A stretch of DNA of 64,000 nt from an uncultured Actinomycetes bacterium. GTDB taxonomy: Bacteria; Actinomycetota; Thermoleophilia; Gaiellales; JAICJC01. Below are positions 1 through 64,000 of the stretch, piece by piece. Under the pieces are notes generated by a model. The model did no database searches and was not told the origin of the DNA. It saw nothing but the letters and a program-made list of their open reading frames with translations. Where the stretch lies: assembly GCA_963729195.1 (NCBI GenBank), contig CAVSNF010000024.1:293793-357792 (forward strand), written 5' to 3'. Position numbers and translations under genes: made by a program. How positions within the stretch are numbered: the stretch's first letter is position 1; the number at the start of each line of letters is the position of its first letter.

Positions 1-1009
1 GGTGACGGGCCAGCGGCAGGTACGGCCCCAGTACCTCCATGTCCTCGGCCCCGACCTGCGGGATGTTGACCGCGTTGGAGACGAACTGCCCGGTGAGCGC
101 CGCCACCACCTGCTCGGCCACCACCACGCCGGCGCGATCCTGAGCCTCCCGCGTGGAGGCCCCAAGGTGCGGAGTGACCACCACGTTTGGCAGCTTCAGC
201 ACCGCACCGTCGGTATACGGCTCGGTCGGAAAGACGTCCAGGCCCGCGCCGGCGACCTTGCCCGACTCGAGGCCGCGCACCAGCGCGTCGATGTCGACCA
301 GCTCGCCGCGAGCGGCGTTGACCACGCGCACTCCGGGCCGCATCAAGGCAATCGATCCGTCGTTGATCACGTGGCGGGTCTCGGGCGTGAGCGGGGCGTG
401 CAGCGTGATGAAGTCCGCCTGCTGCCACAGCTCTTCGAGGCTCACAGGCAGTACCTGCAGCTCCCTGCACCGTTCCGCGGTCACGAACGGGTCGTGCACG
501 ATCACCTTCATCCCCAGACCGCGGGCACGAGACGAGACCAGCTGGCCGATTCGCCCAAAGCCGACGATGCCGAGCGTCTTGTCGGCCAGCTCGACTCCGC
601 CGAACCGCGAGCGCTCCCACCGTCCCGCGGTCAGCGCGGCGTGGGCCTGGGGGATGTTTCGGGCCACCGCCAGCAGCAGACCGAGCGCGTGCTCGGCCGC
701 CGACACCATGTTCGCGCCGGGCGCGTTGGCAACGATGATGCCGCGACGAGTGGCGGCATCGACGTCCACGTTGTCCACCCCGGTGCCGGCCCTGCCAATC
801 ACCTTCAGCCGGCGTCCCTGCTCGATCAGCTCCGCAGTCACCTGGGTGGCGCTGCGCACGATCACCGCGTCGTAGTCGCCGATCCGCTGGAACAGCTCAT
901 CGGCGCCCCACTCGATCCCCATGTCCACGTCGAAGTGCTGCCTCAAGAGCTCCACTCCAGCCTCGGCGATCGGCTCCTTCACCAGCACCCGGTACGGCGA
1001 CTCAGCCAC
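1..1009 (-). CDS. serA: D-3-phosphoglycerate dehydrogenase (5' part; 3' end beyond left edge)
   Basis: Hand translation of minus strand from GTG at 1009: MAESPYRVLVKEPIAEAGVELL...VIGRAGTGVDNVDVDAATRRGIIVANAP...LGIVGFGRIGQLV (NAD GxGxxG)...GAGLDVFPTEP...VVVTPHLGAST. Start GTG overlaps the upstream stop (GTGGCTGA). Not in the ORF track because no stop lies inside the window. Confidence 0.9.
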   Translation of the reverse strand, partial: MAESPYRVLVKEPIAEAGVELLRQHFDVDMGIEWGADELFQRIGDYDAVIVRSATQVTAELIEQGRRLKVIGRAGTGVDNVDVDAATRRGIIVANAPGANMVSAAEHALGLLLAVARNIPQAHAALTAGRWERSRFGGVELADKTLGIVGFGRIGQLVSSRARGLGMKVIVHDPFVTAERCRELQVLPVSLEELWQQADFITLHAPLTPETRHVINDGSIALMRPGVRVVNAARGELVDIDALVRGLESGKVAGAGLDVFPTEPYTDGAVLKLPNVVVTPHLGASTREAQDRAGVVVAEQVVAALTGQFVSNAVNIPQVGAEDMEVLGPYLPLARH

Positions 1010-2141
1010 CGGCGAAGACCTCCAAGGCGGCCGTTGTGCCCGCGCCGGGCGCGGGCGGCGAGAATCCCAGCTCGCGCAGCGTCAGCTCGAGCCCGGCCAG
1101 CGCCGTGATGATGTCGAACTCGTTCATGTAGCCCATGTGGCCGATCCGCATGATCTTGCCGCGCAGCCGGCCCTGACCGCCGGCCAGAACGATCCCGTGC
1201 CGGTCGCGCAGGGTGGAGTAGACGACCTGGCCGTCCAGGCCGGGAGGCATCAAGAATGCCGTGACCATGGCGCTGGTGGCGTCGTCGGGTGAGAACAGCG
1301 GCAGGCCCAGCGCCTTCACCCCGGCGCGGGTGGCCTGCGCCAGACGCCGGTTGTGGGCGAAGGTCGGTTCCAGCCCTCGCTGCTCGATCATCTCAAGCGC
1401 CGCCCGCAAGCCGAACAACAATGACACCGGCGGGGTGAAGGCGGTCGTGCCCTTGGCCTGGGCGTCGGCAGCCGTCTGCCAGTCGAGATAGAAGCTCTTG
1501 GTGGGAGCGCGCCGGGCCAGCTGCCACGCCCGCTCGGACACCGACACGAATGCCAGGCCCGGGGGCGTCATCAACGCCTTCTGCGACCCCGACACGACCA
1601 CGTCGATCCCCCACTCATCGGTGCGCAGATCGACACCGCCCAAGCTCGAAACCGCGTCCACCACCAGGGCGGCACCCGTGGGGCGCACCGCTTCGGCGAT
1701 CGCCCGCACGTCGTGGATCACCCCAGTGGAGGTCTCGGACTGGGTCACGTAGACCGCCGATGCCCCGGCCGCCGCCACGCCGATCGCCGCCGGATCCAGC
1801 CGCTCGCCCCACTCCAGGGCGATGTGCTCGCACATCACATCGTGGCGCTCGCAGATCTTGGCCCAGCGCTCGCCGAAGTTCCCGGCAGACGCGACCACCA
1901 CGCGATCGCCGGGAGCGGACAGGTTGAGCACCGCCGACTCCATACCCGCGGTGCCGGATCCCGCCAGCACCAGCACATCGCCGTCGGTCTGGTACACCCG
2001 TCTGAGCCCCGCCAGCGTGCACTCGAACAGCTCCCGGAAGTCGGGGCTGCGATGGTGCATCATGGGGGCCGACATCGCCGCCGTGACCTCGGGCGGGATG
2101 GGTGTGGGGCCGGGGGTGATCAGGTACTGCCGCGACGGCAT
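1002..2141 (-). CDS. class-V aminotransferase (serine-pyruvate / alanine-glyoxylate / phosphoserine aminotransferase family)
   Basis: ORF 1002..2222; preferred start ATG 2141 (MPSRQYLITPGPTPIP...). Family hallmarks: PGPT N-terminus and SGSQKALMTPPGL (PLP-Lys region). Translationally coupled to serA, so a phosphoserine aminotransferase role is plausible. Confidence 0.8.
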   Translation of the reverse strand: MPSRQYLITPGPTPIPPEVTAAMSAPMMHHRSPDFRELFECTLAGLRRVYQTDGDVLVLAGSGTAGMESAVLNLSAPGDRVVVASAGNFGERWAKICERHDVMCEHIALEWGERLDPAAIGVAAAGASAVYVTQSETSTGVIHDVRAIAEAVRPTGAALVVDAVSSLGGVDLRTDEWGIDVVVSGSQKALMTPPGLAFVSVSERAWQLARRAPTKSFYLDWQTAADAQAKGTTAFTPPVSLLFGLRAALEMIEQRGLEPTFAHNRRLAQATRAGVKALGLPLFSPDDATSAMVTAFLMPPGLDGQVVYSTLRDRHGIVLAGGQGRLRGKIMRIGHMGYMNEFDIITALAGLELTLRELGFSPPAPGAGTTAALEVFAGG

Positions 2142-2184
2142 GGGCGCATCGTATGTGCGCTTGGCCGGCCTCCCCGCCGGTAGA

Positions 2185-3066
2185 TCAGTGCACGTGCTCG
2201 AGCGCCCACCAGGCGCCGGCATTGGTGGTCGGGAAGTCGTACAGGCTGGCGCCGATCACGCCCTCCTGCAGAGCGGTCTTGACGAAGGCAAACGTCATCC
2301 ATTTGCCCGAGGCAGGCCCCAAGCCACCGATGGCGTGGATGGGCAGATCGGGGTCGGGCAGGCGGTTCTTCAGGATCCGCAGCGACGTGCGCTCGTAGGT
2401 GACCACCCCCGGCACGGTGCTGACGTGGTAGGTGGCGTAGTCCATCGGCAGCACCACGTCGAAGCTCTCCCCCAAGGACGCGTAGGGGAATCCCGGCCAG
2501 TACTTGGGGTGAAGCTGCATGCCCCGCGGAGAGGCGATGATCGCCCCCAGCGGATACGACGGTCCGACTGCGGCCCGCAGGAACCGCCCCAGGGTGAGCA
2601 GATGCTCGGTACGCACCACCGGGTCGGCGACCACGGTGGCCTCGATATCGACCGCGACCGAGTCGAGCGCGCCACCCTTGGGTGAGCGGAAGTCGACCGC
2701 AGCCCTGATCCGGCGCATATCGGATCCCGCGTGCAGGAGCGACGGCAGGTACCACCCCACCACCTTGATGCCCCGCGCGTGGGCGAGATCGATCAACCGG
2801 CCAAGCATCATCGGGTAGCGGATTGCCGGCCGGGTGCGGTAGTTGCTGGTCTCCACGTACAGCGTCTTGACGCCATGCGCCACGGCGGAGGCCACCGTGC
2901 GGTTGGGATCGGTCCACGGCCACTTTGGCGGATACATGTCGATCCACGTCCCCAGACCGGAATAGGCGGTGACCGACGGCGCCGCCTGGGCGGTGCCGGG
3001 AGCGGTCACGGTGGCCGCGCATGCCCCTGCGGCAATCACCGCGACGGTTGCGATCAGACGTCTCAC
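2185..3066 (-). CDS. secreted hypothetical protein, possibly TIM-barrel glycoside-hydrolase-like
   Basis: 293-aa ORF with signal peptide (MRRLIATVAVIAAGACAATVTAPGTAQA). GLGTWIDMY...GVKTLYVETS...ARGIKVVGWYLP...DSVAVDIE resembles predicted GH-like lipoprotein families; assignment from memory only. GTG start overlaps the gatB stop. Confidence 0.5.
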   Translation of the reverse strand: MRRLIATVAVIAAGACAATVTAPGTAQAAPSVTAYSGLGTWIDMYPPKWPWTDPNRTVASAVAHGVKTLYVETSNYRTRPAIRYPMMLGRLIDLAHARGIKVVGWYLPSLLHAGSDMRRIRAAVDFRSPKGGALDSVAVDIEATVVADPVVRTEHLLTLGRFLRAAVGPSYPLGAIIASPRGMQLHPKYWPGFPYASLGESFDVVLPMDYATYHVSTVPGVVTYERTSLRILKNRLPDPDLPIHAIGGLGPASGKWMTFAFVKTALQEGVIGASLYDFPTTNAGAWWALEHVH

Positions 3067-4478
3067 AGGCGCTCGCGCAGGAGCTCCTGCACCTGCTTGG
3101 CGTCGGCGCGACCCTGGGTGCGCTTCATCACCTGGCCAACCAAGGCGTTGATGACGCCCTCCTTGCCCGACCGGAACTGCTCCACGAACTCCGGGTGAGC
3201 GGCCATCACCTCGTCCACCAGCGACGCCAGCTCGTCGCCACCGCCGATCGACGCCAGCCCGTGCGATTCAACCAGCGCGGCCGGATCGGCGGCGGGATCG
3301 GCCTGCATCAGCGCCAGCACCTGCTTGGCGATGGTGGCGGTAATCGTCTTCTGGGCGACCAACTCGAGCAGGGCGGCGATCCGCTCGGGCGCCAGGTCAG
3401 TGACGACCGCCGGCTGGTTTCGGACGAAGTCGGACGCGGCCTTGGGGTCGGCGCCGGCGGCGACCACGGCCTCGAAGTAGTCAGCGATCTGAGGCGAGGC
3501 GTTGAGGTCAACCGCGTCTTGGTGTGACAGGCCGAACTGCTCCTGGAACCGAGCCTGGCGAGCCGCCGGCAGTTCGGGCATCTGCTCGCGCACAGCCTCG
3601 ATCTGGACCGTGCCCAGTTCCAGTGGCACCAGGTCGGGCTCGGGGAAGTAGCGGTAGTCGTCGGCCTCCTCCTTGGAGCGACGGGCGTGCAGCGAACGAT
3701 CGGAAGGGTCGTAGTGAAGTGTCTGCTGGCGCACCTCCCCTCCGGCGGTGAGCAGCTCGATCTGACGGTCGATCTCGGCCGCCATCCCCTCACCCAGGAA
3801 CTTGAAGGAGTTCATATTCTTGAGTTCGGTCTTGGTGCCGAATTCCTGCTCGCCGACGCGCCTCACCGACACGTTGGCGTCGCAGCGCAGCGACCCCTTC
3901 TCCATGTCACAATCGCTGACGCCGATCGTCTGCAGCGTGTTCTTCAAAAGCGCCAGGAATGCGACCGCCTGCTCGGGCGAGCGAATATCCGGCTCTGTCA
4001 CGATCTCCACCAGCGGAGTGCCGCAGCGGTTGAAGTCGACCAGGGAGAAGTCGGCTCCCGCGATCCGCCCTCCCGATCCGCCGGCGTGCACCAGTTTGGC
4101 AGCGTCCTCCTCGAGGTGGGCGCGGGTGATCCCGATCCGCCCGCCGTCCACCACCAGCTCTCCGCGGCCGCAGATCGGCTGGTCGTACTGGGTGATCTGA
4201 TAGGCCTTGGGGCTGTCGGGATAGAAGTAGTTCTTGCGGTGAAACTGTGAGCTGGGGGCGATCTCGCAGTCCAGCGCCAGGCCGATCTGGATGGCCTTGT
4301 CGACCGCCGCCTGGTTGATCACCGGCAGCACGCCGGGGTGGCCCAGGCAGAGCGGGCAGGTGAGCGTGTTGGGCTCGGCGCCGAAACGGTTCTCACAGGC
4401 GCAGAACATCTTGGTTTCGGTGTTCAGCTGGACGTGGATCTCCAGGCCGATCACCGGCTCCCACTCGGCGCTGCTCAT
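3063..4478 (-). CDS. gatB: Asp-tRNA(Asn)/Glu-tRNA(Gln) amidotransferase subunit B
   Basis: 471-aa intact ORF: WEPVIGLEIHVQL...MFCAC...CPLCLGHPGVLP...RKNYFYPD...C-terminal YqeY-like tail. ATGA overlap with gatA stop. Confidence 0.97.
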   Translation of the reverse strand: MSSAEWEPVIGLEIHVQLNTETKMFCACENRFGAEPNTLTCPLCLGHPGVLPVINQAAVDKAIQIGLALDCEIAPSSQFHRKNYFYPDSPKAYQITQYDQPICGRGELVVDGGRIGITRAHLEEDAAKLVHAGGSGGRIAGADFSLVDFNRCGTPLVEIVTEPDIRSPEQAVAFLALLKNTLQTIGVSDCDMEKGSLRCDANVSVRRVGEQEFGTKTELKNMNSFKFLGEGMAAEIDRQIELLTAGGEVRQQTLHYDPSDRSLHARRSKEEADDYRYFPEPDLVPLELGTVQIEAVREQMPELPAARQARFQEQFGLSHQDAVDLNASPQIADYFEAVVAAGADPKAASDFVRNQPAVVTDLAPERIAALLELVAQKTITATIAKQVLALMQADPAADPAALVESHGLASIGGGDELASLVDEVMAAHPEFVEQFRSGKEGVINALVGQVMKRTQGRADAKQVQELLRERL

Positions 4479-5944
4479 GCGCTCGCCGCCCGCAGCGCCG
4501 GCGGCACCGGATCAAAGTCGATGGCCTGCTCCAGCGCGTGCGCGGCCGACAGGATGCGGTTCTCGGAGAAGGCGTTCCCGACCAGCTGCAGGCCCACCGG
4601 GAGTCCCTCGCTCAACCCCGACGGGATCGAGATTCCCGGTAGCCCCGCCAGGTTGACCGGCACGGTCAGGATGTCGCAGGCATACATCGCCCACGGATCA
4701 TCGATCCGCTCACCGATCCCAAACGCCACCGTCGGCGACGCCGGGGTGGCGATCAGATCGACCTGGGCAAATGCCTCCTGGTAATCGCGCCGCACCAGCG
4801 TGCGCACCCGCTGTGCGGTGCCGTAGTAGGCGTCGTAGTACCCGGCCGAGAGCACATAGGTGCCCAGCATGATCCGGCGCTTGACCTCCGACCCGAACCC
4901 GTGGGAGCGGGTGCGGCCGTACATGTCGATGATCGAGTCGCCGGGCTCCTCCAGCCGCAGCCCAAAGCGCACACCGTCGAACCGCGCGAGATTGGCCGAG
5001 GCCTCTGCCGGGGCGATCAGGTAGTAGGCCGGCAGCGCGTGCACCGCGTGCGGCAGGGCGATCTCACGGACAGTGGCGCCGAGACCTTCGGCCTTGGCGA
5101 TGGCAGCATCGAACGAGGCGCGCACCCCCGGTTCCACCCCCCGCTCGAGCTGATCGGTGGGGACGCCGATCACCACGCCTCGGAGATCCTCCGCGTCGGG
5201 CACCACGATCGGCTCGGGCAGCGGCACCGAGGTCGAATCGCAGGGGTCGTGGCCGGCGATCACACCCAAAAGCAAGGCCGCGTCACGCACCGTCAGCGCA
5301 AACGGACCGATCTGATCGAGCGAGGAGCCGAACGCAATCAGGCCGTGCCGAGACACCGCCCCGTAGGTCGGCTTGAGGCCAACCACGCCGCACAGCGCGG
5401 CCGGCTGGCGGATCGAGCCGCCGGTGTCGGTACCCAATGCGATTGGCGCCAGCCCCGCAGCGACCGCTGCCGCCGATCCGCCGCTGGATCCTCCCGGCAC
5501 GGTGGTCACGTCCCACGGGTTGTGGGTGGGCCCGAAGGCGGAATGCTCGGTCGACGAGCCCATCGCGAACTCGTCCATGTTGGTCTTGCCCAGGGAGATC
5601 AGCCCGGCGTCGTTGCCCCGCTGCACCGCCCCGGCGTCGTACAGCGGGCGGTGCCCGGCCAGGATCCGCGATCCCGCGGTCGTCTCCTCCCCCCGCGTGC
5701 AGAGGATGTCCTTGTAGGCGATCGGGACTCCCTGCAACCCCGAGCGGCCGTCGCGATCGAATCTGGATGCCGCCTCGATCGCCGCATCGGCGCGCGTGCG
5801 CACGTAGGCATTCAGCTCGCCGTTTCGCTGCTCGATCGCATCGAGGTAGGCGGACACCAGCTCGTGGCATGAGATCTCGCCCGAATCGAGCAGCGCGACA
5901 CTGCGCTCGACGGTCAGACCCAGGGTGTCGATTGCCGCGGTCAT
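4475..5944 (-). CDS. gatA: Asp-tRNA(Asn)/Glu-tRNA(Gln) amidotransferase subunit A
   Basis: Start at internal ATG 5944 (aa 90 of the 578-aa track ORF): MTAAIDTLGLTVERSVALLDSGEIS... Amidase signature GGSSGGSAAAVAAG...GTDTGGSIRQPAA. 489 aa. Confidence 0.95.
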   Translation of the reverse strand: MTAAIDTLGLTVERSVALLDSGEISCHELVSAYLDAIEQRNGELNAYVRTRADAAIEAASRFDRDGRSGLQGVPIAYKDILCTRGEETTAGSRILAGHRPLYDAGAVQRGNDAGLISLGKTNMDEFAMGSSTEHSAFGPTHNPWDVTTVPGGSSGGSAAAVAAGLAPIALGTDTGGSIRQPAALCGVVGLKPTYGAVSRHGLIAFGSSLDQIGPFALTVRDAALLLGVIAGHDPCDSTSVPLPEPIVVPDAEDLRGVVIGVPTDQLERGVEPGVRASFDAAIAKAEGLGATVREIALPHAVHALPAYYLIAPAEASANLARFDGVRFGLRLEEPGDSIIDMYGRTRSHGFGSEVKRRIMLGTYVLSAGYYDAYYGTAQRVRTLVRRDYQEAFAQVDLIATPASPTVAFGIGERIDDPWAMYACDILTVPVNLAGLPGISIPSGLSEGLPVGLQLVGNAFSENRILSAAHALEQAIDFDPVPPALRAASA

Positions 5945-6224
5945 GCCGGAGGCACCCGAAATGCGCCCTGCTCTGCTTCGGGCGCGTTGCTCAGCACCTC
6001 GTCCAGCGGCCATGACGGCCGCACCCGGTCGGGTCGGGTGACGTTTGTCGAGATCGAGCGCGTGCGCGGTCGGCTCGACTCCCTCGAGCTCCAGACCCGA
6101 CAGCGCCGCGACGTGCTCGAGGATGCTCGAAAGCTGCTCGGTGGCGCGATCGACCTCGTCCTCGGTCAGCGACAGGCGCGCCAAGCGCGGCGACGTGCAG
6201 AACGTCTTCACGGGAGATTGACAC
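5941..6224 (-). pseudogene. gatC: amidotransferase subunit C, frame-disrupted as written (two +1 insertions)
   Basis: GTG 6224 gives MSISREDVLHVAAL. Next frame gives ARLSLTEDEVDRATEQLSSILEHVAALSGLELEGVEPTAHALDLD. Next frame gives [34 protein letters not shown], with TGA 5941-5943 overlapping the gatA ATG. Extra bases appear to lie in CC 6181-6182 and TTT 6044-6046. Confidence 0.85.
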
Positions 6225-6269
6225 GGCGCCAGAATAGTCGAGCGGCCGCGGAGCGGGATCAGGAGCGGA

Positions 6270-6503
6270 TCAGTTGGAGCAGGAGCGAGTCTTCTTGGTC
6301 AGGGCACCACGGTGTACGCCGTTGGCCTGTTTTCCCTTGTCGCCTTCGGTGACCTCGAACTCGACCCGCTGGCCTTCCGCCAGGGTCTTGTACCCCTCGC
6401 CCGCGATCTCCGAAAAGTGCACGAACACGTCATCACCCCCGTCCTGCTGGATGAAGCCGTAGCCCTTCTCATTGCTAAACCACTTGACGGTGCCTTCTGC
6501 CAA
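6270..6503 (-). CDS. cold-shock protein (CspA family)
   Basis: [30 protein letters not shown] (RNP1/RNP2 motifs). TTG 6503 preferred, since GGGAGGG lies about 7 nt upstream. The tail [21 protein letters not shown] is longer than typical Csp proteins. Confidence 0.9.
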
Positions 6504-6599
6504 CGTCGTTCCCTCCCTCAAGCCTCCCGGCAGGCGCCGGATTGCGCAACATTAGAGCACCGTCAAGACGTACGCAATCCGTCGCGCCTGAGCACTGCT

Positions 6600-7453
6600 C
6601 TAACGCGGTCGGCGTGCCTCTGCGGCGGTCAGGGTGTTGGCCATCAACATCGCGATCGTCATCGGCCCGACACCGCCGGGAACCGGCGTGATCGCGCCCG
6701 CAACCTCGCTTGCAGAGGCAAATTCGACGTCGCCGACGAGTCCGGCGTCGGTGCGGTTGATGCCCACGTCGATGACCGTCGCCCCCGGCTTGATCATGTC
6801 GCCGGTGATCATCTCGGGTCGGCCCACGGCCGCAACCACGATGTCGGCCCGGCGGATCACCGCAGGCAGGTCGCGCGTGCGCGAGTGGCAGATGGTGACA
6901 GTCGCGCTCTCGTGCAGGAGCAGCAGCGCGACCGGCTTTCCGACGATGTCCGAGCGTCCCACCACCACCGCATCGGCGCCCTCGAGGGGCACTCCGGTGC
7001 GTTTCGAGCAGCTCCAGCACACCGGCCGGGGTGCAGGCGCGCAGCCCGGGCTGTCCCGAGACCAGCAGACCCACGTTGACCGGATGAAACCCGTCCACGT
7101 CCTTGGCCGGGATCGAGCCGATCGAGCACCTGCTTGAAGTCGAGCCCGGCGGGGAGCGGTGCCTGCACCAGGATGCCGTCGACACGGTCATCGGCGTTCA
7201 TTCGGTCGACCATTGCAAGCACATCGGCCTGACTCGAGGTGGCCGGCATCGGTTCGTGGAACGAGACCATTCCGGCCTCTTCGCAGGCGCGAATCTTGTT
7301 TCGCACGTACACCTGCGAAGCCGGGTCCTCGCCGACCAGAACGGTTACCAGACCGGGTTTGTGGCCTGTGCGTTCGGTGAAAGCGCGGACCCGTTCGGCC
7401 ACGTCGGCCCGCACTTCTGCCGCCACAGCGGCGCCGTCAATAATCGTTGCCAT
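6600..7453 (-). pseudogene. folD: bifunctional methylenetetrahydrofolate dehydrogenase/cyclohydrolase, frame-disrupted as written (two +1 insertions)
   Basis: ATG 7453 MATIIDGAAVAAEV...[20 protein letters not shown], then frame hop near GGG 7109-7111 to [40 protein letters not shown]. Second hop near GG 6996-6997 to [26 protein letters not shown]...[19 protein letters not shown]. Minus-strand frames run 1>0>2. Confidence 0.9.
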
Positions 7454-7651
7454 GGGGCCGCACATTACCGAACTCACCCTTGCGGGGGATTTCGATCGGG
7501 GCTCACTCAAGTTTTACTGAGGTCTGGCGATACAGCACTGGACGGTTTGCAAAACGTCACCGTTGTATCGGCAAACTTACGCCGCCCCCCATGTGTCAAA
7601 GCGAACCCGGATGCCGGGAACGCCAGAGTTCCCGAGGAGGTGAATCCCCCA

Positions 7652-7822
7652 ATGCTCGAGTACTTCTCCCGGCTCTTCGCCGAGCTCAAGGACGAGGCCG
7701 GCCAGACCATGGCCGAGTATGCCGTCGTTCTGGCCGTGATTACGATCGCGGTTGTGGTGACCCTGGGTCTGCTCAGCACCGCCATTAGTGGCAAGCTGAC
7801 CAGCGTCATCGGCGTCCTCTAG
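7652..7822 (+). CDS. flp: Flp/Fap family pilin, paralog 1 (56 aa)
   Basis: ATG 7652 preceded by GAGGAGG. MLEYFSRLFAELKDEAGQTMAEYAVVLAVITIAVVVTLGLLSTAISGKLTSVIGVL carries the class-III signal/Flp motif G|QTMAEY followed by a hydrophobic helix. Below the 60-aa track cutoff as a stand-alone ORF. Confidence 0.9.
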   Translation: MLEYFSRLFAELKDEAGQTMAEYAVVLAVITIAVVVTLGLLSTAISGKLTSVIGVL

Positions 7823-7845
7823 TTCTTGCGCCTTGTTGTAGTCAT

Positions 7846-7881
7846 CTGCGGGCCCCGCGCCTTTGGGCTCGGGGCCCGCAG
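7846..7881 (+). terminator. stem-loop after flp1 (12-bp perfect GC stem)
   Basis: CTGCGGGCCCCG-cgcctttgggct-CGGGGCCCGCAG, 24 nt after the flp1 stop. No U-tract follows. Confidence 0.5.
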
Positions 7882-8011
7882 TGACATATCGCCCGCAAGG
7901 GTGATCCTCCGGAATCGAAGTAAATCCGGCGCCTGTCGGGTCGAATCACCTTTTAGTGCAGTGCAGGTGTTTCCAATGCAGGTTTTCCGGTTTTTTCGGA
8001 GGAGGTGAAGA

Positions 8012-8182
8012 ATGATCGAGTACGCATCAAAGCTTCTCGGTGAGCTGAAGAACGAGGCCGGCCAGACGATGGCTGAGTACGCCGTAGTCCTGGCCGTGAT
8101 CACGATCGCCGTGGTCGTCACCTTGGGTCTGCTGAGCACAGCAATTAAGGGCCAGCTGACCAGTGTAATCGGCGTTCTCTAG
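8012..8182 (+). CDS. flp: Flp/Fap family pilin, paralog 2 (56 aa)
   Basis: ATG 8012 preceded by GGAGGAGG. MIEYASKLLGELKNEAGQTMAEYAVVLAVITIAVVVTLGLLSTAIKGQLTSVIGVL. Found by hand; not in the ORF track because it is under 60 aa. Confidence 0.9.
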   Translation: MIEYASKLLGELKNEAGQTMAEYAVVLAVITIAVVVTLGLLSTAIKGQLTSVIGVL

Positions 8183-8211
8183 CCGCAAGGCGGAGAGCGG
8201 AACGTGGTTCG

Positions 8212-8245
8212 GCGGGCCCCAGACCTTCGGGTTCCCGGGGTCCGC
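8212..8245 (+). terminator. stem-loop after flp2
   Basis: GCGGGCCCC...GGGGTCCGC: 9-bp stem with one G.U pair and a 16-nt loop containing an ACC-TTCG-GGT mini-hairpin. Confidence 0.35.
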
Positions 8246-8309
8246 AAGACCATCAACCAATCGCCCGAAGTTCCAGGCGGCTAGTTACATACGGAGGAAG
8301 GTGGACACG

Positions 8310-8480
8310 TTGTTGGAGCGGTTTCAGCGTCTGTTCGCCCGTGGTTGCAGCGAGTCAGGCCAGACGATGGCCGAGTACGCAGTCACGTTGACGGTTATCA
8401 CACTCGCGATCGTTCTGACCGTTGGACTCTTGAGCACAGCGATCGCGAACGATCTCACCCGAGTTATCTCGGCGCTTTAG
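8310..8480 (+). CDS. flp: Flp/Fap family pilin, paralog 3 (56 aa, divergent)
   Basis: TTG 8310 chosen by alignment to paralogs 1 and 2; GGAGGAAGG lies upstream. MLERFQRLFARGCSESGQTMAEYAVTLTVITLAIVLTVGLLSTAIANDLTRVISAL. GTG 8301 is an alternative start. Confidence 0.8.
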   Translation: MLERFQRLFARGCSESGQTMAEYAVTLTVITLAIVLTVGLLSTAIANDLTRVISAL

Positions 8481-8584
8481 ATATCCACGTACTTGTATCG
8501 GCCGGCTCAATCATCACATCCCGGCCAGGTTCGTCAGACAAAACCCCCCGTATGTCCCCTATGAACCACACACTGAGGAAGAGC

Positions 8585-9004
8585 ATGATCCGCAAGATTG
8601 CACGAGATGAGCGAGGACAGGCGGTGACGGAGTTTGCCGTCATTCTGCCGGTGTTGCTTTTGGTGCTGTTTGCAATCTTCCAGTTCGGCATCATCTTCAA
8701 CAACTACATTCAGGTCACCGCGGCCGCGCGCGAAGGTGCTCGTAAGGGCGCCGTCAACCGCACCACGGGGAACTGCGCAGCTGTTGTCGCTCTGGCCACC
8801 AGCTCGGCCAAGTCGGCCGCGCCCGGTCTCAACTGGACGAGCGCCGGTGCCGGCGTGAGCGCCACCGATACCTGCACGAGCAATGCGCTCGCGCAGGGTA
8901 GTGACTTCACAATCACGGCCAGCTATCCGTGGACTGTGTCCCTGCTGGGCCAGGTGGTGGCGTCCGGAAATCTGAGTTCGTCCACCACTATGCGAGTCGA
9001 GTGA
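8585..9004 (+). CDS. tadE: TadE-like pseudopilin/minor pilin
   Basis: ATG 8585 (GAGGAAGAG upstream) within ORF 8345..9004. MIRKIARDERGQAVTEFAVILPVLLLVLFAIFQFG is the TadE N-terminal motif; 139 aa. Confidence 0.85.
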   Translation: MIRKIARDERGQAVTEFAVILPVLLLVLFAIFQFGIIFNNYIQVTAAAREGARKGAVNRTTGNCAAVVALATSSAKSAAPGLNWTSAGAGVSATDTCTSNALAQGSDFTITASYPWTVSLLGQVVASGNLSSSTTMRVE

Positions 9005-9027
9005 GCCCGTCCCTTTGGCGGGCTCAC
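9001..9027 (+). terminator. stem-loop containing the tadE stop codon
   Basis: GTGAGCCCG-tccctttgg-CGGGCTCAC, a 9-bp perfect stem. The TGA stop at 9002-9004 lies inside the 5' arm. Confidence 0.45.
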
Positions 9028-9190
9028 CGACTCGCTCAGTTCTCCCCGTTGTATTCGCCTACCAGTCCCCCTGAACCAGCGATCTGGGCTTGTAACTCCA
9101 GCCCTCGGATCGCCTTCTAAAGTCCCCGCCCGCCACTGCCGATAGTGGATGGGTTACGTCCCCGAGTCTTCCCCTAAGTGAGGCAGCCGC

Positions 9191-10021
9191 ATGACCTATA
9201 GCGTCCGCAATATCGTGATCGCCGTCGTTTTGGCGGTACTCGCGGCGGTGCTGGTGATCATGTACACCAGCAACGCCCAGAAGCAGGCCACCAGTGGCCA
9301 GGAGAATGTCACTGTCCTTGTTGCCAAGACCGACATCGCTCCGGGCACCAGTGTGTCCGACGCGATCACAGCGGGCGCGTTTGAGACGCGGTCCGTCGTG
9401 TCCAAGGACGTTGTCCCGGGCGCACTGAACTCGGTCAACTCGCTCAACAAGGATCTTGCTTCCACCGGCACCATCGCCGCCGGAGCACAGGTAACCGCGA
9501 CGATGTTCTCCCAGTCGCAGCAGAACCCGATCGTGACTCAGATCAGCGGTGTCGATCGAGCTCTCCAGTTCTCGTTGAATGCCAACCGGGTGCTCGGCGG
9601 CACGCTCAAAGCCGGCGACCATGTTGACATCCTCTGGTCGGGCACGATTCATCCGACCGGCAACGACAGCAAGTTCGGTGACACCCTTGTCAGCCGGGCA
9701 CTGTTCCTGAACGTGCCGATCCTCTCGACCTACGACTCCGGTGCCGCCTCTGCGGCCCTGACCGCTGACGGCCAGGCCGCCAACGGTGGTGGCTCGAGTG
9801 ACGGTACCGCGGGGTCGGTGTGATCATCAAGCTGCCGCAGACCCAGGTTGCCCCGTTCCTCCTGGCGCTGCAGCAACGGCGGTGTGTGGTTCGCTCTGCG
9901 GCCCGCCACCGGTGCCCAGGATTCACCGATCGTTCTGACCACCGCGTGCACTCTGATCTCTGCTGGCCTCACCGCCAAGCAGGTTCACCATGACGTTCCG
10001 GCCTGCGTTGGTGGGAAGTAA
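9191..10021 (+). pseudogene. cpaB: Flp pilus assembly protein CpaB/RcpC, frame-disrupted near the 3' end
   Basis: ORF 9191..9823 has a TM anchor (IVIAVVLAVLAAVLVIMY), SAF-like VTVLVAKTDIAPGTSV and LKAGDHVDILW. The conserved C-terminus continues in other frames: VIIKLPQTQVAPFLLALQQ (from 9820), then GVWFALRPATGAQDSPIVL...VGGK. TAA 10019-10021 overlaps the cpaE ATG (TAATG). Confidence 0.8.
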
Positions 10022-11235
10022 TGAGCACCGTCTCCCCAATCAAGGTGTTCATCACCGGCGCTGCCAACGGGCTCGCCGAGGTTCGAGAGGGCCTCGCCGA
10101 CCACCCCGACGTGGAGCTGGTGGGAACCGCAGCAGATCCGTCCAAGGCCGGCGCCAAGCTGGCCGAGTCAGCCGCTCAGGTGATCCTGCACGGCACCAGC
10201 GCAACCGATCACGTGCCGACGGCCGAGATCGAGTCGATCAGGTCGGTCACCGCCGCCCCGATCGTGCTGGTCACGTCCGCCAGCGCCAACAGCATTCTTG
10301 GTGAAGCGCTGTCGGCCGGCATCTTCGACGTGGTGCTGCTCCCGCAGCTCACCGACGGGATCGTGTTCACCATCAAGAAGGCGTTCTCGTTGGCCGCCGG
10401 TCGTGCCGGGGGAGGCCCCGGTAAGTCCTCGGCCAGCGTGGAAGGCAAGGTCATCAGCCTGTTCTCGCCCAAGGGCGGATCCGGCAAGACCGTGCTTGCC
10501 TGCAACCTGGCAGCGATGTTCGCCCGTCGGCACGATCGACGGACGCTGCTGCTCGACCTCGACCTGCAGTTCGGTGATGCCGCCATCATGATGGGCATCG
10601 AGCCGGACAAGACCATCTACGACCTGGTCATGGCTCGCCGCGAACTCGACACCGACGCACTCGCCGGGTATGTCACCGCCCACCAGTCTGGTGTGCACGT
10701 GCTGCCGGCCCCGCTTCGGCCCGAGGACGCTGAGCTGGTCACCGAGGAGCGACTTGGACATCTGTTCGCAGTGGCCAAGGAAAGCTACGACGTCGTGGTC
10801 GTGGACACTCCCCCGTTCTTCCACGGGCCGGTGCTGTCCACGCTGGATCGCACCGACCACCTGATTCTGGTCGGCACGATGGACGTTCCCACGATCAAGA
10901 ACATCAAGCTCACTCTGCAAACCCTCGACCTTCTCCACTACCCCAAGGACCGTCGCTACCTGCTGCTCAACCGCACGGGATCGAAGGTCGGCCTGAACGC
11001 GCGGGAGATCGAGCGAGCGCTCGACATGCCCATCTCGTTCGAGGTCGAATCCGAGCGGGAAGTGCCGGTATCGGTCAATCGCGGCGTGCCGCTGGCGCTT
11101 GCCAATCCGCGCTCTGCGATCGCCAAGTCTCTTGGCGAAGTGGCCGACAAGCTCGTCCCCCCCGTGCGTTCCCAGAACGGGAACTCGAAGGGCGGCGGCG
11201 AGGAGAAGAAGTCCCGACGCAGGTTGGGGAGGTAG
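10021..11235 (+). CDS. cpaE: CpaE/TadZ: degenerate receiver-like domain fused to a MinD/ParA-type ATPase
   Basis: Intact 404 aa. The N-terminus is receiver-like but lacks acidic pocket residues (KVFITGA; QVILHG at the phospho-Asp position). Deviant Walker A is SPKGGSGKTV. Confidence 0.9.
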   Translation: MSTVSPIKVFITGAANGLAEVREGLADHPDVELVGTAADPSKAGAKLAESAAQVILHGTSATDHVPTAEIESIRSVTAAPIVLVTSASANSILGEALSAGIFDVVLLPQLTDGIVFTIKKAFSLAAGRAGGGPGKSSASVEGKVISLFSPKGGSGKTVLACNLAAMFARRHDRRTLLLDLDLQFGDAAIMMGIEPDKTIYDLVMARRELDTDALAGYVTAHQSGVHVLPAPLRPEDAELVTEERLGHLFAVAKESYDVVVVDTPPFFHGPVLSTLDRTDHLILVGTMDVPTIKNIKLTLQTLDLLHYPKDRRYLLLNRTGSKVGLNAREIERALDMPISFEVESEREVPVSVNRGVPLALANPRSAIAKSLGEVADKLVPPVRSQNGNSKGGGEEKKSRRRLGR

Positions 11236-11238
11236 TCG

Positions 11239-12675
11239 ATGTCGCTTCAATCGCGCATCCAGGTTGCCGTCACCGACGGCACCGAAGAGACTGCTTCGGA
11301 GTCGAAGCAGCAGTTCGCGCCCGAGCGCTCATCGGCTGCGGCTGACCCCTTCGCCGAACTGAAGACGCGGGTCCACCGGGAGATCATCCCCCGGCTCGGA
11401 CCCCGCGTATTCAACGGCGAGACCAGCGACGAGGATCTGGAGTCCAAGGTCACGGAGGTCGTGACCGAGCTGCTGGCTGTCGAGAAGACGCCGCTCACGC
11501 GTCAAGAGCGGCAGGACATCATCAGCCAGATCACGGACGACATCCTGGGCTACGGCCCGCTGGAGCCGTTCCTGCGCGATGACTCGATTACGGAAGTCAT
11601 GGTCAACGACCACAAGACGATCTACATCGAGCGCCACGGCAAGATCACCCGCACCAACGCACAGTTCGTCGACGAGGCGCATCTGCTGCGCATCATCGAC
11701 AAGATCATCAGCCGCATCGGCCGGCGCATCGACGAGTCGTCGCCGTATGTGGACGCGCGCCTGCAGGACGGCTCGCGTGTGAATGCCATCATCCCGCCTC
11801 TGGCGGTGCGCGGTTCCACTCTCACCATCCGAAAGTTCCGTCGCGACCCGTTCGTGATGGCCGACCTGATCAAGTTCGGCACGCTCACCCACAAGTCCGG
11901 GCAGTTCCTGGAGGCGTGTGTGCGAGGCAAGCTGAACATCCTGATCTCGGGTGGTACCGGTTCCGGTAAAACCACGACCCTGAACGTGCTCTCGGCCGCG
12001 ATTCCGTCGGACGAGCGCATCATCACGGTCGAGGACGCGGCCGAGCTCCAGCTCAAGCAGGAGCATGTGATCACGCTCGAGTCCCGCCCTGCCAACATCG
12101 AGGGCAAGGGACAGGTCACCATCCGCGACCTGGTTCGTAACACTCTGCGTATGCGCCCCGACCGCATCATCGTCGGGGAGTGCCGTGGTGCCGAGGCCGT
12201 GGACATGCTCCAGGCCATGAACACCGGCCACGACGGCTCGCTCACGACCGTCCATGCAAACAACCCGCGCGACGCCCTCGCCCGTACCGAGACTCTGGTA
12301 CTGACCGCCGGCGTGGATCTGCCCCTCCGGGCTATCCGCGAGCAGATCTCAAGCGCATTCGACCTGATCGTTCAGGTATCACGCCTGGTCGACGGCACCC
12401 GCCGCATCACCCACATCACCGAGGTGCTGCGGATGGAGTCCGACATCGTCACGCTCCAGGACATCTTCCTGGCCAAGCCGATCGAAGACGGCGCCGCCAA
12501 CCGCGACTCCGGGCATCGCCTGCTGGGGCCGCTGAGCTGCACCGGCGTCAAGCCGAGCTTCCTGGACAAGATGGCATCAAACGGCGTCAACCTCCCGCCG
12601 AACTTCTTCCAGGATGAGGCGGGAGACCACAGTGCCGCCGCAGCCGGGATCTTCGGGCGGGCGGTAGGGCAGTGA
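11239..12675 (+). CDS. cpaF: CpaF/TadA secretion ATPase
   Basis: Intact 478 aa. Walker A GGTGSGKTT, Walker B/Asp box IIVGECRGAEA, His box GHDGSLTTVHAN. Confidence 0.95.
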   Translation: MSLQSRIQVAVTDGTEETASESKQQFAPERSSAAADPFAELKTRVHREIIPRLGPRVFNGETSDEDLESKVTEVVTELLAVEKTPLTRQERQDIISQITDDILGYGPLEPFLRDDSITEVMVNDHKTIYIERHGKITRTNAQFVDEAHLLRIIDKIISRIGRRIDESSPYVDARLQDGSRVNAIIPPLAVRGSTLTIRKFRRDPFVMADLIKFGTLTHKSGQFLEACVRGKLNILISGGTGSGKTTTLNVLSAAIPSDERIITVEDAAELQLKQEHVITLESRPANIEGKGQVTIRDLVRNTLRMRPDRIIVGECRGAEAVDMLQAMNTGHDGSLTTVHANNPRDALARTETLVLTAGVDLPLRAIREQISSAFDLIVQVSRLVDGTRRITHITEVLRMESDIVTLQDIFLAKPIEDGAANRDSGHRLLGPLSCTGVKPSFLDKMASNGVNLPPNFFQDEAGDHSAAAAGIFGRAVGQ

Positions 12676-14564
12676 TGCGCACCCGCTTGGCAATCTGCGT
12701 CGCGCTGGTGGCCGCTCTCGCGGTCACCGGCACGGCCGCGGCCGCAGGCCCGGCACCGACGATCCAGTCGATCAACACCAGCAAGTTCCCCGAGGTGTCG
12801 GTCAACGTCAAGTCGGCTACTGCCACGGCCGGAACTCCGACTGTGGTGGTGACCGAGAACGGACAGCCTGCGACCGGCGTCAACCTGAATACGACCGACA
12901 ACGTGCCGGCCATCGCGCTGCTCACGGATACCTCACGGAGCATGAGTGGAAAGCCGCTGGCTGACGCCAAGGCTGCAGCCAACAGCTTCATCTTCAGCCA
13001 GTCTCCCGACGCGGTGTTGGCGGTGTACGGATTCGGCGACACGGCGTATGTGAGCGCTCCGTTCCCGTCCGACCGCACCGACGCGTCACTTGCCATCAAT
13101 CAGCTCGCGATCGCGGCCAAGCCCGGTACCGCGCTGTATGCCTCCGTCGTCCAGGCCGCGAACGATCTGGCCAAGCAGAACGAGGGCAAGCACGTGATCC
13201 TGCTCATGACCGATGGCCACTCGGCCAACGATCACGCCACCCTGGCCGCAGGCCAAGGCGGCTGCGCAGGCGGCCCACGCGACCATCTATGCGGTCACGA
13301 CCTCGACCGACCAGGCCGCGCTGGCACCGTTGAAGGCCCTTGCCTCCAGCACGGGTGGACAGATGATCCCGGTAACCGATTCGATCCGCTCTGAAGGCTG
13401 CCTACAAGACGATCGCGGCCTCGCTGAATGCGAGCTTCGCATTCTCCTATCACAGCCTGGTGCCTCCGGGTAAGCCGATCAACCTCGAGCGTTTCAGCGT
13501 GAACGGCTCGGCGCCTGCCACCGACACGGTCAAGGCTCCCGGTACGTACGCTGCTCCACCACCTCGGGCGGAAGCTCGGTTCCGGCCAACGCGGCCGGTC
13601 GTGCCGCCGATCGCCGGCGTCGTCGCCCTGTTCGTGCTGGCGGGCGCGCTGATCGTGCTCTCCTCCAAGCCTGCGGTCATGGTCGGCAAGCGGATCGCTC
13701 CGCACACCGAGCAGAAGAAGCAGGTCGTGGTGGTCGCTCCCGGCCAGGAGATCCCCAAGATCAGCATCCTTCACCAGCTGTACGTGGCGACGGAGAAGAT
13801 CGCGGGCTCGTTCAACTACTGGAAGCGGATCTCGTTCCGCCTCGAGCAGGCGAACCTGCCGCTGCGAACCGCCGAGGTCGTCTACATCCAGATGGGCAGC
13901 GCAATCCTGCTGGCCGCGATCGCGAGCCTGCTGTTCGGGCTCGGCGGCATCGGCGGGCTGATCGCCCTGGTGATCGGCGCCCTGATTCCCTGGATGTACG
14001 TCAAGATCATGGCGAAACGACGGCTGAATCTGTTCGAGACTCAGCTGCCGGAGACCCTGATCACGCTGGCTGCCTCGCTCAAGGCCGGTCACGCCTTCAA
14101 CTCGGCGCTGAACAGCGTCGTCAAGGAAGGCGTCGAGCCGACCTCGACCGAGCTGTCCCGCGTGTCCTCGGAAATCCAGCTGGGGATGCCTTCCGAGGCT
14201 GCCCTGGAGGCGATGGCGACAGCGCATGGACTCGACCAACTTCGGGTTCGTCGTGATGGCCGTCAACATCCAGCGCACCGTCGGCGGCAGTCTCGCCGAG
14301 ATCCTGGACATGGTGGCCGACACGGTCCGCCAGCGACAGCAGTTCACCCGCAAGGTGAAGGCGCTGACGGCTCAGGGCCGGATGTCGGCCTACGTGCTGC
14401 TGGGAATGCCGTTCATGATGGGCCTTGCGATCTTTGCCCTCAACCAGGCGTACATCACGATCCTGTTCACAGAGACCGCCGGCCAGATGATGATCGCCGG
14501 AGCACTGTTCATGATGCTGATCGGCGGGCTCATCATCAAAAAGATCGTCTCCTTCAAGGAGTAG
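12672..14564 (+). pseudogene. tadB: vWA-domain / TadB (T2SS-F family) fusion protein, frame-disrupted as written (three +1 insertions)
   Basis: Frames run 0>1>2>0. Signal peptide plus vWA with MIDAS LLTDTSRSMSG...LLMTDGHSAND. After ~13245: QAKAAAQAAHATIYAVTTSTDQAALAPLKALASSTGGQMIPV. After ~13390: KAAYKTIAASLNASF...PPGKPINLERF, a Pro-rich linker, TM IAGVVALFVLAGALIVL and the platform domain LPETLITLAASLKAGHAF...IQLGMPSEAALEAMA. After ~14215: MDSTNFGFVVMAVNIQRTVGGSLAEIL... Confidence 0.8.
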
Positions 14565-14570
14565 TCCCAG

Positions 14571-15488
14571 ATGATCATCCTCATACTCGCAATCGTTGCC
14601 TTCTTCGCCGCTACCTACTTCCTGCTGACCGGGCTGACCGTCCAGCAGAAGGAAATCGCGGTGTCGATGCGCAAAGCACGTCGGTACGGCATGCGCGATC
14701 AGCGTGAGATCGAGACACGCAAGAGCGTCAACGACCGCGTGGTCGGGCCGGCAACCGAGAAGATCGCCGGCGTCACCATGAAGGTGCTGCCCAAGACTGA
14801 TCCGCAGCAGATCCACAACCGCCTGATGGCGGCGGGTCTGGGACAGTCGATGACCGCCCAGATGTACCTGGCGCTCAAGGGCGGCCTGGTGGCGGTGTTC
14901 GCCGGCGGTGGTTTCCTGCTGGGCCTGACCGGTGCCATCCCGTTCATCGCCGGTGTGATGATCGGAGTCGGTGGCGCCGCGATCGGCTTCATCGCTCCCG
15001 ACTTCTACATCAACTCCCGGGTGCGCGGCCGCAAGTCGATCATGCAGGCGGAGCTGCCCAACGTGCTCGACCTGCTGTGCGTCTCGGTCGAGGCCGGTCT
15101 CGGTTTCGACTCGGCGCTGGTGAAGCTGAGCGAGCGCATGCGCGGCCCGCTGGTGGACGAGTTCAACCTGGTGTTGCACGAGATGCGCATCGGCGAGAGC
15201 CGCATGTCGGCCCTCAAGAACCTGTCTGAGCGCTGCGAGGTCCCGGAGGTCGCCCAGTTCTGCCGGGCAATCATCCAGGCCGACCAGCTCGGTATCGCAC
15301 TCTCGCGAATCCTGCGGGTGCAGTCGCACGACATGCGCATCAAGCGCCAGCTGGCGGCTGAGGAGAAGGCCATGAAGGCCCCGGTCAAGATGCTGTTCCC
15401 GACCGTGATCTTCATCTTCCCCTCGATGTTCGTGGTCGCCCTCGGGCCGGCCGCGCTGCAGCTGATGAAGACGTTCTCGCAGACGTAA
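14571..15488 (+). CDS. tadC: TadC (T2SS-F family pilus platform protein)
   Basis: Intact 305 aa. N-terminal TM, ELPNVLDLLCVSVEAGLGFDSAL...MRIGESRMSALKNL, and C-terminal TM pair. Confidence 0.9.
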   Translation: MIILILAIVAFFAATYFLLTGLTVQQKEIAVSMRKARRYGMRDQREIETRKSVNDRVVGPATEKIAGVTMKVLPKTDPQQIHNRLMAAGLGQSMTAQMYLALKGGLVAVFAGGGFLLGLTGAIPFIAGVMIGVGGAAIGFIAPDFYINSRVRGRKSIMQAELPNVLDLLCVSVEAGLGFDSALVKLSERMRGPLVDEFNLVLHEMRIGESRMSALKNLSERCEVPEVAQFCRAIIQADQLGIALSRILRVQSHDMRIKRQLAAEEKAMKAPVKMLFPTVIFIFPSMFVVALGPAALQLMKTFSQT

Positions 15489-15500
15489 TACGATTGCGGT

Positions 15501-15903
15501 GTGCACCGCCTGACCGTGCCCACCGAGCGCCGAGAGCAGTTTGTGGATATCACCGGGGCGGTTGCCGATGCGGCAGCCGCCCTCGGTGTTTCTGACGGCG
15601 CTGTGCTGGTGTTCTCGCCCCACACCACCGCCGGGATCTCGATCAACGAGGGCTACGACCCCGACGTCGCCGGTGACGTGCTGGCCTGGATGGCGAGCAA
15701 CGTTCCCCACCGCGGGCCCTACAGCGCACGCCGAGGGCAACAGCGACTCCCACATCAAGGCGATCATGACCGGGAACTCCCAGCTGGTGCCGGTATCGCA
15801 GGGTCGGCTGCAGCTGGGCCGCTGGCAGGCGGTGTTCCTGTGCGAGTTCGACGGGCCGCGCACGCGCGAGGTGTGGGTCTCGTCGCTGTCGGCACCGGCC
15901 TGA
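15501..15903 (+). pseudogene. yjbQ: YjbQ/UPF0047 family protein (secondary thiamine-phosphate synthase-like), one +1 frameshift
   Basis: GTG 15501 MHRLTVPTERREQFVDITGAV...VFSPHTTAGISINEGYDPDV...NVPHRGPY, then a hop near 15720 to HAEGNSDSHIKAIMTGNSQLVPVSQGRLQLGRWQAVFLCEFDGPRTREVWV. Confidence 0.8.
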
Positions 15904-15940
15904 TCGCCACACGCGGCCCTGATAGCCTACGGCCGCCGCG

Positions 15941-16011
15941 GGCGACGTGGCCGAGTGGTTAGGCAGCGGCCTGCAAAGCCGTCTACACCGGTTCGACTCC
16001 GGTCGTCGCCT
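15941..16011 (+). tRNA. tRNA-Cys: tRNA-Cys (GCA)
   Basis: GGCGACGTGGCCGAGTGGTTAGGCAGCGGCCTGCAAAGCCGTCTACACCGGTTCGACTCCGGTCGTCGCCT. Acceptor GGCGACG/CGTCGCC, anticodon loop CTGCAAA, T-loop GGTTCGACTCC, discriminator U. CCA is not encoded. Confidence 0.93.
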
Positions 16012-16026
16012 TGCTACGGGTGGGCT

Positions 16027-18098
16027 CTAGCCCGTCTGGGCGAGCCGGGCGATCAGCTCGGCGTTGCGAAGCGCCAGAGCACCCTGCCCCGCAACTGCGG
16101 CGAGGGCGGCCATCGTGACCGGCGTGAACCGCTCTCCCACCGCGACCAGCACCGCCCCGTGCAGCGGTGCGATGGCGGCCACCTCCATCCCGGGCGACCT
16201 GCGGCTTGGTGAGGCTGATGACCGAGATGTCACCGGTGACGGCAGCAGCCGGGCGAGGCGCGGCCAGGACAGCCTTGCGCGCCGCCGGCGGCGCCCGAGA
16301 ACGCGAGGATCGACGGGTTGGGGCCGGTGGTGATGACCGCGGCGGCGGTGGCCTGAGCCAGCGTGCGGGCGGCGTCGACCACGCGGGCGGCGATCGCCTC
16401 GGCGAGCCGGCTCGGCGACGGTCAGCCGGGCGATGCCGAGCAGCGCGTCGGACATCGCGGTCGCCCGCCGCTGGCGCTCGTGCAGGCGCGCATTCTCGAA
16501 GGCCACGGCGGCCTGAGCGGCCAGCAGCTCCAACAGCCGCACCGAAAGCGGCGAGAACTGATCGAGCCCGAGGCGGGCCAGCACCACCGCTCCCACCGTG
16601 CGTCCGTCGTAGCGCATCGGCACCGCGACGATCGACTCGTCGATGTCGTCGGTGCCGGGGATGTCGAGGGCGAACTCGCAATGATTGGCGTCCGGCACGT
16701 TGAGTGAGCGGCCGAGCGCAACCGCGGTTCCGGTGATGCCCTCCCCCACGCCCACCCGCAGCGACTCCAGCGACTCGCCCTCGTAGGCGCTGTGCAGTTC
16801 GCGGGCGGCGATCGCCTCGAGCGTGGTGCCGTCCTCGTCGAGCACGTACACGCGCACGGTGTGGTAGTCGACCAGCCCTCGCAGCTCGGCGCAGATCGTC
16901 TCGCCGATGCGGCTTTCGTCGGTGAGCTCGTTGAGGCGCTCGGCCAGCGTGCTGAGCGCCCGCAGCTGCTTCATCGACTCGATCTCGGCCGCACGTGCGC
17001 GGCCGCGCCGGCGAGCGTCCTGGGCGTCGATGAACCCCGCCGAGCGGTCCTTGCCGCGATCCTTGGCCAGGTACAGCGCGGCGTCCGCGGCGGCGTGCAG
17101 ATCGGCCACCGTGGTGGCATCGCCGGGGAAGCTGGCGACGCCGCACGACACGGTGATGCGGCGGTGCCCGGGAAGGGCGCGGACGCGTGCGCACAGGCGA
17201 TCGGCCGCGGCCCGCGCCGCCCGCTTGCCGGTCTCGGGCAGCAGCAGCGCGAACTCCTCGCCGCCGATCCGGCAGGCAACGTCACTGGCGCGGAGATCCT
17301 CGCCGGCGGCGGCCGCCACGCGGCGCAGCACCAGGTCGCCCTCCTGGTGGCCGTGAGCGTCGTTGAGCAGCTTGAAATCGTCCAGGTCGAACACGATCAG
17401 CGACAGCGGGCGGTTGTGCCGGTGGGCACGCTCCAGCTCGACCCGCAGCCGCTCGTGGTAGTAGCGATGGTTGTGGAGGCCGGTGAGCCAGTCGGTGTGC
17501 GCCTCCTCGACCAGCCGCTCGCGGTTCTGGGCGTTGTCGATCGCGAGTGCGGCAAGGTCGGCGAACCGGCAGATCAACTCGAACTCGTGATCGGAGAACG
17601 CGACGTCGTCGCCGAGGCGATAGACGTTGAGCGTGCCGATGGTGGCGTCGCGGACGATCAGCGGCACGCACGCCAGCGCCTCGTGCTCGTCCTCCGGGGT
17701 GCCCGGCACCACGGCGATCCGCGGATCGTTGTGCGCCTCGGCCAGATTCACCGCCTCGCCGCGCTAGCGCCACCCAGCCGGTGACGCCCTCCCCGAGGGC
17801 GCTGGGCGACTCCATGATCTCGCTCCGCCCAGCGGTCGACCGTGTGCACCGGCGTCAGCAGCTCTGCCAGCTCGTCGACCCGGTAGATGGTGACTGCGTC
17901 GAACGGCACCAGCCGCTTCAGCTCGGTGGTGATGCGCTCGAACAGCTCACTCAGAGTGGCCGATGCCAGGAGCATCCGGGAGACCTCGAGCAGCGTCCGG
18001 TACGACGCCAAACGTGCGTCGGTGCTGGGAGACTCGGGCAGGAGTTGATCGGCCAATGTGGCTCCGCTGAGAGCAGGGTCGTACCGGGGGGTCGGCAC
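16027..18098 (-). pseudogene. GAF-GGDEF-GAF-GAF diguanylate cyclase, frame-disrupted as written (about five +1 insertions)
   Basis: ATG 18098 MPTPRYDP...LLEVSRMLLASATLSELFERI...TIYRVD (GAF). Hops at ~17815 and ~17760 lead to EAVNLAEAHNDPRI...TLNVYRL. GGDEF domain: LTGLHNHRYY...RASDVACRIGGEEFALLL (GGEEF with an RxxD I-site). Second GAF: ICAELRGLVDYHTVRVYVLD...GITGTAVALGRSLNVPD. Third GAF-like domain is reached via three hops between ~16430 and ~16190. Confidence 0.8.
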
Positions 18099-18292
18099 GT
18101 ACCGTTAACGTCGGGAAATTCGGCCGTTAAACGCACACCCGAAGGGGTGATCCACCCGCGAAATTGCCAGTTTCTGCCACATTTTTGGCAGGAAGCTCGC
18201 GAGATTCAGCGACGCAGTTGGTGATCACCGTCTGCGTGTTCGGATCGACTGCTTTGTGCTCTCGGGCTGCTTGAGTCCCGCGCCCGCGCCGG

Positions 18293-18496
18293 TCAGCGAT
18301 CAAAGGCCGCGCGATTGCGCGTGAAATGCTCCCAGGCGTCCAGGGTCGCGGTGGCGGGGGTAAGCCCGATCCCGGTGGGGCCGGGCTCCGGCACCCGCCG
18401 GTCGCAGGTGCTCAACGTGCGGGCGGTGTATCGGCCAAACTCGTCGGGTCCAACCGTCCACACCACGAACTCCTCAGCGTTGAACCACTCGACCAC
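18293..18496 (-). CDS. small hypothetical protein (67 aa from GTG; possibly 79 aa if upstream in-frame TAG is an error)
   Basis: ORF MVEWFNAEEFVVWTVGPDEFGRYTART... A strong RBS (GGAGGTG) plus ATG at 18532 lies in the same frame but is cut by TAG at 18503-18505. Confidence 0.35.
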   Translation of the reverse strand: MVEWFNAEEFVVWTVGPDEFGRYTARTLSTCDRRVPEPGPTGIGLTPATATLDAWEHFTRNRAAFDR

Positions 18497-18647
18497 GTGC
18501 CGCTACTCAACTTCAACCATCTGGTTAGTCATCGTCCCCACCTCCGGCTAGCGAGCCTGCCCCACGATCCAGCGATCCCGGGCACGGTACACCCAGGATC
18601 GTGGATCCGCCAGGCAATTCACCAACACGACACGGTTTGAGGCCCGG

Positions 18648-19232
18648 TCACGCAGCCGCGACGTGTCGCTTCAGCTCGTGGCCTGCCTGGGGCGTGGGGT
18701 CGCCGAGGCCATAGCCGAGCATCCGTCCGACGGGCGCGGCCAGCGCCAGACCGGCTCGCTGAACGAACTCGGGCGGGAACGGCACCCGGATGGTGTCCGC
18801 GTAGGCGTGGGCAATCACGGCCAGCTGCAACGGATTCGGCATCCCGTGGGCATTTGTCTTCCCGTCGGCGGCCAGTGCGAACATCGTTGCGAGCAGCGCC
18901 TCGAACTGCAGCGCGGGCCGCACTTCGGCCACGAAGATGGCGTCGACGCTGCCGGCGTTCCAGAACTTGTGGGGTGTTCCCGCAGGCACGACCAGACAGT
19001 CCCCCGGCTGGGCCGTGACCGTCTCGCGCCCGACGTCAAACCCGACGTTGCCTTCGAGCACTTCAAATCGCTCTTCCTGGTGGGGATGGATGTGCTTGGT
19101 CGCGACCGCGCCGCCGGGCTGGACCACCGTCTCGACGATCACGAGCTCGCCGTCGGTTTCCGCGGCGGTCTGAATGAAGGTGATCCGCTCGCCGGTGATC
19201 GGGTTTTCGATGACATCTCCTGCGTGAAACAT
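18648..19232 (-). CDS. cupin domain protein
   Basis: ATG 19232 after GAGGAGG. MFHAGDVIENPITGERITF...TKHIHPHQEERFEVLEGNVGF...PGDCLVVPAGTPHKFWN carries the two cupin motifs with His ligands. Confidence 0.75.
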   Translation of the reverse strand: MFHAGDVIENPITGERITFIQTAAETDGELVIVETVVQPGGAVATKHIHPHQEERFEVLEGNVGFDVGRETVTAQPGDCLVVPAGTPHKFWNAGSVDAIFVAEVRPALQFEALLATMFALAADGKTNAHGMPNPLQLAVIAHAYADTIRVPFPPEFVQRAGLALAAPVGRMLGYGLGDPTPQAGHELKRHVAAA

Positions 19233-19337
19233 GCCGTCCTCCTCGGTGGGGTCTGGGTGACACCACAGATGGTCGGGCACAGCCACATGTCTGCACAGGG
19301 GATTGGCCGCCAGATCAGTGTCGGAAAACCGCCAGCT

Positions 19338-20417
19338 TCAGCCCAGCGGGACGACGGCAGTAACCGTGGTCCCCTGGCCGGGAGGGCTCTCGACGGTGAG
19401 CGTGCCGCCGACGGCGTCCAGGCGGTCCGTCAGCCCCGCAAGCCCGCCTCCATCCTCGAGCATCGCACCGCCGATTCCGTCGTCGACGATCCTCAAAGCA
19501 ACCTCGCGATCCGAGATTGTGAGCACAAGCTCGACGCGGCCGGCATGCGCGAACTTGGCGACGTTGACGAGTGCCTCGGCCGCGATGTAGTAGAGCGCGA
19601 CCTCGAGTGGTTCCGGCAGGCGCTCTTCGGACACGGCGACCGAGACCTCCGCAGGTGAACGCAGCGCGAGCCCGCGCAGCGCTCCGGCAAGCCCGGTCTC
19701 GGTGAGCGACGCCGGATGGATACCGCGGGCCAGCTCGCGCAGCTCCGCGATGGCCAGGCCGGTCTCCTCCTGGGCGGCGTCGACCAGTTCGGTGAGGCGA
19801 TCCGGCAGCTCCTGCTCCATCGCCATCTGCCTGAGGAAGAGGCCGATCGTGACCAGCCGCTGTTGCGCTCCGTCATGCAGGTTTCGCTCGATTCGGCGAC
19901 GCTCCCGGTCTGCCGACTCGACCACGCGAGCGCGCGAGTCTCTCAGCTCCTGCTCTGCCCGCTTTCGATCGGTGATATCCCGCAGGTATGCCGTGAACAG
20001 CGGAGGACCGTCGAGCGGCACGCGGGTCACGGTCAATTCCACTGGGAACTCCGTGCCTTCGGCACGCATGCCCGTCAACTCGACGCGTCTGTTCAGGATC
20101 GCCTCCTCGCCCGTTTCGAGATGCCGCGCGAAGGCCGCGTAGTGCCGCTCGCGCAGGCCGGGTGGAATGATGAACTCGGCGACGTTGCGGCCCAGAACCG
20201 CCGGTGCGGAGTAGCCGAACATCTCTTCCGCCGCCCGGTTGAAGTTGAGCACCGACCCCGTGCCGTCGATGGTGATGACGGCGTCCAGCGACGATGCGAG
20301 CATCGCCTCGAGCAGCGCTGCGAGACCTCGGCTATCAGCGCGGTCCGTCAATGCGGTAAAACATACCGTGTGCCCGGGGATGATTCGACGCTGAAGGCGG
20401 TGGTCGCCGAGGATCAA
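19338..20417 (-). CDS. cytoplasmic PAS-domain sensor histidine kinase (HisKA_3/NarL-partner type)
   Basis: PAS: SSLDAVITIDGTGSVLNFNRAAEEMFGY. H-box: ERRRIERNLHDGAQQRL. HATPase_c: LVNVAKFAHA...DDGIGGA...GLAGLTDRLDAVGGTLTVESPPGQGT. The start is uncertain (20417, TTG 20351 or ATG 20303). Confidence 0.8.
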   Translation of the reverse strand: MILGDHRLQRRIIPGHTVCFTALTDRADSRGLAALLEAMLASSLDAVITIDGTGSVLNFNRAAEEMFGYSAPAVLGRNVAEFIIPPGLRERHYAAFARHLETGEEAILNRRVELTGMRAEGTEFPVELTVTRVPLDGPPLFTAYLRDITDRKRAEQELRDSRARVVESADRERRRIERNLHDGAQQRLVTIGLFLRQMAMEQELPDRLTELVDAAQEETGLAIAELRELARGIHPASLTETGLAGALRGLALRSPAEVSVAVSEERLPEPLEVALYYIAAEALVNVAKFAHAGRVELVLTISDREVALRIVDDGIGGAMLEDGGGLAGLTDRLDAVGGTLTVESPPGQGTTVTAVVPLG

Positions 20418-21035
20418 CCGCTCCTCCGGGACGGAATCGCATCACTGCTCGAGGTTGGCGGATTCGACGTGGTCGGCCGCTGCGAGAACGCCGACGACCT
20501 GCTCCTGAAAGTGCGCTCCTACGCGCCGGACGTGGCCATCGTCGATATCCGAATGCCGCCGACGTTCACCGACGAGGGCCTGCAGGCGGCGGCCGCGATC
20601 CGCGCCAACCATCCCGAAACCGGTGTGCTGGTGCTGTCCCAGCATGTCGAACCGGAGCAGGCCGCACGCCTGATGGCGAGCGCCACGGAGGGGATCGGGT
20701 ACCTCCTCAAGGAACGTGTCCGCGACGGGCAGTCGTTCATCGACGCGGTTACCCGCGTCGCCACAGGCGGCACGGCGTTCGACTCGCAGGTGATCGCCGC
20801 CCTGGTTGCGGGCAAGGGACACACCGCCGGCGAGCGACTCAGCGAGCGTGAACTGCGGGTGCTATCGCTGATGGCGGAGGGGCTGTCGAACGCGGCGATC
20901 GGCGAAACGCTCTTCCTTAGCTCCCGCGCTGTGGAGCGAGATATCTCCTCGATCTTCACCAAGCTCGATTTGCCGCCAGCCGAGGAACACAACCGCCGTG
21001 TGCTCGCGGTGCTTGCCTTTCTGGGCATGCGATAA
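20370..21035 (+). CDS. NarL/FixJ-family response regulator (REC + LuxR HTH)
   Basis: GTG 20370 within track ORF 19716..21035. LKAVVAEDQPLLRDG...PDVAIVDIRMPP (phospho-Asp)...LSERELRVLSLMAEGLSNAAIGETLFLSSRAVERDISSIFTKL. Confidence 0.85.
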   Translation: MPGDDSTLKAVVAEDQPLLRDGIASLLEVGGFDVVGRCENADDLLLKVRSYAPDVAIVDIRMPPTFTDEGLQAAAAIRANHPETGVLVLSQHVEPEQAARLMASATEGIGYLLKERVRDGQSFIDAVTRVATGGTAFDSQVIAALVAGKGHTAGERLSERELRVLSLMAEGLSNAAIGETLFLSSRAVERDISSIFTKLDLPPAEEHNRRVLAVLAFLGMR

Positions 21036-21203
21036 ACGGCGACGTCGGCATCTCACGAATCTCTCACAGTGCGCAGGGGAAGATCCAGGTCTGCGGGCGG
21101 CCCGGGGGCCAGCCCGCGGCACGCTCGGGCCGGGTGGCTTTCTTCTTCCATGCGGACACCATCCGGCCCGTGCGGCTACCGCCCTGTCGCTACCATCGGG
21201 CGC

Positions 21204-21641
21204 ATGACGATCGAACGCATGGAGCATGTGGGGATCGTGGTCGACGACCTCGCGGCTGCCACGGCGTTCTTCGCCGAACTCGGACTCGAGTTGCAGGGCG
21301 GCGGGCTGGTCGAAGGCGATTGGGTGGACCGCGTGGTGGGACTCGAGGGCATCCGAGCGGAGATCGCCATGATGGAGACCCCCGACGGTCACGGACGCGT
21401 GGAACTCGTGAAGTTTCACTCCCCATCGGCCCGCGACGGTGACCGGCACGCGCCCTCGAACACCCTGGGCATCCGCCATCTCGCATTCAGAGTCGACGAC
21501 CTCGACGCCGCGGTCGAGAGCTTGCGAGCCCACGGCGGCGAACTGGTTGGCGAGGTGGAGCGCTACAAAGACATCTATCGGCTCTGCTACGTCTCCGGCC
21601 CGGAGGGGATCATCGTCGAACTGGCGGAGAAGATCGGCTGA
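21204..21641 (+). CDS. VOC/glyoxalase-bleomycin resistance family protein (single domain)
   Basis: ATG 21204 MTIERMEHVGIVVDDLAAATAFFAELGLEL...GIRHLAFRVDDLDAAVESLRAHGGE...GPEGIIVELAE. Confidence 0.75.
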   Translation: MTIERMEHVGIVVDDLAAATAFFAELGLELQGGGLVEGDWVDRVVGLEGIRAEIAMMETPDGHGRVELVKFHSPSARDGDRHAPSNTLGIRHLAFRVDDLDAAVESLRAHGGELVGEVERYKDIYRLCYVSGPEGIIVELAEKIG

Positions 21642-21675
21642 GCGGAAAAGGGTGGACGAACTCGTCGGCTACGGC

Positions 21676-22416
21676 TCAGCCCTGGTTGTGGTTGACGACC
21701 TCGACGTTGTGCCCGTCCGGGTCGAGCACGAACGCGCCGTAGTAGCCCGGGTGGTAGACCGCGCGCTCGCCCGGCGCGCCATGGTCATCGTAGCCCGCTG
21801 CGAGCGCGGCGGCGTGAAACGCGCGCACCGTGGCGTTCTCACGCGCGGGGAACGCGAGGTGGACGTGCTCGGTGAGCGGCCGCTCGTCCCGGACGAGCGA
21901 GAAGCTGTAGTCCGGGCCGGAGAGCTGCACCCAGCCGGACTCGTCGTGCGCCAGGCGCAGCCCGGCGTACGGGGCGATCGTCGTGTAGAACCGCCGGGAG
22001 GCCTGCAGGTCGCGGACGCGGATCGACAGGTGGTCAACGTGGCCGTCAGGCACCGCGTCCTCGCGGTCATAGTGAACCGCCTCGACGCTGTGTCCGTCGG
22101 GGTCGAGCAGGAACCCGCCGTAGTACGACGGGCCGTACTGCGTGCGCGGCCCCGGCGCGCCGTCGTCGCGGTATCCCGCGTCGACGCCTGCCTGCCAGAA
22201 CGCGTCGACCTGTGCGCGGTCGCGGGCTCGGAAGCCGACGTGGAGCCCGCGGGCCACCGGGTGCTCGCGGTCCGTCGGCCCGATCACCCATTCGTCCCAC
22301 TCGACCAGCTCGGCATCCGCATGGCTGGGCTCGACGCCCAGGACGCTCAGGACGGTGCGGTAGAAGCGCTCGGAGGCCGCCAGGTCTGAGACAGCGATGA
22401 CGACGTGGTCGAACAT
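21676..22416 (-). CDS. tandem VOC/glyoxalase-family protein
   Basis: Intact 246 aa with two repeats: MFDHVVIAVSDLAASERFY...GGFLLDPDGHSVEAV and VDHLSIRVRDLQASRRFY...GAFVLDPDGHNVEVV. Confidence 0.75.
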   Translation of the reverse strand: MFDHVVIAVSDLAASERFYRTVLSVLGVEPSHADAELVEWDEWVIGPTDREHPVARGLHVGFRARDRAQVDAFWQAGVDAGYRDDGAPGPRTQYGPSYYGGFLLDPDGHSVEAVHYDREDAVPDGHVDHLSIRVRDLQASRRFYTTIAPYAGLRLAHDESGWVQLSGPDYSFSLVRDERPLTEHVHLAFPARENATVRAFHAAALAAGYDDHGAPGERAVYHPGYYGAFVLDPDGHNVEVVNHNQG

Positions 22417-22569
22417 CCGGCCAAGGGTACCGTGCGCGGCGGCGAGGCAGGATCAGGCCAGTCCCGAGAGGGTTCGAAAGGGGCCATGCGGTCATGGTTC
22501 AGCAAAATCGACGAAACGTCTGTCACACTTGGAGCTTGTGCGGCGTGTAGGTGGTATGGAGGTATTCCT

Positions 22570-23067
22570 GTGAGCGTCCCCGGTGTGGCTGGGGCGACTG
22601 ATCGAGTTGAGAGTTTGTTTCGCTCGAATGAGCGGCGGCTGGGCCAGTTTCTGGTGCAGATGGTGCGAGATCGGGCGCTGGCTGAGGATCTGCTGCAGGA
22701 GACGTTCGAGGCGGTGCTGCGAGCGCGCGACCAGATCGATCAGGTGGACGACGTGGATGCGTGGCTGTTTGGGATCGCGCGGCATCGGGCGCTGCGGTCG
22801 ATGCGCGGCGGGTGGCGCTTGCGGCGCGCGGTTGATCGGTTGTGGGCGCGGGGTGAGCGTGTCGAGAGCGAGCGCGACGGCATCCATGAGGTGATGGATG
22901 TGCTGGATCGCACGCTCACCCCGGATGACCGATCGCTGGTGGTGCTGCGCTATGTGCATGGCTTTGACGCCCCGGCGCTGGCCGAGTTGACCGGACGGAG
23001 TCCGGCAGCAATCAGGAAACGCCTTGAGCGCGCCTGCGAGGCGCTTCGGAAGGAGATCGAACGGTGA
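22570..23067 (+). CDS. ECF-type RNA polymerase sigma factor
   Basis: GTG 22570 within ORF 22405..23067. Region 2: LAEDLLQETFEAVLRA...DAWLFGIARHRALR. Region 4: LTPDDRSLVVLRYVHGFDAPALAELTGRSPAAIRKRLERA. About 165 aa. Confidence 0.8.
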   Translation: MSVPGVAGATDRVESLFRSNERRLGQFLVQMVRDRALAEDLLQETFEAVLRARDQIDQVDDVDAWLFGIARHRALRSMRGGWRLRRAVDRLWARGERVESERDGIHEVMDVLDRTLTPDDRSLVVLRYVHGFDAPALAELTGRSPAAIRKRLERACEALRKEIER

Positions 23068-24122
23068 CCGACGTACACGAACAGACGATCCGGCAGTTTC
23101 TCGAGCCACTGCGCTCGATCGAGCCGGTGACCCGGCCCACGCCTCATACCGCCCGCCGGCCACAGCGCGGCAGGCACGTGGTCGAGTACGCGGCGATCGC
23201 GTTGGGCGTGGTCGCGCTGGTAGGCGCTGATCGCGTTTCTGAGTCACCGCTCCGGTAGCGCGCAACCAGCGGGCAGCCGTACGTCGACACGGCCACGCGC
23301 TCGTTCGCCACAGCCCGGGGCTGGATCACCGTGGGCGGCGACACGGTGTGGGCGTTCGACCCAACTGACCCCGCTCGGCGAGTAGTGCTGTGGCACCACC
23401 CGGGCGACCCCATGGCCTGGTCGAAGGACGGCACCAAGCTGCTGATCGACGGCTTCAACGCGGGATTCGTCGTGGTTCGAGGCCGACGGCTCGGTCACGC
23501 GCATCGCCCCGAGCGAGAACTCGGCCGGCGGTACCTTCACCCGCGACGGCTCGGAGGTGATCTACTCACGGCTCGGGAAACATCTATCGCGTCAGCACCC
23601 ACGGCGGCCATGCGCACGTGATCGCCCGGGCATGATGCCGTTCTCCACGGGTGGCCTGCTCTCCCCCGACGGGACGACGCTGGCGCTTCAGACCAACGGG
23701 GCCACCACCCTGGACATCACCAACGGCCACCGGCACACCGTGCTGACCGCGGCCCAGGTGAAGGCCCTCAACCACGACAAGCTCGCCAACCAGGTAAGCC
23801 CTCTGGCCTGGTATCCCGACGGCACCCGGCTGCTCATGATCGCGCTCAATCAGAGTGCGCACCCACTGCTACACATTTTCCATCGGCCTCGACGGCCGCG
23901 GGTACCAGCGCGTCGGCCCCAAGGGCTTCTGCCCAATCCGCGCCACCTACTCAGGGCGACGGCAGTCACTTCGCGTTCCTTCTGAGTGAGCACCCCGGAC
24001 GCTTCGGACAATTCGGCATCCTGCCGACGGCCGAGGGCACTCACCACCTCCGCGGATTCCAAATCCCACACACCATGCTCAGCATCAACCTCGCCTGGAA
24101 CCCGCTCACAGCCCGAGGGTAA
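23064..24122 (+). pseudogene. putative anti-sigma factor with single TM and extracytoplasmic PD40/TolB-like beta-propeller repeats, multiply frame-disrupted
   Basis: GTGA overlap with the sigma stop. MTDVHEQTIRQFLEPL..., TM VVEYAAIALGVVALV. Fragments in shifting frames follow: GWITVGGDTVWAFDPTDP...MAWSKDGTKLLI, EADGSVTRIAPSENSAGGTFTRDGSEVIYS, GNIYRVSTHGGHAHVIA, LLSPDGTTLALQTNG...LAWYPDGTRLLM, ...GSHFAFLLSE...SINLAWNPLTARG*, with TAA at 24120-24122. Confidence 0.55.
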
Positions 24123-24294
24123 CCGGGGGCGAGGAGCAAGCCATCTTCGCGGCAGCATCGGGCCGCCTACACCCCCGACACCGGGCTCGTGCCACGGTTA
24201 CCGGGTAGCAGCGAACTCAGCGGGGAAAACCTGGCCTCTAGGGCGCTTGGCTAAGCCGATCTCACACTTCCCTTGGCATCCCGCCTCGGCCGGT

Positions 24295-24329
24295 GGCCCC
24301 AGATCCCCTGTCGACAGGGGATCTGGGCC
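24295..24329. terminator. bidirectional stem-loop between convergent genes
   Basis: CCAGATCCCCTG-tcga-CAGGGGATCTGG: a 12-bp perfect stem with a 4-nt loop, plus flanking GC pairs. It lies between the anti-sigma stop (24122) and the DUF805 stop (24341). Confidence 0.55.
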
Positions 24330-24340
24330 ATCAAGAACCG

Positions 24341-24718
24341 TTAGGCCGGCTCGGGAGTCGCCCCGTACCGGTTCGACTCGCGGTTGCCTTCCAGTGCGTA
24401 GAACACGATCAGCACGATCCATCCGACAATCGGAATGAGGCCGATGAGAATCCACCAGCCCGAACGGTTGGTGTCGTGCAGCCGCCGGATGGCCACACCG
24501 AGGCTTGGGAGCAGCACCGCCAGGCCGTAGATGCTGCCAATCAACTGTCCCGAAGACCCGAAGATCGCCTCGCAGACCACGTCGATGACAATCGAGATGA
24601 TGATGTTGATGAGGGTGAACCACCAGAACTCCGGGCGTCCAGCTCTCCCGCTGAACACCGTGTACTTCCGGATGACCTCGGTATACCAGTGCATATACGC
24701 CTCCCGTGGGGTCAGCAC
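24341..24718 (-). CDS. DUF805-family inner membrane protein
   Basis: YTEVIRKYTVFSGRAGRPEFWWFTLINIII...LPSLGVAIRRLHDTNRSGWWILIGLIPIVGWIVLIVF...GNRESNRYG is the classic DUF805 pattern. ATG 24694 is an alternative start. Confidence 0.8.
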   Translation of the reverse strand: MLTPREAYMHWYTEVIRKYTVFSGRAGRPEFWWFTLINIIISIVIDVVCEAIFGSSGQLIGSIYGLAVLLPSLGVAIRRLHDTNRSGWWILIGLIPIVGWIVLIVFYALEGNRESNRYGATPEPA

Positions 24719-24937
24719 GAAACGGGCCGGACCTCCGGCCTCGCCACCTGCCCAAGCATCGAAGCCTGACGTGAGTCAGAACCAGTGTCAAGTGTCGGCA
24801 GCACGCGACGGGTGCATGAGAAAAGCCTCGAGCCCAGTACCGCCCATGGCCGCCGCCGACCGTCGCGGCGATGATGGGACACTCGCGCCCTCCACCACGG
24901 GCCGCGGAGTTTGACTGTGGGAGCGGGCTTCTGGAAA

Positions 24938-25011
24938 AGCGGCTGAAGGGACTCGAACCCTCGACCTTCTGCATGGCAAGCAGACGCTCTAGCCAACTGA
25001 GCTACAGCCGC
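24938..25011 (-). tRNA. tRNA-Gly: tRNA-Gly (GCC)
   Basis: Reverse complement: GCGGCTGTAGCTCAGTTGGCTAGAGCGTCTGCTTGCCATGCAGAAGGTCGAGGGTTCGAGTCCCTTCAGCCGCT. Acceptor GCGGCTG/CAGCCGC, anticodon stem TCTGC/GCAGA, loop TTGCCAT. Confidence 0.93.
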
Positions 25012-25310
25012 ACGGCGACCACGAGTATAGCCGTGCCGCGCCGCTCAAACCCCACCAACGTCGGGGGTGAATAACGGTGCCTGGCACCGTTATTCACTCG
25101 CTCGCGCTGCTTGACGTCGAGGCGGCGGAGGACGTCCCACAGGCGGCTGACGTGCTCCTTCTTGTCGTCCACGATTCGCTGCACGACTTCCTTGGCGGCC
25201 TCGTCGGAGAGGGTGAAGGCCTGGGCCTCGTACCGGTTGATCGCCTCGAGCTCGGAGGCGAGGTTCTGGCGGATCGTCTGCAGGTCGGCGGTCAGCTCTG
25301 TCAGTCTCAT
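25002..25310 (-). CDS. small two-helix ferritin-fold protein, EncFtn-like (3' end uncertain)
   Basis: ATG 25310, 7 nt after the aldehyde dehydrogenase stop. SELEAINRYEAQAFTLSDEAAKEVVQRIVDDKKEHVSRLWDVLRRLD aligns residue for residue with the encapsulated-ferritin pattern EELEAVDWY-(26)-H...LRR as I recall it. The ORF as written reads through the palindromic repeat and 10 nt into tRNA-Gly. Confidence 0.5.
   Translation of the reverse strand: MRLTELTADLQTIRQNLASELEAINRYEAQAFTLSDEAAKEVVQRIVDDKKEHVSRLWDVLRRLDVKQRERVNNGARHRYSPPTLVGFERRGTAILVVAVRL
25067..25097. repeat. AT-rich palindromic repeat, copy 1
   Basis: GTGAATAACGGTGCC-T-GGCACCGTTATTCAC with 15-nt perfect arms. Identical to copy 2 at 56882. 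Confidence 0.9.
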
Positions 25311-25317
25311 GAGGTTC

Positions 25318-26807
25318 TCACTGGTTGTCGATCTGGGCTCGTTGCAGCTGTCCGGAGTAGTCGACGTACACCGACTTCCACTCCGTGTAGGTGTCCAGCG
25401 CCGCGGTGCCGGCTTCGCGATGACCGTTGCCGGTGTACTTGGTGCCCCCGAACGGCAGCTGGATCTCGGCGCCGATCGTACCCGCATTGATGTAGGTGAT
25501 GCCGGTGTCGAGGTCGCGGATCGCCCGAAACGCGGCGTTCACGTCGGCGGTGTAGATCGCGCTCGAGAGCCCGTACTCGACCCGATTGGAGATGTCGATG
25601 GCATCGCCCAGATCCTTGCATCGGATCAGCGCCGTCGCCGGGCCGAAGATCTCCTCGGTGGCGACCCGCATGTCGCGCTCGACGTCGCCGTAGATGGTCG
25701 GGTGGTAGTAGTAGCCGCTGGAGCCGTCCGTCCAATGCTCTCCGCCGGTGAGGATGCTGGCCCCGTCGTCGCGGGCGATGCCCGGTGTAGCGGTGCACCT
25801 TGTCCAGCGCCGCCTGGTTGATCAGCGGGCCGACGTCGGTCTCGGGATCCAGCCCGTTTCCGATTCGCAGCGCCTCGGCTCGCTCGCACCAGCCGCTGCG
25901 CCAGCCCGTCGTACACGCGCTCGTGCACGATCACGCGGCTGGCGGCGGTGCAGCGCTGGCCGCTGGTGCCAAACGCGCTCCAGAGGATGCCGTCGGCGGC
26001 GTTGTCCAGATCGGCGTCGTCCATCACGATGATGGCGTTCTTGCCGCCCAGCTCGAGGTGGATTCGCTTGAGCGTGGCCGCGCCCTGAGTGGCGACGTGA
26101 ATGCCCGTCTCCTTCGAGCCCGTGAAGGTCACAACCTTCACGTCGGGGTGGGTGATCAACCGCTCACCCACCACCGCGCCACTGCCGTGGACGATGTTGA
26201 TGACACCCGGCGGCAGGCCCGCCTCCTCGAAGATCTGAACCAGCAGCTCACCCAAGAGCGGCGTGTCGGCGGCCGGCTTGAACACCGCGGTGTTGCCCGT
26301 CACCAGCGCCGGCATCAGCTTCCAGGTCGGGATCGCCATCGGGAAGTTGAACGGCGTGATCACCGCCACCACCCCCATCGGCTGGCGCACGCTCATGGCA
26401 AACTTGTCGGGCATCTCGGCGGGCACCGTCTGACCGAACATGCGCCGGCCCTCGCCGGCCATGTAGTAGGTCATGTCGATGCCCTCCTGGACATCGCCGC
26501 CGGCCTCGGCCAGCACCTTGCCCATCTCTCGGGTCATCATCTCGGTCAGCTCGGGCTTGCGGTCGCGCAGCGCCTCGGCCACCCGAAACAGGATCTCGGC
26601 CCGCTTGGGCGCGGGATACAGGCGCCAGCTCTGGTAGGCCTCGTGGGCGGCGGCCACCGCTCTGTCGGTATCCCCCACGGTCGATTTGGGGAACGACCCC
26701 AGCAGCGAGCCGTCCGCCGGGCTGTGGTTCTCAAACCGCTCCCCGGACTCGGACTCAACCCACGATCCACCCACATAGTTTCGGTACTCGCCGGCGGCAA
26801 CCGCCAT
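25318..26807 (-). pseudogene. NAD(P)-dependent aldehyde dehydrogenase, frame-disrupted as written (two +1 insertions)
   Basis: ATG 26807 MAVAAGEYRNYVGGSWVES...[27 protein letters not shown]...LELGGKNA (Glu)...[16 protein letters not shown] (Cys). Hop at ~25887 to [35 protein letters not shown]. Hop at CCC 25781-25783 to IARDDGASILTGG...EEIFGPATALI...YGLSSAIYT...PFGGTKYTGNGHREAG. Confidence 0.85.
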
Positions 26808-26840
26808 CTACTGCCTCCTCATCGCAATCGCGGGCACACT

Positions 26841-28084
26841 CTACTCACCGCGCACCGCGAGCACGCGCAGCAGCTCATCCACCCGTGCATCCACAACCTC
26901 GAGCTCGCCGGGGGCCACACTGGCACTGTCCTGCATGCCGTGCCCGGTCACGATCGAGACGATCAGGGTGCGGGCGGGAACGTCGCCTCGCTGGGCGAGC
27001 TTGATCGTGGCGGCGATCGGCGCGGCCGCCGACAGATCGGCCCACACGCCCTCGAACTCGCCGAGCATCATCCGGGCCTGCTCCAGCTCGGCTTCGGACA
27101 CGCGCACCACCAACCCCTCCGACTCGACCACCGCCTGCAGCGTCTGCACCGTCCCGGTGACGCCGGCGAGCGCCTTGGCGCCGGTCATCGCCTGCGAGGA
27201 CGGCGACACCCAGTCCTTGCCGCCGGCCAGCGCGCTGGCCACCGCCCCGGACACCTCGACCGCGACCATCCGCGGGATGCGGTCGATCACGCCCCAGGCG
27301 ACCAGCTCGCGAAAGCCTCGCCACACTCCCTGGATGCCGTCTCCCAAGCCCGGCCGGAACGATCGCCAGATCGGGCGCGCTGAAGCGCAGCTGCTCGACG
27401 ATCTCGTAGGCGATCGTGCGATAGCCCTCGATCGAGAGCGGGTCGCCGCCGATCGGAGGCGAGGTGCGATTGGAGAACGAGCGCCAGCCCAGTGACCGCT
27501 CGGCACTGGCCAGAAGCGGCCAGCGTTCGGCCGCCGATCGCACCGCCACCACCCTCCCGCCGACGGCTTCCATGGCGTCGCGGGTGCGCGGGTCGAGGTC
27601 GGGATCGACCAGGCCGACCGACCGCAGGCCCGCCCGGGCGGCGTAGGCGGCCATCGAGATCGCCAGCGCATCGTCTCCGGCGGTCCCCAGCGTGGATTCA
27701 CGATCCTCGATCTGTGACACCGCCAGCGCCGCAAACCGATCGCGCCAGCTGCCGGTGGGGTTGGCCCGCTCGTCCTTCAGAAACAGCCGCCGCAGCCCCA
27801 GCTCGGCCCCCAGACCGTGGGAGGCAATCAGCGGGCGTATCACCCTCCCCCAGGGTCACCAGCCGGTCGCGAGGCACCGGCAACTGGGTGGCATACCGCG
27901 CCAGCCCGCGACCGGTGAGCTTGCCCGGCTTGAGCGCAACCATGCGGGCATACACCGGGGCCACATTCGCCGGCGCACCTTCCGACGAGCACGACGGACA
28001 GCCGCCCGGCATCGATACCACTGGATAGCGGCGCCTGCACCTGAGGCACTCCAATGCGCTCGGAACAGCCATCACCGCGAGCAT
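26841..28084 (-). pseudogene. threonine-synthase-like (Trp-synthase-beta fold) protein with N-terminal Cys4 zinc ribbon; canonical PLP lysine absent; two +1 frameshifts
   Basis: LECLRCRRRYPV...GGCPSC (Zn ribbon)...VTLGEGDTP. Hop at ~27840 to LIASHGLGAELGLRRLFLKDERANPTGSWRDRFAALAV, where canonical proteins have NPTGSFKDR. It reads TAGDDALA where S-x-G-N is expected. Hop at ~27330 to GDGIQGVWRGFRELVAWGVIDRIPRMVAVEVSG...IVSIVTGHGMQD. Minus-strand frames run 1>0>2. Confidence 0.65.
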
Positions 28085-28126
28085 ACCCCTTGCAAGGGCG
28101 GGTATCCTCTAGGAGTGATCTATTGC

Positions 28127-28354
28127 GTGGTGCCCAGAGAACTCGAGCACGAGCTGCTCGACCAGATGCGTGAGTACTACCGCGACAACCCGGGTGTCGA
28201 GGTGATCGTCGACCGCCGCTACGGCGGTCCCAATGATCGCCGCCGCGGCGAGACCGGGGTCACGGACGAGCGCCGCGTGACCCGCGACCGCCGGCGCGCA
28301 CGCGCCATCGGCACGTTCCCGCGGATCGAAGCGTTCGACACCGCTGACAGCTGA
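28127..28354 (+). CDS. small Arg-rich hypothetical protein (~75 aa)
   Basis: GTG 28127 (AGGAG about 11 nt upstream) within track ORF 27692..28354. MVPRELEHELLDQMREYYRDNPGVEVIVDRRYGGPNDRRRGETGVTDERRVTRDRRRARAIGTFPRIEAF. No family recognised. Confidence 0.45.
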   Translation: MVPRELEHELLDQMREYYRDNPGVEVIVDRRYGGPNDRRRGETGVTDERRVTRDRRRARAIGTFPRIEAFDTADS

Positions 28355-28369
28355 TCGCCGGTTACATCA

Positions 28370-28961
28370 CTAGTTGAGCACCACGGAGCCGTCCGGCTCT
28401 GTGGCGGCGTTCCACTCTTGGAAGCGGTCGTCGATCTCCTCCAGCTCAGCGCCGCGGTGCTGCAGCGTGACCGGCTGGGCTCCCAGCATGTCGACGCGGA
28501 ACTGGTACCACGACAGCTCCCACGCGATCGTGACCACGACCTCGCGATGACTGCGCTGGATCACGCTCACCCGGGGATCGCCGAGGGTGCGGATGATCCC
28601 CGACACGGTGCGGCGGTGGCCCGACTCGTTGAACAGTTCGATGCCGGCTTCCACCACATCGTGGGGATCGTCGGGCAGCGCGGCCGGCTCGAACGGCGTG
28701 GGGCCGGCGTTGGCGTTGCGCTTGCGGCTCTGAAAGAGGCCCTTGAAGCCACGCGGCCGGGCCGTCCACATCTGCAACGGCACCGCCGGTGCGCCTTCCC
28801 GAATCCAGCCCGCGGGCGTCGGCGGCATCAAGGCAGAGCGGGCACACGTAGGCGTCGTCGTCAGCGTGACGGTGGTACGTCACGAGATGCTCTCCCAAGA
28901 GCAGCGACCGCCCGCAGACGGCGCATTCCGTCTCGATGTCATTGCGCTTGATTTCGATCAC
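28370..28961 (-). pseudogene. hypothetical protein with N-terminal CxxC...CxxC zinc ribbon; one +1 frameshift
   Basis: GTG 28961 MIEIKRNDIETECAVCGRSLLLGEHLVTYHRHADDDAYVCPLCLDAADARG. Hop at ~28815 to WIREGAPAVPLQMW...AGIELFNESGHRRTVSGIIRTLGDPRVSVIQRSHREVVVTIAWELSWYQFRVD... No family recognised. Confidence 0.5.
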
Positions 28962-29105
28962 ACAGATGTCCCGATTTTGACTCCCGCCCGCGGCCGTGAG
29001 TATACCGAAGTCACCGAAAGCCGCCGCAAACCGGGCGGTTCCCAGAATGGGCCAGGCTACCCGGTTTGACCTACCCAAACGTTTGCCGGTACCGTCCACC
29101 CTCAC

Positions 29106-30081
29106 ATGTGGGGACCGGGGAGAGGAACGGCTGCGGCAGGGCTGGTAGCGGCTGCCGCAACGCTGATGGGAGCGGGCATGATCGGCGCCGCCTCGCCCGG
29201 TCACGCTGCCCCCGCCGCCCAGGCCTCCGCCGTGATGCACCAGCTCGATGCCCTCACCGGCCGGCGCGCCCGCCTCACGGCGGCGGTGACCAAGCGCCAG
29301 GCACAGGTGGACGCGCTCACGGCCGCGGTGATCGCCGGCGAGCTGCGGATCAAGCGCGATCGCGCGGCTCAGACCCGCGTGCGCACCCGCCTGGCGGCGC
29401 TGCTGGTTGCCCAGTACAAAGGCCCCAGCGCCGATCCCGCGGCATTTCTGCTGGGAGCAGGGTCGCTTGACGAGCTGACGTCGCGGGCTGACACGCTCGA
29501 CCGGATCTCGGCCTCCCAGGCTGCGGTGATCGCGCAGCTCACCGCCGACGCCCGCAAGGCAGACGCCGACAGGGCCCGCACAACTGCGTTGCGCCGCACC
29601 GTGTCAGCCCGGCTGGCTGGGCTCACTGCCACCCGCGCCCAGATCGACCAGTCGATCGCCGCCCGCGAGCAGCTGCTCGCCCAGCTGACCGCCGCCACCC
29701 GCGCGGCGGTGCAGCACGAGCAGCACCGCCGGGCAACCCTGGCGACCGACACCGGCGGCGGGCAACGACAGCGGTGGCGGAGGGGCTCCGCCCCAGGGCC
29801 AGAGCTTCACCGGCGAGGTCACCTGGTACGGCCCGGGATTCGCCGGACAGCCGACCGCGTCGGGCGAGATCTTCGATCCCAGCAAGCTCACCGCCGCCAG
29901 CCCATGGCTGGCGTTCGGCACCGTGATTCAGGTCACCAGCACCGTCACCCATCGAAGCGTGACGGTGCGGGTCAACGACCGCGGCCCGTTCGGTCGCGGC
30001 GTGCTCGATCTCTCCCAGCACGCCGCCGCGGTGATCGGGCTCTCCGGCTGGCAGGTGTGCCGGATCCAGGTGGTCGGTTAG
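29106..30081 (+). pseudogene. secreted coiled-coil protein with C-terminal RlpA-like double-psi beta-barrel; one +1 frameshift
   Basis: Signal peptide and a long Ala/Arg/Gln coiled coil. Hop at GGG 29760-29762 to GGAPPQGQSFTGEVTWYGPGFAGQPTASGEIFDPSKLTAASPWLAFGTVIQVTS...VTVRVNDRGPF...LDLSQHAA (RlpA/DPBB motifs). TAG 30079-30081. Confidence 0.75.
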
Positions 30082-32129
30082 GCCTTGGCCAGCTCCCCGT
30101 CCTTGGCGGCGCTGATCAGCCCGCCGGCGACGTGTGCGGGCACTTCCTCGTAGCGCAGGAAGCTCATCGCATAGTCGGCCCGGCCACCGGTCATCGACGT
30201 CAGATCGGGAGCGTAGGTGAGCACCTCGGCCATCGGCACGTCGGCGTGGATGGTCGAGTAGCCCGCGCCTGGATCCATCCCCAGCACGCGACCGCGACGA
30301 CTGGTCATATCGCCGATCACATCGCCCACGTTCTCGTCGGGCACGGTGATGTCGAGCCGCATGATCGGCTCCAGCAGAGCCGGGTCGGCCTCGGCGACGG
30401 CTTTCTTGAACGCCATCGAGCCGGCGATCTTGAACGCCATCTCGGATGAGTCGACGGTGTGGTAGGAGCCGTCTACCAGGGTGACCTTGATGCCGACCAC
30501 CTTGGAACCGGTCAGATCGCCCTTCTGCATCGCTTCCTGGATGCCCTTGTCCACCGCCGGCCGGAACCCCTGCGGAATCACGCCGCCCACGATCTTGTCG
30601 ACGAACTCATAGCCCTCGTGGCTTCCCAGCGGCTCGATCTGGATATGACAGTCGCCGAACTGGCCCCGCCCGCCGGTCTGCTTCTTGTAGCGGCCCTGGG
30701 CCCGCGCCGGCTTGCGAATCGTCTCGAGGTACGGCACCCGCGGTGGGTGCAGGTCGACCTCGACCCCGAACCGCCGCGCGACCCGGTCGACAGTCACCTC
30801 GACATGCATCTGCGAGAGTCCGGCCACGATCATCTCGCCGGTCTGCGGATCGCGGTGGATGTCCAGCGCCGGATCCTCCTCGGCCAGCCGCCGCAGCGCC
30901 TGGTACACCTTGTCCTCCTCGCCCTTGTGGCGAGGCTCGATCGCGAACGACACGACCGGCGCCGGGAAGGCCAGCGGCTCGATCTCGGCAGGATTGTCAG
31001 CGTCCGACAGCACGTCGCCCGTGCCGGTCTCCTTGAGCTTGGCCACCGCCCCGATCGATCCCGGGCCGAGCGCGTCGATGGGCGTGTGATCCTTGCCCTG
31101 AATCTGCAGCAGCTGGCCGATCCGCTCCTTGGCGTGGGAGTGGTTGTTGGTCAGGTTCGAGTCGGATGTGACCGTGCCGGCAAACACGCGCATCAGGTTG
31201 ATCTTGCCGCTGAACGGGTCGGCCACCGTCTTGAACACGTAGGCGAGTGTGTTGGCGCCCCCCACCTCGGGCACGTTGCGCGCCCGCGCCGGCGAAGGCA
31301 GACCTTCCACGATCAGGTCGAGCAGCCCGTGGGAGCCGATGTTTCGGGTGGCAGCACCACAGCCGACCGGAAACAGCTCGCCCTCGGTGACCAGCTTCTT
31401 GAGCGCCGCGGCCATCTCCTCGCGGGTGATCTCGTCGCCCTCCAGGTACCGCTCCATCAGCTCGTCCGACGTCTCCGAGACCACGTCCATCAGCTTGTCG
31501 TGGTACTCGTCGGCGATAGCCCGCACATCCTCGGGGATCTCCACCGCCTCGTCGTGCCCGGAGCCGTCCCCGCTGTGGTCGTAGGCGACCATGTGCACCA
31601 GGTCGACAACGCCGTGGAACTCGGTCTCCGAACCGATCGGGATCTCGACCGCCACACACCGATCGGAGAGCTGGCTGCGCAGGCCTTCGAGCGCGGTGAA
31701 GAAGTCGGCCCGTTCACGGTCGAGCATGTTGATCAGCACCAGCCGCGACAGTCCCAGCTCGTCGCATCGCCTCCACACGCGACCGGTTCCGACCTCGACG
31801 CCCATGACGCCCGACACAGTCACGATCGCCCCCTCCACCACCCGCAGGGTCGAGAGCACATCTGCCTGGAAGCTGGGCTCGCCGGGAGTGTCGATCAGGT
31901 TGATCGTGCGTCCCTCCCACTCCAGGTGGGTGATAGCCGCCGAGATCGACATGCCCCGGCGCTTCTCCTCCTCGTCGGTGTCGCACACGGTCGACTGCTC
32001 GGCCACGGAGCCCAGACGGTTGATCGTCCCCGACTCGTACAGCAGCGCTTCGACCAGGGACGTCTTGCCGGTGCCGCGGTGACCGATCACCGCGACGTTG
32101 CGAATCTTGCCGGGCTCCTTCACAGGCAT
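30078..32129 (-). CDS. fusA2: elongation factor G paralog (EF-G2/FusA2-like)
   Basis: Intact 683 aa with five EF-G domains. G1 is AVIGHRGTGKTS and G3 is IDTPGEPSF, where the canonical motif is DTPGH, so the catalytic His is replaced. G4 is INMLD. Domain IV/V motifs include YKKQTGGRGQFG. Confidence 0.85.
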   Translation of the reverse strand: MPVKEPGKIRNVAVIGHRGTGKTSLVEALLYESGTINRLGSVAEQSTVCDTDEEEKRRGMSISAAITHLEWEGRTINLIDTPGEPSFQADVLSTLRVVEGAIVTVSGVMGVEVGTGRVWRRCDELGLSRLVLINMLDRERADFFTALEGLRSQLSDRCVAVEIPIGSETEFHGVVDLVHMVAYDHSGDGSGHDEAVEIPEDVRAIADEYHDKLMDVVSETSDELMERYLEGDEITREEMAAALKKLVTEGELFPVGCGAATRNIGSHGLLDLIVEGLPSPARARNVPEVGGANTLAYVFKTVADPFSGKINLMRVFAGTVTSDSNLTNNHSHAKERIGQLLQIQGKDHTPIDALGPGSIGAVAKLKETGTGDVLSDADNPAEIEPLAFPAPVVSFAIEPRHKGEEDKVYQALRRLAEEDPALDIHRDPQTGEMIVAGLSQMHVEVTVDRVARRFGVEVDLHPPRVPYLETIRKPARAQGRYKKQTGGRGQFGDCHIQIEPLGSHEGYEFVDKIVGGVIPQGFRPAVDKGIQEAMQKGDLTGSKVVGIKVTLVDGSYHTVDSSEMAFKIAGSMAFKKAVAEADPALLEPIMRLDITVPDENVGDVIGDMTSRRGRVLGMDPGAGYSTIHADVPMAEVLTYAPDLTSMTGGRADYAMSFLRYEEVPAHVAGGLISAAKDGELAKA

Positions 32130-32175
32130 GTATGGCCTCCAAGGCTTGGAAGTACGTCGCTAGACGCCTTCCAGA

Positions 32176-32955
32176 CTACCGCACTGGTGGAGGCAGGCTG
32201 CCGTGCAACTTCGCCTTCAAGCGAAGGATGGCCTTGGTGTGGAGCTGCGACACACGGGACTCCGTGACACCCAGCACGTCGCCGATCTCGCGCAGCGTCA
32301 GCTCCTCGTAGTAGTAGAGCGTGATCACCGTCTTCTCACGTTCGGGCAGCTTCGAGATCGCGTTGGCCAGCGACTCGCGCACTTCGGTGCGGGTCATCTC
32401 TGCCGACGGGTCATCGGCGTTGGGATCTTGCAGCGTGTCGATCAGCGAGACCGTGTCGCCACCCGACGACGAGATCGTCCAGAGCTCGTCCAGGGCGGCC
32501 ACCGACGAGCGCGAGATCTGGGTCAGGCTGTCTTGGAACTCCTCGCCGGTGATGTCCAGGTGCTTGGCGATCTCCTCGTCGGTGGGAGGCCGATGCAGCT
32601 TGTGCTCGAGCTCGACGATCGCCCGCTCGATCTCGCGGGCGCGGCTGCGCACCGACCGCGGCACCCAGTCGAGCGACCGCAGCTCATCGATGATCGAGCC
32701 CTTGATCCGGCTGATGGCGTAGGTCTCGAACTTGGTGTCACGCCCCGGGTCGAAGCGCTCGATCGCGTTCATCAACCCCAGCAGGCCGTAGGACACCAGG
32801 TCGCCCTCTTCGACGTGGGCCGGCAGGCCGGTGCCCAGCCGGCCGGCGACGTACTTGACCAGCGGCGCATAGGTCAGGATCAGGCGGTCGCGCAGCCGGG
32901 GATCGGCTGTGCGTTTGTATTCCTCCCAGATCGCTACGGAGTCGTCGGCCATCAC
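32176..32955 (-). CDS. FliA/WhiG-family sigma-70 factor
   Basis: Intact 259 aa. DRLILTYAPLVKYVAGRL...GDLVSYGLLGLMNAIERFDP...FETYAISRIKGSIIDELRSLDWVPRSVR...LTLREIGDVLGVTESRVSQLHTKAILRL. Confidence 0.85.
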   Translation of the reverse strand: MMADDSVAIWEEYKRTADPRLRDRLILTYAPLVKYVAGRLGTGLPAHVEEGDLVSYGLLGLMNAIERFDPGRDTKFETYAISRIKGSIIDELRSLDWVPRSVRSRAREIERAIVELEHKLHRPPTDEEIAKHLDITGEEFQDSLTQISRSSVAALDELWTISSSGGDTVSLIDTLQDPNADDPSAEMTRTEVRESLANAISKLPEREKTVITLYYYEELTLREIGDVLGVTESRVSQLHTKAILRLKAKLHGSLPPPVR

Positions 32956-33852
32956 GCTCGCGGGTGTGAAGAAGCATGCGCCGCCCGCAGGTGGCGCACA
33001 CTTACATGGGTATACACCTGGGTCGTCGAGACGGAAGCGTGACCCAGAAGCTCCTGAATACTACGAAGATCGGCACCACCTTCGAGCAGGTGGGTGGCAT
33101 AGGTGTGGCGCAGGGCATGCGGCGATCGATGGGCGATGCCGGTGCGCGCCAGCCGCCGCGACAGCGCGCGGCGAATATCTGAGGGGCTCAGCGCGCGGCC
33201 GCGGACACTCACAAACAGCTCCCCAACCTGGGTGTTCGCAGCAAGCTTTGGCCGGCCGAGCTCGAGATATGCCCGGATCGCGGATACCGCATCGGTTCCC
33301 ATTGGCAACACACGCTGCTTTCGACCCTTCCCCTCGACCTTGATGGTGCGCTCGCCGAGATCGACGTCGGCGACCCGCACGGTACATGCCTCACCGGCTC
33401 GCACCCCACACGAGTACAGCAAGTTCGAGCAGGGCATGATCGCGCAGAGCGCGGGGATCGTCGCCGACGACGGGCTCCAGCAAGCCGCTCGGTTTCGGCG
33501 CGGGAGAGCGTCGCCGGAAGGGTGCGCACCCGCTTCGGACCGGGAACGACCGCGGCCGGGTCAAGCTCGGTGACTCCGCGGGAATGAAGCCAGGCATGAG
33601 CGCTGCGCACGGCCGAGAGCTTCCGCGCCGCGGTGGCCGGCGCGTATCGCATGCGTGCCGAGATAGGCGGCGTAGCGGCGAAGCAGCTTCACGTCGACCT
33701 GGGTCGAGGTCGGTGCCCGACGCCGACAGCCAGCGGGTGTACTGCCCCAGGTCGGTGGTGTAGGCGCGGATGGTGTTGGGAGATGCGCCGCTCGCGCGCA
33801 GCCCATCGAGGAAGCGCGCAAGCCGATCGTCGGTGTCAGGGCCGGCGGGCAT
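32952..33852 (-). pseudogene. xerC: tyrosine recombinase XerC/XerD family, frame-disrupted as written (four +1 insertions)
   Basis: ATG 33852 MPAGPDTDDRLARFLDGLRASGASPNTIRAYTTDLGQYTRWL, then QVDVKLLRRYAAYLG, then RYAPATAARKLSAVRSAHAWLHSRG...RTLPATLSRAETERL, then LEPVVGDDPRALRDHALLEL, then LYSCGVRAGEACTVRVADVDL...HALRHTYATHLLEGGADLRSIQELLGHASVSTTQVYTHV. Minus-strand frames run 0>2>1>0>2. Confidence 0.85.
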
Positions 33853-33896
33853 CGTGGCCCCAACGCTATTCGAGTCGTGGAGGGGGTGTCCTGCCG

Positions 33897-34121
33897 TCAC
33901 CGGCTGCCCCGCACGCCGAAGTCCCGCAGTGCCAGATCGGCCATCCAGACGCCGATCGCGGCTGCGGCCACGGCGATCACCCACACGCCTCCGCGCACCG
34001 CTGCGTAGCCGATTCCGATCAGCGCCGCAGCCAGCACCGCGAACAGGATGCCGCGGGCTCTGGGTCGAGGAGACGAGGTGGACACCGGCAAACCGTAGCC
34101 GCCGGTGCCCACCTCTCGCAT
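33897..34121 (-). CDS. small two-TM membrane protein, hypothetical
   Basis: 74-aa ORF with two hydrophobic helices (GILFAVLAAALIGIGYAAV; VWVIAVAAAAIGVWMADLAL). Confidence 0.4.
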   Translation of the reverse strand: MREVGTGGYGLPVSTSSPRPRARGILFAVLAAALIGIGYAAVRGGVWVIAVAAAAIGVWMADLALRDFGVRGSR

Positions 34122-34127
34122 CCCCGT

Positions 34128-35346
34128 TTAGCCGCGCAGACCCCTCAGAATGGCGAACCGCTGCTGGGGCTTGCCGTGCACGCCGGTGAAGTCGCCACCG
34201 ACGTAGACGCTGCCCTTGCCGTTCTTGAGTGCCCATACGCCGAGCACACCGGCGGTCGAGCTGAGATCGGGATTCCAGGCCATCAGCGCGCCCTTGGGCG
34301 AAAGCATGAACACCTTGCCGCGCTTGATCCGCTTGGAGTTGCCGTACTCACTCATGGCGACGTTCGGCTTGGGAGCGACGTTGTCGCCGTGCATGCCGAA
34401 CACGGGATAGCCGGCGATGGTGGTGACCGCCTGGCAGTTACCGTCGGTCTTGAAGTACCAGCGCTGCTTACCGCTGTTGGCGTTGTAGGCCAGCGCGGTA
34501 CCGCCCGGCCCACCCTCGGCGGCATACAGCCGATGCCCGGTCAGCGTGATGTCCAGGATGATGGCCGAGGGATGGTCGGCCCATCGGCTGATGCGGCCCT
34601 TCTTGCGGGAGACAGCAGCCAGGTTCGGCTGCGGAGTTGCCGTTGACCGAGCTGAACTCGCCGGCGAAGATGACGCGGCCGTTGTGGCGATCGACCACGA
34701 TGTCGCGCACCGAGCCGTTCACCGAAGGCGCCCAGCCGGCCAGCTTCATGTGGCCGTGGTTCAGCACCAGCTTGGCAACCTTGGAGCGCTTCTTGCCGCC
34801 CACGGAGCTGAACGACCCGGAGAAGTAGATGCCGCTGGGCGTCGCCGCAATCCCGCGCACCTGCCCGTTGATCTTGAGATCGCCGATGCGGGGCACGAGC
34901 TTTCCGGTCTTGATCCGGAACGCGGCCAGATTGTGATGCGGCTTGCCGTTGATGCTCGAGAACTGGCCGCCGACGTACAGGTACTTGCCGTTGGGTGAGG
35001 GCGTGACCGCATACACGCGACCGTTCACATTGGGATGGAACGGCAGCAGGCTTCCGGTGGGAGAGACGGCAGCGAGGTGATTACGCGTCACCTGGCGGCC
35101 CGAGTGGTTGGCCATCTTGGTGAAATCCCCGCCCAGGAACACGTGCTTGCCAACCCGCGCCAGGTCATCGACCCGGCCCTCTTCCTTGTTGGCATGCGAC
35201 CAGTTCGGTACGACCACCTGCCATGAGGTCACGGCTGTGGTAGCCACATGGGGACGAACGGTAGCTGCACCGGCGGTGCCGGCAAGGGCGGTGAGTGCGA
35301 CCGTGGCGGCGACAGCCGGCACGGCGAGCCTCATGGATACACGCAT
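34128..35346 (-). pseudogene. secreted beta-propeller repeat protein (delta-60/DUF5122-like repeats); one +1 frameshift
   Basis: Signal peptide MRVSMRLAVPAVAATVALTALAGTAGA. The repeating unit is GGDFT/GGQFSS/GSFSSV..G..R..LAA...G.L..W.P..NG.V. Hop at ~34625 to NLAAVSRKKGRISRWADHPSAIILDITLTGHRLYAAEGGPGGTALAY...VYVGGDFTGVHGKPQQRFAILRG. Confidence 0.65.
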
Positions 35347-35564
35347 GAATCAAACCTCTCTCGGGAGCGGAATCGGTGGAGCGCGGCGCTGACCTGGGCC
35401 AGACCGGCGTGACGTTACTGACCCCATCGGTCTGTGAACGCCAGTTCTTGCGCGTTTCTCCAAAGTGTTTACAGGCGCTTTACCAAAGCCTGGTGAATAG
35501 TCCGCAAACAGCGGGATTCCAACGAAACCGGCCGGAGCATCCACTACAGTCGCCAGTCACCTGG

Positions 35565-37625
35565 ATGCGACGCGCCGCCTACGCCATCGGATTCGTTCTC
35601 GCCGCAGGCGCTCTCACCCGTCTTGGGGGCGCCGTATTGCCGGCCCAAGCGGCGATGGTGCTGGCCGGGATCACCGCGCTGGGGGTGCCGGGCTGGGCGC
35701 TGCTGCACGTCAGCGGCCTGCGAGCGCGGCTGGATACCGTTGCCTGCCTCGGCCTCGCAGTCGTCTCAGGATTGGCCGTGTGGGCCGTGGCGCTGGCCGT
35801 GGGAGTGATCGTGGGGCTGCCGTTCTCGGCACTGCTGGTGGCGGTCGGGATCGCCTCGATGGCGGGGTTGGCACGCGAGACGCGAGACGCGGCCGGCCCC
35901 TCGACTCGACATCGGCCTGGCGGTCGCCGGCACCACCGCCGTGATCGTGCTGGCCACCCGCTGGCAGTGGTCGCTGTACGGCGACGAGGTGTTCCACACC
36001 GGTCGTATCCGCAAGCTGCTGGCGCTCGACCGGCTCTCGCTGGAAGGACTCTCCTCCTACTTCCACGGGCCGCTGCACGCGGGCTACGCGTTTCCGCTGC
36101 TGCATGCCGGCCAGGCCGCGATGACCTCCCTGTCGGGCCTGGACGCGGGCGTGGCCTACCCGAACATGTCGCCGTTCTTCGCCGGCGTGTTCATCCTCGT
36201 GTCGTACGCCGCCGGTCGATCCCTGGGCGGAACCTGGGTTGGTGTCGCCGCAGCGTTGCTGGCGTTCGCCAACTCGATTCCCGTGCACGAGCCGTTCCTG
36301 GGGATGATGCAGTGGCCCGGGCCGTTTGCCTTCTACGTGCTCACCACGGCCGCGATCGTCGTGTTGGTCGAGCTGATGCGCGCTCCCGACCGGCGCTTGG
36401 GGATCGCCCTGGCGGCGGTGGTGGCCGAGGTCGCGATCATCCATCCCACCTACGCGATCGGGCCGCTCACGATCATCCTGGGCGTCGTGCATCCTGTGCC
36501 GATCGGCGTGGCGATCCGCTGCCGGAGCGGTGATCGCAGCGGCAGTGGTGCTCGGATGGATCTGGTGGGTGGCGCTGCGCGGCGTCCATCGGGCCCCGCC
36601 GGCATCAGGCTCGTGGAAGGTGCCGCAGACACAGCGACTACGTCTTCTTCGGCGATCACGCCATCTCGCTGACCACCCGCAACATCGTCCACGGACAGCT
36701 GATGGTCGAGCTCGCGCTGGTGGCGATGCTGGCGTTGCTGCTGGCATGGAAACGCCGGTACGGACTGGCCGGGGCGATCATGGCCGGACCGCTGGTGCTG
36801 GTTGCGCTGCCCGGCCCGATGGCGGTCTTGAACTCGGCTCGCCGGAGCCAACCAGATGCACCGCATGTGGGCGATCGTGCCGTGGCCGTTCACGCTCGCC
36901 TTTGCGCTCGCGGTGGCGGTTGCGTCGCGTCGCCGCTGGGTGATCCTGGGCGTCTCGGCCGTGCTGCTTTTGGCTGCCGCCGCCGAGCACGCCAACATCG
37001 TCAAGCTGGAGCGCCAACAGTCATGGTTTCCGATGGCCGTGATCGCAGTCGGCATTGATCGTGATCGCGGTCTGGTTCTGGCTTCGGGGCGAGCGGGCAG
37101 GCACCGAGCTGCCGCCTGCGAGCGCGCGCTGGTGGCCGGCGGTGATCGCCGCGGTGCTGGTCTGCGGAGTGCTCGGCGGCTCTGCAGGGACGTATGCCCA
37201 CGTGCTCAAACACCGCTACAAGGCGCCCACACCTCGGCCGATTCCGCGCGGCCGTGGTCGACGCGATTCGGCCGATCCCCGGGCAAGGCCACCTGCCGGT
37301 GGTGCTGGGCACCCCCGATCTCTCCTACCGGCTGGTGGGTGCGGCGCCCGTGTACGTCGCCGCGGTGCCCGAGGTGCGAAGCCGAGCCGAGCCGCGCGCC
37401 CACCCCGCGCAGCGCCGCGCCCTGATCCGCGAGTTCCTCGACGAGAGCACCACGCCCGCACGGCGACTCGAGATCGCCCACCACTTCGACACCGACTACG
37501 TGGTGCTGAACAGCCAAGACGGCGTAACCCCGCTGATGCGGATGCTGAACAGCGATCCCAACTACCAGCTGGTCAAGCAGTACGAGGCAGACGGGGTCAC
37601 CTACGCCGTGTACAAGCTACGTTGA
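35565..37625 (+). pseudogene. large polytopic membrane protein, GT-C-like glycosyltransferase candidate; about six +1 frameshifts
   Basis: ATG 35565. Fragments run in frames 0>1>2>0>1>2>0 (track ORFs 35376, 35941, 36530, 36702, 36856, 37055, 37194). At least 10 hydrophobic helices, an early loop WQWSLYGDEVFHTGRIRKL, and a soluble C-terminal domain HLPVVLGTPDLSYRLVG...DTDYVVLNSQDG...YQLVKQYEADGVTYAVYKL. Confidence 0.5.
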
Positions 37626-37629
37626 TGCG

Positions 37630-38042
37630 ATGAACCGGTCGCTGATCCGCCCCGCGGTCGCGGGAGCCACCGCAGCCGCTGTGTGGGCGGCAGCCGAGGT
37701 GCCGCTGGCTCGCGCGCTCGGACACCGGATTCACCGACGTCGGCCTGCTGGGACGCTGCAGCGGGCTCCCGGGGCGGCTGGGCACTGCCGCCGGCGTCGG
37801 CATCCACCTCGCCAACGGGGCCGCCTTTGGAGTGGCGTTTGCCGCACTCGGAGGGCGAGGCGCCCGAGCCGGTTTCGCCGCCGCCGAGATCGAGGGTACG
37901 GTGCTGTGGCCGATGATGCGCATCCTCGACCCGCGAGCACTTCACCAAGCGAGTATTCGCGCAGGAAGTCATCACCCACGGCCTGTTCGGCGTGGTGCTC
38001 GGCCTCACCATCCCTCGCAGCGCAGCCCGCACGACGTTGTAG
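37630..38042 (+). pseudogene. small membrane protein, hypothetical; two +1 frameshifts
   Basis: MNRSLIRPAVAGATAAAVWAAAEVPLARALG, then TGFTDVGLLGR...GIHLANGAAFGVAFAALGG...EIEGTVLWPMMRILD, then EHFTKRVFAQEVITHGLFGVVLGLTIP...TTL*, with TAG at 38040-38042. Frames run 1>2>0. Confidence 0.45.
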
Positions 38043-38054
38043 CATCGCTCCTCG

Positions 38055-39405
38055 ATGACAGACACTCCTCCGGCAGCCCCGACTCCCAGCCCCGCAGAGC
38101 TTCTGCGCAGCCGCAGCTACGTGGTGCTGGTTGTGGTGGGCGGCATCATCGGCGTGCCGATCGCGGCCTTCGCCTACTTCTATCTGAACCAGATCGGCGA
38201 CGCCCAGACGTGGGTGTTCACGACCCTGCCCAACGATCTGGGGTTCGACGGTGAGCCGAGCTGGTGGCCGCTGCTGCCGCTGACGATCAGCGGCGTGCTG
38301 GTGGCATTGACGCTGCAGTACCTGCCCGGCACCGGCGGCCACAAACCGGCCGAGGGCTTCAAGGCATCCGGCGGCCCGGTGCAGCCGATCGAGCTTCCCG
38401 GCATCATCGTGGCCTCGTTTGCCACCCTCAGCCTGGGTGTGGTGCTCGGACCCGAGGCGCCGCTGATCGCAATCGGCAGCGGCGCCGGCGTGCTGGCGAT
38501 CCATCTGCTCAAGCGCGATGCTCCCCAGATGGCGGTGGTCGTGATCGGTGCGGCCGGAAGCTTTGCCGCCATCAGCACCTTGCTGGGGTCGCCGCTGGTG
38601 GGTGCCTTTCTGCTGATGGAGGCCGCGGGTATCGGCGGCGGCATGATGAGCGTGGTGATGCTTCCCGGGCTGCTCGCATCGGGTGTCGGGAGCCCTGGTG
38701 TTCGTGGGTCTCAACAACTGGACCGGCGAGGGCACGTTCGGGCTCTCGATCCCCAACATCCCGCCCTTCACCACTCCGACCGTGGCCGAGTTCTTGTGGG
38801 CGTTTGGGATCGGCCTGGCCGCCGCGTTGGTCGGCACCGCGATCCGCCGCTCAGCGCTGTTCCTGCAGCCGATCGTCGAGCGCAGGATGTTGTTGCTGTT
38901 GCCGGTCGTCGGCTTCGTGATCGGGTCGATGGCGGTGATCTTCGGGGCGTTCACGGATCATCCGTCGTCAGAGGTGCTGTTCTCCGGTCAGGACGCGCTG
39001 CCCGGCCTGATCGACGGCGCCGCCGCCTGGTCGGTGGGCGCGCTGATACTGCTGGTGATCTGCAAGGGCACTGCCTACAGCTTCGCGCTCAGCGGCTTCC
39101 GCGGCGGCCCGGTGTTCCCCGGCATGTTCATCGGCGCAGCGGGCGGCATCGCCCTCTCGCATCTTCCCGGCCTGCCCATGATCGCCGGCGCCGCCATGGG
39201 AATCGGCGCGATGACCGCGGTCATGCTCAGGCTGCCGCTCACCGCGGTGCTCCTGGCGACGCTCTTTCTGAGCGCCGACGGGCTTGCACTGACCCCGCTC
39301 GTGGTGGTCGCGGTGGTGGTGGGGTATTTGGCGGCGGCACAGCTCGAGCCGGCCCCGCCCAAGCCCGAGGCAACTCCCGCCCCACCGGCGGCCAGTCCGG
39401 CGTAA
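38055..39405 (+). pseudogene. ClC-family voltage-gated chloride channel/antiporter; one +1 frameshift
   Basis: GSGIPE-region equivalent LQYLPGTGGHKPAEG, GPEAPLIAIGSGAG, GAAGSFAAISTLLGSPLVGAFLLME. Hop at ~38690 to LVFVGLNNW...GFRGGPVFPGMFIGAAGG...GAAMGIGAMTAVMLRLPLTAVLLATL. Confidence 0.85.
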
Positions 39406-39425
39406 CCCCTCCAGTGAGGGGATAG

Positions 39426-39939
39426 CTACCGGCGGATCTCCACCATCAGCACCCAGGCGTTGGTGATCGCCACCGCGAACGCCAACACCACCGCGGGGCC
39501 GAGCCAGTACAACCCCCCGCCGGTGCCCACCAGCAGACTGAGTCCACAGATCAAGAACGGGACGGTGGCAACCTGGCTGAGGACGGTGCGCAGGCGATAG
39601 TGGGACACCCACTCGTCGGGCGCCCGCGGTTGCCGGCTCGCTCGCACCGCCGCGAACCAGACAACGCCGCTCACGACCAGGATCTCGGCACCCAGGAGCG
39701 CGGCCCGCTGATCGGGGATCAGCCCCAGCGTCGCCACCAGCAGCACGTTCACGAGAAACGCGAGCGTCTCCATCGCCCGGCCTGGCAACGGCGGGTACTT
39801 GAGGATGTACTCGAGGTTGATCGACACCGCCACGAACAGCAAGCCGGTAAGCGCAGCCGACGGCGCCCGCCTCCGCGACGAAGAAGTCAGTCCAGGCCGA
39901 GGCCGCGTATCCGCTCACGCGCGCATCATCACAGTTCAC
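39426..39939 (-). pseudogene. multi-TM membrane protein, hypothetical; one +1 frameshift
   Basis: N-terminus (frame of ORF 38968..39939) ...VSGYAASAWTDFFVAEAGA. Hop at ~39850 to LTGLLFVAVSINLEYILKYPPLPGRAMETLAFLVNVLLVATLGL...; 5-6 predicted helices. Confidence 0.45.
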
Positions 39940-39989
39940 CCCTGGGGCGACAAGTGCCGTAACGTTTTCGGGACGGCACTTCGTGGAGA

Positions 39990-41211
39990 ATGGTGGTGAT
40001 GCAGACGTCAGGCCGAATGATCGTGCGACTCGCGGTGATCGCGTGGGTGGTCACGCTGCTGTTCGAGGTCGGGCTGTTTGGGTTCGGGTATGCCAATGCC
40101 GTCGGCGATCCGCTCCAGCACGACTCGACGGCGAACCTGCTGTCGTCAGCCGTTGCCGCGATCCTGGTATTCCAAAGCATGGCCACGATCGGCGTGCTGA
40201 TCGTCCGCCGCGATCCGCAAAACCGTGTTGGCTGGCTGTTCTGTGCTGCGCCACTGCTGATGATGGCCGGAAACTTCTTCTCCACGTACGGGGAGTACGC
40301 ACTCAATACGAACCCGGGGGCGCTGCCGGGCGGCGATTATGCCGCGCAGCTGAACTGGCTGTGGATCTACGGGATGACGCTGTTTGCCTCCTACGTGGTG
40401 CTGCTGTTTCCCGACGGCCGCCTGCTGACCCGGCGCTGGCGTCCGGTCGCGTGGCTCGGCGCCGCGTCACTCGGCTGCCTGTGGGTCGGCGTGATGTTCG
40501 CGCCCGGCCACCTCGACCCTCCACTCTCGCGATTCCGAAATCCGCTCGGCATCGACGGTGCTCGAGTATCTGTTGGCAGCGGGCCTGCTGGTGCCGGTGG
40601 TGATGGTGCTGGGGATCGTCTCGGGGGTGCTGCGATACCGGCGAGGTGGGCCCGTGGAGCGCCTGCAGATCCGCTGGTTTCTGACCGCTGTGATCGTGTT
40701 TGCAGTGTGCGTCGTCGCAAGTGCCGTGCTGAGTGCCGCCACCGGTATCGAGACTCCCGACGCGGTCTTTTTGACGCTGCTTTTGATGGTGCCGGTGTCG
40801 GTCGGCGTGGCGATCCTGCGCTATCGCCTGTACGAGATCGACGTGCTGATCCGAAAGACGCTGGTGTACGCCGGGCTGGTGGCATCACTGGCGGTGGTGT
40901 ATCTGGCCGGGATCTCGGTTCTCGGCTGGGCGTTTCGGTCACTCACGGGCCAGTCTGGGGCGCTTGCGGTGACGCTCTCGACACTCGCCGTGGCCGCGGC
41001 GTTCCAACCGCTGCGCGGGCGGATCCAGCGCGCGGTCGACCACCGGTTCTACCGGCGGACGTACGACGCGGCTCAGATCCTCGATGCATTCACGGGCAAG
41101 TTGCGAGAAGAGATCGAGCTGGACAATCTTCACGGTGAGGTGCTGCGAGCAGTGCATTCGACTGTCCAGCCGCGCCACGCGAGCCTCTGGCTGCGCCCGA
41201 AGGACACCTGA
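39990..41211 (+). pseudogene. membrane sensor-like module (histidine-kinase N-terminal type) lacking any kinase domain; one +1 frameshift
   Basis: About 9 TM helices. Hop at ~40560. C-terminal cytoplasmic segment ILRYRLYEIDVLIRKTLVYAGL...AAAFQPLRGRIQRAVDHRFYRRTYDAAQILDAFTGKLREEIELDNLHGEVLRAVHSTVQPRHASLWLRP normally precedes HisKA_3 in actinobacterial kinases. Here the ORF stops at 41211. Confidence 0.6.
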
Positions 41212-41294
41212 GAGAAACTGTCAAGAGGGGGTCTCCCTCAAGGATGTGACGGTCGATACAGATCCCAGGCTCCGCCACGCGGGGCGGATGTCCA

Positions 41295-42209
41295 ATGAGG
41301 GGGGAACTGTTGAGATCAAGAATGCGGATCTGCGCTGGGCTGTCGGTGGTCCTGGTAGCGGGACTGATCGGCCCGGCCGCGGCGGGAGCGAGTGTGGCCA
41401 GAGGATTGACCTTCACACCGCCCGCACCTGACGCGTTTGACTTCGGATCGGTTGCGGCCGGCCAGACGTCGTCGCAGGTATTCACGTTGACCTCGGGGCG
41501 ATGGGATCGCTTTACCGGCAGGCTCAAGATCAGCCTGTCCGGGTCGGCAGCGTTCTCCGTCACCTCCGACGGATGTACCGGCAAGTTCCTGACGCCGTGG
41601 CATCCAGCCTGCCAGGTGACGGTGCAGTACGCACCGACGGCGGGTGGACAGAGCGACGTCGCAACGCTCTCGGCGGCCGGCATGCACTGGTCGTGGTGGC
41701 ATCGATGGCACCGGCACGGGCTTAACACCGGCGTGACCCTCACGGGTACGAGCACCGGTGCGAGCACCGGCGGCACCGGTGGCACCGGCGGCGGACGGGT
41801 GGCGACCGGCGGGACCGGTGGCGTCGGCTCCACAGGGCCGGCCAACCTGCAGGTCACTCCAGGCACGCTCACCAGCACGTCGGCAGGCACCAACTCCTAC
41901 AGCTTCGACTTCGGGCAGATCAAGACGCTGGCCACGACGTTCACCGTCAAGAACGCCGGCGGAACGGCTTCGCTGCCCCTCGTCCTCAACGGCTGGGCAG
42001 ATGGTGGATACGCGCTCTCGAATGACACCTGCAGCGGACAGGCGCTCGCGCCCAACGCCAGCTGCACGTTCACCGAGACGTGGACAGCAAACAGCGACCC
42101 GATGTGCGATGCAGTCGGGACGCCGGTGGGACTCGACCCCGCGATCGGCTCGGCGGACGAATCCACCACGTACGTACAGATGGCGCTCGCCGCCAAGTGC
42201 GGCCGCTAG
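41295..42209 (+). CDS. secreted protein with two ASH/choice-of-anchor-D-like Ig-fold domains joined by a Gly/Thr linker
   Basis: Signal peptide (MRICAGLSVVLVAGLIGPAAAGA). FDFGSVAAGQTSSQVFTLT...GSAAFSVTSDGCTGKFLTP...CQVTVQYAPTAGGQS, and the second copy FDFGQIKTLATTFTVKNAGG...YALSNDTCSGQALAPNASCTFTETW. Confidence 0.65.
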   Translation: MRGELLRSRMRICAGLSVVLVAGLIGPAAAGASVARGLTFTPPAPDAFDFGSVAAGQTSSQVFTLTSGRWDRFTGRLKISLSGSAAFSVTSDGCTGKFLTPWHPACQVTVQYAPTAGGQSDVATLSAAGMHWSWWHRWHRHGLNTGVTLTGTSTGASTGGTGGTGGGRVATGGTGGVGSTGPANLQVTPGTLTSTSAGTNSYSFDFGQIKTLATTFTVKNAGGTASLPLVLNGWADGGYALSNDTCSGQALAPNASCTFTETWTANSDPMCDAVGTPVGLDPAIGSADESTTYVQMALAAKCGR

Positions 42210-42220
42210 CACCACCACGT

Positions 42221-42262
42221 GGCGTCGCCCCTCCGGGGGCGGCGCCGCGTTCGTTGTTGTTC
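42221..42262 (+). terminator. intrinsic-terminator-like hairpin with T-rich tail
   Basis: GGCGTCGCCCC-tccg-GGGGCGGCGCC: an 11-bp stem with one G.U pair, followed by GCGTTCGTTGTTGTTCGG, 12 nt after the stop at 42209. Confidence 0.55.
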
Positions 42263-42462
42263 GGCATGATGGCGAGCGCCGAACAGACCCCACCGTGCCT
42301 CCCGGTGCGTCCCCTCGTCGCCCCGGGAAGCACGGCTACCCCTTCGCTCACAGTAGGAGCACGGCGCGGACTCGACTGCCTCGACGTTGACGCTGCGAAC
42401 GTCACCGCCGACACACACGCGGAGGTGACCGGAGAGCGGATTTCCTCGTGTAGGCTCACGGC

Positions 42463-42741
42463 GTGTTTGACAAGCGGTCACTGCGGGTGCTGGCACAGTT
42501 CTTCGAGCGGTTCGAAGAGCTGCGGGGAAGCGGCCGGGTGGATGTCGTTTTGCGCTCCACCGGCGTGGACGAGGGCGTCACCCAGACGACCGTGATCGAC
42601 GACACGATGGTGCTGATCGAGTTCGGCGACGGCCACGCCCGGTTCGTCCCCATGGAAGAGATCACGCAGTTGGTTGTGTGGGAGGACGAGAAGACCGAGT
42701 TCGGCTTCAGCATCGGCAGCCAGGTGCCGCCGGAGGGCTAG
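42463..42741 (+). CDS. hypothetical protein (92 aa)
   Basis: GTG-start ORF MFDKRSLRVLAQFFERFEELRGSGRVDVVLRSTGVDEGV...VVWEDEKTEFGFSIG with protein-like composition. No family recognised. Confidence 0.45.
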   Translation: MFDKRSLRVLAQFFERFEELRGSGRVDVVLRSTGVDEGVTQTTVIDDTMVLIEFGDGHARFVPMEEITQLVVWEDEKTEFGFSIGSQVPPEG

Positions 42742-43066
42742 ACTTCGCGTCGGCTTCACGTCGGCGCGACTGCACCACCTGGTCGATCGTGACCGCGCCG
42801 CTGACCGCGTTGACAGCTCCCATCCACGCGAACATCGCACCGACCGCCGCGTTGAGGGCGTCAGGCGGGGAGTAATGCATCGCGGCAACGGCGAGCACCA
42901 GGCCACCGACCGCCAGGATCACCGCCCACGACCACGCGGCGATCCGAGCCGCCCGGGTCGGGTGCTGCGCCCGGCGGAGAATCACCGCCGCGATCAGCGC
43001 GCCGAACGCTGCTCCGAGAGCACCGGTGAATCCGGCCAGTCCGATGAGGGCACCAATCATGTCCAT
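42707..43066 (-). CDS. small membrane protein, hypothetical
   Basis: ATG 43066 MDMIGALIGLAGFTGALGAAFGALIAAVIL...SWAVILAVGGLVLAVAAM...; 3-4 helices. The 3' end overlaps the convergent 42463..42741 ORF and is uncertain. Confidence 0.4.
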   Translation of the reverse strand: MDMIGALIGLAGFTGALGAAFGALIAAVILRRAQHPTRAARIAAWSWAVILAVGGLVLAVAAMHYSPPDALNAAVGAMFAWMGAVNAVSGAVTIDQVVQSRRREADAKSSPPAAPGCRC

Positions 43067-43176
43067 AGGCAAGTCTGCAGCGGGGCCACCCAGCCCGCGT
43101 CGGGGGTATCCCCACCGTTTGACCACCGGCCGAGTTCTGCTCAGAGTTGTAGACTATGCAATTCTAGGTATTATGG

Positions 43177-43596
43177 ATGAACATGTCGCAGAGAATCGCC
43201 GTCATCGTCGTGCTGCTCGTGGGTCTCGCCACCGCGTTTGTGCTGCTGCGATCGGGAGCCTCGAAGATGGTGGTCGATGCTCCCATGCCGCCTCGCGCGC
43301 TGTATCTGCTATGGGCAGCGTTTGCGACCGTGTGGATCACGATCGCTGCGGCATGGTTCGTCTCAACACTCTGCGCTCGCCCGCGCCGAGCGAACGCGGT
43401 GCGCTCCTCAGCTGTGTTGGTCGTTTGCACGCTGGCATTGCTCTGCGTCGGGGAAGTGGCCGCCTACGTGGGCAAGCACCCCAATAGCCCCTCCTCGCAC
43501 TGGTACGCCATCGGGGTGTTCTTCATCGGCGTGGCGGTGATTGCGGTGCTCGGGAAATGGGCCGAGCGGTTACTGGTTCGACCGGCGACTGCGTAG
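43177..43596 (+). CDS. four-TM membrane protein, hypothetical
   Basis: 139-aa ORF: MNMSQRIAVIVVLLVGLATAFVLL...LYLLWAAFATVWITIAAAWFV...AVLVVCTLALLCVGEVAAYV...AIGVFFIGVAVIAVLG. Confidence 0.5.
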   Translation: MNMSQRIAVIVVLLVGLATAFVLLRSGASKMVVDAPMPPRALYLLWAAFATVWITIAAAWFVSTLCARPRRANAVRSSAVLVVCTLALLCVGEVAAYVGKHPNSPSSHWYAIGVFFIGVAVIAVLGKWAERLLVRPATA

Positions 43597-43788
43597 TCGC
43601 ATCGCCTCCAGAAAGCCGAGTGCGGCGCCCGCAAGCGCGGCCAGCAACACGCTCACCGGGTTGAAATTCCCGCTGCGGATCAGATCGACCACTGTGAATC
43701 CGATGGCCAGCAGGATCGCAAGCCCGATTCCGGACTTGATGCCGTATGCCAATGGTGAGTCGGTCTCGCGATTGGGGAGCAGCAACAT
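43570..43788 (-). CDS. small two-TM membrane protein, hypothetical
   Basis: 72-aa ORF with helices GIGLAILLAIGFTVVDLI and VSVLLAALAGAALGFL. Confidence 0.35.
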   Translation of the reverse strand: MLLLPNRETDSPLAYGIKSGIGLAILLAIGFTVVDLIRSGNFNPVSVLLAALAGAALGFLEAMRLRSRRSNQ

Positions 43789-43860
43789 GGATCGACTCTA
43801 CCCGGACCGGCAGCGAAGCACGCCACGGTATACGATCGCGAGATCAACCAGGAGGGTGGC

Positions 43861-44145
43861 ATGGGACTCGCACGCGTAGTCGGATTTGACGGCGTCACCA
43901 AGAGCCGGATCGAGGAGTTGCGCAAGGAGATCGGCGAGGGCGGGCGGCCGGACGAAGTGCCGGCAACCGAGATCCTCATCCTTCACGACGAGGAGGGCGA
44001 GAAGTCACTCGCGATCGTGTTCTTCGACAACGAAGCGGACTACCAGCGCGGCGACGCGGCACTCAGCGCGATGCCCGCCGGCGACACTCCGGGGAGCCGC
44101 ACGTCGGTCACGAAGTACACCGTCGCAATCCGCATGCAAGCCTGA
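43861..44145 (+). CDS. hypothetical protein (94 aa)
   Basis: ORF MGLARVVGFDGVTKSRIEELRKEIGEGGRPDEVPATEILILHDEEGEKSLAIVFFDNEADYQRGDAAL... with protein-like composition. No family recognised. Confidence 0.5.
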   Translation: MGLARVVGFDGVTKSRIEELRKEIGEGGRPDEVPATEILILHDEEGEKSLAIVFFDNEADYQRGDAALSAMPAGDTPGSRTSVTKYTVAIRMQA

Positions 44146-44179
44146 GCGAGAGCGAACTCGGCGCGTTCCGAGACGCAGA

Positions 44180-44620
44180 CTACGCGTCGAGTTCGTGCAC
44201 GCCTGCGAACACGCGCACGTGCATCCCGTCGACATCGATGCGTCCCTCGGCGATGCAGACGATCTCGTTCAACCAGCGATAGCGCTCATCTTCGGCTTCG
44301 AACCAGCCCACCAGGCTCTGCCGACCGGTTGGATCGTCCCCGAACACCGTGCGCCCCTGGAGTTCGAAGAGGATCGACGCGCCATCGTCGGTGGTGATCA
44401 GGCCACGCACGTTGGGAAGCAGGCAGCCGTCGCTGCGCCGGCGAGGGTAGTTCGACCACACGGCGTTTCCGGTGATCCGCCCGCCGACCGTTCCGCGGCC
44501 CTCGCCGTAGCCGGTGCCCTCCTCGCTGCTATACGGGCTGATCAGGTCGTAGCCGGGCGCCTTCACACGGACGTCCTCGTCATAGCTCCAAACGAACTCG
44601 CAGACTGGCTCTAGGCGCAC
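44180..44620 (-). CDS. DUF3237-like beta-barrel protein
   Basis: 146-aa ORF. GRGTVGGRITGNAVWSNYPRRRSDGCLLPNVRGLITTDDGASILFELQGR...RWLNEIVCIAEGRID resembles the DUF3237/UPF0311 pattern as I recall it. Confidence 0.5.
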   Translation of the reverse strand: MRLEPVCEFVWSYDEDVRVKAPGYDLISPYSSEEGTGYGEGRGTVGGRITGNAVWSNYPRRRSDGCLLPNVRGLITTDDGASILFELQGRTVFGDDPTGRQSLVGWFEAEDERYRWLNEIVCIAEGRIDVDGMHVRVFAGVHELDA

Positions 44621-44630
44621 GCGGCCACGC

Positions 44631-44828
44631 TCAAATCGCTCCGCGGTGAGGGCGCGTCTCGTGACGTCTCCGGTATCGATCGATCACTCCGATCACCACA
44701 ACCGCGTAGACGACGATCGGGAACAACACGATCGGCCACGCGGGATGCAGTACGACCGGGATGGTCAGCAGGCACAGTAGTACGGCGCCCGGAATCGACA
44801 ACTCGATCCGCTGGATGATCGCCCACAT
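44631..44828 (-). CDS. small two-TM membrane protein, hypothetical
   Basis: 65-aa ORF: IPGAVLLCLLTIPVVL and IVLFPIVVYAVVVIGVI. Confidence 0.3.
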   Translation of the reverse strand: MWAIIQRIELSIPGAVLLCLLTIPVVLHPAWPIVLFPIVVYAVVVIGVIDRYRRRHETRPHRGAI

Positions 44829-44897
44829 GCACCAATTCTACGCCTCTGGCACACGCGCAACGAACTATCCCGCCAGATGTGCGTGACGTCGCCGCGG

Positions 44898-45494
44898 TCA
44901 GGCGGGCGGGAGCTTCTGCGGGTAGAAGGTCTCGCCGCGGGCGAGCATTGCCGTAAACTGCTCGACCCGCCGCGCCCGCGTGTCAGCCCGTTTGGCGGTC
45001 GTTACCCGGTAGAGGATGGCGTAGCGGTTCTGGCTGCTGAGCTGCCCGAACATCCGCTTGGCGTCTGGGTTGGCGGCGAGCGCGGCCACCAGGTCGGCGG
45101 GCACCTCGATCGTGGCCGGGCCGGCGTAGGCCGCCTCCCAGCGCCCGTCGGCCTGCGCCCGATCGATCTCGGCCTGCCCTGCCGGCTGCATGCGGCCATC
45201 CTCGAGCAGGCGGGCGACGATGCCGACATTGCGCTTCGACCAGGGGCTGCGCGTACGCCGCCGCGTGAAGCGCTGGTAATAGGTGCCCTCGTCACGGCGC
45301 TTGACCTGGCCGTCGATCCATCCGAAGCAGAGCGCCTCGTCCAGGGCCTGGTCATAGCTGAGACTGGTCGGCTGCGTGGTGCCCTTCTTGGCCAGCACGA
45401 GCCGCACACCCCGCGAATCGGCGTGGTGCGCCTCCAGCCACGCCCGCCAGGCGGCGGAATCGGACACGATCAGTTCGGCGAGCTCGTCAGCCAT
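44898..45494 (-). CDS. YdeI/OmpD-associated family protein
   Basis: ATG 45494 MADELAELIVSDSAAWRAWLEAHHADSRGVRLVLAKKG...SYDQALDEALCFGWIDGQ...YYQRFTRRRTRSPWSKRN...NRYAILYRVTTAKRADTRARRV. Confidence 0.7.
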   Translation of the reverse strand: MADELAELIVSDSAAWRAWLEAHHADSRGVRLVLAKKGTTQPTSLSYDQALDEALCFGWIDGQVKRRDEGTYYQRFTRRRTRSPWSKRNVGIVARLLEDGRMQPAGQAEIDRAQADGRWEAAYAGPATIEVPADLVAALAANPDAKRMFGQLSSQNRYAILYRVTTAKRADTRARRVEQFTAMLARGETFYPQKLPPA

Positions 45495-45568
45495 GCAGGA
45501 AGTCTGCCAGCCCACAGCTCAGGTTTGATTCCTGCTTCAAGGGAAGCGCAAAGGATGTGCGGGCATCA

Positions 45569-45641
<73 letters not shown>

Positions 45642-45669
45642 CGGCGCGGCGGAGTTTACCAACGCCCGC

Positions 45670-46290
45670 TCAAGCGCCGAGCGGCGTGATCACCGTCTGC
45701 GGGTGCTTGTCCTGAAAGCGCTGCTGATCACGGGCCACTTCTCGCCGGATCCAGGCCGCCAGCTCGGGCACCGGTGTGTTGACCGTCTGCGAGAGGGCGT
45801 GGCGGATGCGTGACTCCGAGACGAGCACGGGCGGAAGCCCCGCCTGGCGCAGCCGTACGAGCAGATCAGTGTCCTGGTACCAGACGCTGAACCGAGCATC
45901 GAAGAACTGCCCGCGAGCCACCCCAAAGCGGTCAATTGTGGCCTGCGAGAGGGCGAAGCACCAGGCGGCGAAGTCTGTCCGCATGGCGGTGTCGATGGTC
46001 GTGGGAAAGGTCACCGATGCCCCCGCATCAAGCCCCGCCCGCAGCGGTGGCCACCAGCCCGGGAGCGGCTCGACATCGTCGTTCATCACCACCACGTAGC
46101 GACCGGCGGCGGCACGGATGCCGGCGTTCACGGGCGCCGTGTACCCCTGCGGCGAGGAGCCGTTGTCCACCACGATCACCTCGTGGGTCTCGGGAGTCGT
46201 GCACGCGATCGCGCGCAGACACGAGCCAACCCGCTCGCCTGCGGCGTCGAGCGTCGGGATCACGATGCTGAGCTCCGGCCCACGTGCCGC
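45670..46290 (-). CDS. GT2-family glycosyltransferase (5' boundary unresolved; may be fused to the upstream GT2)
   Basis: ELSIVIPTLDAAGERVGSCLRAI...HEVIVVDNGSSPQG...GRYVVVMNDDVEP (DxD-like)...WCFALSQATIDRFG. No in-frame start codon lies near the domain start. The upstream GT2 frame joins it by a +1 shift (frames 1>0). Confidence 0.6.
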   Translation of the reverse strand, partial: AARGPELSIVIPTLDAAGERVGSCLRAIACTTPETHEVIVVDNGSSPQGYTAPVNAGIRAAAGRYVVVMNDDVEPLPGWWPPLRAGLDAGASVTFPTTIDTAMRTDFAAWCFALSQATIDRFGVARGQFFDARFSVWYQDTDLLVRLRQAGLPPVLVSESRIRHALSQTVNTPVPELAAWIRREVARDQQRFQDKHPQTVITPLGA

Positions 46291-46843
46291 GATCGTGACG
46301 CGGCGGTCCCGGCCTCCTGCTCGCCGGAAGGACGACGCACTCCCGCACCGCAACCACCCGACCGTGGCGCGCCGCCTCGGTGCACAGCGCCGGCAGGACG
46401 TACGTGTCCCCCACCTGCGGGCAGCCGCCGACCGCCGTGAAGATCGCGCGCTCGACCGCCACAACCGGGCTCTCCACGGGGTGTGCACCTGGCTGCCCGG
46501 CCGCAACGCCGCTCGCGAGCACGACATCGTCCGCAATCGCGTCGACGAGCGGGCCCAGCCACCGCGCCTCCACCTCCGGCGTCTCTCGCAGAATCACCAG
46601 GACATCGCCGGACGCAGCTGCGGCGCCGCAGTTCACGGCCGCCGCAAACCCGACACCTCTGCCGGTCTCGATCACCTGGACACTGCCTCCCAACCGCTCC
46701 ATCAGCGACTCCAGGCCGACCGCGCCGTCATCGACGATCACGATCTCGTGACTCGGCAACTCCGCCGCCCGTGCCAGCGAGAGAAAGCATCTCCAGGCCT
46801 GGTCGAGGTCACCCCGGATCGGCACGATCACCGATGCCCTCAC
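46291..46843 (-). CDS. GT2-family glycosyltransferase (3' boundary unresolved)
   Basis: GTG 46843, 3 nt after the upstream stop. MRASVIVPIRGDLDQAWRCFLSLA...HEIVIVDDGAVG...GFAAAVNCGAAAASGDVLVILRE...HGRVVAVRECVVLPA. No stop in this frame before 46028. Confidence 0.6.
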
Positions 46844-46845
46844 AA

Positions 46846-47259
46846 TCAGCCTGCCTTCGACGGCAGCTGTCGCGCCGGATTTCCCGCCCACACCTCACCG
46901 GCCGGAACGTCCCTGATGACCACCGCTCCGGCTCCCAGTCGAGCGCCGTCTCCGATCGTGATGTACGGCCGGATCATCACACCCACACCGATCCTGACCC
47001 GGTCACCGATCGTGCAGTGCCCGGCAATGGCGGTCATCGGAGCGATCTCGCAGTCGTCGCCGATCTCACAGTCGTGACCGACGTGCACCTTCTTCATCAG
47101 CCAGGTGCGATTGCCGACTCTGGTGGCTCGCTCCACACCCGCGTCGACGGTGACGAACGCCTCGATGCGAGCGTCGGGCGCGATCTCCGGAGCGATGCCG
47201 TCGCCCTCGAAACCGCGCATCTCCGGTCGCTCGCCGATCAATGCCAGCGGTGAGATCAC
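46846..47259 (-). CDS. left-handed beta-helix (hexapeptide-repeat) acyl/acetyltransferase
   Basis: GTG 47259 (GGGAGG upstream, GTGA overlap with the upstream stop). IAPDARIEAFVTVDAGV...VHVGHDCEIGDDCEIAPMTAIAGHCTIGDRVRIGVGVMIRPYITIGDGARLGAGAVVIRDV. Confidence 0.8.
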   Translation of the reverse strand: MISPLALIGERPEMRGFEGDGIAPEIAPDARIEAFVTVDAGVERATRVGNRTWLMKKVHVGHDCEIGDDCEIAPMTAIAGHCTIGDRVRIGVGVMIRPYITIGDGARLGAGAVVIRDVPAGEVWAGNPARQLPSKAG

Positions 47260-48267
47260 GCCGTACCTCCCTGGATGGACTGGATCCGAGTGGCCACTTC
47301 GCCGTCCCACGGGTTGTGCGCGAGCGCTGCGACCAGGTCGCAGGCCGCCAGCGCCACCTCTCCCCTGCGCTCCCGGGCATCAGCCGCCTCGACCCGCAGC
47401 CGACATGCCTCGCGGCGGGCAGCGTCTACCGGCAGCAGCGACTCCAGCGTCACGCCGAGATGGTGAGAGACGTTCGAGGCAAGGTGCACCATGGCGCTGT
47501 AGCCGGCCAACAGCTCACCCGGCGTGACGGCGCCAGGCGGCAGGGAGGTGAGCATGTAGCGGCGGAACGGAAGCTCTGCGCCGACGATCTGCTGGAGTTT
47601 CGAACCCGACGCGCCCAGATTCATGTTGTCGGTGTGGCGGCGGTAGCGATAGAGCGGCTCTCGGATCAGCCCGATCTCCGCGACCTGTGCCACGTGAAAC
47701 GCGATCCACCAGTCCTCCCAGGCCGCCAGCTCCGGGACGATCGGCGCGAACCGGTCGACCAGCGATGCCCGCACCATCAGCGGGCCGCCCGAGACGACGT
47801 TTCGCTGGAGCAGCATCGGCAAGATCGAACCCTCGACCGACGGCACGCTTGAACGCCTCGAGAAACGATGGATGCAGGCACGCCCCCTGGTCGTCCATCA
47901 CCAGCATGTCGCTGTGGACGAGTCCCACCTGGGGGTGGCCGGCGAGATATGCGACTTGCCGCTCGGTCTTGCTCGGCACCCACGTGTCATCGGCCGATAG
48001 AAACGAGATCAGATCGCCAGTTGCCGCGTCCAGGCCGCAGTTGATGGACGAGAGCAGACCCCCGTTGGGCTTTTGGATGTAGGTGAGGCGGTCGCGGTAG
48101 CGCGCGGCCACGCCGGCCGTATCGTCGGTCGAACCGTCGTCGACGACGATGATCTGGATCAGCTCGGGCGGGTATGACTGGGCGAGCACGCTCTCGATGG
48201 CGGCACCCAGATACCGGCCGTAGTTATAGGCCGAGATGATGCAGGAGACGGTGGGCTGACCGCTCAT
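47256..48267 (-). pseudogene. GT2-family glycosyltransferase; one +1 frameshift
   Basis: MSGQPTVSCIISAYNYGRYLGAAIESVLAQSYP...IIVVDDGSTDDT...GGLLSSINCGLDAATGDLISFLSADDTW. Hop at ~47850 to PSVEGSILPMLLQRNVVSGGPLMVRASL...EDWWIAFHVA...LYRYRRH. Confidence 0.8.
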
Positions 48268-49076
48268 GCCGCGTGGGCTGTGGCGGGGCGGGAGTCATCG
48301 AGGGCGTCGTGCGGGCCCCACACCTGCTCCAGCGGGCCGGATACCTGCTGGACCTGCTCACATGCCGCGTGGCGAGGTTCGGTTACCCGATCGCCCCGCC
48401 GCGGCGGCTGCTCCTCAACGGCTCGGCCGGGATACAGGCCGGCGGCGACCTGCGGGATGAACCGCGGCTGCCCCGGATTGATGGTGTAGCGACCATGGGG
48501 CGCCACCGCCGCCCAGAACATCAGCGCGGTGGCCTCTGCCAGGGTGATGAAGTAGCGGTTGCAGGCGGTCACCGGGAGCGGTGCCGTCGGCGGCACGCGG
48601 CCCCAGATCTCGAACACGTTGCCCGCGGTCTCGACCACGTTGTAGAACCGGGCGACGTTTCCGCCGGCTGCGAGGGTGAGCCGCTCGGCGAGCAGCTTGC
48701 TGGCGCCGTAGGCCGTCTCTGGATCGCAGGCCTTGCAGGTGCTGGCGGTCACCACCCGTGCTCCCACCACCGTCGCGGCAGCGATCACGTTCTCGGTGCC
48801 GACGGCATTCACCTCCAGCACCGACTGGGGATCGAGTTCGCCTTCGGGTGCGTGCTTGGCGCCGGCGAGATGGAATACCAGCGTCGGGCGATAGAGGCCG
48901 AAGACGCGCTGCACCGAGCTCCTCAGGCGAACATCCAGCTGATCGATGTCGGTTGCTCGAGGCGCTCTCCCGCATCTGTCAGCACCCGCACCACCTCGGT
49001 GCCGATGCTGCCCGCAGCACCGGTCACCAGCACCCGTTCGACCACTCAGCAGCGACAGCGGGCGGGTGAGATCCAT
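48264..49076 (-). pseudogene. NAD-dependent epimerase/dehydratase (CapD-like short form), frame-disrupted near 5' end
   Basis: ATG 49076 MDLTRPLSLLSGRT. Hop at ~49030 to VLVTGAAGSIGTEVVRVLTDAG (Rossmann GxxGxxG). Returns at ~48950 to ATDIDQLDV...PTLVFHLAGAKHAP...VTASTCKACDPETAYGASKLLAE (YxxxK). Confidence 0.7.
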
Positions 49077-49185
49077 CGGTCGTGGCGCGCGGCCCAAGGC
49101 CGATTCGCAGTTCGGCTGCGGTCCACGGATTCGGGGCACTCGTCACGACCCGCAGATAGTCGGCGACGAGACTCGGTTATTGAGG

Positions 49186-50271
49186 TCACGCGGAGGCGGT
49201 CACGCGACGCAGCGGCACGATCCGGCCGTGGCGGTCGCGTACCACCCAACCGTCGAGCTCGAGCCGGGTGACCGCCGCTGCCACGTCGGCGGCCGTCATT
49301 CCCAGGCGCTCACACAGGCCGTCCACGCCGATTGGCTCCCGCGCCACCTCTGCCATCACCGGGGCCAGCTGCTCGGGCAGCACCGCGGCACCGACCCGGC
49401 CGGGATCGATCCCCAGCCAGCTTGCCAGGTCGTCACAGCCTTCGATCAGGCCGGCGCCCGCCTTGATCAACCCGTTGGTGCCCGCCGACCCGGCGACGGC
49501 CGGCGAGCCCGGGACCGCCAGCACATCGCGGCCCAGGTCGAGGGCCTGGTCGGCGGTGATCAACGCGCCGCTGCGACTGCGCGCCTCGACCACCAAAAGC
49601 GTGTCCGAAAGCGCGGCGATGATGCGGTTTCGGGCCGGAAATCGCCACGGGGCGGGTGTGACTCCCGGGGGGTACTCCGAGACCACCAGGCCGCACTCCA
49701 CCACCCGTTGAAACAGCCGCGTGTTGGTGCGCGGATAGATGACATCAACCCCGCATCCGAGCACCGCATAGGTCGGCCCGCCGCCGACAAGTGCACCGGC
49801 GTGCGCGGCGGCATCGATGCCGAGGGCGATTCCGCTCACCACCGGGACGCCGTTGGACGCAGCGAACTCTGCCAGCTCCCGAGTCAGCCGAAGACCGTGG
49901 TCGCTGGGATGGCGCGATCCGACGATCGAGATCCTGGGCGGGCCCGAGTCGAGCGCCGGCCCCGAGCCGCGCACGAAGAGCGCCACCGGCGGGTCGGCGA
50001 GATGAGAGAGCACGGCGGGATATCCCGGCTCGCCGAATCCGTGAACGCTGATCCCCCGTTCGGCCAGCTCGGCACGGTAGGCGGCCACGTCCATCGCCCG
50101 CAACTTGGCGAGCTGGAGGATGAACTCCTCGGGGACCCCCATGCGGCGAAGCCGCGCTGCGGAGGCGCCCGCCAGCGCATCACAGCCGCCCGCTCGGCGA
50201 GCCAGTCGGGACGGCTCGACGGCAACCGCCGCGGCGGCGATCGCAATCCGCACACCCGCGTCGCTGCTCAC
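49186..50271 (-). CDS. dprA: DNA-processing protein DprA
   Basis: Intact 361 aa. GYPAVLSHLADPPVALFVRG...ISIVGSRHPS..YG...VVSGIALGIDAAAH...VLGCGVDVIYP...PARNRIIAALSDTLLVVEA..RSGALITA..A...GRDVLAVPG, with a C-terminal winged helix. Confidence 0.92.
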   Translation of the reverse strand: MSSDAGVRIAIAAAAVAVEPSRLARRAGGCDALAGASAARLRRMGVPEEFILQLAKLRAMDVAAYRAELAERGISVHGFGEPGYPAVLSHLADPPVALFVRGSGPALDSGPPRISIVGSRHPSDHGLRLTRELAEFAASNGVPVVSGIALGIDAAAHAGALVGGGPTYAVLGCGVDVIYPRTNTRLFQRVVECGLVVSEYPPGVTPAPWRFPARNRIIAALSDTLLVVEARSRSGALITADQALDLGRDVLAVPGSPAVAGSAGTNGLIKAGAGLIEGCDDLASWLGIDPGRVGAAVLPEQLAPVMAEVAREPIGVDGLCERLGMTAADVAAAVTRLELDGWVVRDRHGRIVPLRRVTASA

Positions 50272-51698
50272 ACCGACCCCCGATAGCTGAGCGCCTCGGC
50301 CATGTGGTCGGCGTCGATCAGCTCGTGCCCGGCCAGTGCGGCGATGCTGCCTGCCACGGCTTTGGCTCGGTCAGAGGCGCGCCCGGACAGCTTCCCCACC
50401 CGCACGGCACGGTCGAGCAGCCCGCCGGCTGCGTCGGAGAGCTGCGGCGGTGTGTCGGCGATCACCGCTCGGGCCACGGCCACGCGAGCGGCGACGGTCT
50501 CGGTGTCCTCCCCGGGAGCACCGTGGGCATCGACGCGAGGAGCGTCGACGCGCAGATCAAAGCGGTCGAGCAGCGGCCCGCTGAGCCGCGCCCGGTACGC
50601 CGACAGCCGCTGCGGCGGGCAGCTGCAGTCATGCCCGGGGTCTCCCAGGTGGCCACACGGGCACGGATTCATGGCCGCGACCACGATGCAACGCGACGGC
50701 ATCACCGCGCGCCCCCACGCCCGCGCGATCTCAACCCGGCCGTCCTCCAACGGGACTCGCAGCGCCTCGAGCGCCGGCCGGGCAAACTCGGGCAGCTCGT
50801 CCAGAAACAGTACTCCTCGATGCGCCAGCGCCACCTCGCCGGGGCGAAGGCTTGCCCCGCCCACCAGCGCGGCAGACGACGCACTGTGGTGCGGAGCGCG
50901 AAACGGGCGGCTGACCGCGCGGTCACCGGGTGCCAGCAGCCCCGCGGCCGAATGTACGCGCGAGATTTCGAGCACCTCTGCCGCGGTGGGGGGCGGCAGG
51001 ATCCCTCCCAGCCGACGCGCCAGCATCGTCTTGCCCGACCCCGGCGGCCCGCACATCAACAGGTTGTGGCCGCCGGCAGCGGCGATCTCCAGCGCCCGCC
51101 GGGCACGTGGCTGTCCACGCACCTCGCCCAGATCGGGCCATTGCGCTGCGTCGACCGAGCGCAACATCGGAACGGGAGCGGGTTCGGCCCGGCCACAGAG
51201 AATGTCGACGGCCTCGTTCAGCGATCGCGCAGCAACTGCGGTCACACCGGACACCAGGGCCGCCTCAGCGGCGTTCTCAGGCGCCATCACCACCCGCTCG
51301 ACCCCGGCGGCAGCGGCGCCCTCAGCGATCGCGAGCGCGCCTCTCACCGGCCGCAGGCCGCCGTCGAGGCCCAGCTCGGCCACCGCGGTCACCGAATCGA
51401 CCTGCTCGGGTGGCGCTTGGCCGGAGGCTGCCAGCACCGCCAGTGCGATCGCGAGATCGAGGCCGCTGCCCTCCTTGCGCTCCTGCGCGGGGGCGAGATT
51501 CACCACCAGCCGCGACTTGGGGAACCGAAATCGGGCCGAGGTCACGCCGCTGCGCACCCGCTCGCGCGCCTCCTGAAGCGACCGATCGCCCAGCCCCACC
51601 ACGCGAAACGCGGGGGCGCCGCGGTAGGCGTGAGCCTCGACCTCGACCCGGCGGGCGTCGAGGCCGGCGAGCCAGAATGTGTGTGCGCGGGCGACCAT
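50268..51698 (-). CDS. comM: YifB/ComM family Mg-chelatase-like ATPase
   Basis: Intact 476 aa. Lon-like N-domain (VEAHAYRGAPAFRVVGLGDRSLQEARERV), Walker A MCGPPGSGKTM, GVLFLDELPEF, and a Zn-ribbon-like insert NPCPCGHLGDPGHDCSC. Confidence 0.92.
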   Translation of the reverse strand: MVARAHTFWLAGLDARRVEVEAHAYRGAPAFRVVGLGDRSLQEARERVRSGVTSARFRFPKSRLVVNLAPAQERKEGSGLDLAIALAVLAASGQAPPEQVDSVTAVAELGLDGGLRPVRGALAIAEGAAAAGVERVVMAPENAAEAALVSGVTAVAARSLNEAVDILCGRAEPAPVPMLRSVDAAQWPDLGEVRGQPRARRALEIAAAGGHNLLMCGPPGSGKTMLARRLGGILPPPTAAEVLEISRVHSAAGLLAPGDRAVSRPFRAPHHSASSAALVGGASLRPGEVALAHRGVLFLDELPEFARPALEALRVPLEDGRVEIARAWGRAVMPSRCIVVAAMNPCPCGHLGDPGHDCSCPPQRLSAYRARLSGPLLDRFDLRVDAPRVDAHGAPGEDTETVAARVAVARAVIADTPPQLSDAAGGLLDRAVRVGKLSGRASDRAKAVAGSIAALAGHELIDADHMAEALSYRGSV

Positions 51699-51755
51699 GG
51701 AGGGAGTCTTTCCGCCGCACCTCGCACCTGTCAGAGACGACCCGTGCCGGAACTG

Positions 51756-52112
51756 TCAGCCAAACGCGTCAGGGATATGCCGAAGTCGCAGCCCGTCCAC
51801 GGTGATCACGTCAAATCGCAGCTCTCGAACGTCAGGATGCCGTGTCAGCAGCAGCTCGCCGGCCTCGAGCAGGCGGCGCTGCTTGGCCTCGTTGACCGCC
51901 TCCAGCGGCGTACCACGACCGTGATGCCGGCGGGCCTTGACCTCGCACACCACCAGCACGTCGCCACGCCGGGCGAGCACGTCCACCTCCCGACCGCCGA
52001 CGCGCAGATTGCGACCGAGCACCCGATACCCCCGCGCCCGCAGCCACCACGCCGCCGCCAGTTCGGCCCAATGGCCCCGCTTAGCCGGCGAAATCGAAAT
52101 CCAGCTGCTCAT
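51756..52112 (-). CDS. yraN: YraN-family (UPF0102) endonuclease-like protein
   Basis: ATG 52112 within track ORF 51756..52343. GHWAELAAAWWLRARGYRVLGRNLRVGGREVDVLARRGDVLVVCEVKAR. Overlaps the rnhB 3' end by 32 nt. Confidence 0.8.
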   Translation of the reverse strand: MSSWISISPAKRGHWAELAAAWWLRARGYRVLGRNLRVGGREVDVLARRGDVLVVCEVKARRHHGRGTPLEAVNEAKQRRLLEAGELLLTRHPDVRELRFDVITVDGLRLRHIPDAFG

Positions 52113-52758
52113 ACGCCATCGCTGCGAAGGAGCGCCGGTGAAGCGGGGTCGTGCCGTGGGTGCGAACCGCGAGCGTGTGCTCACGGGTGATGTAGCCGAC
52201 GTGTGACTCGAATCCATACTCGGGGAAGCTCTTGGCCATCCTGTGCATGAACGTGTCGCGGGTGACCTTGGCCACGATCGAGGCGGCTGCGATGGCCGCG
52301 CTGGTGGCGTCGCCGCGCACCACCGCGGTGTGGGCGAAATCATCGACCGGAAGCCGGAAGCCGTCGGTCAGACAGATATCGGGCGCCGGATCGAGGCCTC
52401 GCAGCGCCCGCTCCAACGCATACAGGTTGGAGCGATGCAGACCGCGGCGATCGATCTCGCCCGCCGGAACCACCACCACGCATACCTGCGCGGCGCACGA
52501 AAGCACCGCCGCGTACAGCTTCTCGCGGCGAGCAGCAGAGTGCTGCTTGGAGTCGTTCAGATCCGCCAGCGGTCGGGCCCGAGCCCCCGTCAGCTGATGC
52601 GTGTCGAGGCACACCGCGGCTGCCACCAGCGGCCCCGCCAGACATCCCCGGCCGGCCTCGTCGGCGCCCGCCACGAATCGCGCACCCAACGATCGGTCGT
52701 GCTTGAGCAGGCGCGTCCCCGGGTGGCGGCGGCGGCGACGAGAGGCGGTTGCTGGCAT
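52081..52758 (-). CDS. rnhB: ribonuclease HII
   Basis: ATG 52758 within track ORF 52081..52896. VAGADEAGRGCLAGPLVAAAV...DSKQ...TDGFRLP...VVRGDATSAAIAAASIVAKVTRD...YGFESHVGY. Confidence 0.9.
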   Translation of the reverse strand: MPATASRRRRRHPGTRLLKHDRSLGARFVAGADEAGRGCLAGPLVAAAVCLDTHQLTGARARPLADLNDSKQHSAARREKLYAAVLSCAAQVCVVVVPAGEIDRRGLHRSNLYALERALRGLDPAPDICLTDGFRLPVDDFAHTAVVRGDATSAAIAAASIVAKVTRDTFMHRMAKSFPEYGFESHVGYITREHTLAVRTHGTTPLHRRSFAAMAYEQLDFDFAG

Positions 52759-52814
52759 GCCGTCAACCGTACCCCGCGAAACGGACGCCCGCGGTGACGA
52801 GCTGTGCCGAGTGT

Positions 52815-53483
52815 CTACAGAAAGCCAAGCCGATCCAGCGGCCAATACACCACGAACGCCTTGCCGATGATGTTTCGTCGCGGCAGGAACCCCCACACGC
52901 GGCTGTCCTCGGAGTCGGCGCGGTTGTCGCCCATCATGAAGTACTCACCCTGGGGCACGTGATAATCGCCCTTGGACGATGTGTCGCGCGGGTGATGGTT
53001 GACGTACGGCTCGTTCAGCCGCTGGCAACCGACGTCCTTGCCGGTACAGATCGACACCACGCCTTTGCGGATCTGCACCCAGTCACCCGGCAGGCCGATG
53101 ATGCGCTTGATGTAGTTGACGCTCGCCTCGGTCTTGGCACCGAGAGACGGAATGTCTCCGTGCCCGGGCGGGTGAAAGACGATCACGTCTCCCCGGCGCG
53201 GCGGGTGCAGGTGGTAGATGAAGCGGTTGGCCAGCACCATGTCGCCGACCTTCAGTGTCGGCACCATCGACACCGTCGGGATCCGATAGGGCTTGATCAC
53301 CCAGCCCTGGACGACATACGCCAGACCGAACGCCACCGCCAGAATCACCAGCAGCTCCAGCACCGGATGCATGCCACGCTTCTTGGTGGGCTCCACCAAC
53401 GCGTCGTCGGGGAGAGCTTCGGGAGCCGCCGGCTGGGCCGGGAACTCTGGATCCACGGGTGCCCCCACGTCGGGGCCGGCCAC
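52815..53483 (-). CDS. lepB: signal peptidase I
   Basis: Intact 222 aa. TM anchor, IPTVSMVPTL (Ser), GDVIVFHPP, YIKRIIGLPGD (Lys), MMGDNRADSEDSR. Confidence 0.93.
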   Translation of the reverse strand: MAGPDVGAPVDPEFPAQPAAPEALPDDALVEPTKKRGMHPVLELLVILAVAFGLAYVVQGWVIKPYRIPTVSMVPTLKVGDMVLANRFIYHLHPPRRGDVIVFHPPGHGDIPSLGAKTEASVNYIKRIIGLPGDWVQIRKGVVSICTGKDVGCQRLNEPYVNHHPRDTSSKGDYHVPQGEYFMMGDNRADSEDSRVWGFLPRRNIIGKAFVVYWPLDRLGFL

Positions 53484-53824
53484 TATCGAGACTTCTCGCG
53501 TACCCGAGCCGCTTTGCCGACCTTGCCGCGCAGGTAGTACAGCTTGGCTCGGCTCACGTCACCGACAGCGGCGACGTCGATCTTCGCGATCTTCGGTGAG
53601 TGGAAAGGGAACGTGCGCTCCACGCCCACCCCGAACGACTGCTTGCGTACCGTGAACGTCTCGCGCACGCCCGCGCCCTGGCGGGCGATGCAGACGCCTT
53701 CGAAGACCTGAACGCGCTGGCGCTGGCCCTCGATCACCTTGAAGTGCACGCGCACGGTGTCGCCGGCTTTGAACTCGGGCAACTCGCGCAGCTGTCGGTC
53801 TTCGATATCGGAGATCACCGTCAT
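53483..53824 (-). CDS. rplS: 50S ribosomal protein L19
   Basis: Intact 113 aa. [47 protein letters not shown]...[11 protein letters not shown]. Confidence 0.97.
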
Positions 53825-53856
53825 GACCGACGCATGCTACCCGCTGCCCTGGGGGC

Positions 53857-54546
53857 TCACAAATCAGAACCATCTCTCATGCGGGACTGCGTCTCGCGCC
53901 ACTCGGCTACGCGACCGTGGTCGCCCGACAGCAGCACCTGCGGCACACCCCAACCCCGATACAGCTCGGGACGGGTGTAGTGCGGGTGCTCGGGTCGGCC
54001 GCCCATCGCCTCCGAGTAGGAGTCGTTGCGATGACTCTCCTCCTTGCCCAGCGCTCCGGGCAGCCGCCGCACCACCGCATCGATCACCACCATCGCCGCT
54101 AACTCGCCTCCCGACAGCACATACGGCCCGAGCGACAACTCCTCGGTGGCAACGTGCTCGTGGACACGCTGATCGAACCCCTCATACCGCCCGCACAGCA
54201 GCGTGAAGTCACCGCCCTCGGCGTAGGACACCGCAGCCTGTTCGGAGAACGTCTCACCCACCGGCGTCAACACCACCACCCGGCGCTGCTCTCGGATCTG
54301 CTCGATCGGCTCGGCATAGGCGGCCTCCAGGGCGGCGCACACCACGTCCACCCGGATCACCATGCCCGCTCCACCGCCATAGGGCGCGTCGTCGACCTGG
54401 CGGTAGTCACCCAGCCCCTGCTCACGCAGGTCGAAGATGCGAAGTTCCAGCGCGCCCGACTCCAACACGTTTCGCACCGGGCGCACCTCCCGCAGCCAGT
54501 CGAACTGGTTGGGGAAGAGCGTGAACACATCGATGCCGAGGCTCAC
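53857..54546 (-). CDS. trmD: tRNA (guanine37-N1)-methyltransferase
   Basis: Intact 229 aa. IDVFTLFP...DDAPYGGGAGMV...LLCGRYEGFDQRV...ELSLGPYVLSGGELAAMVVIDAVVR. Confidence 0.96.
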   Translation of the reverse strand: MSLGIDVFTLFPNQFDWLREVRPVRNVLESGALELRIFDLREQGLGDYRQVDDAPYGGGAGMVIRVDVVCAALEAAYAEPIEQIREQRRVVVLTPVGETFSEQAAVSYAEGGDFTLLCGRYEGFDQRVHEHVATEELSLGPYVLSGGELAAMVVIDAVVRRLPGALGKEESHRNDSYSEAMGGRPEHPHYTRPELYRGWGVPQVLLSGDHGRVAEWRETQSRMRDGSDL

Positions 54547-55058
54547 AGGAAGTCCTCACGCACGTCGATCCGGCGAGCGTACAGATCCACCTGCTCCACC
54601 ACGTCAGCGGCGAACGGCACCAGCACCGCGTCGCCCTGGCCGGCCAGTTCGAGCACGTCGTTGGCGGGATAGGCGTGCACCGTCATGACCGTCCCCAGCA
54701 AGCGCGCGCCGGAAAACACCTGACAGCCAATCAGGTCGATGTGGAAGTACTCGTCCTCGTCCGGCTCGGGCAGCGTGTCGGTGGGCACGCTCACCTCCGA
54801 TCCGCGAAGCGCCTCGGCCGCCTCCCGGGTGGACGCGATGCCGAGCCGCAGAATCGGCCGTTCGTCGGTGCCCCGTCGCTCGGCGATGACCACGTTGCGA
54901 CCTGCCACGGTGATCGGCGTGCCGGCTCGCAGCGGCACCGCGCCGCCGTGTCCCTCCAGCTTGAAGGCGCCGTCCAGCCCGTGCGGTCGCCCCACCCGGC
55001 CGACCACGATCTCGGCCGGCCGCCATGGACGCGGGCTGCTATTCGGCGATGTCGACAT
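54543..55058 (-). CDS. rimM: 16S rRNA processing protein RimM
   Basis: Intact 171 aa. IVVGRVGRPHGLDGAFKL... and a PRC-barrel C-terminus FHIDLIGCQV...LVPFAADVV. Confidence 0.92.
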   Translation of the reverse strand: MSTSPNSSPRPWRPAEIVVGRVGRPHGLDGAFKLEGHGGAVPLRAGTPITVAGRNVVIAERRGTDERPILRLGIASTREAAEALRGSEVSVPTDTLPEPDEDEYFHIDLIGCQVFSGARLLGTVMTVHAYPANDVLELAGQGDAVLVPFAADVVEQVDLYARRIDVREDFL

Positions 55059-55272
55059 GCACGCGACGGCCGCTGCGCACCGCGGCTGCCTTGACGATCG
55101 TGCGCAGAGCCCGAGCGATGCGGCCCTGCTTCCCGATCACCTTGCCCAGATCCTCCTGGGCGACGTGCAGCTCCAGCAGCAGGTCACCGGACTCCGACTC
55201 GGACTGGTCGACGCGCACCTGATCGGGATGTGCGACCAGCTGCCGTGCGAGGTGAGCGAGCAGCTCGTCCAT
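55039..55272 (-). CDS. KH-domain RNA-binding protein (YlqC/UPF0109 family)
   Basis: Intact 77 aa. ...LELHVAQEDLGKVIGKQGRIARALRTIV. Confidence 0.9.
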   Translation of the reverse strand: MDELLAHLARQLVAHPDQVRVDQSESESGDLLLELHVAQEDLGKVIGKQGRIARALRTIVKAAAVRSGRRVHVDIAE

Positions 55273-55280
55273 CGCCGGTG

Positions 55281-55520
55281 CTACACGCCGGCGAGCTTGA
55301 GCAGCTTCGCCACCGTCTCGGTCGGCTGAGCTCCCTTGCTGAGCCAGTCGCGAGCGCGCTCCGTATCGATGTCGATCAGCGACGGATCGGGCTGCGGGTT
55401 GTACCGGCCGATCGTCTCGAGCGTGCGCCCGTCGCGAGGGTTTCGCGAGTCCGCGACAACCACCCGATAGACCGGATTCTTCTTGGAACCATGCCGCGCT
55501 AGGCGGATCTTGACAGCCAC
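55281..55520 (-). CDS. rpsP: 30S ribosomal protein S16
   Basis: Intact 79 aa. [42 protein letters not shown]. Confidence 0.97.
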
Positions 55521-55521
55521 A

Positions 55522-56853
55522 TTACCTCCGTTGCATTCCCGGAAACTGAGGCATCTTACCGCGGCCGACCTGTTTCATCATCCGCTGCACCTGTTTGAAC
55601 TGCCCCAGCAGCTGGTTGACAGTCTGAACATTGGTGCCACTGCCGGCTGCAATCCGGCGGCGGCGAGAGCCGTCGATGATCCGGTGATTTCGGCGCTCGG
55701 CCGGTGTCATGGCCAAAATGATCGCCTCCACCCGGTCGAACTGGCGCTCGTCCACCTTCATGTTCTTGACCTGGCGGCCAACGCCGGGAAGCATCCCCAA
55801 AAGCCCGGCCATCCCCTGCCCCGAGGTCATCTTCTTGACCTGCCGCAGCTGCTGCAGGAAATCCTCGAGCGTGAAGTCGGCCGACCGCAGCTTGGCCTCC
55901 ATCTCGGCGGCTTCCTTCTCGTCGAACTGCTCCTGGGCGCGCTCGATCAGACTCATCACGTCGCCCATGCCGAGGATCCGCGACGCCATCCGGTCGGGAT
56001 GGAACGGCTCCAGCTGGTCGAGCTTCTCGCCGACGGACACGAACTTGATCGGCTTGCCGGTGACCGCCCGCACCGCCAGGGCGGCGCCGCCGCGTGCGTC
56101 GCCGTCCAGCTTGGTCAGGATCACACCGTCGTAGTCGACCGCCTCGGCGAACTGCTGGGCGACGTTGACCGCGTCCTGGCCGGTCATCGAGTCGAGCACC
56201 AGCAGCACGTTGTGCGGCTTGGTGGCGGCCTTGATCCGCACCAGCTCGTCCATCAGGTTCTCGTCGATGTGCAGCCGGCCGGCGGTATCGACGATCACCG
56301 TGTCGCGCCCCTGGGCCTTGGCCTGCTCGATGCCCCACACCGCGGTCTCGACCGGGTCGGCGTCGGTGCCGCGATCGAACACCGGCACCTGCAGCGACTT
56401 ACCCAGCGTCTGCAGCTGCTGGATCGCAGCCGGCCGGTAGACGTCGCAGGCCACCATCGCCGGGGTCTTCTTCTGCTTCGCCAAAAGCCGTGCCAGCTTG
56501 CCGCTGGCGGTGGTCTTGCCCGAGCCCTGCAGGCCGGCCATCAGGATCACGGTGGGCGGACGGTTCGAGAACGAGAGCCCGCTGCCGGCGCTTCCCATCA
56601 GCTCGGTCAGCTGCTCGTGGACGATCTTCACGACCTGCTGGCCGGGAGTCAGGCTGTCCAGCACCTCAGAGCCCATCGCCCGCTCCTTGACGCCGGCCAC
56701 GAACTGCTTGACCACCGTGAAGTTGACGTCGGCCTCCAGCAGCGCCAGCCGGATCTCGCGCATGGCGGCGTCGATGTCCTGCTCGCTGAGGCGGCCCTTG
56801 CCCTTGAGGCCGTCGAGAGTCGCCCCGAGGCGATCTGAAAGTGAGTCAAACAT
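55522..56853 (-). CDS. ffh: signal recognition particle protein Ffh (SRP54)
   Basis: Intact 443 aa. MFDSLSDRL..., [31 protein letters not shown], and a Met-rich M-domain. Confidence 0.97.
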
Positions 56854-56881
56854 GGCTACAGCGTAGACCGTCGGGCGCCAG

Positions 56882-56912
56882 GTGAATAACGGTGCCTGGC
56901 ACCGTTATTCAC
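56882..56912. repeat. AT-rich palindromic repeat, copy 2
   Basis: GTGAATAACGGTGCC-T-GGCACCGTTATTCAC, identical to copy 1 (25067). Lies in the ftsY-ffh intergenic region. Confidence 0.9.
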
Positions 56913-56926
56913 GACAGACGTCCGAG

Positions 56927-56959
56927 GTGAATAATTGGTGCCTGGCACCAATTATTCAC
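56927..56959. repeat. AT-rich palindromic repeat, copy 3 (variant with compensatory arm changes)
   Basis: GTGAATAATTGGTGCC-T-GGCACCAATTATTCAC with 16-nt perfect arms. CG/CG in copies 1-2 is replaced by TTG/CAA on both arms. The ftsY stop codon (GGT GAA TAA on the minus strand, 56952-56954) lies inside an arm. Confidence 0.9.
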
Positions 56960-57914
56960 CGAAGAGGGCGCGGGCGAAGTCGGTGGGGTCGAAGGGGCGC
57001 AGGTCTTCGACACCTTCGCCGACGCCGATCAGCTTCACCGGGGTGCCCAGCTCGTGGGCGATCGCCAACGCGATGCCGCCCTTGGCGGTGCCGTCCAGCT
57101 TGGTCAGCACCAGTCCGGTGACATCCACCGCCTCGGTGAACAGCCGCGCCTGCTGAAGCCCGTTCTGGCCGGTGGTGGCGTCGATCGTCAGCAGCACCTC
57201 GTGCGGCGCATCCTCGATCCGGCGACCGATCACGCGGTGGATCTTGCCGAGCTCCTGCATCAGATGATCCTGGGTGTGCAGCCGTCCAGCCGTGTCGATG
57301 ATGACCACGTCACGCCCTCTGGCCTCGGCAGCTGCGACCGCGTCGAAGGCGACCGCAGCCGGGTCGGCTCCCGACTCGGACGAGACGAAATCAGCGCCGG
57401 CCCGCTCCGCCCACGTCTCCAGCTGCTCACCGGCCGCCGCCCGGAAGGTGTCCCCGGCGCCGATCACGCAGGTCTTGCCGGCCTCGCGCAGATGCCAGGC
57501 GATCTTGCCGATCGAGGTGGTCTTGCCGGTGCCGTTGACGCCGGTCATCAGAATCACCGACGGCGTGTGGGTGACGTCGATCCGGGCATCGCCTTCGGGA
57601 GTCATCAGCTCGGCCACGATCTCGGTCAGCCGGCCGGTCAGATCGGCCGACGTGGTCAGCCGCCCGGCGGCGGATTCGGCCTCCAGCCGCTCGATCACGG
57701 TCACCGTGGCGGGCACGCCGCAGTCGGCTGCGATCAGCGCCAGCTCCAGCTGCTCCCACACATCCGGGTCGGCCGGATTCAGCACCACTCCGGCAAGCTG
57801 CTGGCTCATCGCCCGGCGGCTGCGGCCGATCGACTCGCGCAGCCGGGAGAACATCCCGCCCGACCGAGCCTCGGGCTCGGGTTCGGGCGGCGCCTCCTCG
57901 CCGGTGTTGAACAT
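56952..57914 (-). CDS. ftsY: signal recognition particle receptor FtsY (short N-terminus + NG domain)
   Basis: ATG 57914 within the 512-aa track ORF. MFNTGEEAPPEPEPE...GVNGTGKTTSIGK...DTAGRLH...LTKLDGTAKGGIALAI. The upstream 190 codons of the track ORF are antisense to the Ldh_2 gene. Confidence 0.9.
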   Translation of the reverse strand: MFNTGEEAPPEPEPEARSGGMFSRLRESIGRSRRAMSQQLAGVVLNPADPDVWEQLELALIAADCGVPATVTVIERLEAESAAGRLTTSADLTGRLTEIVAELMTPEGDARIDVTHTPSVILMTGVNGTGKTTSIGKIAWHLREAGKTCVIGAGDTFRAAAGEQLETWAERAGADFVSSESGADPAAVAFDAVAAAEARGRDVVIIDTAGRLHTQDHLMQELGKIHRVIGRRIEDAPHEVLLTIDATTGQNGLQQARLFTEAVDVTGLVLTKLDGTAKGGIALAIAHELGTPVKLIGVGEGVEDLRPFDPTDFARALFGE

Positions 57915-57953
57915 TGCCTGCCATGTGCGCGTCACAGGCGCAGATCGTAGTGT

Positions 57954-58878
57954 GTGCGTGTGACGACGGTTCCGCTCACCGACCTGCGCACCGCCATGAC
58001 CGAGCGGGCGCTGGCTCTCGGCTTTTCGCCCGCCGACGCCGACCTGCTGGTCGACCACTTCGTGGACGCCGAGATGCGCGGCGCCACCGGCCACGGGGTG
58101 GAGCGGCTGCGGTGGCTGGCAGGGCGGCCGGGGCTCGACCCGACTCCCCGGCTCACCCTCGTATCGCGGGATGAGGGCCTGGCCCGCTATGACGCCGCGC
58201 GGATCGGTGGGATACACGGCGCTGGCCGCCGCCATCGACGCCGAGCTGGACCACCCTCCGGCGGGGGCGCGAGTGGTCGTGGTCGGCGACTGCTTCCCCA
58301 CCGGCCGGCTCGGGTACTTCGCAGCCCGCGCGGCCCGCCGGGAGCTTGTGTGCCTGCTGACCGCGACCTCCACCGCGCGCATCTCCCACCCCTCCGGCGG
58401 TGGGCCGCTTGTGGGCACCAACCCGCTCTGCCTCGCACTCCCCGGCGATCCCGAACCCGACGTGATCGACGTCTCCATGGGCCGCGTCACCTACGGCGCG
58501 GTGCTGAAGGCGATCGCCACCGGAGTGCCGCTGCCGGAAGGCTCGGCGGTGACGCGCGACGGCCACCCCACCACCGACCCCGGCCAGATCGAGGCCGACG
58601 CCGCCGGGGTGATGCCGTTCGGTGACGATCAGGCCTACAAGGGATTTGCGCTGGCGCTGATGGTGGAGACGCTCTGCCGCAGCCTGGCCGGCGAGCACGG
58701 CCACGCCGCCGTGGCGCTGCTGGCAGCCCCGGTGGCCGCCCCGATGGGAACGATTCGGGCAGCAGCCGGTGACAACCGCCTGCCCGGAGACCACTCTGCC
58801 GATCATCACCGCGCCAGCCTGGCACGGGGAGAGCTCGAGCTACCCGACGACCTCTGGCGCTGGCTCCAGGCTGTCTGA
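57954..58878 (+). pseudogene. Ldh_2-family (malate/L-lactate/sulfolactate dehydrogenase type 2) oxidoreductase; one +1 frameshift
   Basis: GTG 57954 ...LVDHFVDAEMRGATGHGVERLRWL...LARYDA. Hop at ~58195 to GSVGYTALAAAIDAEL...GGGPLVGTNPLCLALPG...DVSMGRVTYG...MPFGDDQAYKGFALALMVE. Confidence 0.7.
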
Positions 58879-61800
58879 CATGCGCCGCGACAGCACCCGC
58901 GACTCCCCGTCGCCCGCCATGCTGACGCCGTAGAGCACGTCTGCCACCTCCATCGTGCGCCGCTGATGGGTGATGACGATGAACTGGGCGCGCGACTGGT
59001 AGGCCCGAAGCAGCGACAGGAACCGCTCGATGTTGGCATCGTCCAGCGCCGCCTCGACCTCGTCCAGGACGTAGAACGGCGACGGCTTGGTCAGCATCAG
59101 CGAGAACTGGAATGCGATCGCCGTCAGCGACTTCTCGCCGCCCGAGAGCAGCGACAGCGACTCGATGCGCTTGCCGGCAGGCCGCACCTCGAGCTCAATC
59201 CCCGGCTCGGGCCGCTCCGACGGGAGCTGATCCTCGGAGTCCTCGGCCGGCTCCTCGCCGTCCTCGGCCGAGCGTACCGGCGCCTCGACCACGTCGTCGG
59301 TCAGCCGCAGCCGGCCGCTGCCGCCGGGAAAGAGCGTGCCCACGGTCTCGGAGAAGTGGTGCGCCACCTGCGTGAACGTCTCGTCGAAGCGGGCATCGAT
59401 CGTCTGGGTCAGATCCCGCACCAGGCTGCGCAGCTCCTTGAGCGAGCGATCCAGATCATCACACTGGGTCGAAAGCTCGTCCACGCGCACCTTCTCGGCC
59501 TCATACTCCTCGGCAGCCAGCGGATTGACCGCTCCCAGGCTCTCCCGGCGCCGCTCGAGCCGCTCCAGGCGGGCTGCCAATGCCGCGGATTCGTCCGGCT
59601 GCATCGGCTGCTCGGGCTCGGACAGCTCCAGCTCATGGGCGGCGGCGATCTCTGACCGGCGGCGGCCGAGCTCCGACACCCGCTCGGCCGATCGGCCCAG
59701 CGCAACCTCGATCTCGGTGGCGGCAGCGGTCGCCGCTCGCGATGCGGCCTGCTCGGCGGCCTCCAGCTCGGCACAGGCCTGCAGCTCGGTGGAGAGCTCG
59801 GACGCCCGCCGCTCGATCGACTCCACTCCGGCCCGGGCCGGGGTTCGAAGCTGGTTGGCTGCCTCGGCTGCCAGCGCCAGCTTGGCGGAAATCGCCTCGC
59901 ACTCCGGCGCCAGGTCAGCCGCGATCTCGCCCAACTCGACCGCCCGCAGCGCAGTCGCGGTGGCCTCGGCGGCCGCCGCCTGCAAGCCGTTCGAACTCCG
60001 CCCGTCCACGGGCCACGCGCTCGCTCAGGCCGGCCACCTGGGCGGCGATCACGGCACTCTGCTCGGCCATCTCACGCCGCGCCGCTCGAGTCCCGAATGC
60101 TGCTCCTCGGCCGAGGTCGAGGCGGCTCGACGCTCGGCCTCCAGCGCTTCGTGGGCTTCCAGGTCGGACGTCAGCGCCGCGGCCCGGGCGCGCTCAGTCT
60201 CGAGGTCTCGCTCGGCCAGGTCGCGAGCGGCGTCGCACCGGGCAAGCTCATCGGTCAGCTGCTCACGCCGCAGGCCCAGTGCGCGGGCGGCTTCGCGGGC
60301 GGCAGTATCGGCGCTAACGGCGTCGGCCTGGGCTGCACGGGCAGCACCGGCAGAGGCTGCAGCGGCCGACGCAGCGGCTGCGGCCTGCTCGGCCTGGGTG
60401 GCGGCGGCCTTCATGGCGACCGCGATCTCGTCCATGTCCACCTTGGTGCGGTCGCGCTCGGCCCGCGCGCTCAACCACGCCGCTTCGCCGGCATCGGCTG
60501 CGCGCCAAAACTCTCCGCGGTCGGCATCCACGCCCTCGCCCGACGGTGTGACCGCCACTCCTGAGCGCACCTGGGAGAGGTCGTCCACCAGCCAGACGCC
60601 CGCGATCAGCCGCCCGACGGCCGGATCGGTCACGGTGGCGACCTCCAGCAGCGGCCGCGCACCCGGGGCCGGGGCCTTGCCCGCAGCCGGCAGCTCAGCG
60701 CCGGCCAGGATCACAGCCAGCTCGCCTTCAGCGCCCCTCAGCAGCTCGATGGCCTCCGCCACCTTGTCGGCCACCACGGCGCCGGCACGCCACCCCAGCG
60801 CCGCCGCCACGGCCCGCTCGTAGCCCTGCTCGGCTTCGATCCCGGCAACCACCAGCTTGGCGCCCGCTGCCTGCAGAGAGCGGGCCGCCGGTGGCAGTCC
60901 CTCACCCCGCTCGAGCGCGCGGTCGAGACCGGCCAGCCGCGTCGCCGCCAGCTCACTGCGGTGGGTGAGCTCGTCCAGGGCCGCGCGAGCCGCCCGGTCG
61001 CTCTCGGCGGCAGTCGCCTCGGCCTCGGTGGCTGCGGTGGCCGCGGCCGTCGCAGCCGCGAGCTCCGCGGCCGCCGCCTCGCCTGCCGTGGCTGCCGCCT
61101 CGGCCAGGGCACCGGCGCCCTCGAGATCACGAGCGGTGGTCTCGGCACGGACGGTGAAGATCTCCATCTGCTTGGTGTGCGCCGCCAGCCGCCCGGCCGA
61201 CTGCTCCGCCTCACGGCGGGTGGTGGCCACCTGGCCCTGCGCGTCGGCCAAGGCGCGGCGGGCATCGAGTGCGGCTGTCAGCGCCGCCTCGGCCTGTGCC
61301 GTCAGCGCATGCTCGGCCTCCACGTCACCGACACCCAGCCGCTCGACCTCCAACGCAGCCTGGTCGGCGGCCGCAGATGCCTCGAGCGATTCCGCGGTGA
61401 ACCGAGCGGCGTCGGAGGCCAGCCGCTCGGCGGCGGCCGTTCGCCGCCCCCTGGCCCGATCCAGCGCCGCCGCCCCCTGGGTGATCCGGCCTGCCTGGAG
61501 ACCGAGACGCTCGCGGGCGGTCTCGAACGCGTAGAACGAATGCGCAGCGCGTTCCTGAGCGGCCGCCAGACCGGTCAGCTCGGTCTCGGCCAACGCGCGC
61601 CGGGCAGCCAGCGCCTCCAGCTTCTTCTCAACCGCCGCATGCGTCTGGGCGGCCGCCGCACGACGGCCGTCCAGGCCCGCACTGGAGCGCTGTTCGGTGA
61701 GCATCTCCGAGGAGAGCAGGGTGACCCGGCCGACGGCGATCTCGCCGGCCAGCTTGGCCGCCCGGTCGGCCGCGGTGGCCTGGATCGACAACGGCCGCAG

Positions 61801-62404
61801 CCGGGCTTTGACCTCACGCTCCAGATCGCGGGCGCGCTCCAGCTCGGCGGCCACCCGCACCATCTTGGTCTCGGCCCGCGCCCGGCGTCGCTGGTACTTG
61901 CCCAGCCCGGCCGCCTCCTCCACGAACCGCCTGCCGCTCGTGCGGCTTGGACAGGAGGATCTCCTCGACCTTGCCCTGGCCGATCACCGAGTGCATCTCG
62001 CGGCCGAGGCCGGTGTCGGCCAAGAGCTCCAGCAGGTCGAGCCGTCGCACCCGTGCACGGTTGATGAAGTACTCGCCCTCGCGCTCGCGATGCAGGCGGC
62101 GCATCACCGAAACCTCGTCGAACTCGAGCGGCAGGGTGCCGCAGGAGTTGTCGAGCACCAGCTCGACCTCGCACACCCCGGCGGGCGGGCGGGCATCCGA
62201 CCCGGAGAACAGCACGTCCTGGCCCAGCGGCGCGCGCAGCTGGGCCGGCGCCTGGGTCGCCATCGCCCACTGGAGGGCGTCGGCGATGTTCGACTTGCCG
62301 CTGCCGTTGGGCCCGACGATCACCGCGATCCCCTCGTGGAACTGCAGCTCGACGCTGCCGGGGAACGATTTGAAACCTCGAATTCTGATGCTCTTCAGAT
62401 ACAA
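58840..62404 (-). pseudogene. smc: chromosome segregation protein SMC, frame-disrupted as written (>=3 insertions)
   Basis: ATG 62404 MYLKSIRIRGFKSF...VGPNGSGKSNIADAL (Walker A)...HSVIGQGKVEEILLSKPHER. Hop at ~61920 to FVEEAAGLGKYQRRR, then a long Ala-rich coiled coil and hinge (VVAGIEAEQGYERAVAAALG). Hops at ~60090-60015. C-terminus: LSLLSGGEKSLTAIAF (signature), FYVLDEVEAALDDAN (Walker B). Confidence 0.9.
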
Positions 62405-62407
62405 ATT

Positions 62408-63031
62408 TCAGTCGGCAATCTGGTCGATATTCGCCAGAGCCTCGCGGGCTGCGGCCTGCTCGGAGGCCTTCTTGCTCGACCCCGAGCCCCGACCGAGTTC
62501 GAGTTCTCCCACCAGCGCCACTGTCGTGAACAACCGCTGGTGAGGCGGACCCGAAGTGTCGGTCACGGCATACGTTACAGATGCCCCCCGACGTGCCAGC
62601 TGCTCCTGCAGCACGGTCTTGTGGTCGACGTGCCTCTGCAGCACGTAGTCGACCCGGTCGGCGAAGGCCGCGACCACGGCTTCGGCGGTGCGATCGAAGC
62701 CGCTATCGATGAAGACCGCGCCGATCACCGCCTCGACTGTGGCGGCCACCACGCTCTGTGACCGGATCAGCGCATCGATCTCCTCGGCGCCGACCCGCTC
62801 GCCCTCCGCGGCGAGATCGCGATCGAGGCCGAGCTTGCGCGCCACCACGGCGCAGCTGGTGCGCGACACCACCTGGGCGCGCACCTTGGCGAGATCTCCC
62901 TCCGGGCGATCGGGGAAGCGCTCGTACAGATGCTGGGCGATGGCCAGCCCCAACACGCTATCGCCCAGGAACTCGAGCCGCTCGTACGACGTCTGGCGCC
63001 GCTCCACCCACGACGAGTGGGTGAAGGCCAC
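62408..63031 (-). CDS. rnc: ribonuclease III (5' end probably extends further)
   Basis: ERLEFLGDSVLGLAIAQHLY (signature)...EAVIGAVFIDSG...dsRBD GPPHQRLFTTVALVGELELGRGSGSSKKASEQAAAREAL. The homologous N-terminus (SGAALRALIAALPEEARR) continues upstream of GTG 63031 with no canonical start in frame. Confidence 0.88.
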   Translation of the reverse strand: MAFTHSSWVERRQTSYERLEFLGDSVLGLAIAQHLYERFPDRPEGDLAKVRAQVVSRTSCAVVARKLGLDRDLAAEGERVGAEEIDALIRSQSVVAATVEAVIGAVFIDSGFDRTAEAVVAAFADRVDYVLQRHVDHKTVLQEQLARRGASVTYAVTDTSGPPHQRLFTTVALVGELELGRGSGSSKKASEQAAAREALANIDQIAD

Positions 63032-63089
63032 GCGTCGTGCCTCCTCCGGGAGCGCCGCAATCAGTGCTCTGAGCGCCGCCCCCGAATCG

Positions 63090-63335
63090 TCAGCTGTTGC
63101 TCGTGACGTAGTCGACGGCCTGCCCGACGGTGGCGATCTTCTGTGCGTCCTCGTCGGAGATCTTCAGTCCGAACTGATCCTCCAGCTCCATGATCAGCTC
63201 AACCAGATCCAACGAGTCGGCATCCAGGTCGCCCTGGAATGACGCGTCTTCGGTCACCTGTTCTTCGTCGACGTCGAGCTGCTCAACCAGGATGGCCCTG
63301 ACGCGCTCGAGCGCCTCCTCACGATTCATTGTCAC
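63090..63335 (-). CDS. acpP: acyl carrier protein
   Basis: 81-aa ORF. ...[32 protein letters not shown] carries the DSL phosphopantetheine site. Confidence 0.95.
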
Positions 63336-64000
63336 TCTTCTCCAATCTCTGTGGCCGCGACCCGCGGGACTGTATGTGTCCCGGCGGTCGACTGCAACTC
63401 ACTGGTGCTCGCAGGCGCGCTCGCAGTGGCTGCAACGCGAGCGCTGAGCCGCTCCACAACGCCGGCCGAGACGCCCTTGGCGGTGTAGGTAATGGCGTTT
63501 CGAATAGCGGTCGAATTTGAGTTCCCATGCGCGATCGAGACCACTCCGCGAACACCCAGCAGGTAGGCGCCGCCGTAGTTCTCCGGGTCGGTCTTGGTGC
63601 GGATCGCGCGTACGGCGGGACGCAGCAGCAGCCCGCCGATCTTCGCCCGCAGGCTGCTGTCGGCCGCCGCCCGCAGCTGGGTGAACAGCGCCACACCGGC
63701 TCCCTCGAGGCCCTTCAACAGCACATTTCCGGCAAACCCGTCGGCCACCACCACCTGGAACTCGCCCGTCAGCACGTCGCGGCCTTCACAGTTTCCGCCG
63801 AAGTTGAGCTCCGAAGCCGCCAGCAGCGCGTGGGCCTCGAGCGTCACCGCGGTGCCCTTGGACGCCTCCTCACCGATCGACAGCAACCCCACTCTGGGCC
63901 GATCGACACCCAGCACGTCGGAGGCGAACTCGGCACCCATGATGCCGTACTTGGCGAGGTGCTCCGGCTTGGCTTCGGGATTGGCGCCGCAATCGATCAG
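63332..64000 (-). CDS. plsX: phosphate acyltransferase PlsX (3' part; 5' end beyond right edge)
   Basis: ...[46 protein letters not shown]...[28 protein letters not shown]...[18 protein letters not shown]. The frame is open to the window edge. Confidence 0.9.

Follow-up and report, generated by a model that had tools for sequence, protein, structure and literature searches.

Genes at the locus and positions of the frame breaks

The DNA analyzed here, a stretch of 64,000 nucleotides (the window), comes from an uncultured soil actinobacterium related to Gaiellales/Thermoleophilia, whose closest genomes are the Microflora Danica MAGs L001 (MFD02134.bin.3.227) and L002 (MFD08988.bin.2.30). Orthologous proteins drawn from about 90 related loci (L and P numbers below denote loci and proteins) were aligned to the window DNA with our own frameshift-aware dynamic-programming script, and each event was then placed by DNA alignment to close relatives. 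Between positions 5,950 and 62,404, this census revealed 50 single-base frame events specific to the window, distributed over 23 genes.

The gene gatC (5950..6227, minus strand) carries extra bases at about 6050 and at 6186, as shown by protein-to-DNA alignment with the intact GatC of L070 (JGI) and L071 (a short-read k141 contig); in an 11-way DNA alignment, they are missing from 10/10 and 9/10 relatives, respectively, and the extra C at 6186 is common to L157, an assembly from another sample. The cold-shock protein gene csp (6270..6503, minus strand) has an extra base at 6311, missing from 10/10 relatives, by which the normal C-terminus found in the Csp of L069, L070, and L071 is replaced by a longer tail. 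In folD (6606..7453, minus strand), 10/11 and 11/11 relatives lack the extra bases at 7006 and 7112, and FolD is intact (283-287 aa) in L070, L071, L158, and L160-L163. The gene cpaB/RcpC (9191..10009, plus strand) lacks a base at about 9809-9816 and then gains one at about 9874; both events were found by three-frame translation against the CpaB of L070 and L071 and are supported by 10/10 relatives, and the out-of-frame stretch holds a TGA stop at 9821-9823. The vWA-tadB fusion gene (12672..14561, plus strand) has extra bases at 13248, 13384, and 14219, a −1/+1 pair at 13557/13610, and a patch of net in-frame +3 at 13486-13497, and is intact (624-630 aa) in L070, L071, L157, L158, L160, L161, and L164. 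Protein-to-DNA alignment placed one extra base in yjbQ (15501..15888, plus strand) at about 15723, relative to 4/4 reference loci. The gene of a diguanylate cyclase with Pfam GGDEF and GAF domains (GAF-GGDEF; 16030..18100, minus strand) has extra bases at about 16195, 16286, 16404, 17766, and 17823, the last two being backed by 10/10 protein and 4/4 DNA references.

Further along, an aldehyde dehydrogenase gene (Pfam Aldedh; 25310..26807, minus strand) contains extra bases at 25783 and 25886 relative to 18/18 reference loci, including 2/2 short-read loci, and the gene of a PLP-dependent enzyme (Pfam PALP; 26848..28108, minus strand), called thrC-like in the initial annotation, contains extra bases at 27348 and 27833 relative to 39/40 and 40/40 loci, including 11/11 short-read loci. 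The gene initially annotated as rlpA-like (28373..29130, minus strand), for which no Pfam match was found, has extra bases at about 28811 and at 29057 that are missing from both L001 and L002, the former being backed by 32/33 protein references. In a hypothetical gene (29070..30078, plus strand), a break of the +1 type lies near 29759, with a shift congruent to +1 in 36/37 reference loci; its position is approximate, and an 11-bp difference from L001 adjoins it. Four extra bases are found in xerC (32955..33852, minus strand; 33423, 33484, 33654, and 33705), and one in a beta-propeller protein gene (Pfam DUF5122/Rax2; 34131..35087, minus strand) at 34631, which L073 and L001 lack. The GT-C-like/DUF6541-like membrane protein gene (35565..37622, plus strand) has six (35880, 36486, 36626, 36839, 37050, and 37246); the protein is intact, with 684 aa, in a Logan short-read contig (P0241) and four long-read contigs, and eight fragments of it come from six long-read contigs, including P0332, the window's own last fragment. 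A small hypothetical membrane protein gene (37630..38039, plus strand) is open once the extra bases at 37719 and 37933 are removed. A search with a chimeric repaired protein returned homologs for GT-C only; neither xerC nor the small membrane gene yielded any. The ClC chloride channel gene (Pfam Voltage_CLC; 38043..39402, plus strand) has an extra base at 38691 relative to 3/3 relatives, a hypothetical gene (39429..40007, minus strand) has one at about 39862, and the sensor-module gene of the initial annotation (39963..41205, plus strand), which gave no Pfam match, has one at 40564. Further 1-bp differences at 39955-39986 were seen against a single sister genome, and there either sequence may carry the change.

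In the last part of the window, a glycosyltransferase family 2 gene (second copy; 45693..46843, minus strand) has an extra base at about 46283, which is private to the window in a 5-way DNA alignment (protein references P0382 and P0383), and another family 2 gene (47259..48267, minus strand) has one at 47850, a shift needed by 5/5 members of a 336-aa cluster, including Logan P0381. The NAD-dependent epimerase gene (48267..49146, minus strand) lacks a base at about 48969 and has extra bases at 49040 and 49107, and the same three shifts are needed by 7/7 full-length Logan or short-contig proteins (P0364-P0376). The Ldh_2-family dehydrogenase gene (57954..58875, plus strand) has an extra base at 58198, needed by three full-length Logan proteins (P0356, P0359, and P0362). 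In smc (58843..62404, minus strand), extra bases at 59988 and 61932 accompany a missing base at 60081, and the out-of-frame stretch contains a stop at 60049; three contigs, L065 and L155 among them, encode an intact SMC of 1,187 aa, and in L063, L064, and L066 it is split differently.

Two regions served as unbroken controls. The block at 49189..57914 (minus strand; dprA, comM, UPF0102, rnhB, lepB, rplS, trmD, rimM, KH, rpsP, ffh, and ftsY) holds no event and gave full-length protein matches; within it, the Logan short-read contig L072 is 99.73% identical and gap-free over 54255-55352. The other block (30081..32952, minus strand) encodes an EF-G-like GTPase and a FliA-like sigma factor. The EF-G and ComM of the window gave no exact protein match, the gene caller having evidently taken other start codons, as for DprA, which is 318 aa on record as against 361.

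Number and direction of the frame breaks

The 50 events comprise 46 extra bases (+1) and four missing bases (−1; sign test, p = 4.5e-10), the latter being those in cpaB (~9809-9816), vWA-tadB (13557), the epimerase gene (~48969), and smc (60081), each paired with an extra base 52-93 nt away. The initial annotation had counted about 45-50 breaks in more than 20 genes, nearly all +1, and had regarded roughly equal numbers of +1 and −1 events in a full census as the refuting outcome; our counts agree with the former, and the +1 excess stands. Its counts per gene were reproduced for gatC (2), folD (2), vWA-tadB (3 net), GAF-GGDEF (5), xerC (4), GT-C (6), aldehyde dehydrogenase (2), and the thrC-like/PALP gene (2), as were the single breaks in yjbQ, ClC, Ldh_2, the beta-propeller gene, and the sensor gene. 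The rlpA-like gene, credited with one break, has two, the csp event was absent from its list, and the −1/+1 pair in vWA-tadB lies beyond its count. For cpaB, the epimerase gene, and smc, it had left a choice between a −1 event and two closely spaced +1 events, and the −1 alternative was found in all three. For the anti-sigma gene near 23600, no homolog or Pfam match was found. The stretches described as free of breaks (1-6000, 10021-12675, 30078-32955, and 49186-57914) proved to be so in the census, with only two 1-bp differences, both intergenic (32148 and 56894).

Several candidates were dropped: 6522, which is common to the window's nearest relatives and lies inside the csp leader; 13486/13497, which is net +3 and in frame; 42420/42460, which is net +15; and 45903, which is present against one lineage only. 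Comparison of ORF lengths revealed no frameshift of the window in 42.2-45.5 kb, and a scan of JGI metagenomes with the YdeI-like protein, carried out for 42-45.5 kb, gave relatives of at most 67% identity, lacking synteny. A GC3-phase continuity test for the polarity of 1-bp differences from L155 was abandoned as too noisy near close events and gene ends.

Comparison with short-read contigs and sister assemblies

The initial annotation had proposed independent short reads as a check. The closest short-read contigs are L073 (MEGAHIT, 97.6% identical) and L074 (SPAdes, coverage 3.3, 98.9% identical), and in these near-identical assemblies the extra base is missing at all 5/5 covered sites (33423, 33484, 33654, 33705, and 34631). 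Their only gaps relative to the window are these five sites and one intergenic A-run, and the XerC of L073 is intact (298 aa) and 99.7% identical to the repaired protein of the window. Short-read DNA of at least 97.6% identity covers 5/50 sites, and the other 45 were judged against relatives of 85-96% identity. In the 90%-identity protein clusters of GT-C, SMC, Ldh_2, epimerase, XerC, and DprA, all Logan members are full length or nearly so, and a few short-contig ENA/JGI members are partial (P0375, P0386, and P0422); the fragments cut short by frameshifts originate from long-read contigs of 10-742 kb.

The window's own fragments in these clusters (P0332, P0348, P0349, P0358, P0367, P0388, and P0417; 99-100% identical, with no shifts) belong to one contig of 741,595 bp held by NCBI and ENA, and the readable sister contigs held by both are all Microflora Danica Flye contigs. 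That project assembled Nanopore reads only, with Flye (--meta --nano-hq), one Medaka round, and no short-read polishing, and its authors noted low coding density in low-coverage MAGs (PMC12313526). From the technology of these sister contigs, we infer that the window's contig is likewise a Nanopore-only metagenome assembly. The sister contigs break other genes, other positions, or none, and the breaks are private to the window's assembly except for that at 6186 (L157). In L065, ComM is whole, as is SMC, whereas both are split in L063, L064, and L066. The gat-folD-tad region is undamaged throughout in L160 and L161, whereas in L159, L162, and L164 it is shredded. Within the same 12-kb region, the ratio of insertions to deletions ranges from 13:1 (L156) to 10:23 (L159) across sister contigs.

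Clustering and sequence context of the breaks

The breaks had been described as clustered, with long stretches free of them, and statistical analysis showed clustering beyond chance. Fifteen gaps between events are shorter than 150 nt against 6.1 expected (p = 3.5e-4), the longest gap measures 9,091 nt (p = 0.008), and the variance-to-mean ratio in 1-kb bins is 1.6 (p = 0.004). Clustering occurs at two scales, about 50-140 nt and 1-9 kb, and the larger patch size is comparable with the median read N50 of 6.1 kb in the Microflora Danica project (PMC12313526), a suggestive agreement. Only 8/46 extra bases have an identical neighboring base, 38/46 (83%) lie outside any run, and runs of at least four bases contain none (0/46); therefore, classic homopolymer error is not the cause. 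No common motif was recognized by eye in the contexts of the insertion sites. Mismatches beside the insertions are inconsistently enriched and are given no weight here: the enrichment is significant relative to L001 and L064 and disappears relative to the closest short-read contigs, against which the insertions at the five sites are clean, with neighboring bases unchanged.

Origin of the breaks

Taken as a whole, the roughly 50 breaks are very probably errors of the assembled consensus rather than mutations, and the affected genes intact and functional in nature; biologically, the frame breaks are not a real feature. The initial annotation had suspected a consensus or base-calling artifact and regarded its own pseudogene calls as unreliable, and the short reads, the sister assemblies, the purifying selection described below, and the lack of nonsense codons all support this. 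It had also argued from the insertion-only pattern to an artifact. That conclusion is supported, but this step of the argument is weaker than it was put, since sister contigs of the same pipeline show both signs and the sign pattern alone is not decisive.

Local read depth may have been too low for correction by Flye and Medaka, so that errors would persist, and low depth would also leave error-rich and error-free patches at the scale of reads, about 6 kb. For a sizeable share of the sites, two co-occurring strains might differ by a SNP, both alleles of which the consensus would keep side by side; because keeping both alleles can only add a base, we propose this as a source of the +1 excess. 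In a test restricted to orthologous positions, 7/22 insertions in regions with several close relatives show in tandem the two alleles by which relatives differ at a SNP, for example AAT/AGT giving AAGT at 33423 and ATGGT/ATCGT giving ATGCGT at 33654, whereas simulated random insertions score 4-8%. The allele-union sites are 6186, 7112, 13486, 17823, 33423, 33484, and 33654. This allele-union signature suggests that the consensus was built from mixed strains. It covers about a third of testable sites at most and leaves out the four missing bases and their pairing, and sister contigs of the same pipeline show both signs, as does L159, so that strain mixing is one possible cause of the 46:4 ratio. 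An earlier version of the test, in which 12-mers were matched anywhere in the loci, was discarded as non-specific, every site being positive.

Within the same class of artifact, purely random residual read noise at very low depth, with no mixing of strains, is a serious possibility that falls somewhat short of an even chance. The short bursts and kilobase patches, the error-rich sister contigs with both signs, and the clean insertions at the five sites accord with it, and soil Nanopore assemblies have been reported to contain more frameshift errors than HiFi ones (PMC13087279). However, noise of this kind does not predict a ratio of 46:4 over about 56 kb, which necessarily involves many reads, nor that two independent assemblies agree in the extra base at 6186. 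It also does not predict how often the inserted base matches the other allele of a neighboring SNP, at a rate 4-8 times that of simulated insertions.

Selection on the broken genes

In the broken genes, third positions account for 66-72% of differences from sister long-read contigs and 83% of those from L073, and the non-synonymous shares are 26-33% and 17%, respectively; no selection would give, by our own estimate, roughly 33% and 70% or more. Third positions hold 33/35 differences in xerC, 29/30 in the beta-propeller gene, and 43/48 in GAF-GGDEF, and the genes with four to six breaks (xerC, GAF-GGDEF, and GT-C) reach 77-94%. The 23 repaired genes contain no internal stop codons and are free of larger deletions and of multi-base deletions that disrupt the frame. 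These results show that the coding sequence beneath the breaks is under normal purifying selection. The broken genes are somewhat less conserved than the unbroken ones in most comparisons (non-synonymous 0.26-0.33 vs. 0.06-0.19), whereas the comparison with L002 goes the other way (0.29 vs. 0.34).

Genuine pseudogenisation, in which ongoing genome decay would have left actual insertions of one base in over 20 genes, is very improbable. The deposited sequence does contain the breaks, the broken genes are slightly less constrained, and accessory genes (GT-C, glycosyltransferases, and GGDEF) are broken more often than core translation genes, all of which decay could produce. On the other hand, essential single-copy genes (gatC, folD, smc, and xerC) are affected, the lesions are almost uniformly single-base insertions rather than the mixed spectrum of decay, and substitutions remain about 70% third-position. 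Moreover, none of the five testable insertions occurs in short-read contigs of 97.6-98.9% identity; were they real, 820 bp would hold three indels for six substitutions. The breaks of sister assemblies are just as dense but differ from those of the window.

Recoding by programmed +1 ribosomal frameshifting or transcriptional slippage at the break sites, superficially in keeping with the near-uniform +1 direction, is more improbable still, as the sites share no motif by eye and mostly lie outside runs, orthologs (2 to 40 loci per site) read straight through, a single gene would need up to six shifts, and a +1 mechanism cannot accommodate four −1 events with stops between the paired events. Equally hard to credit are real +1 insertions throughout the genome that the cell tolerates or decodes via efficient +1 frameshift suppression or RNA-level correction, which the short reads exclude directly at 5/50 sites only and against which the private breaks, the lack of a shared motif, the differing sisters, and the −1 events with stops argue indirectly at the other 45.

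Comparison with known systems and implications

Classic Nanopore error is an error of homopolymer length with an excess of deletions. Like the indel errors revealed in Nanopore-only assemblies by IDEEL-type tests, the breaks of the window are single-base indels that split conserved genes, are private, and do not appear in short-read assemblies, and such errors occur more often when the metagenome is a complex one from soil or the bin has low coverage (PMC12313526; PMC13087279; see also PMC9262707). The window differs from the classic form in that 83% of its extra bases lie outside runs, insertions exceed deletions, and about a third of the testable insertions resemble both alleles of a strain SNP in tandem. 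Pseudogenes of decaying genomes are known from Mycobacterium leprae and recently host-restricted pathogens. The window resembles these in its many frameshifted genes, some of them normally essential, but lacks nonsense mutations, larger deletions, and relaxed selection, and its lesions are not common to populations of 98-99% identity, while sister assemblies differ. Programmed +1 frameshifting, exemplified by prfB, likewise moves the frame +1 along translation, but the window has no conserved site or signal, its orthologs contain no shift, and several shifts fall in one gene.

As errors of the consensus, the breaks falsely split about a third of the genes over 56 kb of a deposited MAG contig, so that inference of pseudogenes, gene loss, metabolism, or pangenome content from this contig is unsafe, and the same warning extends to similar low-depth Nanopore-only MAGs. 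If confirmed on reads, the allele-union pattern would be a recognizable and correctable signature of a strain-mixed consensus and would account for the +1 excess that polishing leaves in some contigs.

Frame breaks and their distribution in the window

The reading-frame breaks of the window were shown to be consensus errors private to this assembly. Many frame switches within genes were visible in a GC3 frame plot, and they were counted with a purpose-written protein-to-DNA aligner permitting frameshifts, for which the open reading frames of every retrieved locus, and later curated gene calls, served as references. An event was taken as window-specific only when all or nearly all spanning reference loci agreed on it; one that appeared against just one reference was attributed to the latter, and positions were sharpened by DNA alignment to close relatives. 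The results revealed 50 window-specific events in 23 genes, comprising 46 extra and four missing bases, which bears out the claim of the initial annotation that nearly all breaks are +1 (sign test, p = 4.5e-10). The clustering it described was confirmed as well: 15 inter-event gaps fell below 150 nt where 6.1 would be expected (p = 3.5e-4), the variance-to-mean ratio of events was 1.6 (p = 0.004), and the longest event-free gap spanned 9.1 kb (p = 0.008). The four stretches first read as break-free proved to be so, and a search of 42.2-45.5 kb found zero frameshifts. Contact with an identical neighbouring base was limited to 8 of the extra bases, and none of the 46 lay inside a run of four or more.

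All the earlier per-gene counts were reproduced, apart from the following differences. The rlpA-like gene is indeed broken, but by two events rather than one, and csp carries a previously unlisted extra base at 6311. Junctions read as either one -1 or two +1 events turned out to be true -1 events in cpaB (-1 at 9809, then +1 at 9874), the epimerase gene (-1 at about 48969) and smc (-1 at 60081), and vWA-tadB holds an additional -1/+1 pair at 13557/13610. Every missing base has an extra base 52-93 nt away (pairs 9809/9874, 13557/13610, 48969/49040 and 59988/60081; P = 0.007 given the general clustering), so paired that the frame is regained after 17-31 codons. In both pairs checked, those of cpaB and smc, the out-of-frame stretch contains stop codons; these two pairs, at least, are therefore not functional compensations.

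Provenance of the window and its relatives

The window has a G+C content of 61-75% and carries gatCAB, folD, a tad/cpa pilus locus, ribosomal-protein genes and genes for an EF-G-like GTPase, xerC, ffh, ftsY and smc. When species-representative genomes, which do not include the window itself, were scanned with the EF-G-like protein, 62 loci were obtained; the closest belong to Microflora Danica (MFD) MAGs labelled "uncultured Actinomycetes" and the next to Gaiellales/Thermoleophilia MAGs. The nearest relatives in DNA, MFD02134.bin.3.227 and MFD08988.bin.2.30, were 93.6% and 94.7% identical, respectively. Seven truncated products of the window are on record (P0332, P0348, P0349, P0358, P0367, P0388 and P0417; 99-100% identical with zero frame shift), and cluster look-ups traced all of them to one 741,595-bp contig held at NCBI and ENA. 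Sister contigs of this kind were, where readable, all MFD Flye contigs. The MFD long-read catalogue is Nanopore-only, assembled with Flye 2.9.2 (--meta --nano-hq) and one Medaka round without short-read polishing, at a median read N50 of 6.1 kb, and its authors noted that coding density is low in MAGs of low coverage (PMC12313526).

The window also encodes tRNA Cys-GCA (15940-16012, plus strand), tRNA Gly-GCC (24938-25011, minus) and tRNA Trp-CCA (45569-45641, minus), the last two being islands of 92-100% identity within otherwise divergent relatives. Two tandem Flp pilin genes of 56 aa lie at 7652-7822 and 8012-8182 (plus); the first, indexed in 49 collection blocks, encodes an unchanged protein in at least 20 contigs at 85-95% DNA identity.

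Evidence that the extra bases are not real

Short reads, protein clusters, sister assemblies and selection together indicate that the extra bases do not exist in the organism. Two short-read contigs were retrieved by exact look-up of a 74-residue protein encoded beside xerC: a 2,980-bp MEGAHIT contig 97.6% identical to the window, and a SPAdes contig (coverage 3.3) 98.9% identical. In this independent comparison, which the initial annotation had proposed as a check, their gaps against the window were the five covered frameshift sites (33423, 33484, 33654, 33705 and 34631) and one intergenic A-run, and nothing else. XerC of the MEGAHIT contig is full-length (298 aa) and shares 99.7% identity with the window's protein after repair. 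Relative to the SPAdes contig, the window would have three single-base insertions alongside six substitutions over 820 bp, all within a conserved recombinase. A Logan short-read contig within a break-free stretch was 99.73% identical and gapless.

In the 90% identity clusters of GT-C, SMC, Ldh_2, epimerase, XerC and DprA, all Logan members were full length or nearly so, and the alignment of every full-length protein to the window called for identical shifts. The sources of the frameshift-truncated pieces were long-read contigs of 10-742 kb; a few partial proteins derive from ENA or JGI contigs of very short length. Contigs from other samples had the same genes unbroken or broken at other positions. 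SMC (1,187 aa) and ComM are whole in sister locus L065 and differently split in L063, L064 and L066; the gat-folD-tad region is fully intact in L160 and L161 and shredded in L159, L162, L164 and L069.

Once the extra bases were removed, the 23 genes contained no internal stops. Differences between the broken genes and their relatives were 66-83% third-position and 17-33% non-synonymous, with third-position counts of 33/35 in xerC, 29/30 in the beta-propeller gene and 43/48 in GAF-GGDEF, which is not expected of genes with four to six real frameshifts. Genuine pseudogenes are contradicted by this unrelaxed selection, by the absence of mixed lesions and by the lack of the lesions in near-identical populations. 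Programmed frameshifting is very unlikely, as neither a conserved site nor, on inspection by eye, a motif was found.

Sign and possible origin of the errors

The consensus errors resemble the familiar indel problem of long-read-only assemblies, which reportedly persists in soil Nanopore metagenomes (PMC13087279; PMC12313526), but differ from the usual ones in being non-homopolymer and in their strong +1 excess. Private 1-bp insertions and deletions numbered 7:2 for the window, 10:2 for L063, 6:1 for L064 and 3:0 for L065 in the right-hand region. In the left-hand region they numbered 9:1 for the window, 13:1 for L156, 11:4 for L164 and 5:1 for L165, with L158 (8:7), L162 (4:7) and L159 (10:23) richer in deletions; L156, L159, L162, L164 and L165 were compared over the equivalents of window 1669-13814. 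The insertion excess is common, but not universal, because the ratios of sister contigs span 13:1 to 10:23, and not constant even within one sample, because insertion-rich L064 and deletion-rich L159 belong to one assembly (ERZ25039577). The initial annotation was right to call an artefact, but the sign is not sufficient proof, given sister contigs of both signs.

In xerC, three of the window's four sites hold both alleles of a SNP dividing its close relatives (AAT/AGT to AAGT, AACCG/AAGCG to AAGCCG, ATGGT/ATCGT to ATGCGT). Across the orthologous positions of three regions with several close relatives, 7 of 22 insertions showed this pattern, against 4-8% of random insertions simulated elsewhere in those regions (p ~3e-4, our own estimate); additional local differences were also commoner at real than at simulated sites. 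At 6186 the window reads CCAAGCGCGG and its relatives CCAAG-GCGG or CCA-GCGCGG, and the extra C is common to the window and L157, a contig from another sample. At 13248, the alignment column that holds the extra base of the window also holds an insertion of L156's own. Both positions are recurrent error hot spots at strain-polymorphic positions. Sister species do co-occur in samples, ERZ25039488 containing three of these contigs. We infer that reads of co-occurring strains were piled up together and two alleles retained in adjacent columns, by which a sequence can only grow longer; this would account for part of the +1 excess. The remaining errors are probably ordinary low-depth noise, and the bursts of 50-140 nt and patches of 1-9 kb would fit low-quality read segments and depth fluctuation on the scale of read length.

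Other features and implications

The GT-C-like membrane protein (35565-37622, plus; six breaks, 684 aa repaired) has no Pfam match itself, and its distant homologues bear PF20176 (DUF6541); homologues above 40% identity belong, where the source names an organism, to Gaiellales-like MAGs or metagenome contigs. The Ldh_2-family gene (57954-58875, plus) is antisense to a long open frame (56955-58490, minus) extending ftsY upstream to 512 aa, versus 320 aa as called in relatives; the long frame is probably a high-GC antisense artefact. The 3' ends of the Ldh_2-family gene and smc (58843-62404, minus) overlap by ~33 nt. Relative to its sisters, the window has a 16-bp insertion and a 1-bp deletion at 42420-42460 (net +15, in frame, in a small hypothetical gene), and a private 49-bp deletion at 53875 and 23-bp insertion at 56936, both apparently intergenic.

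The tandem-allele insertions are a small methodological point. The breaks represent no real biological feature, and the pseudogene calls throughout the window are to be withdrawn.
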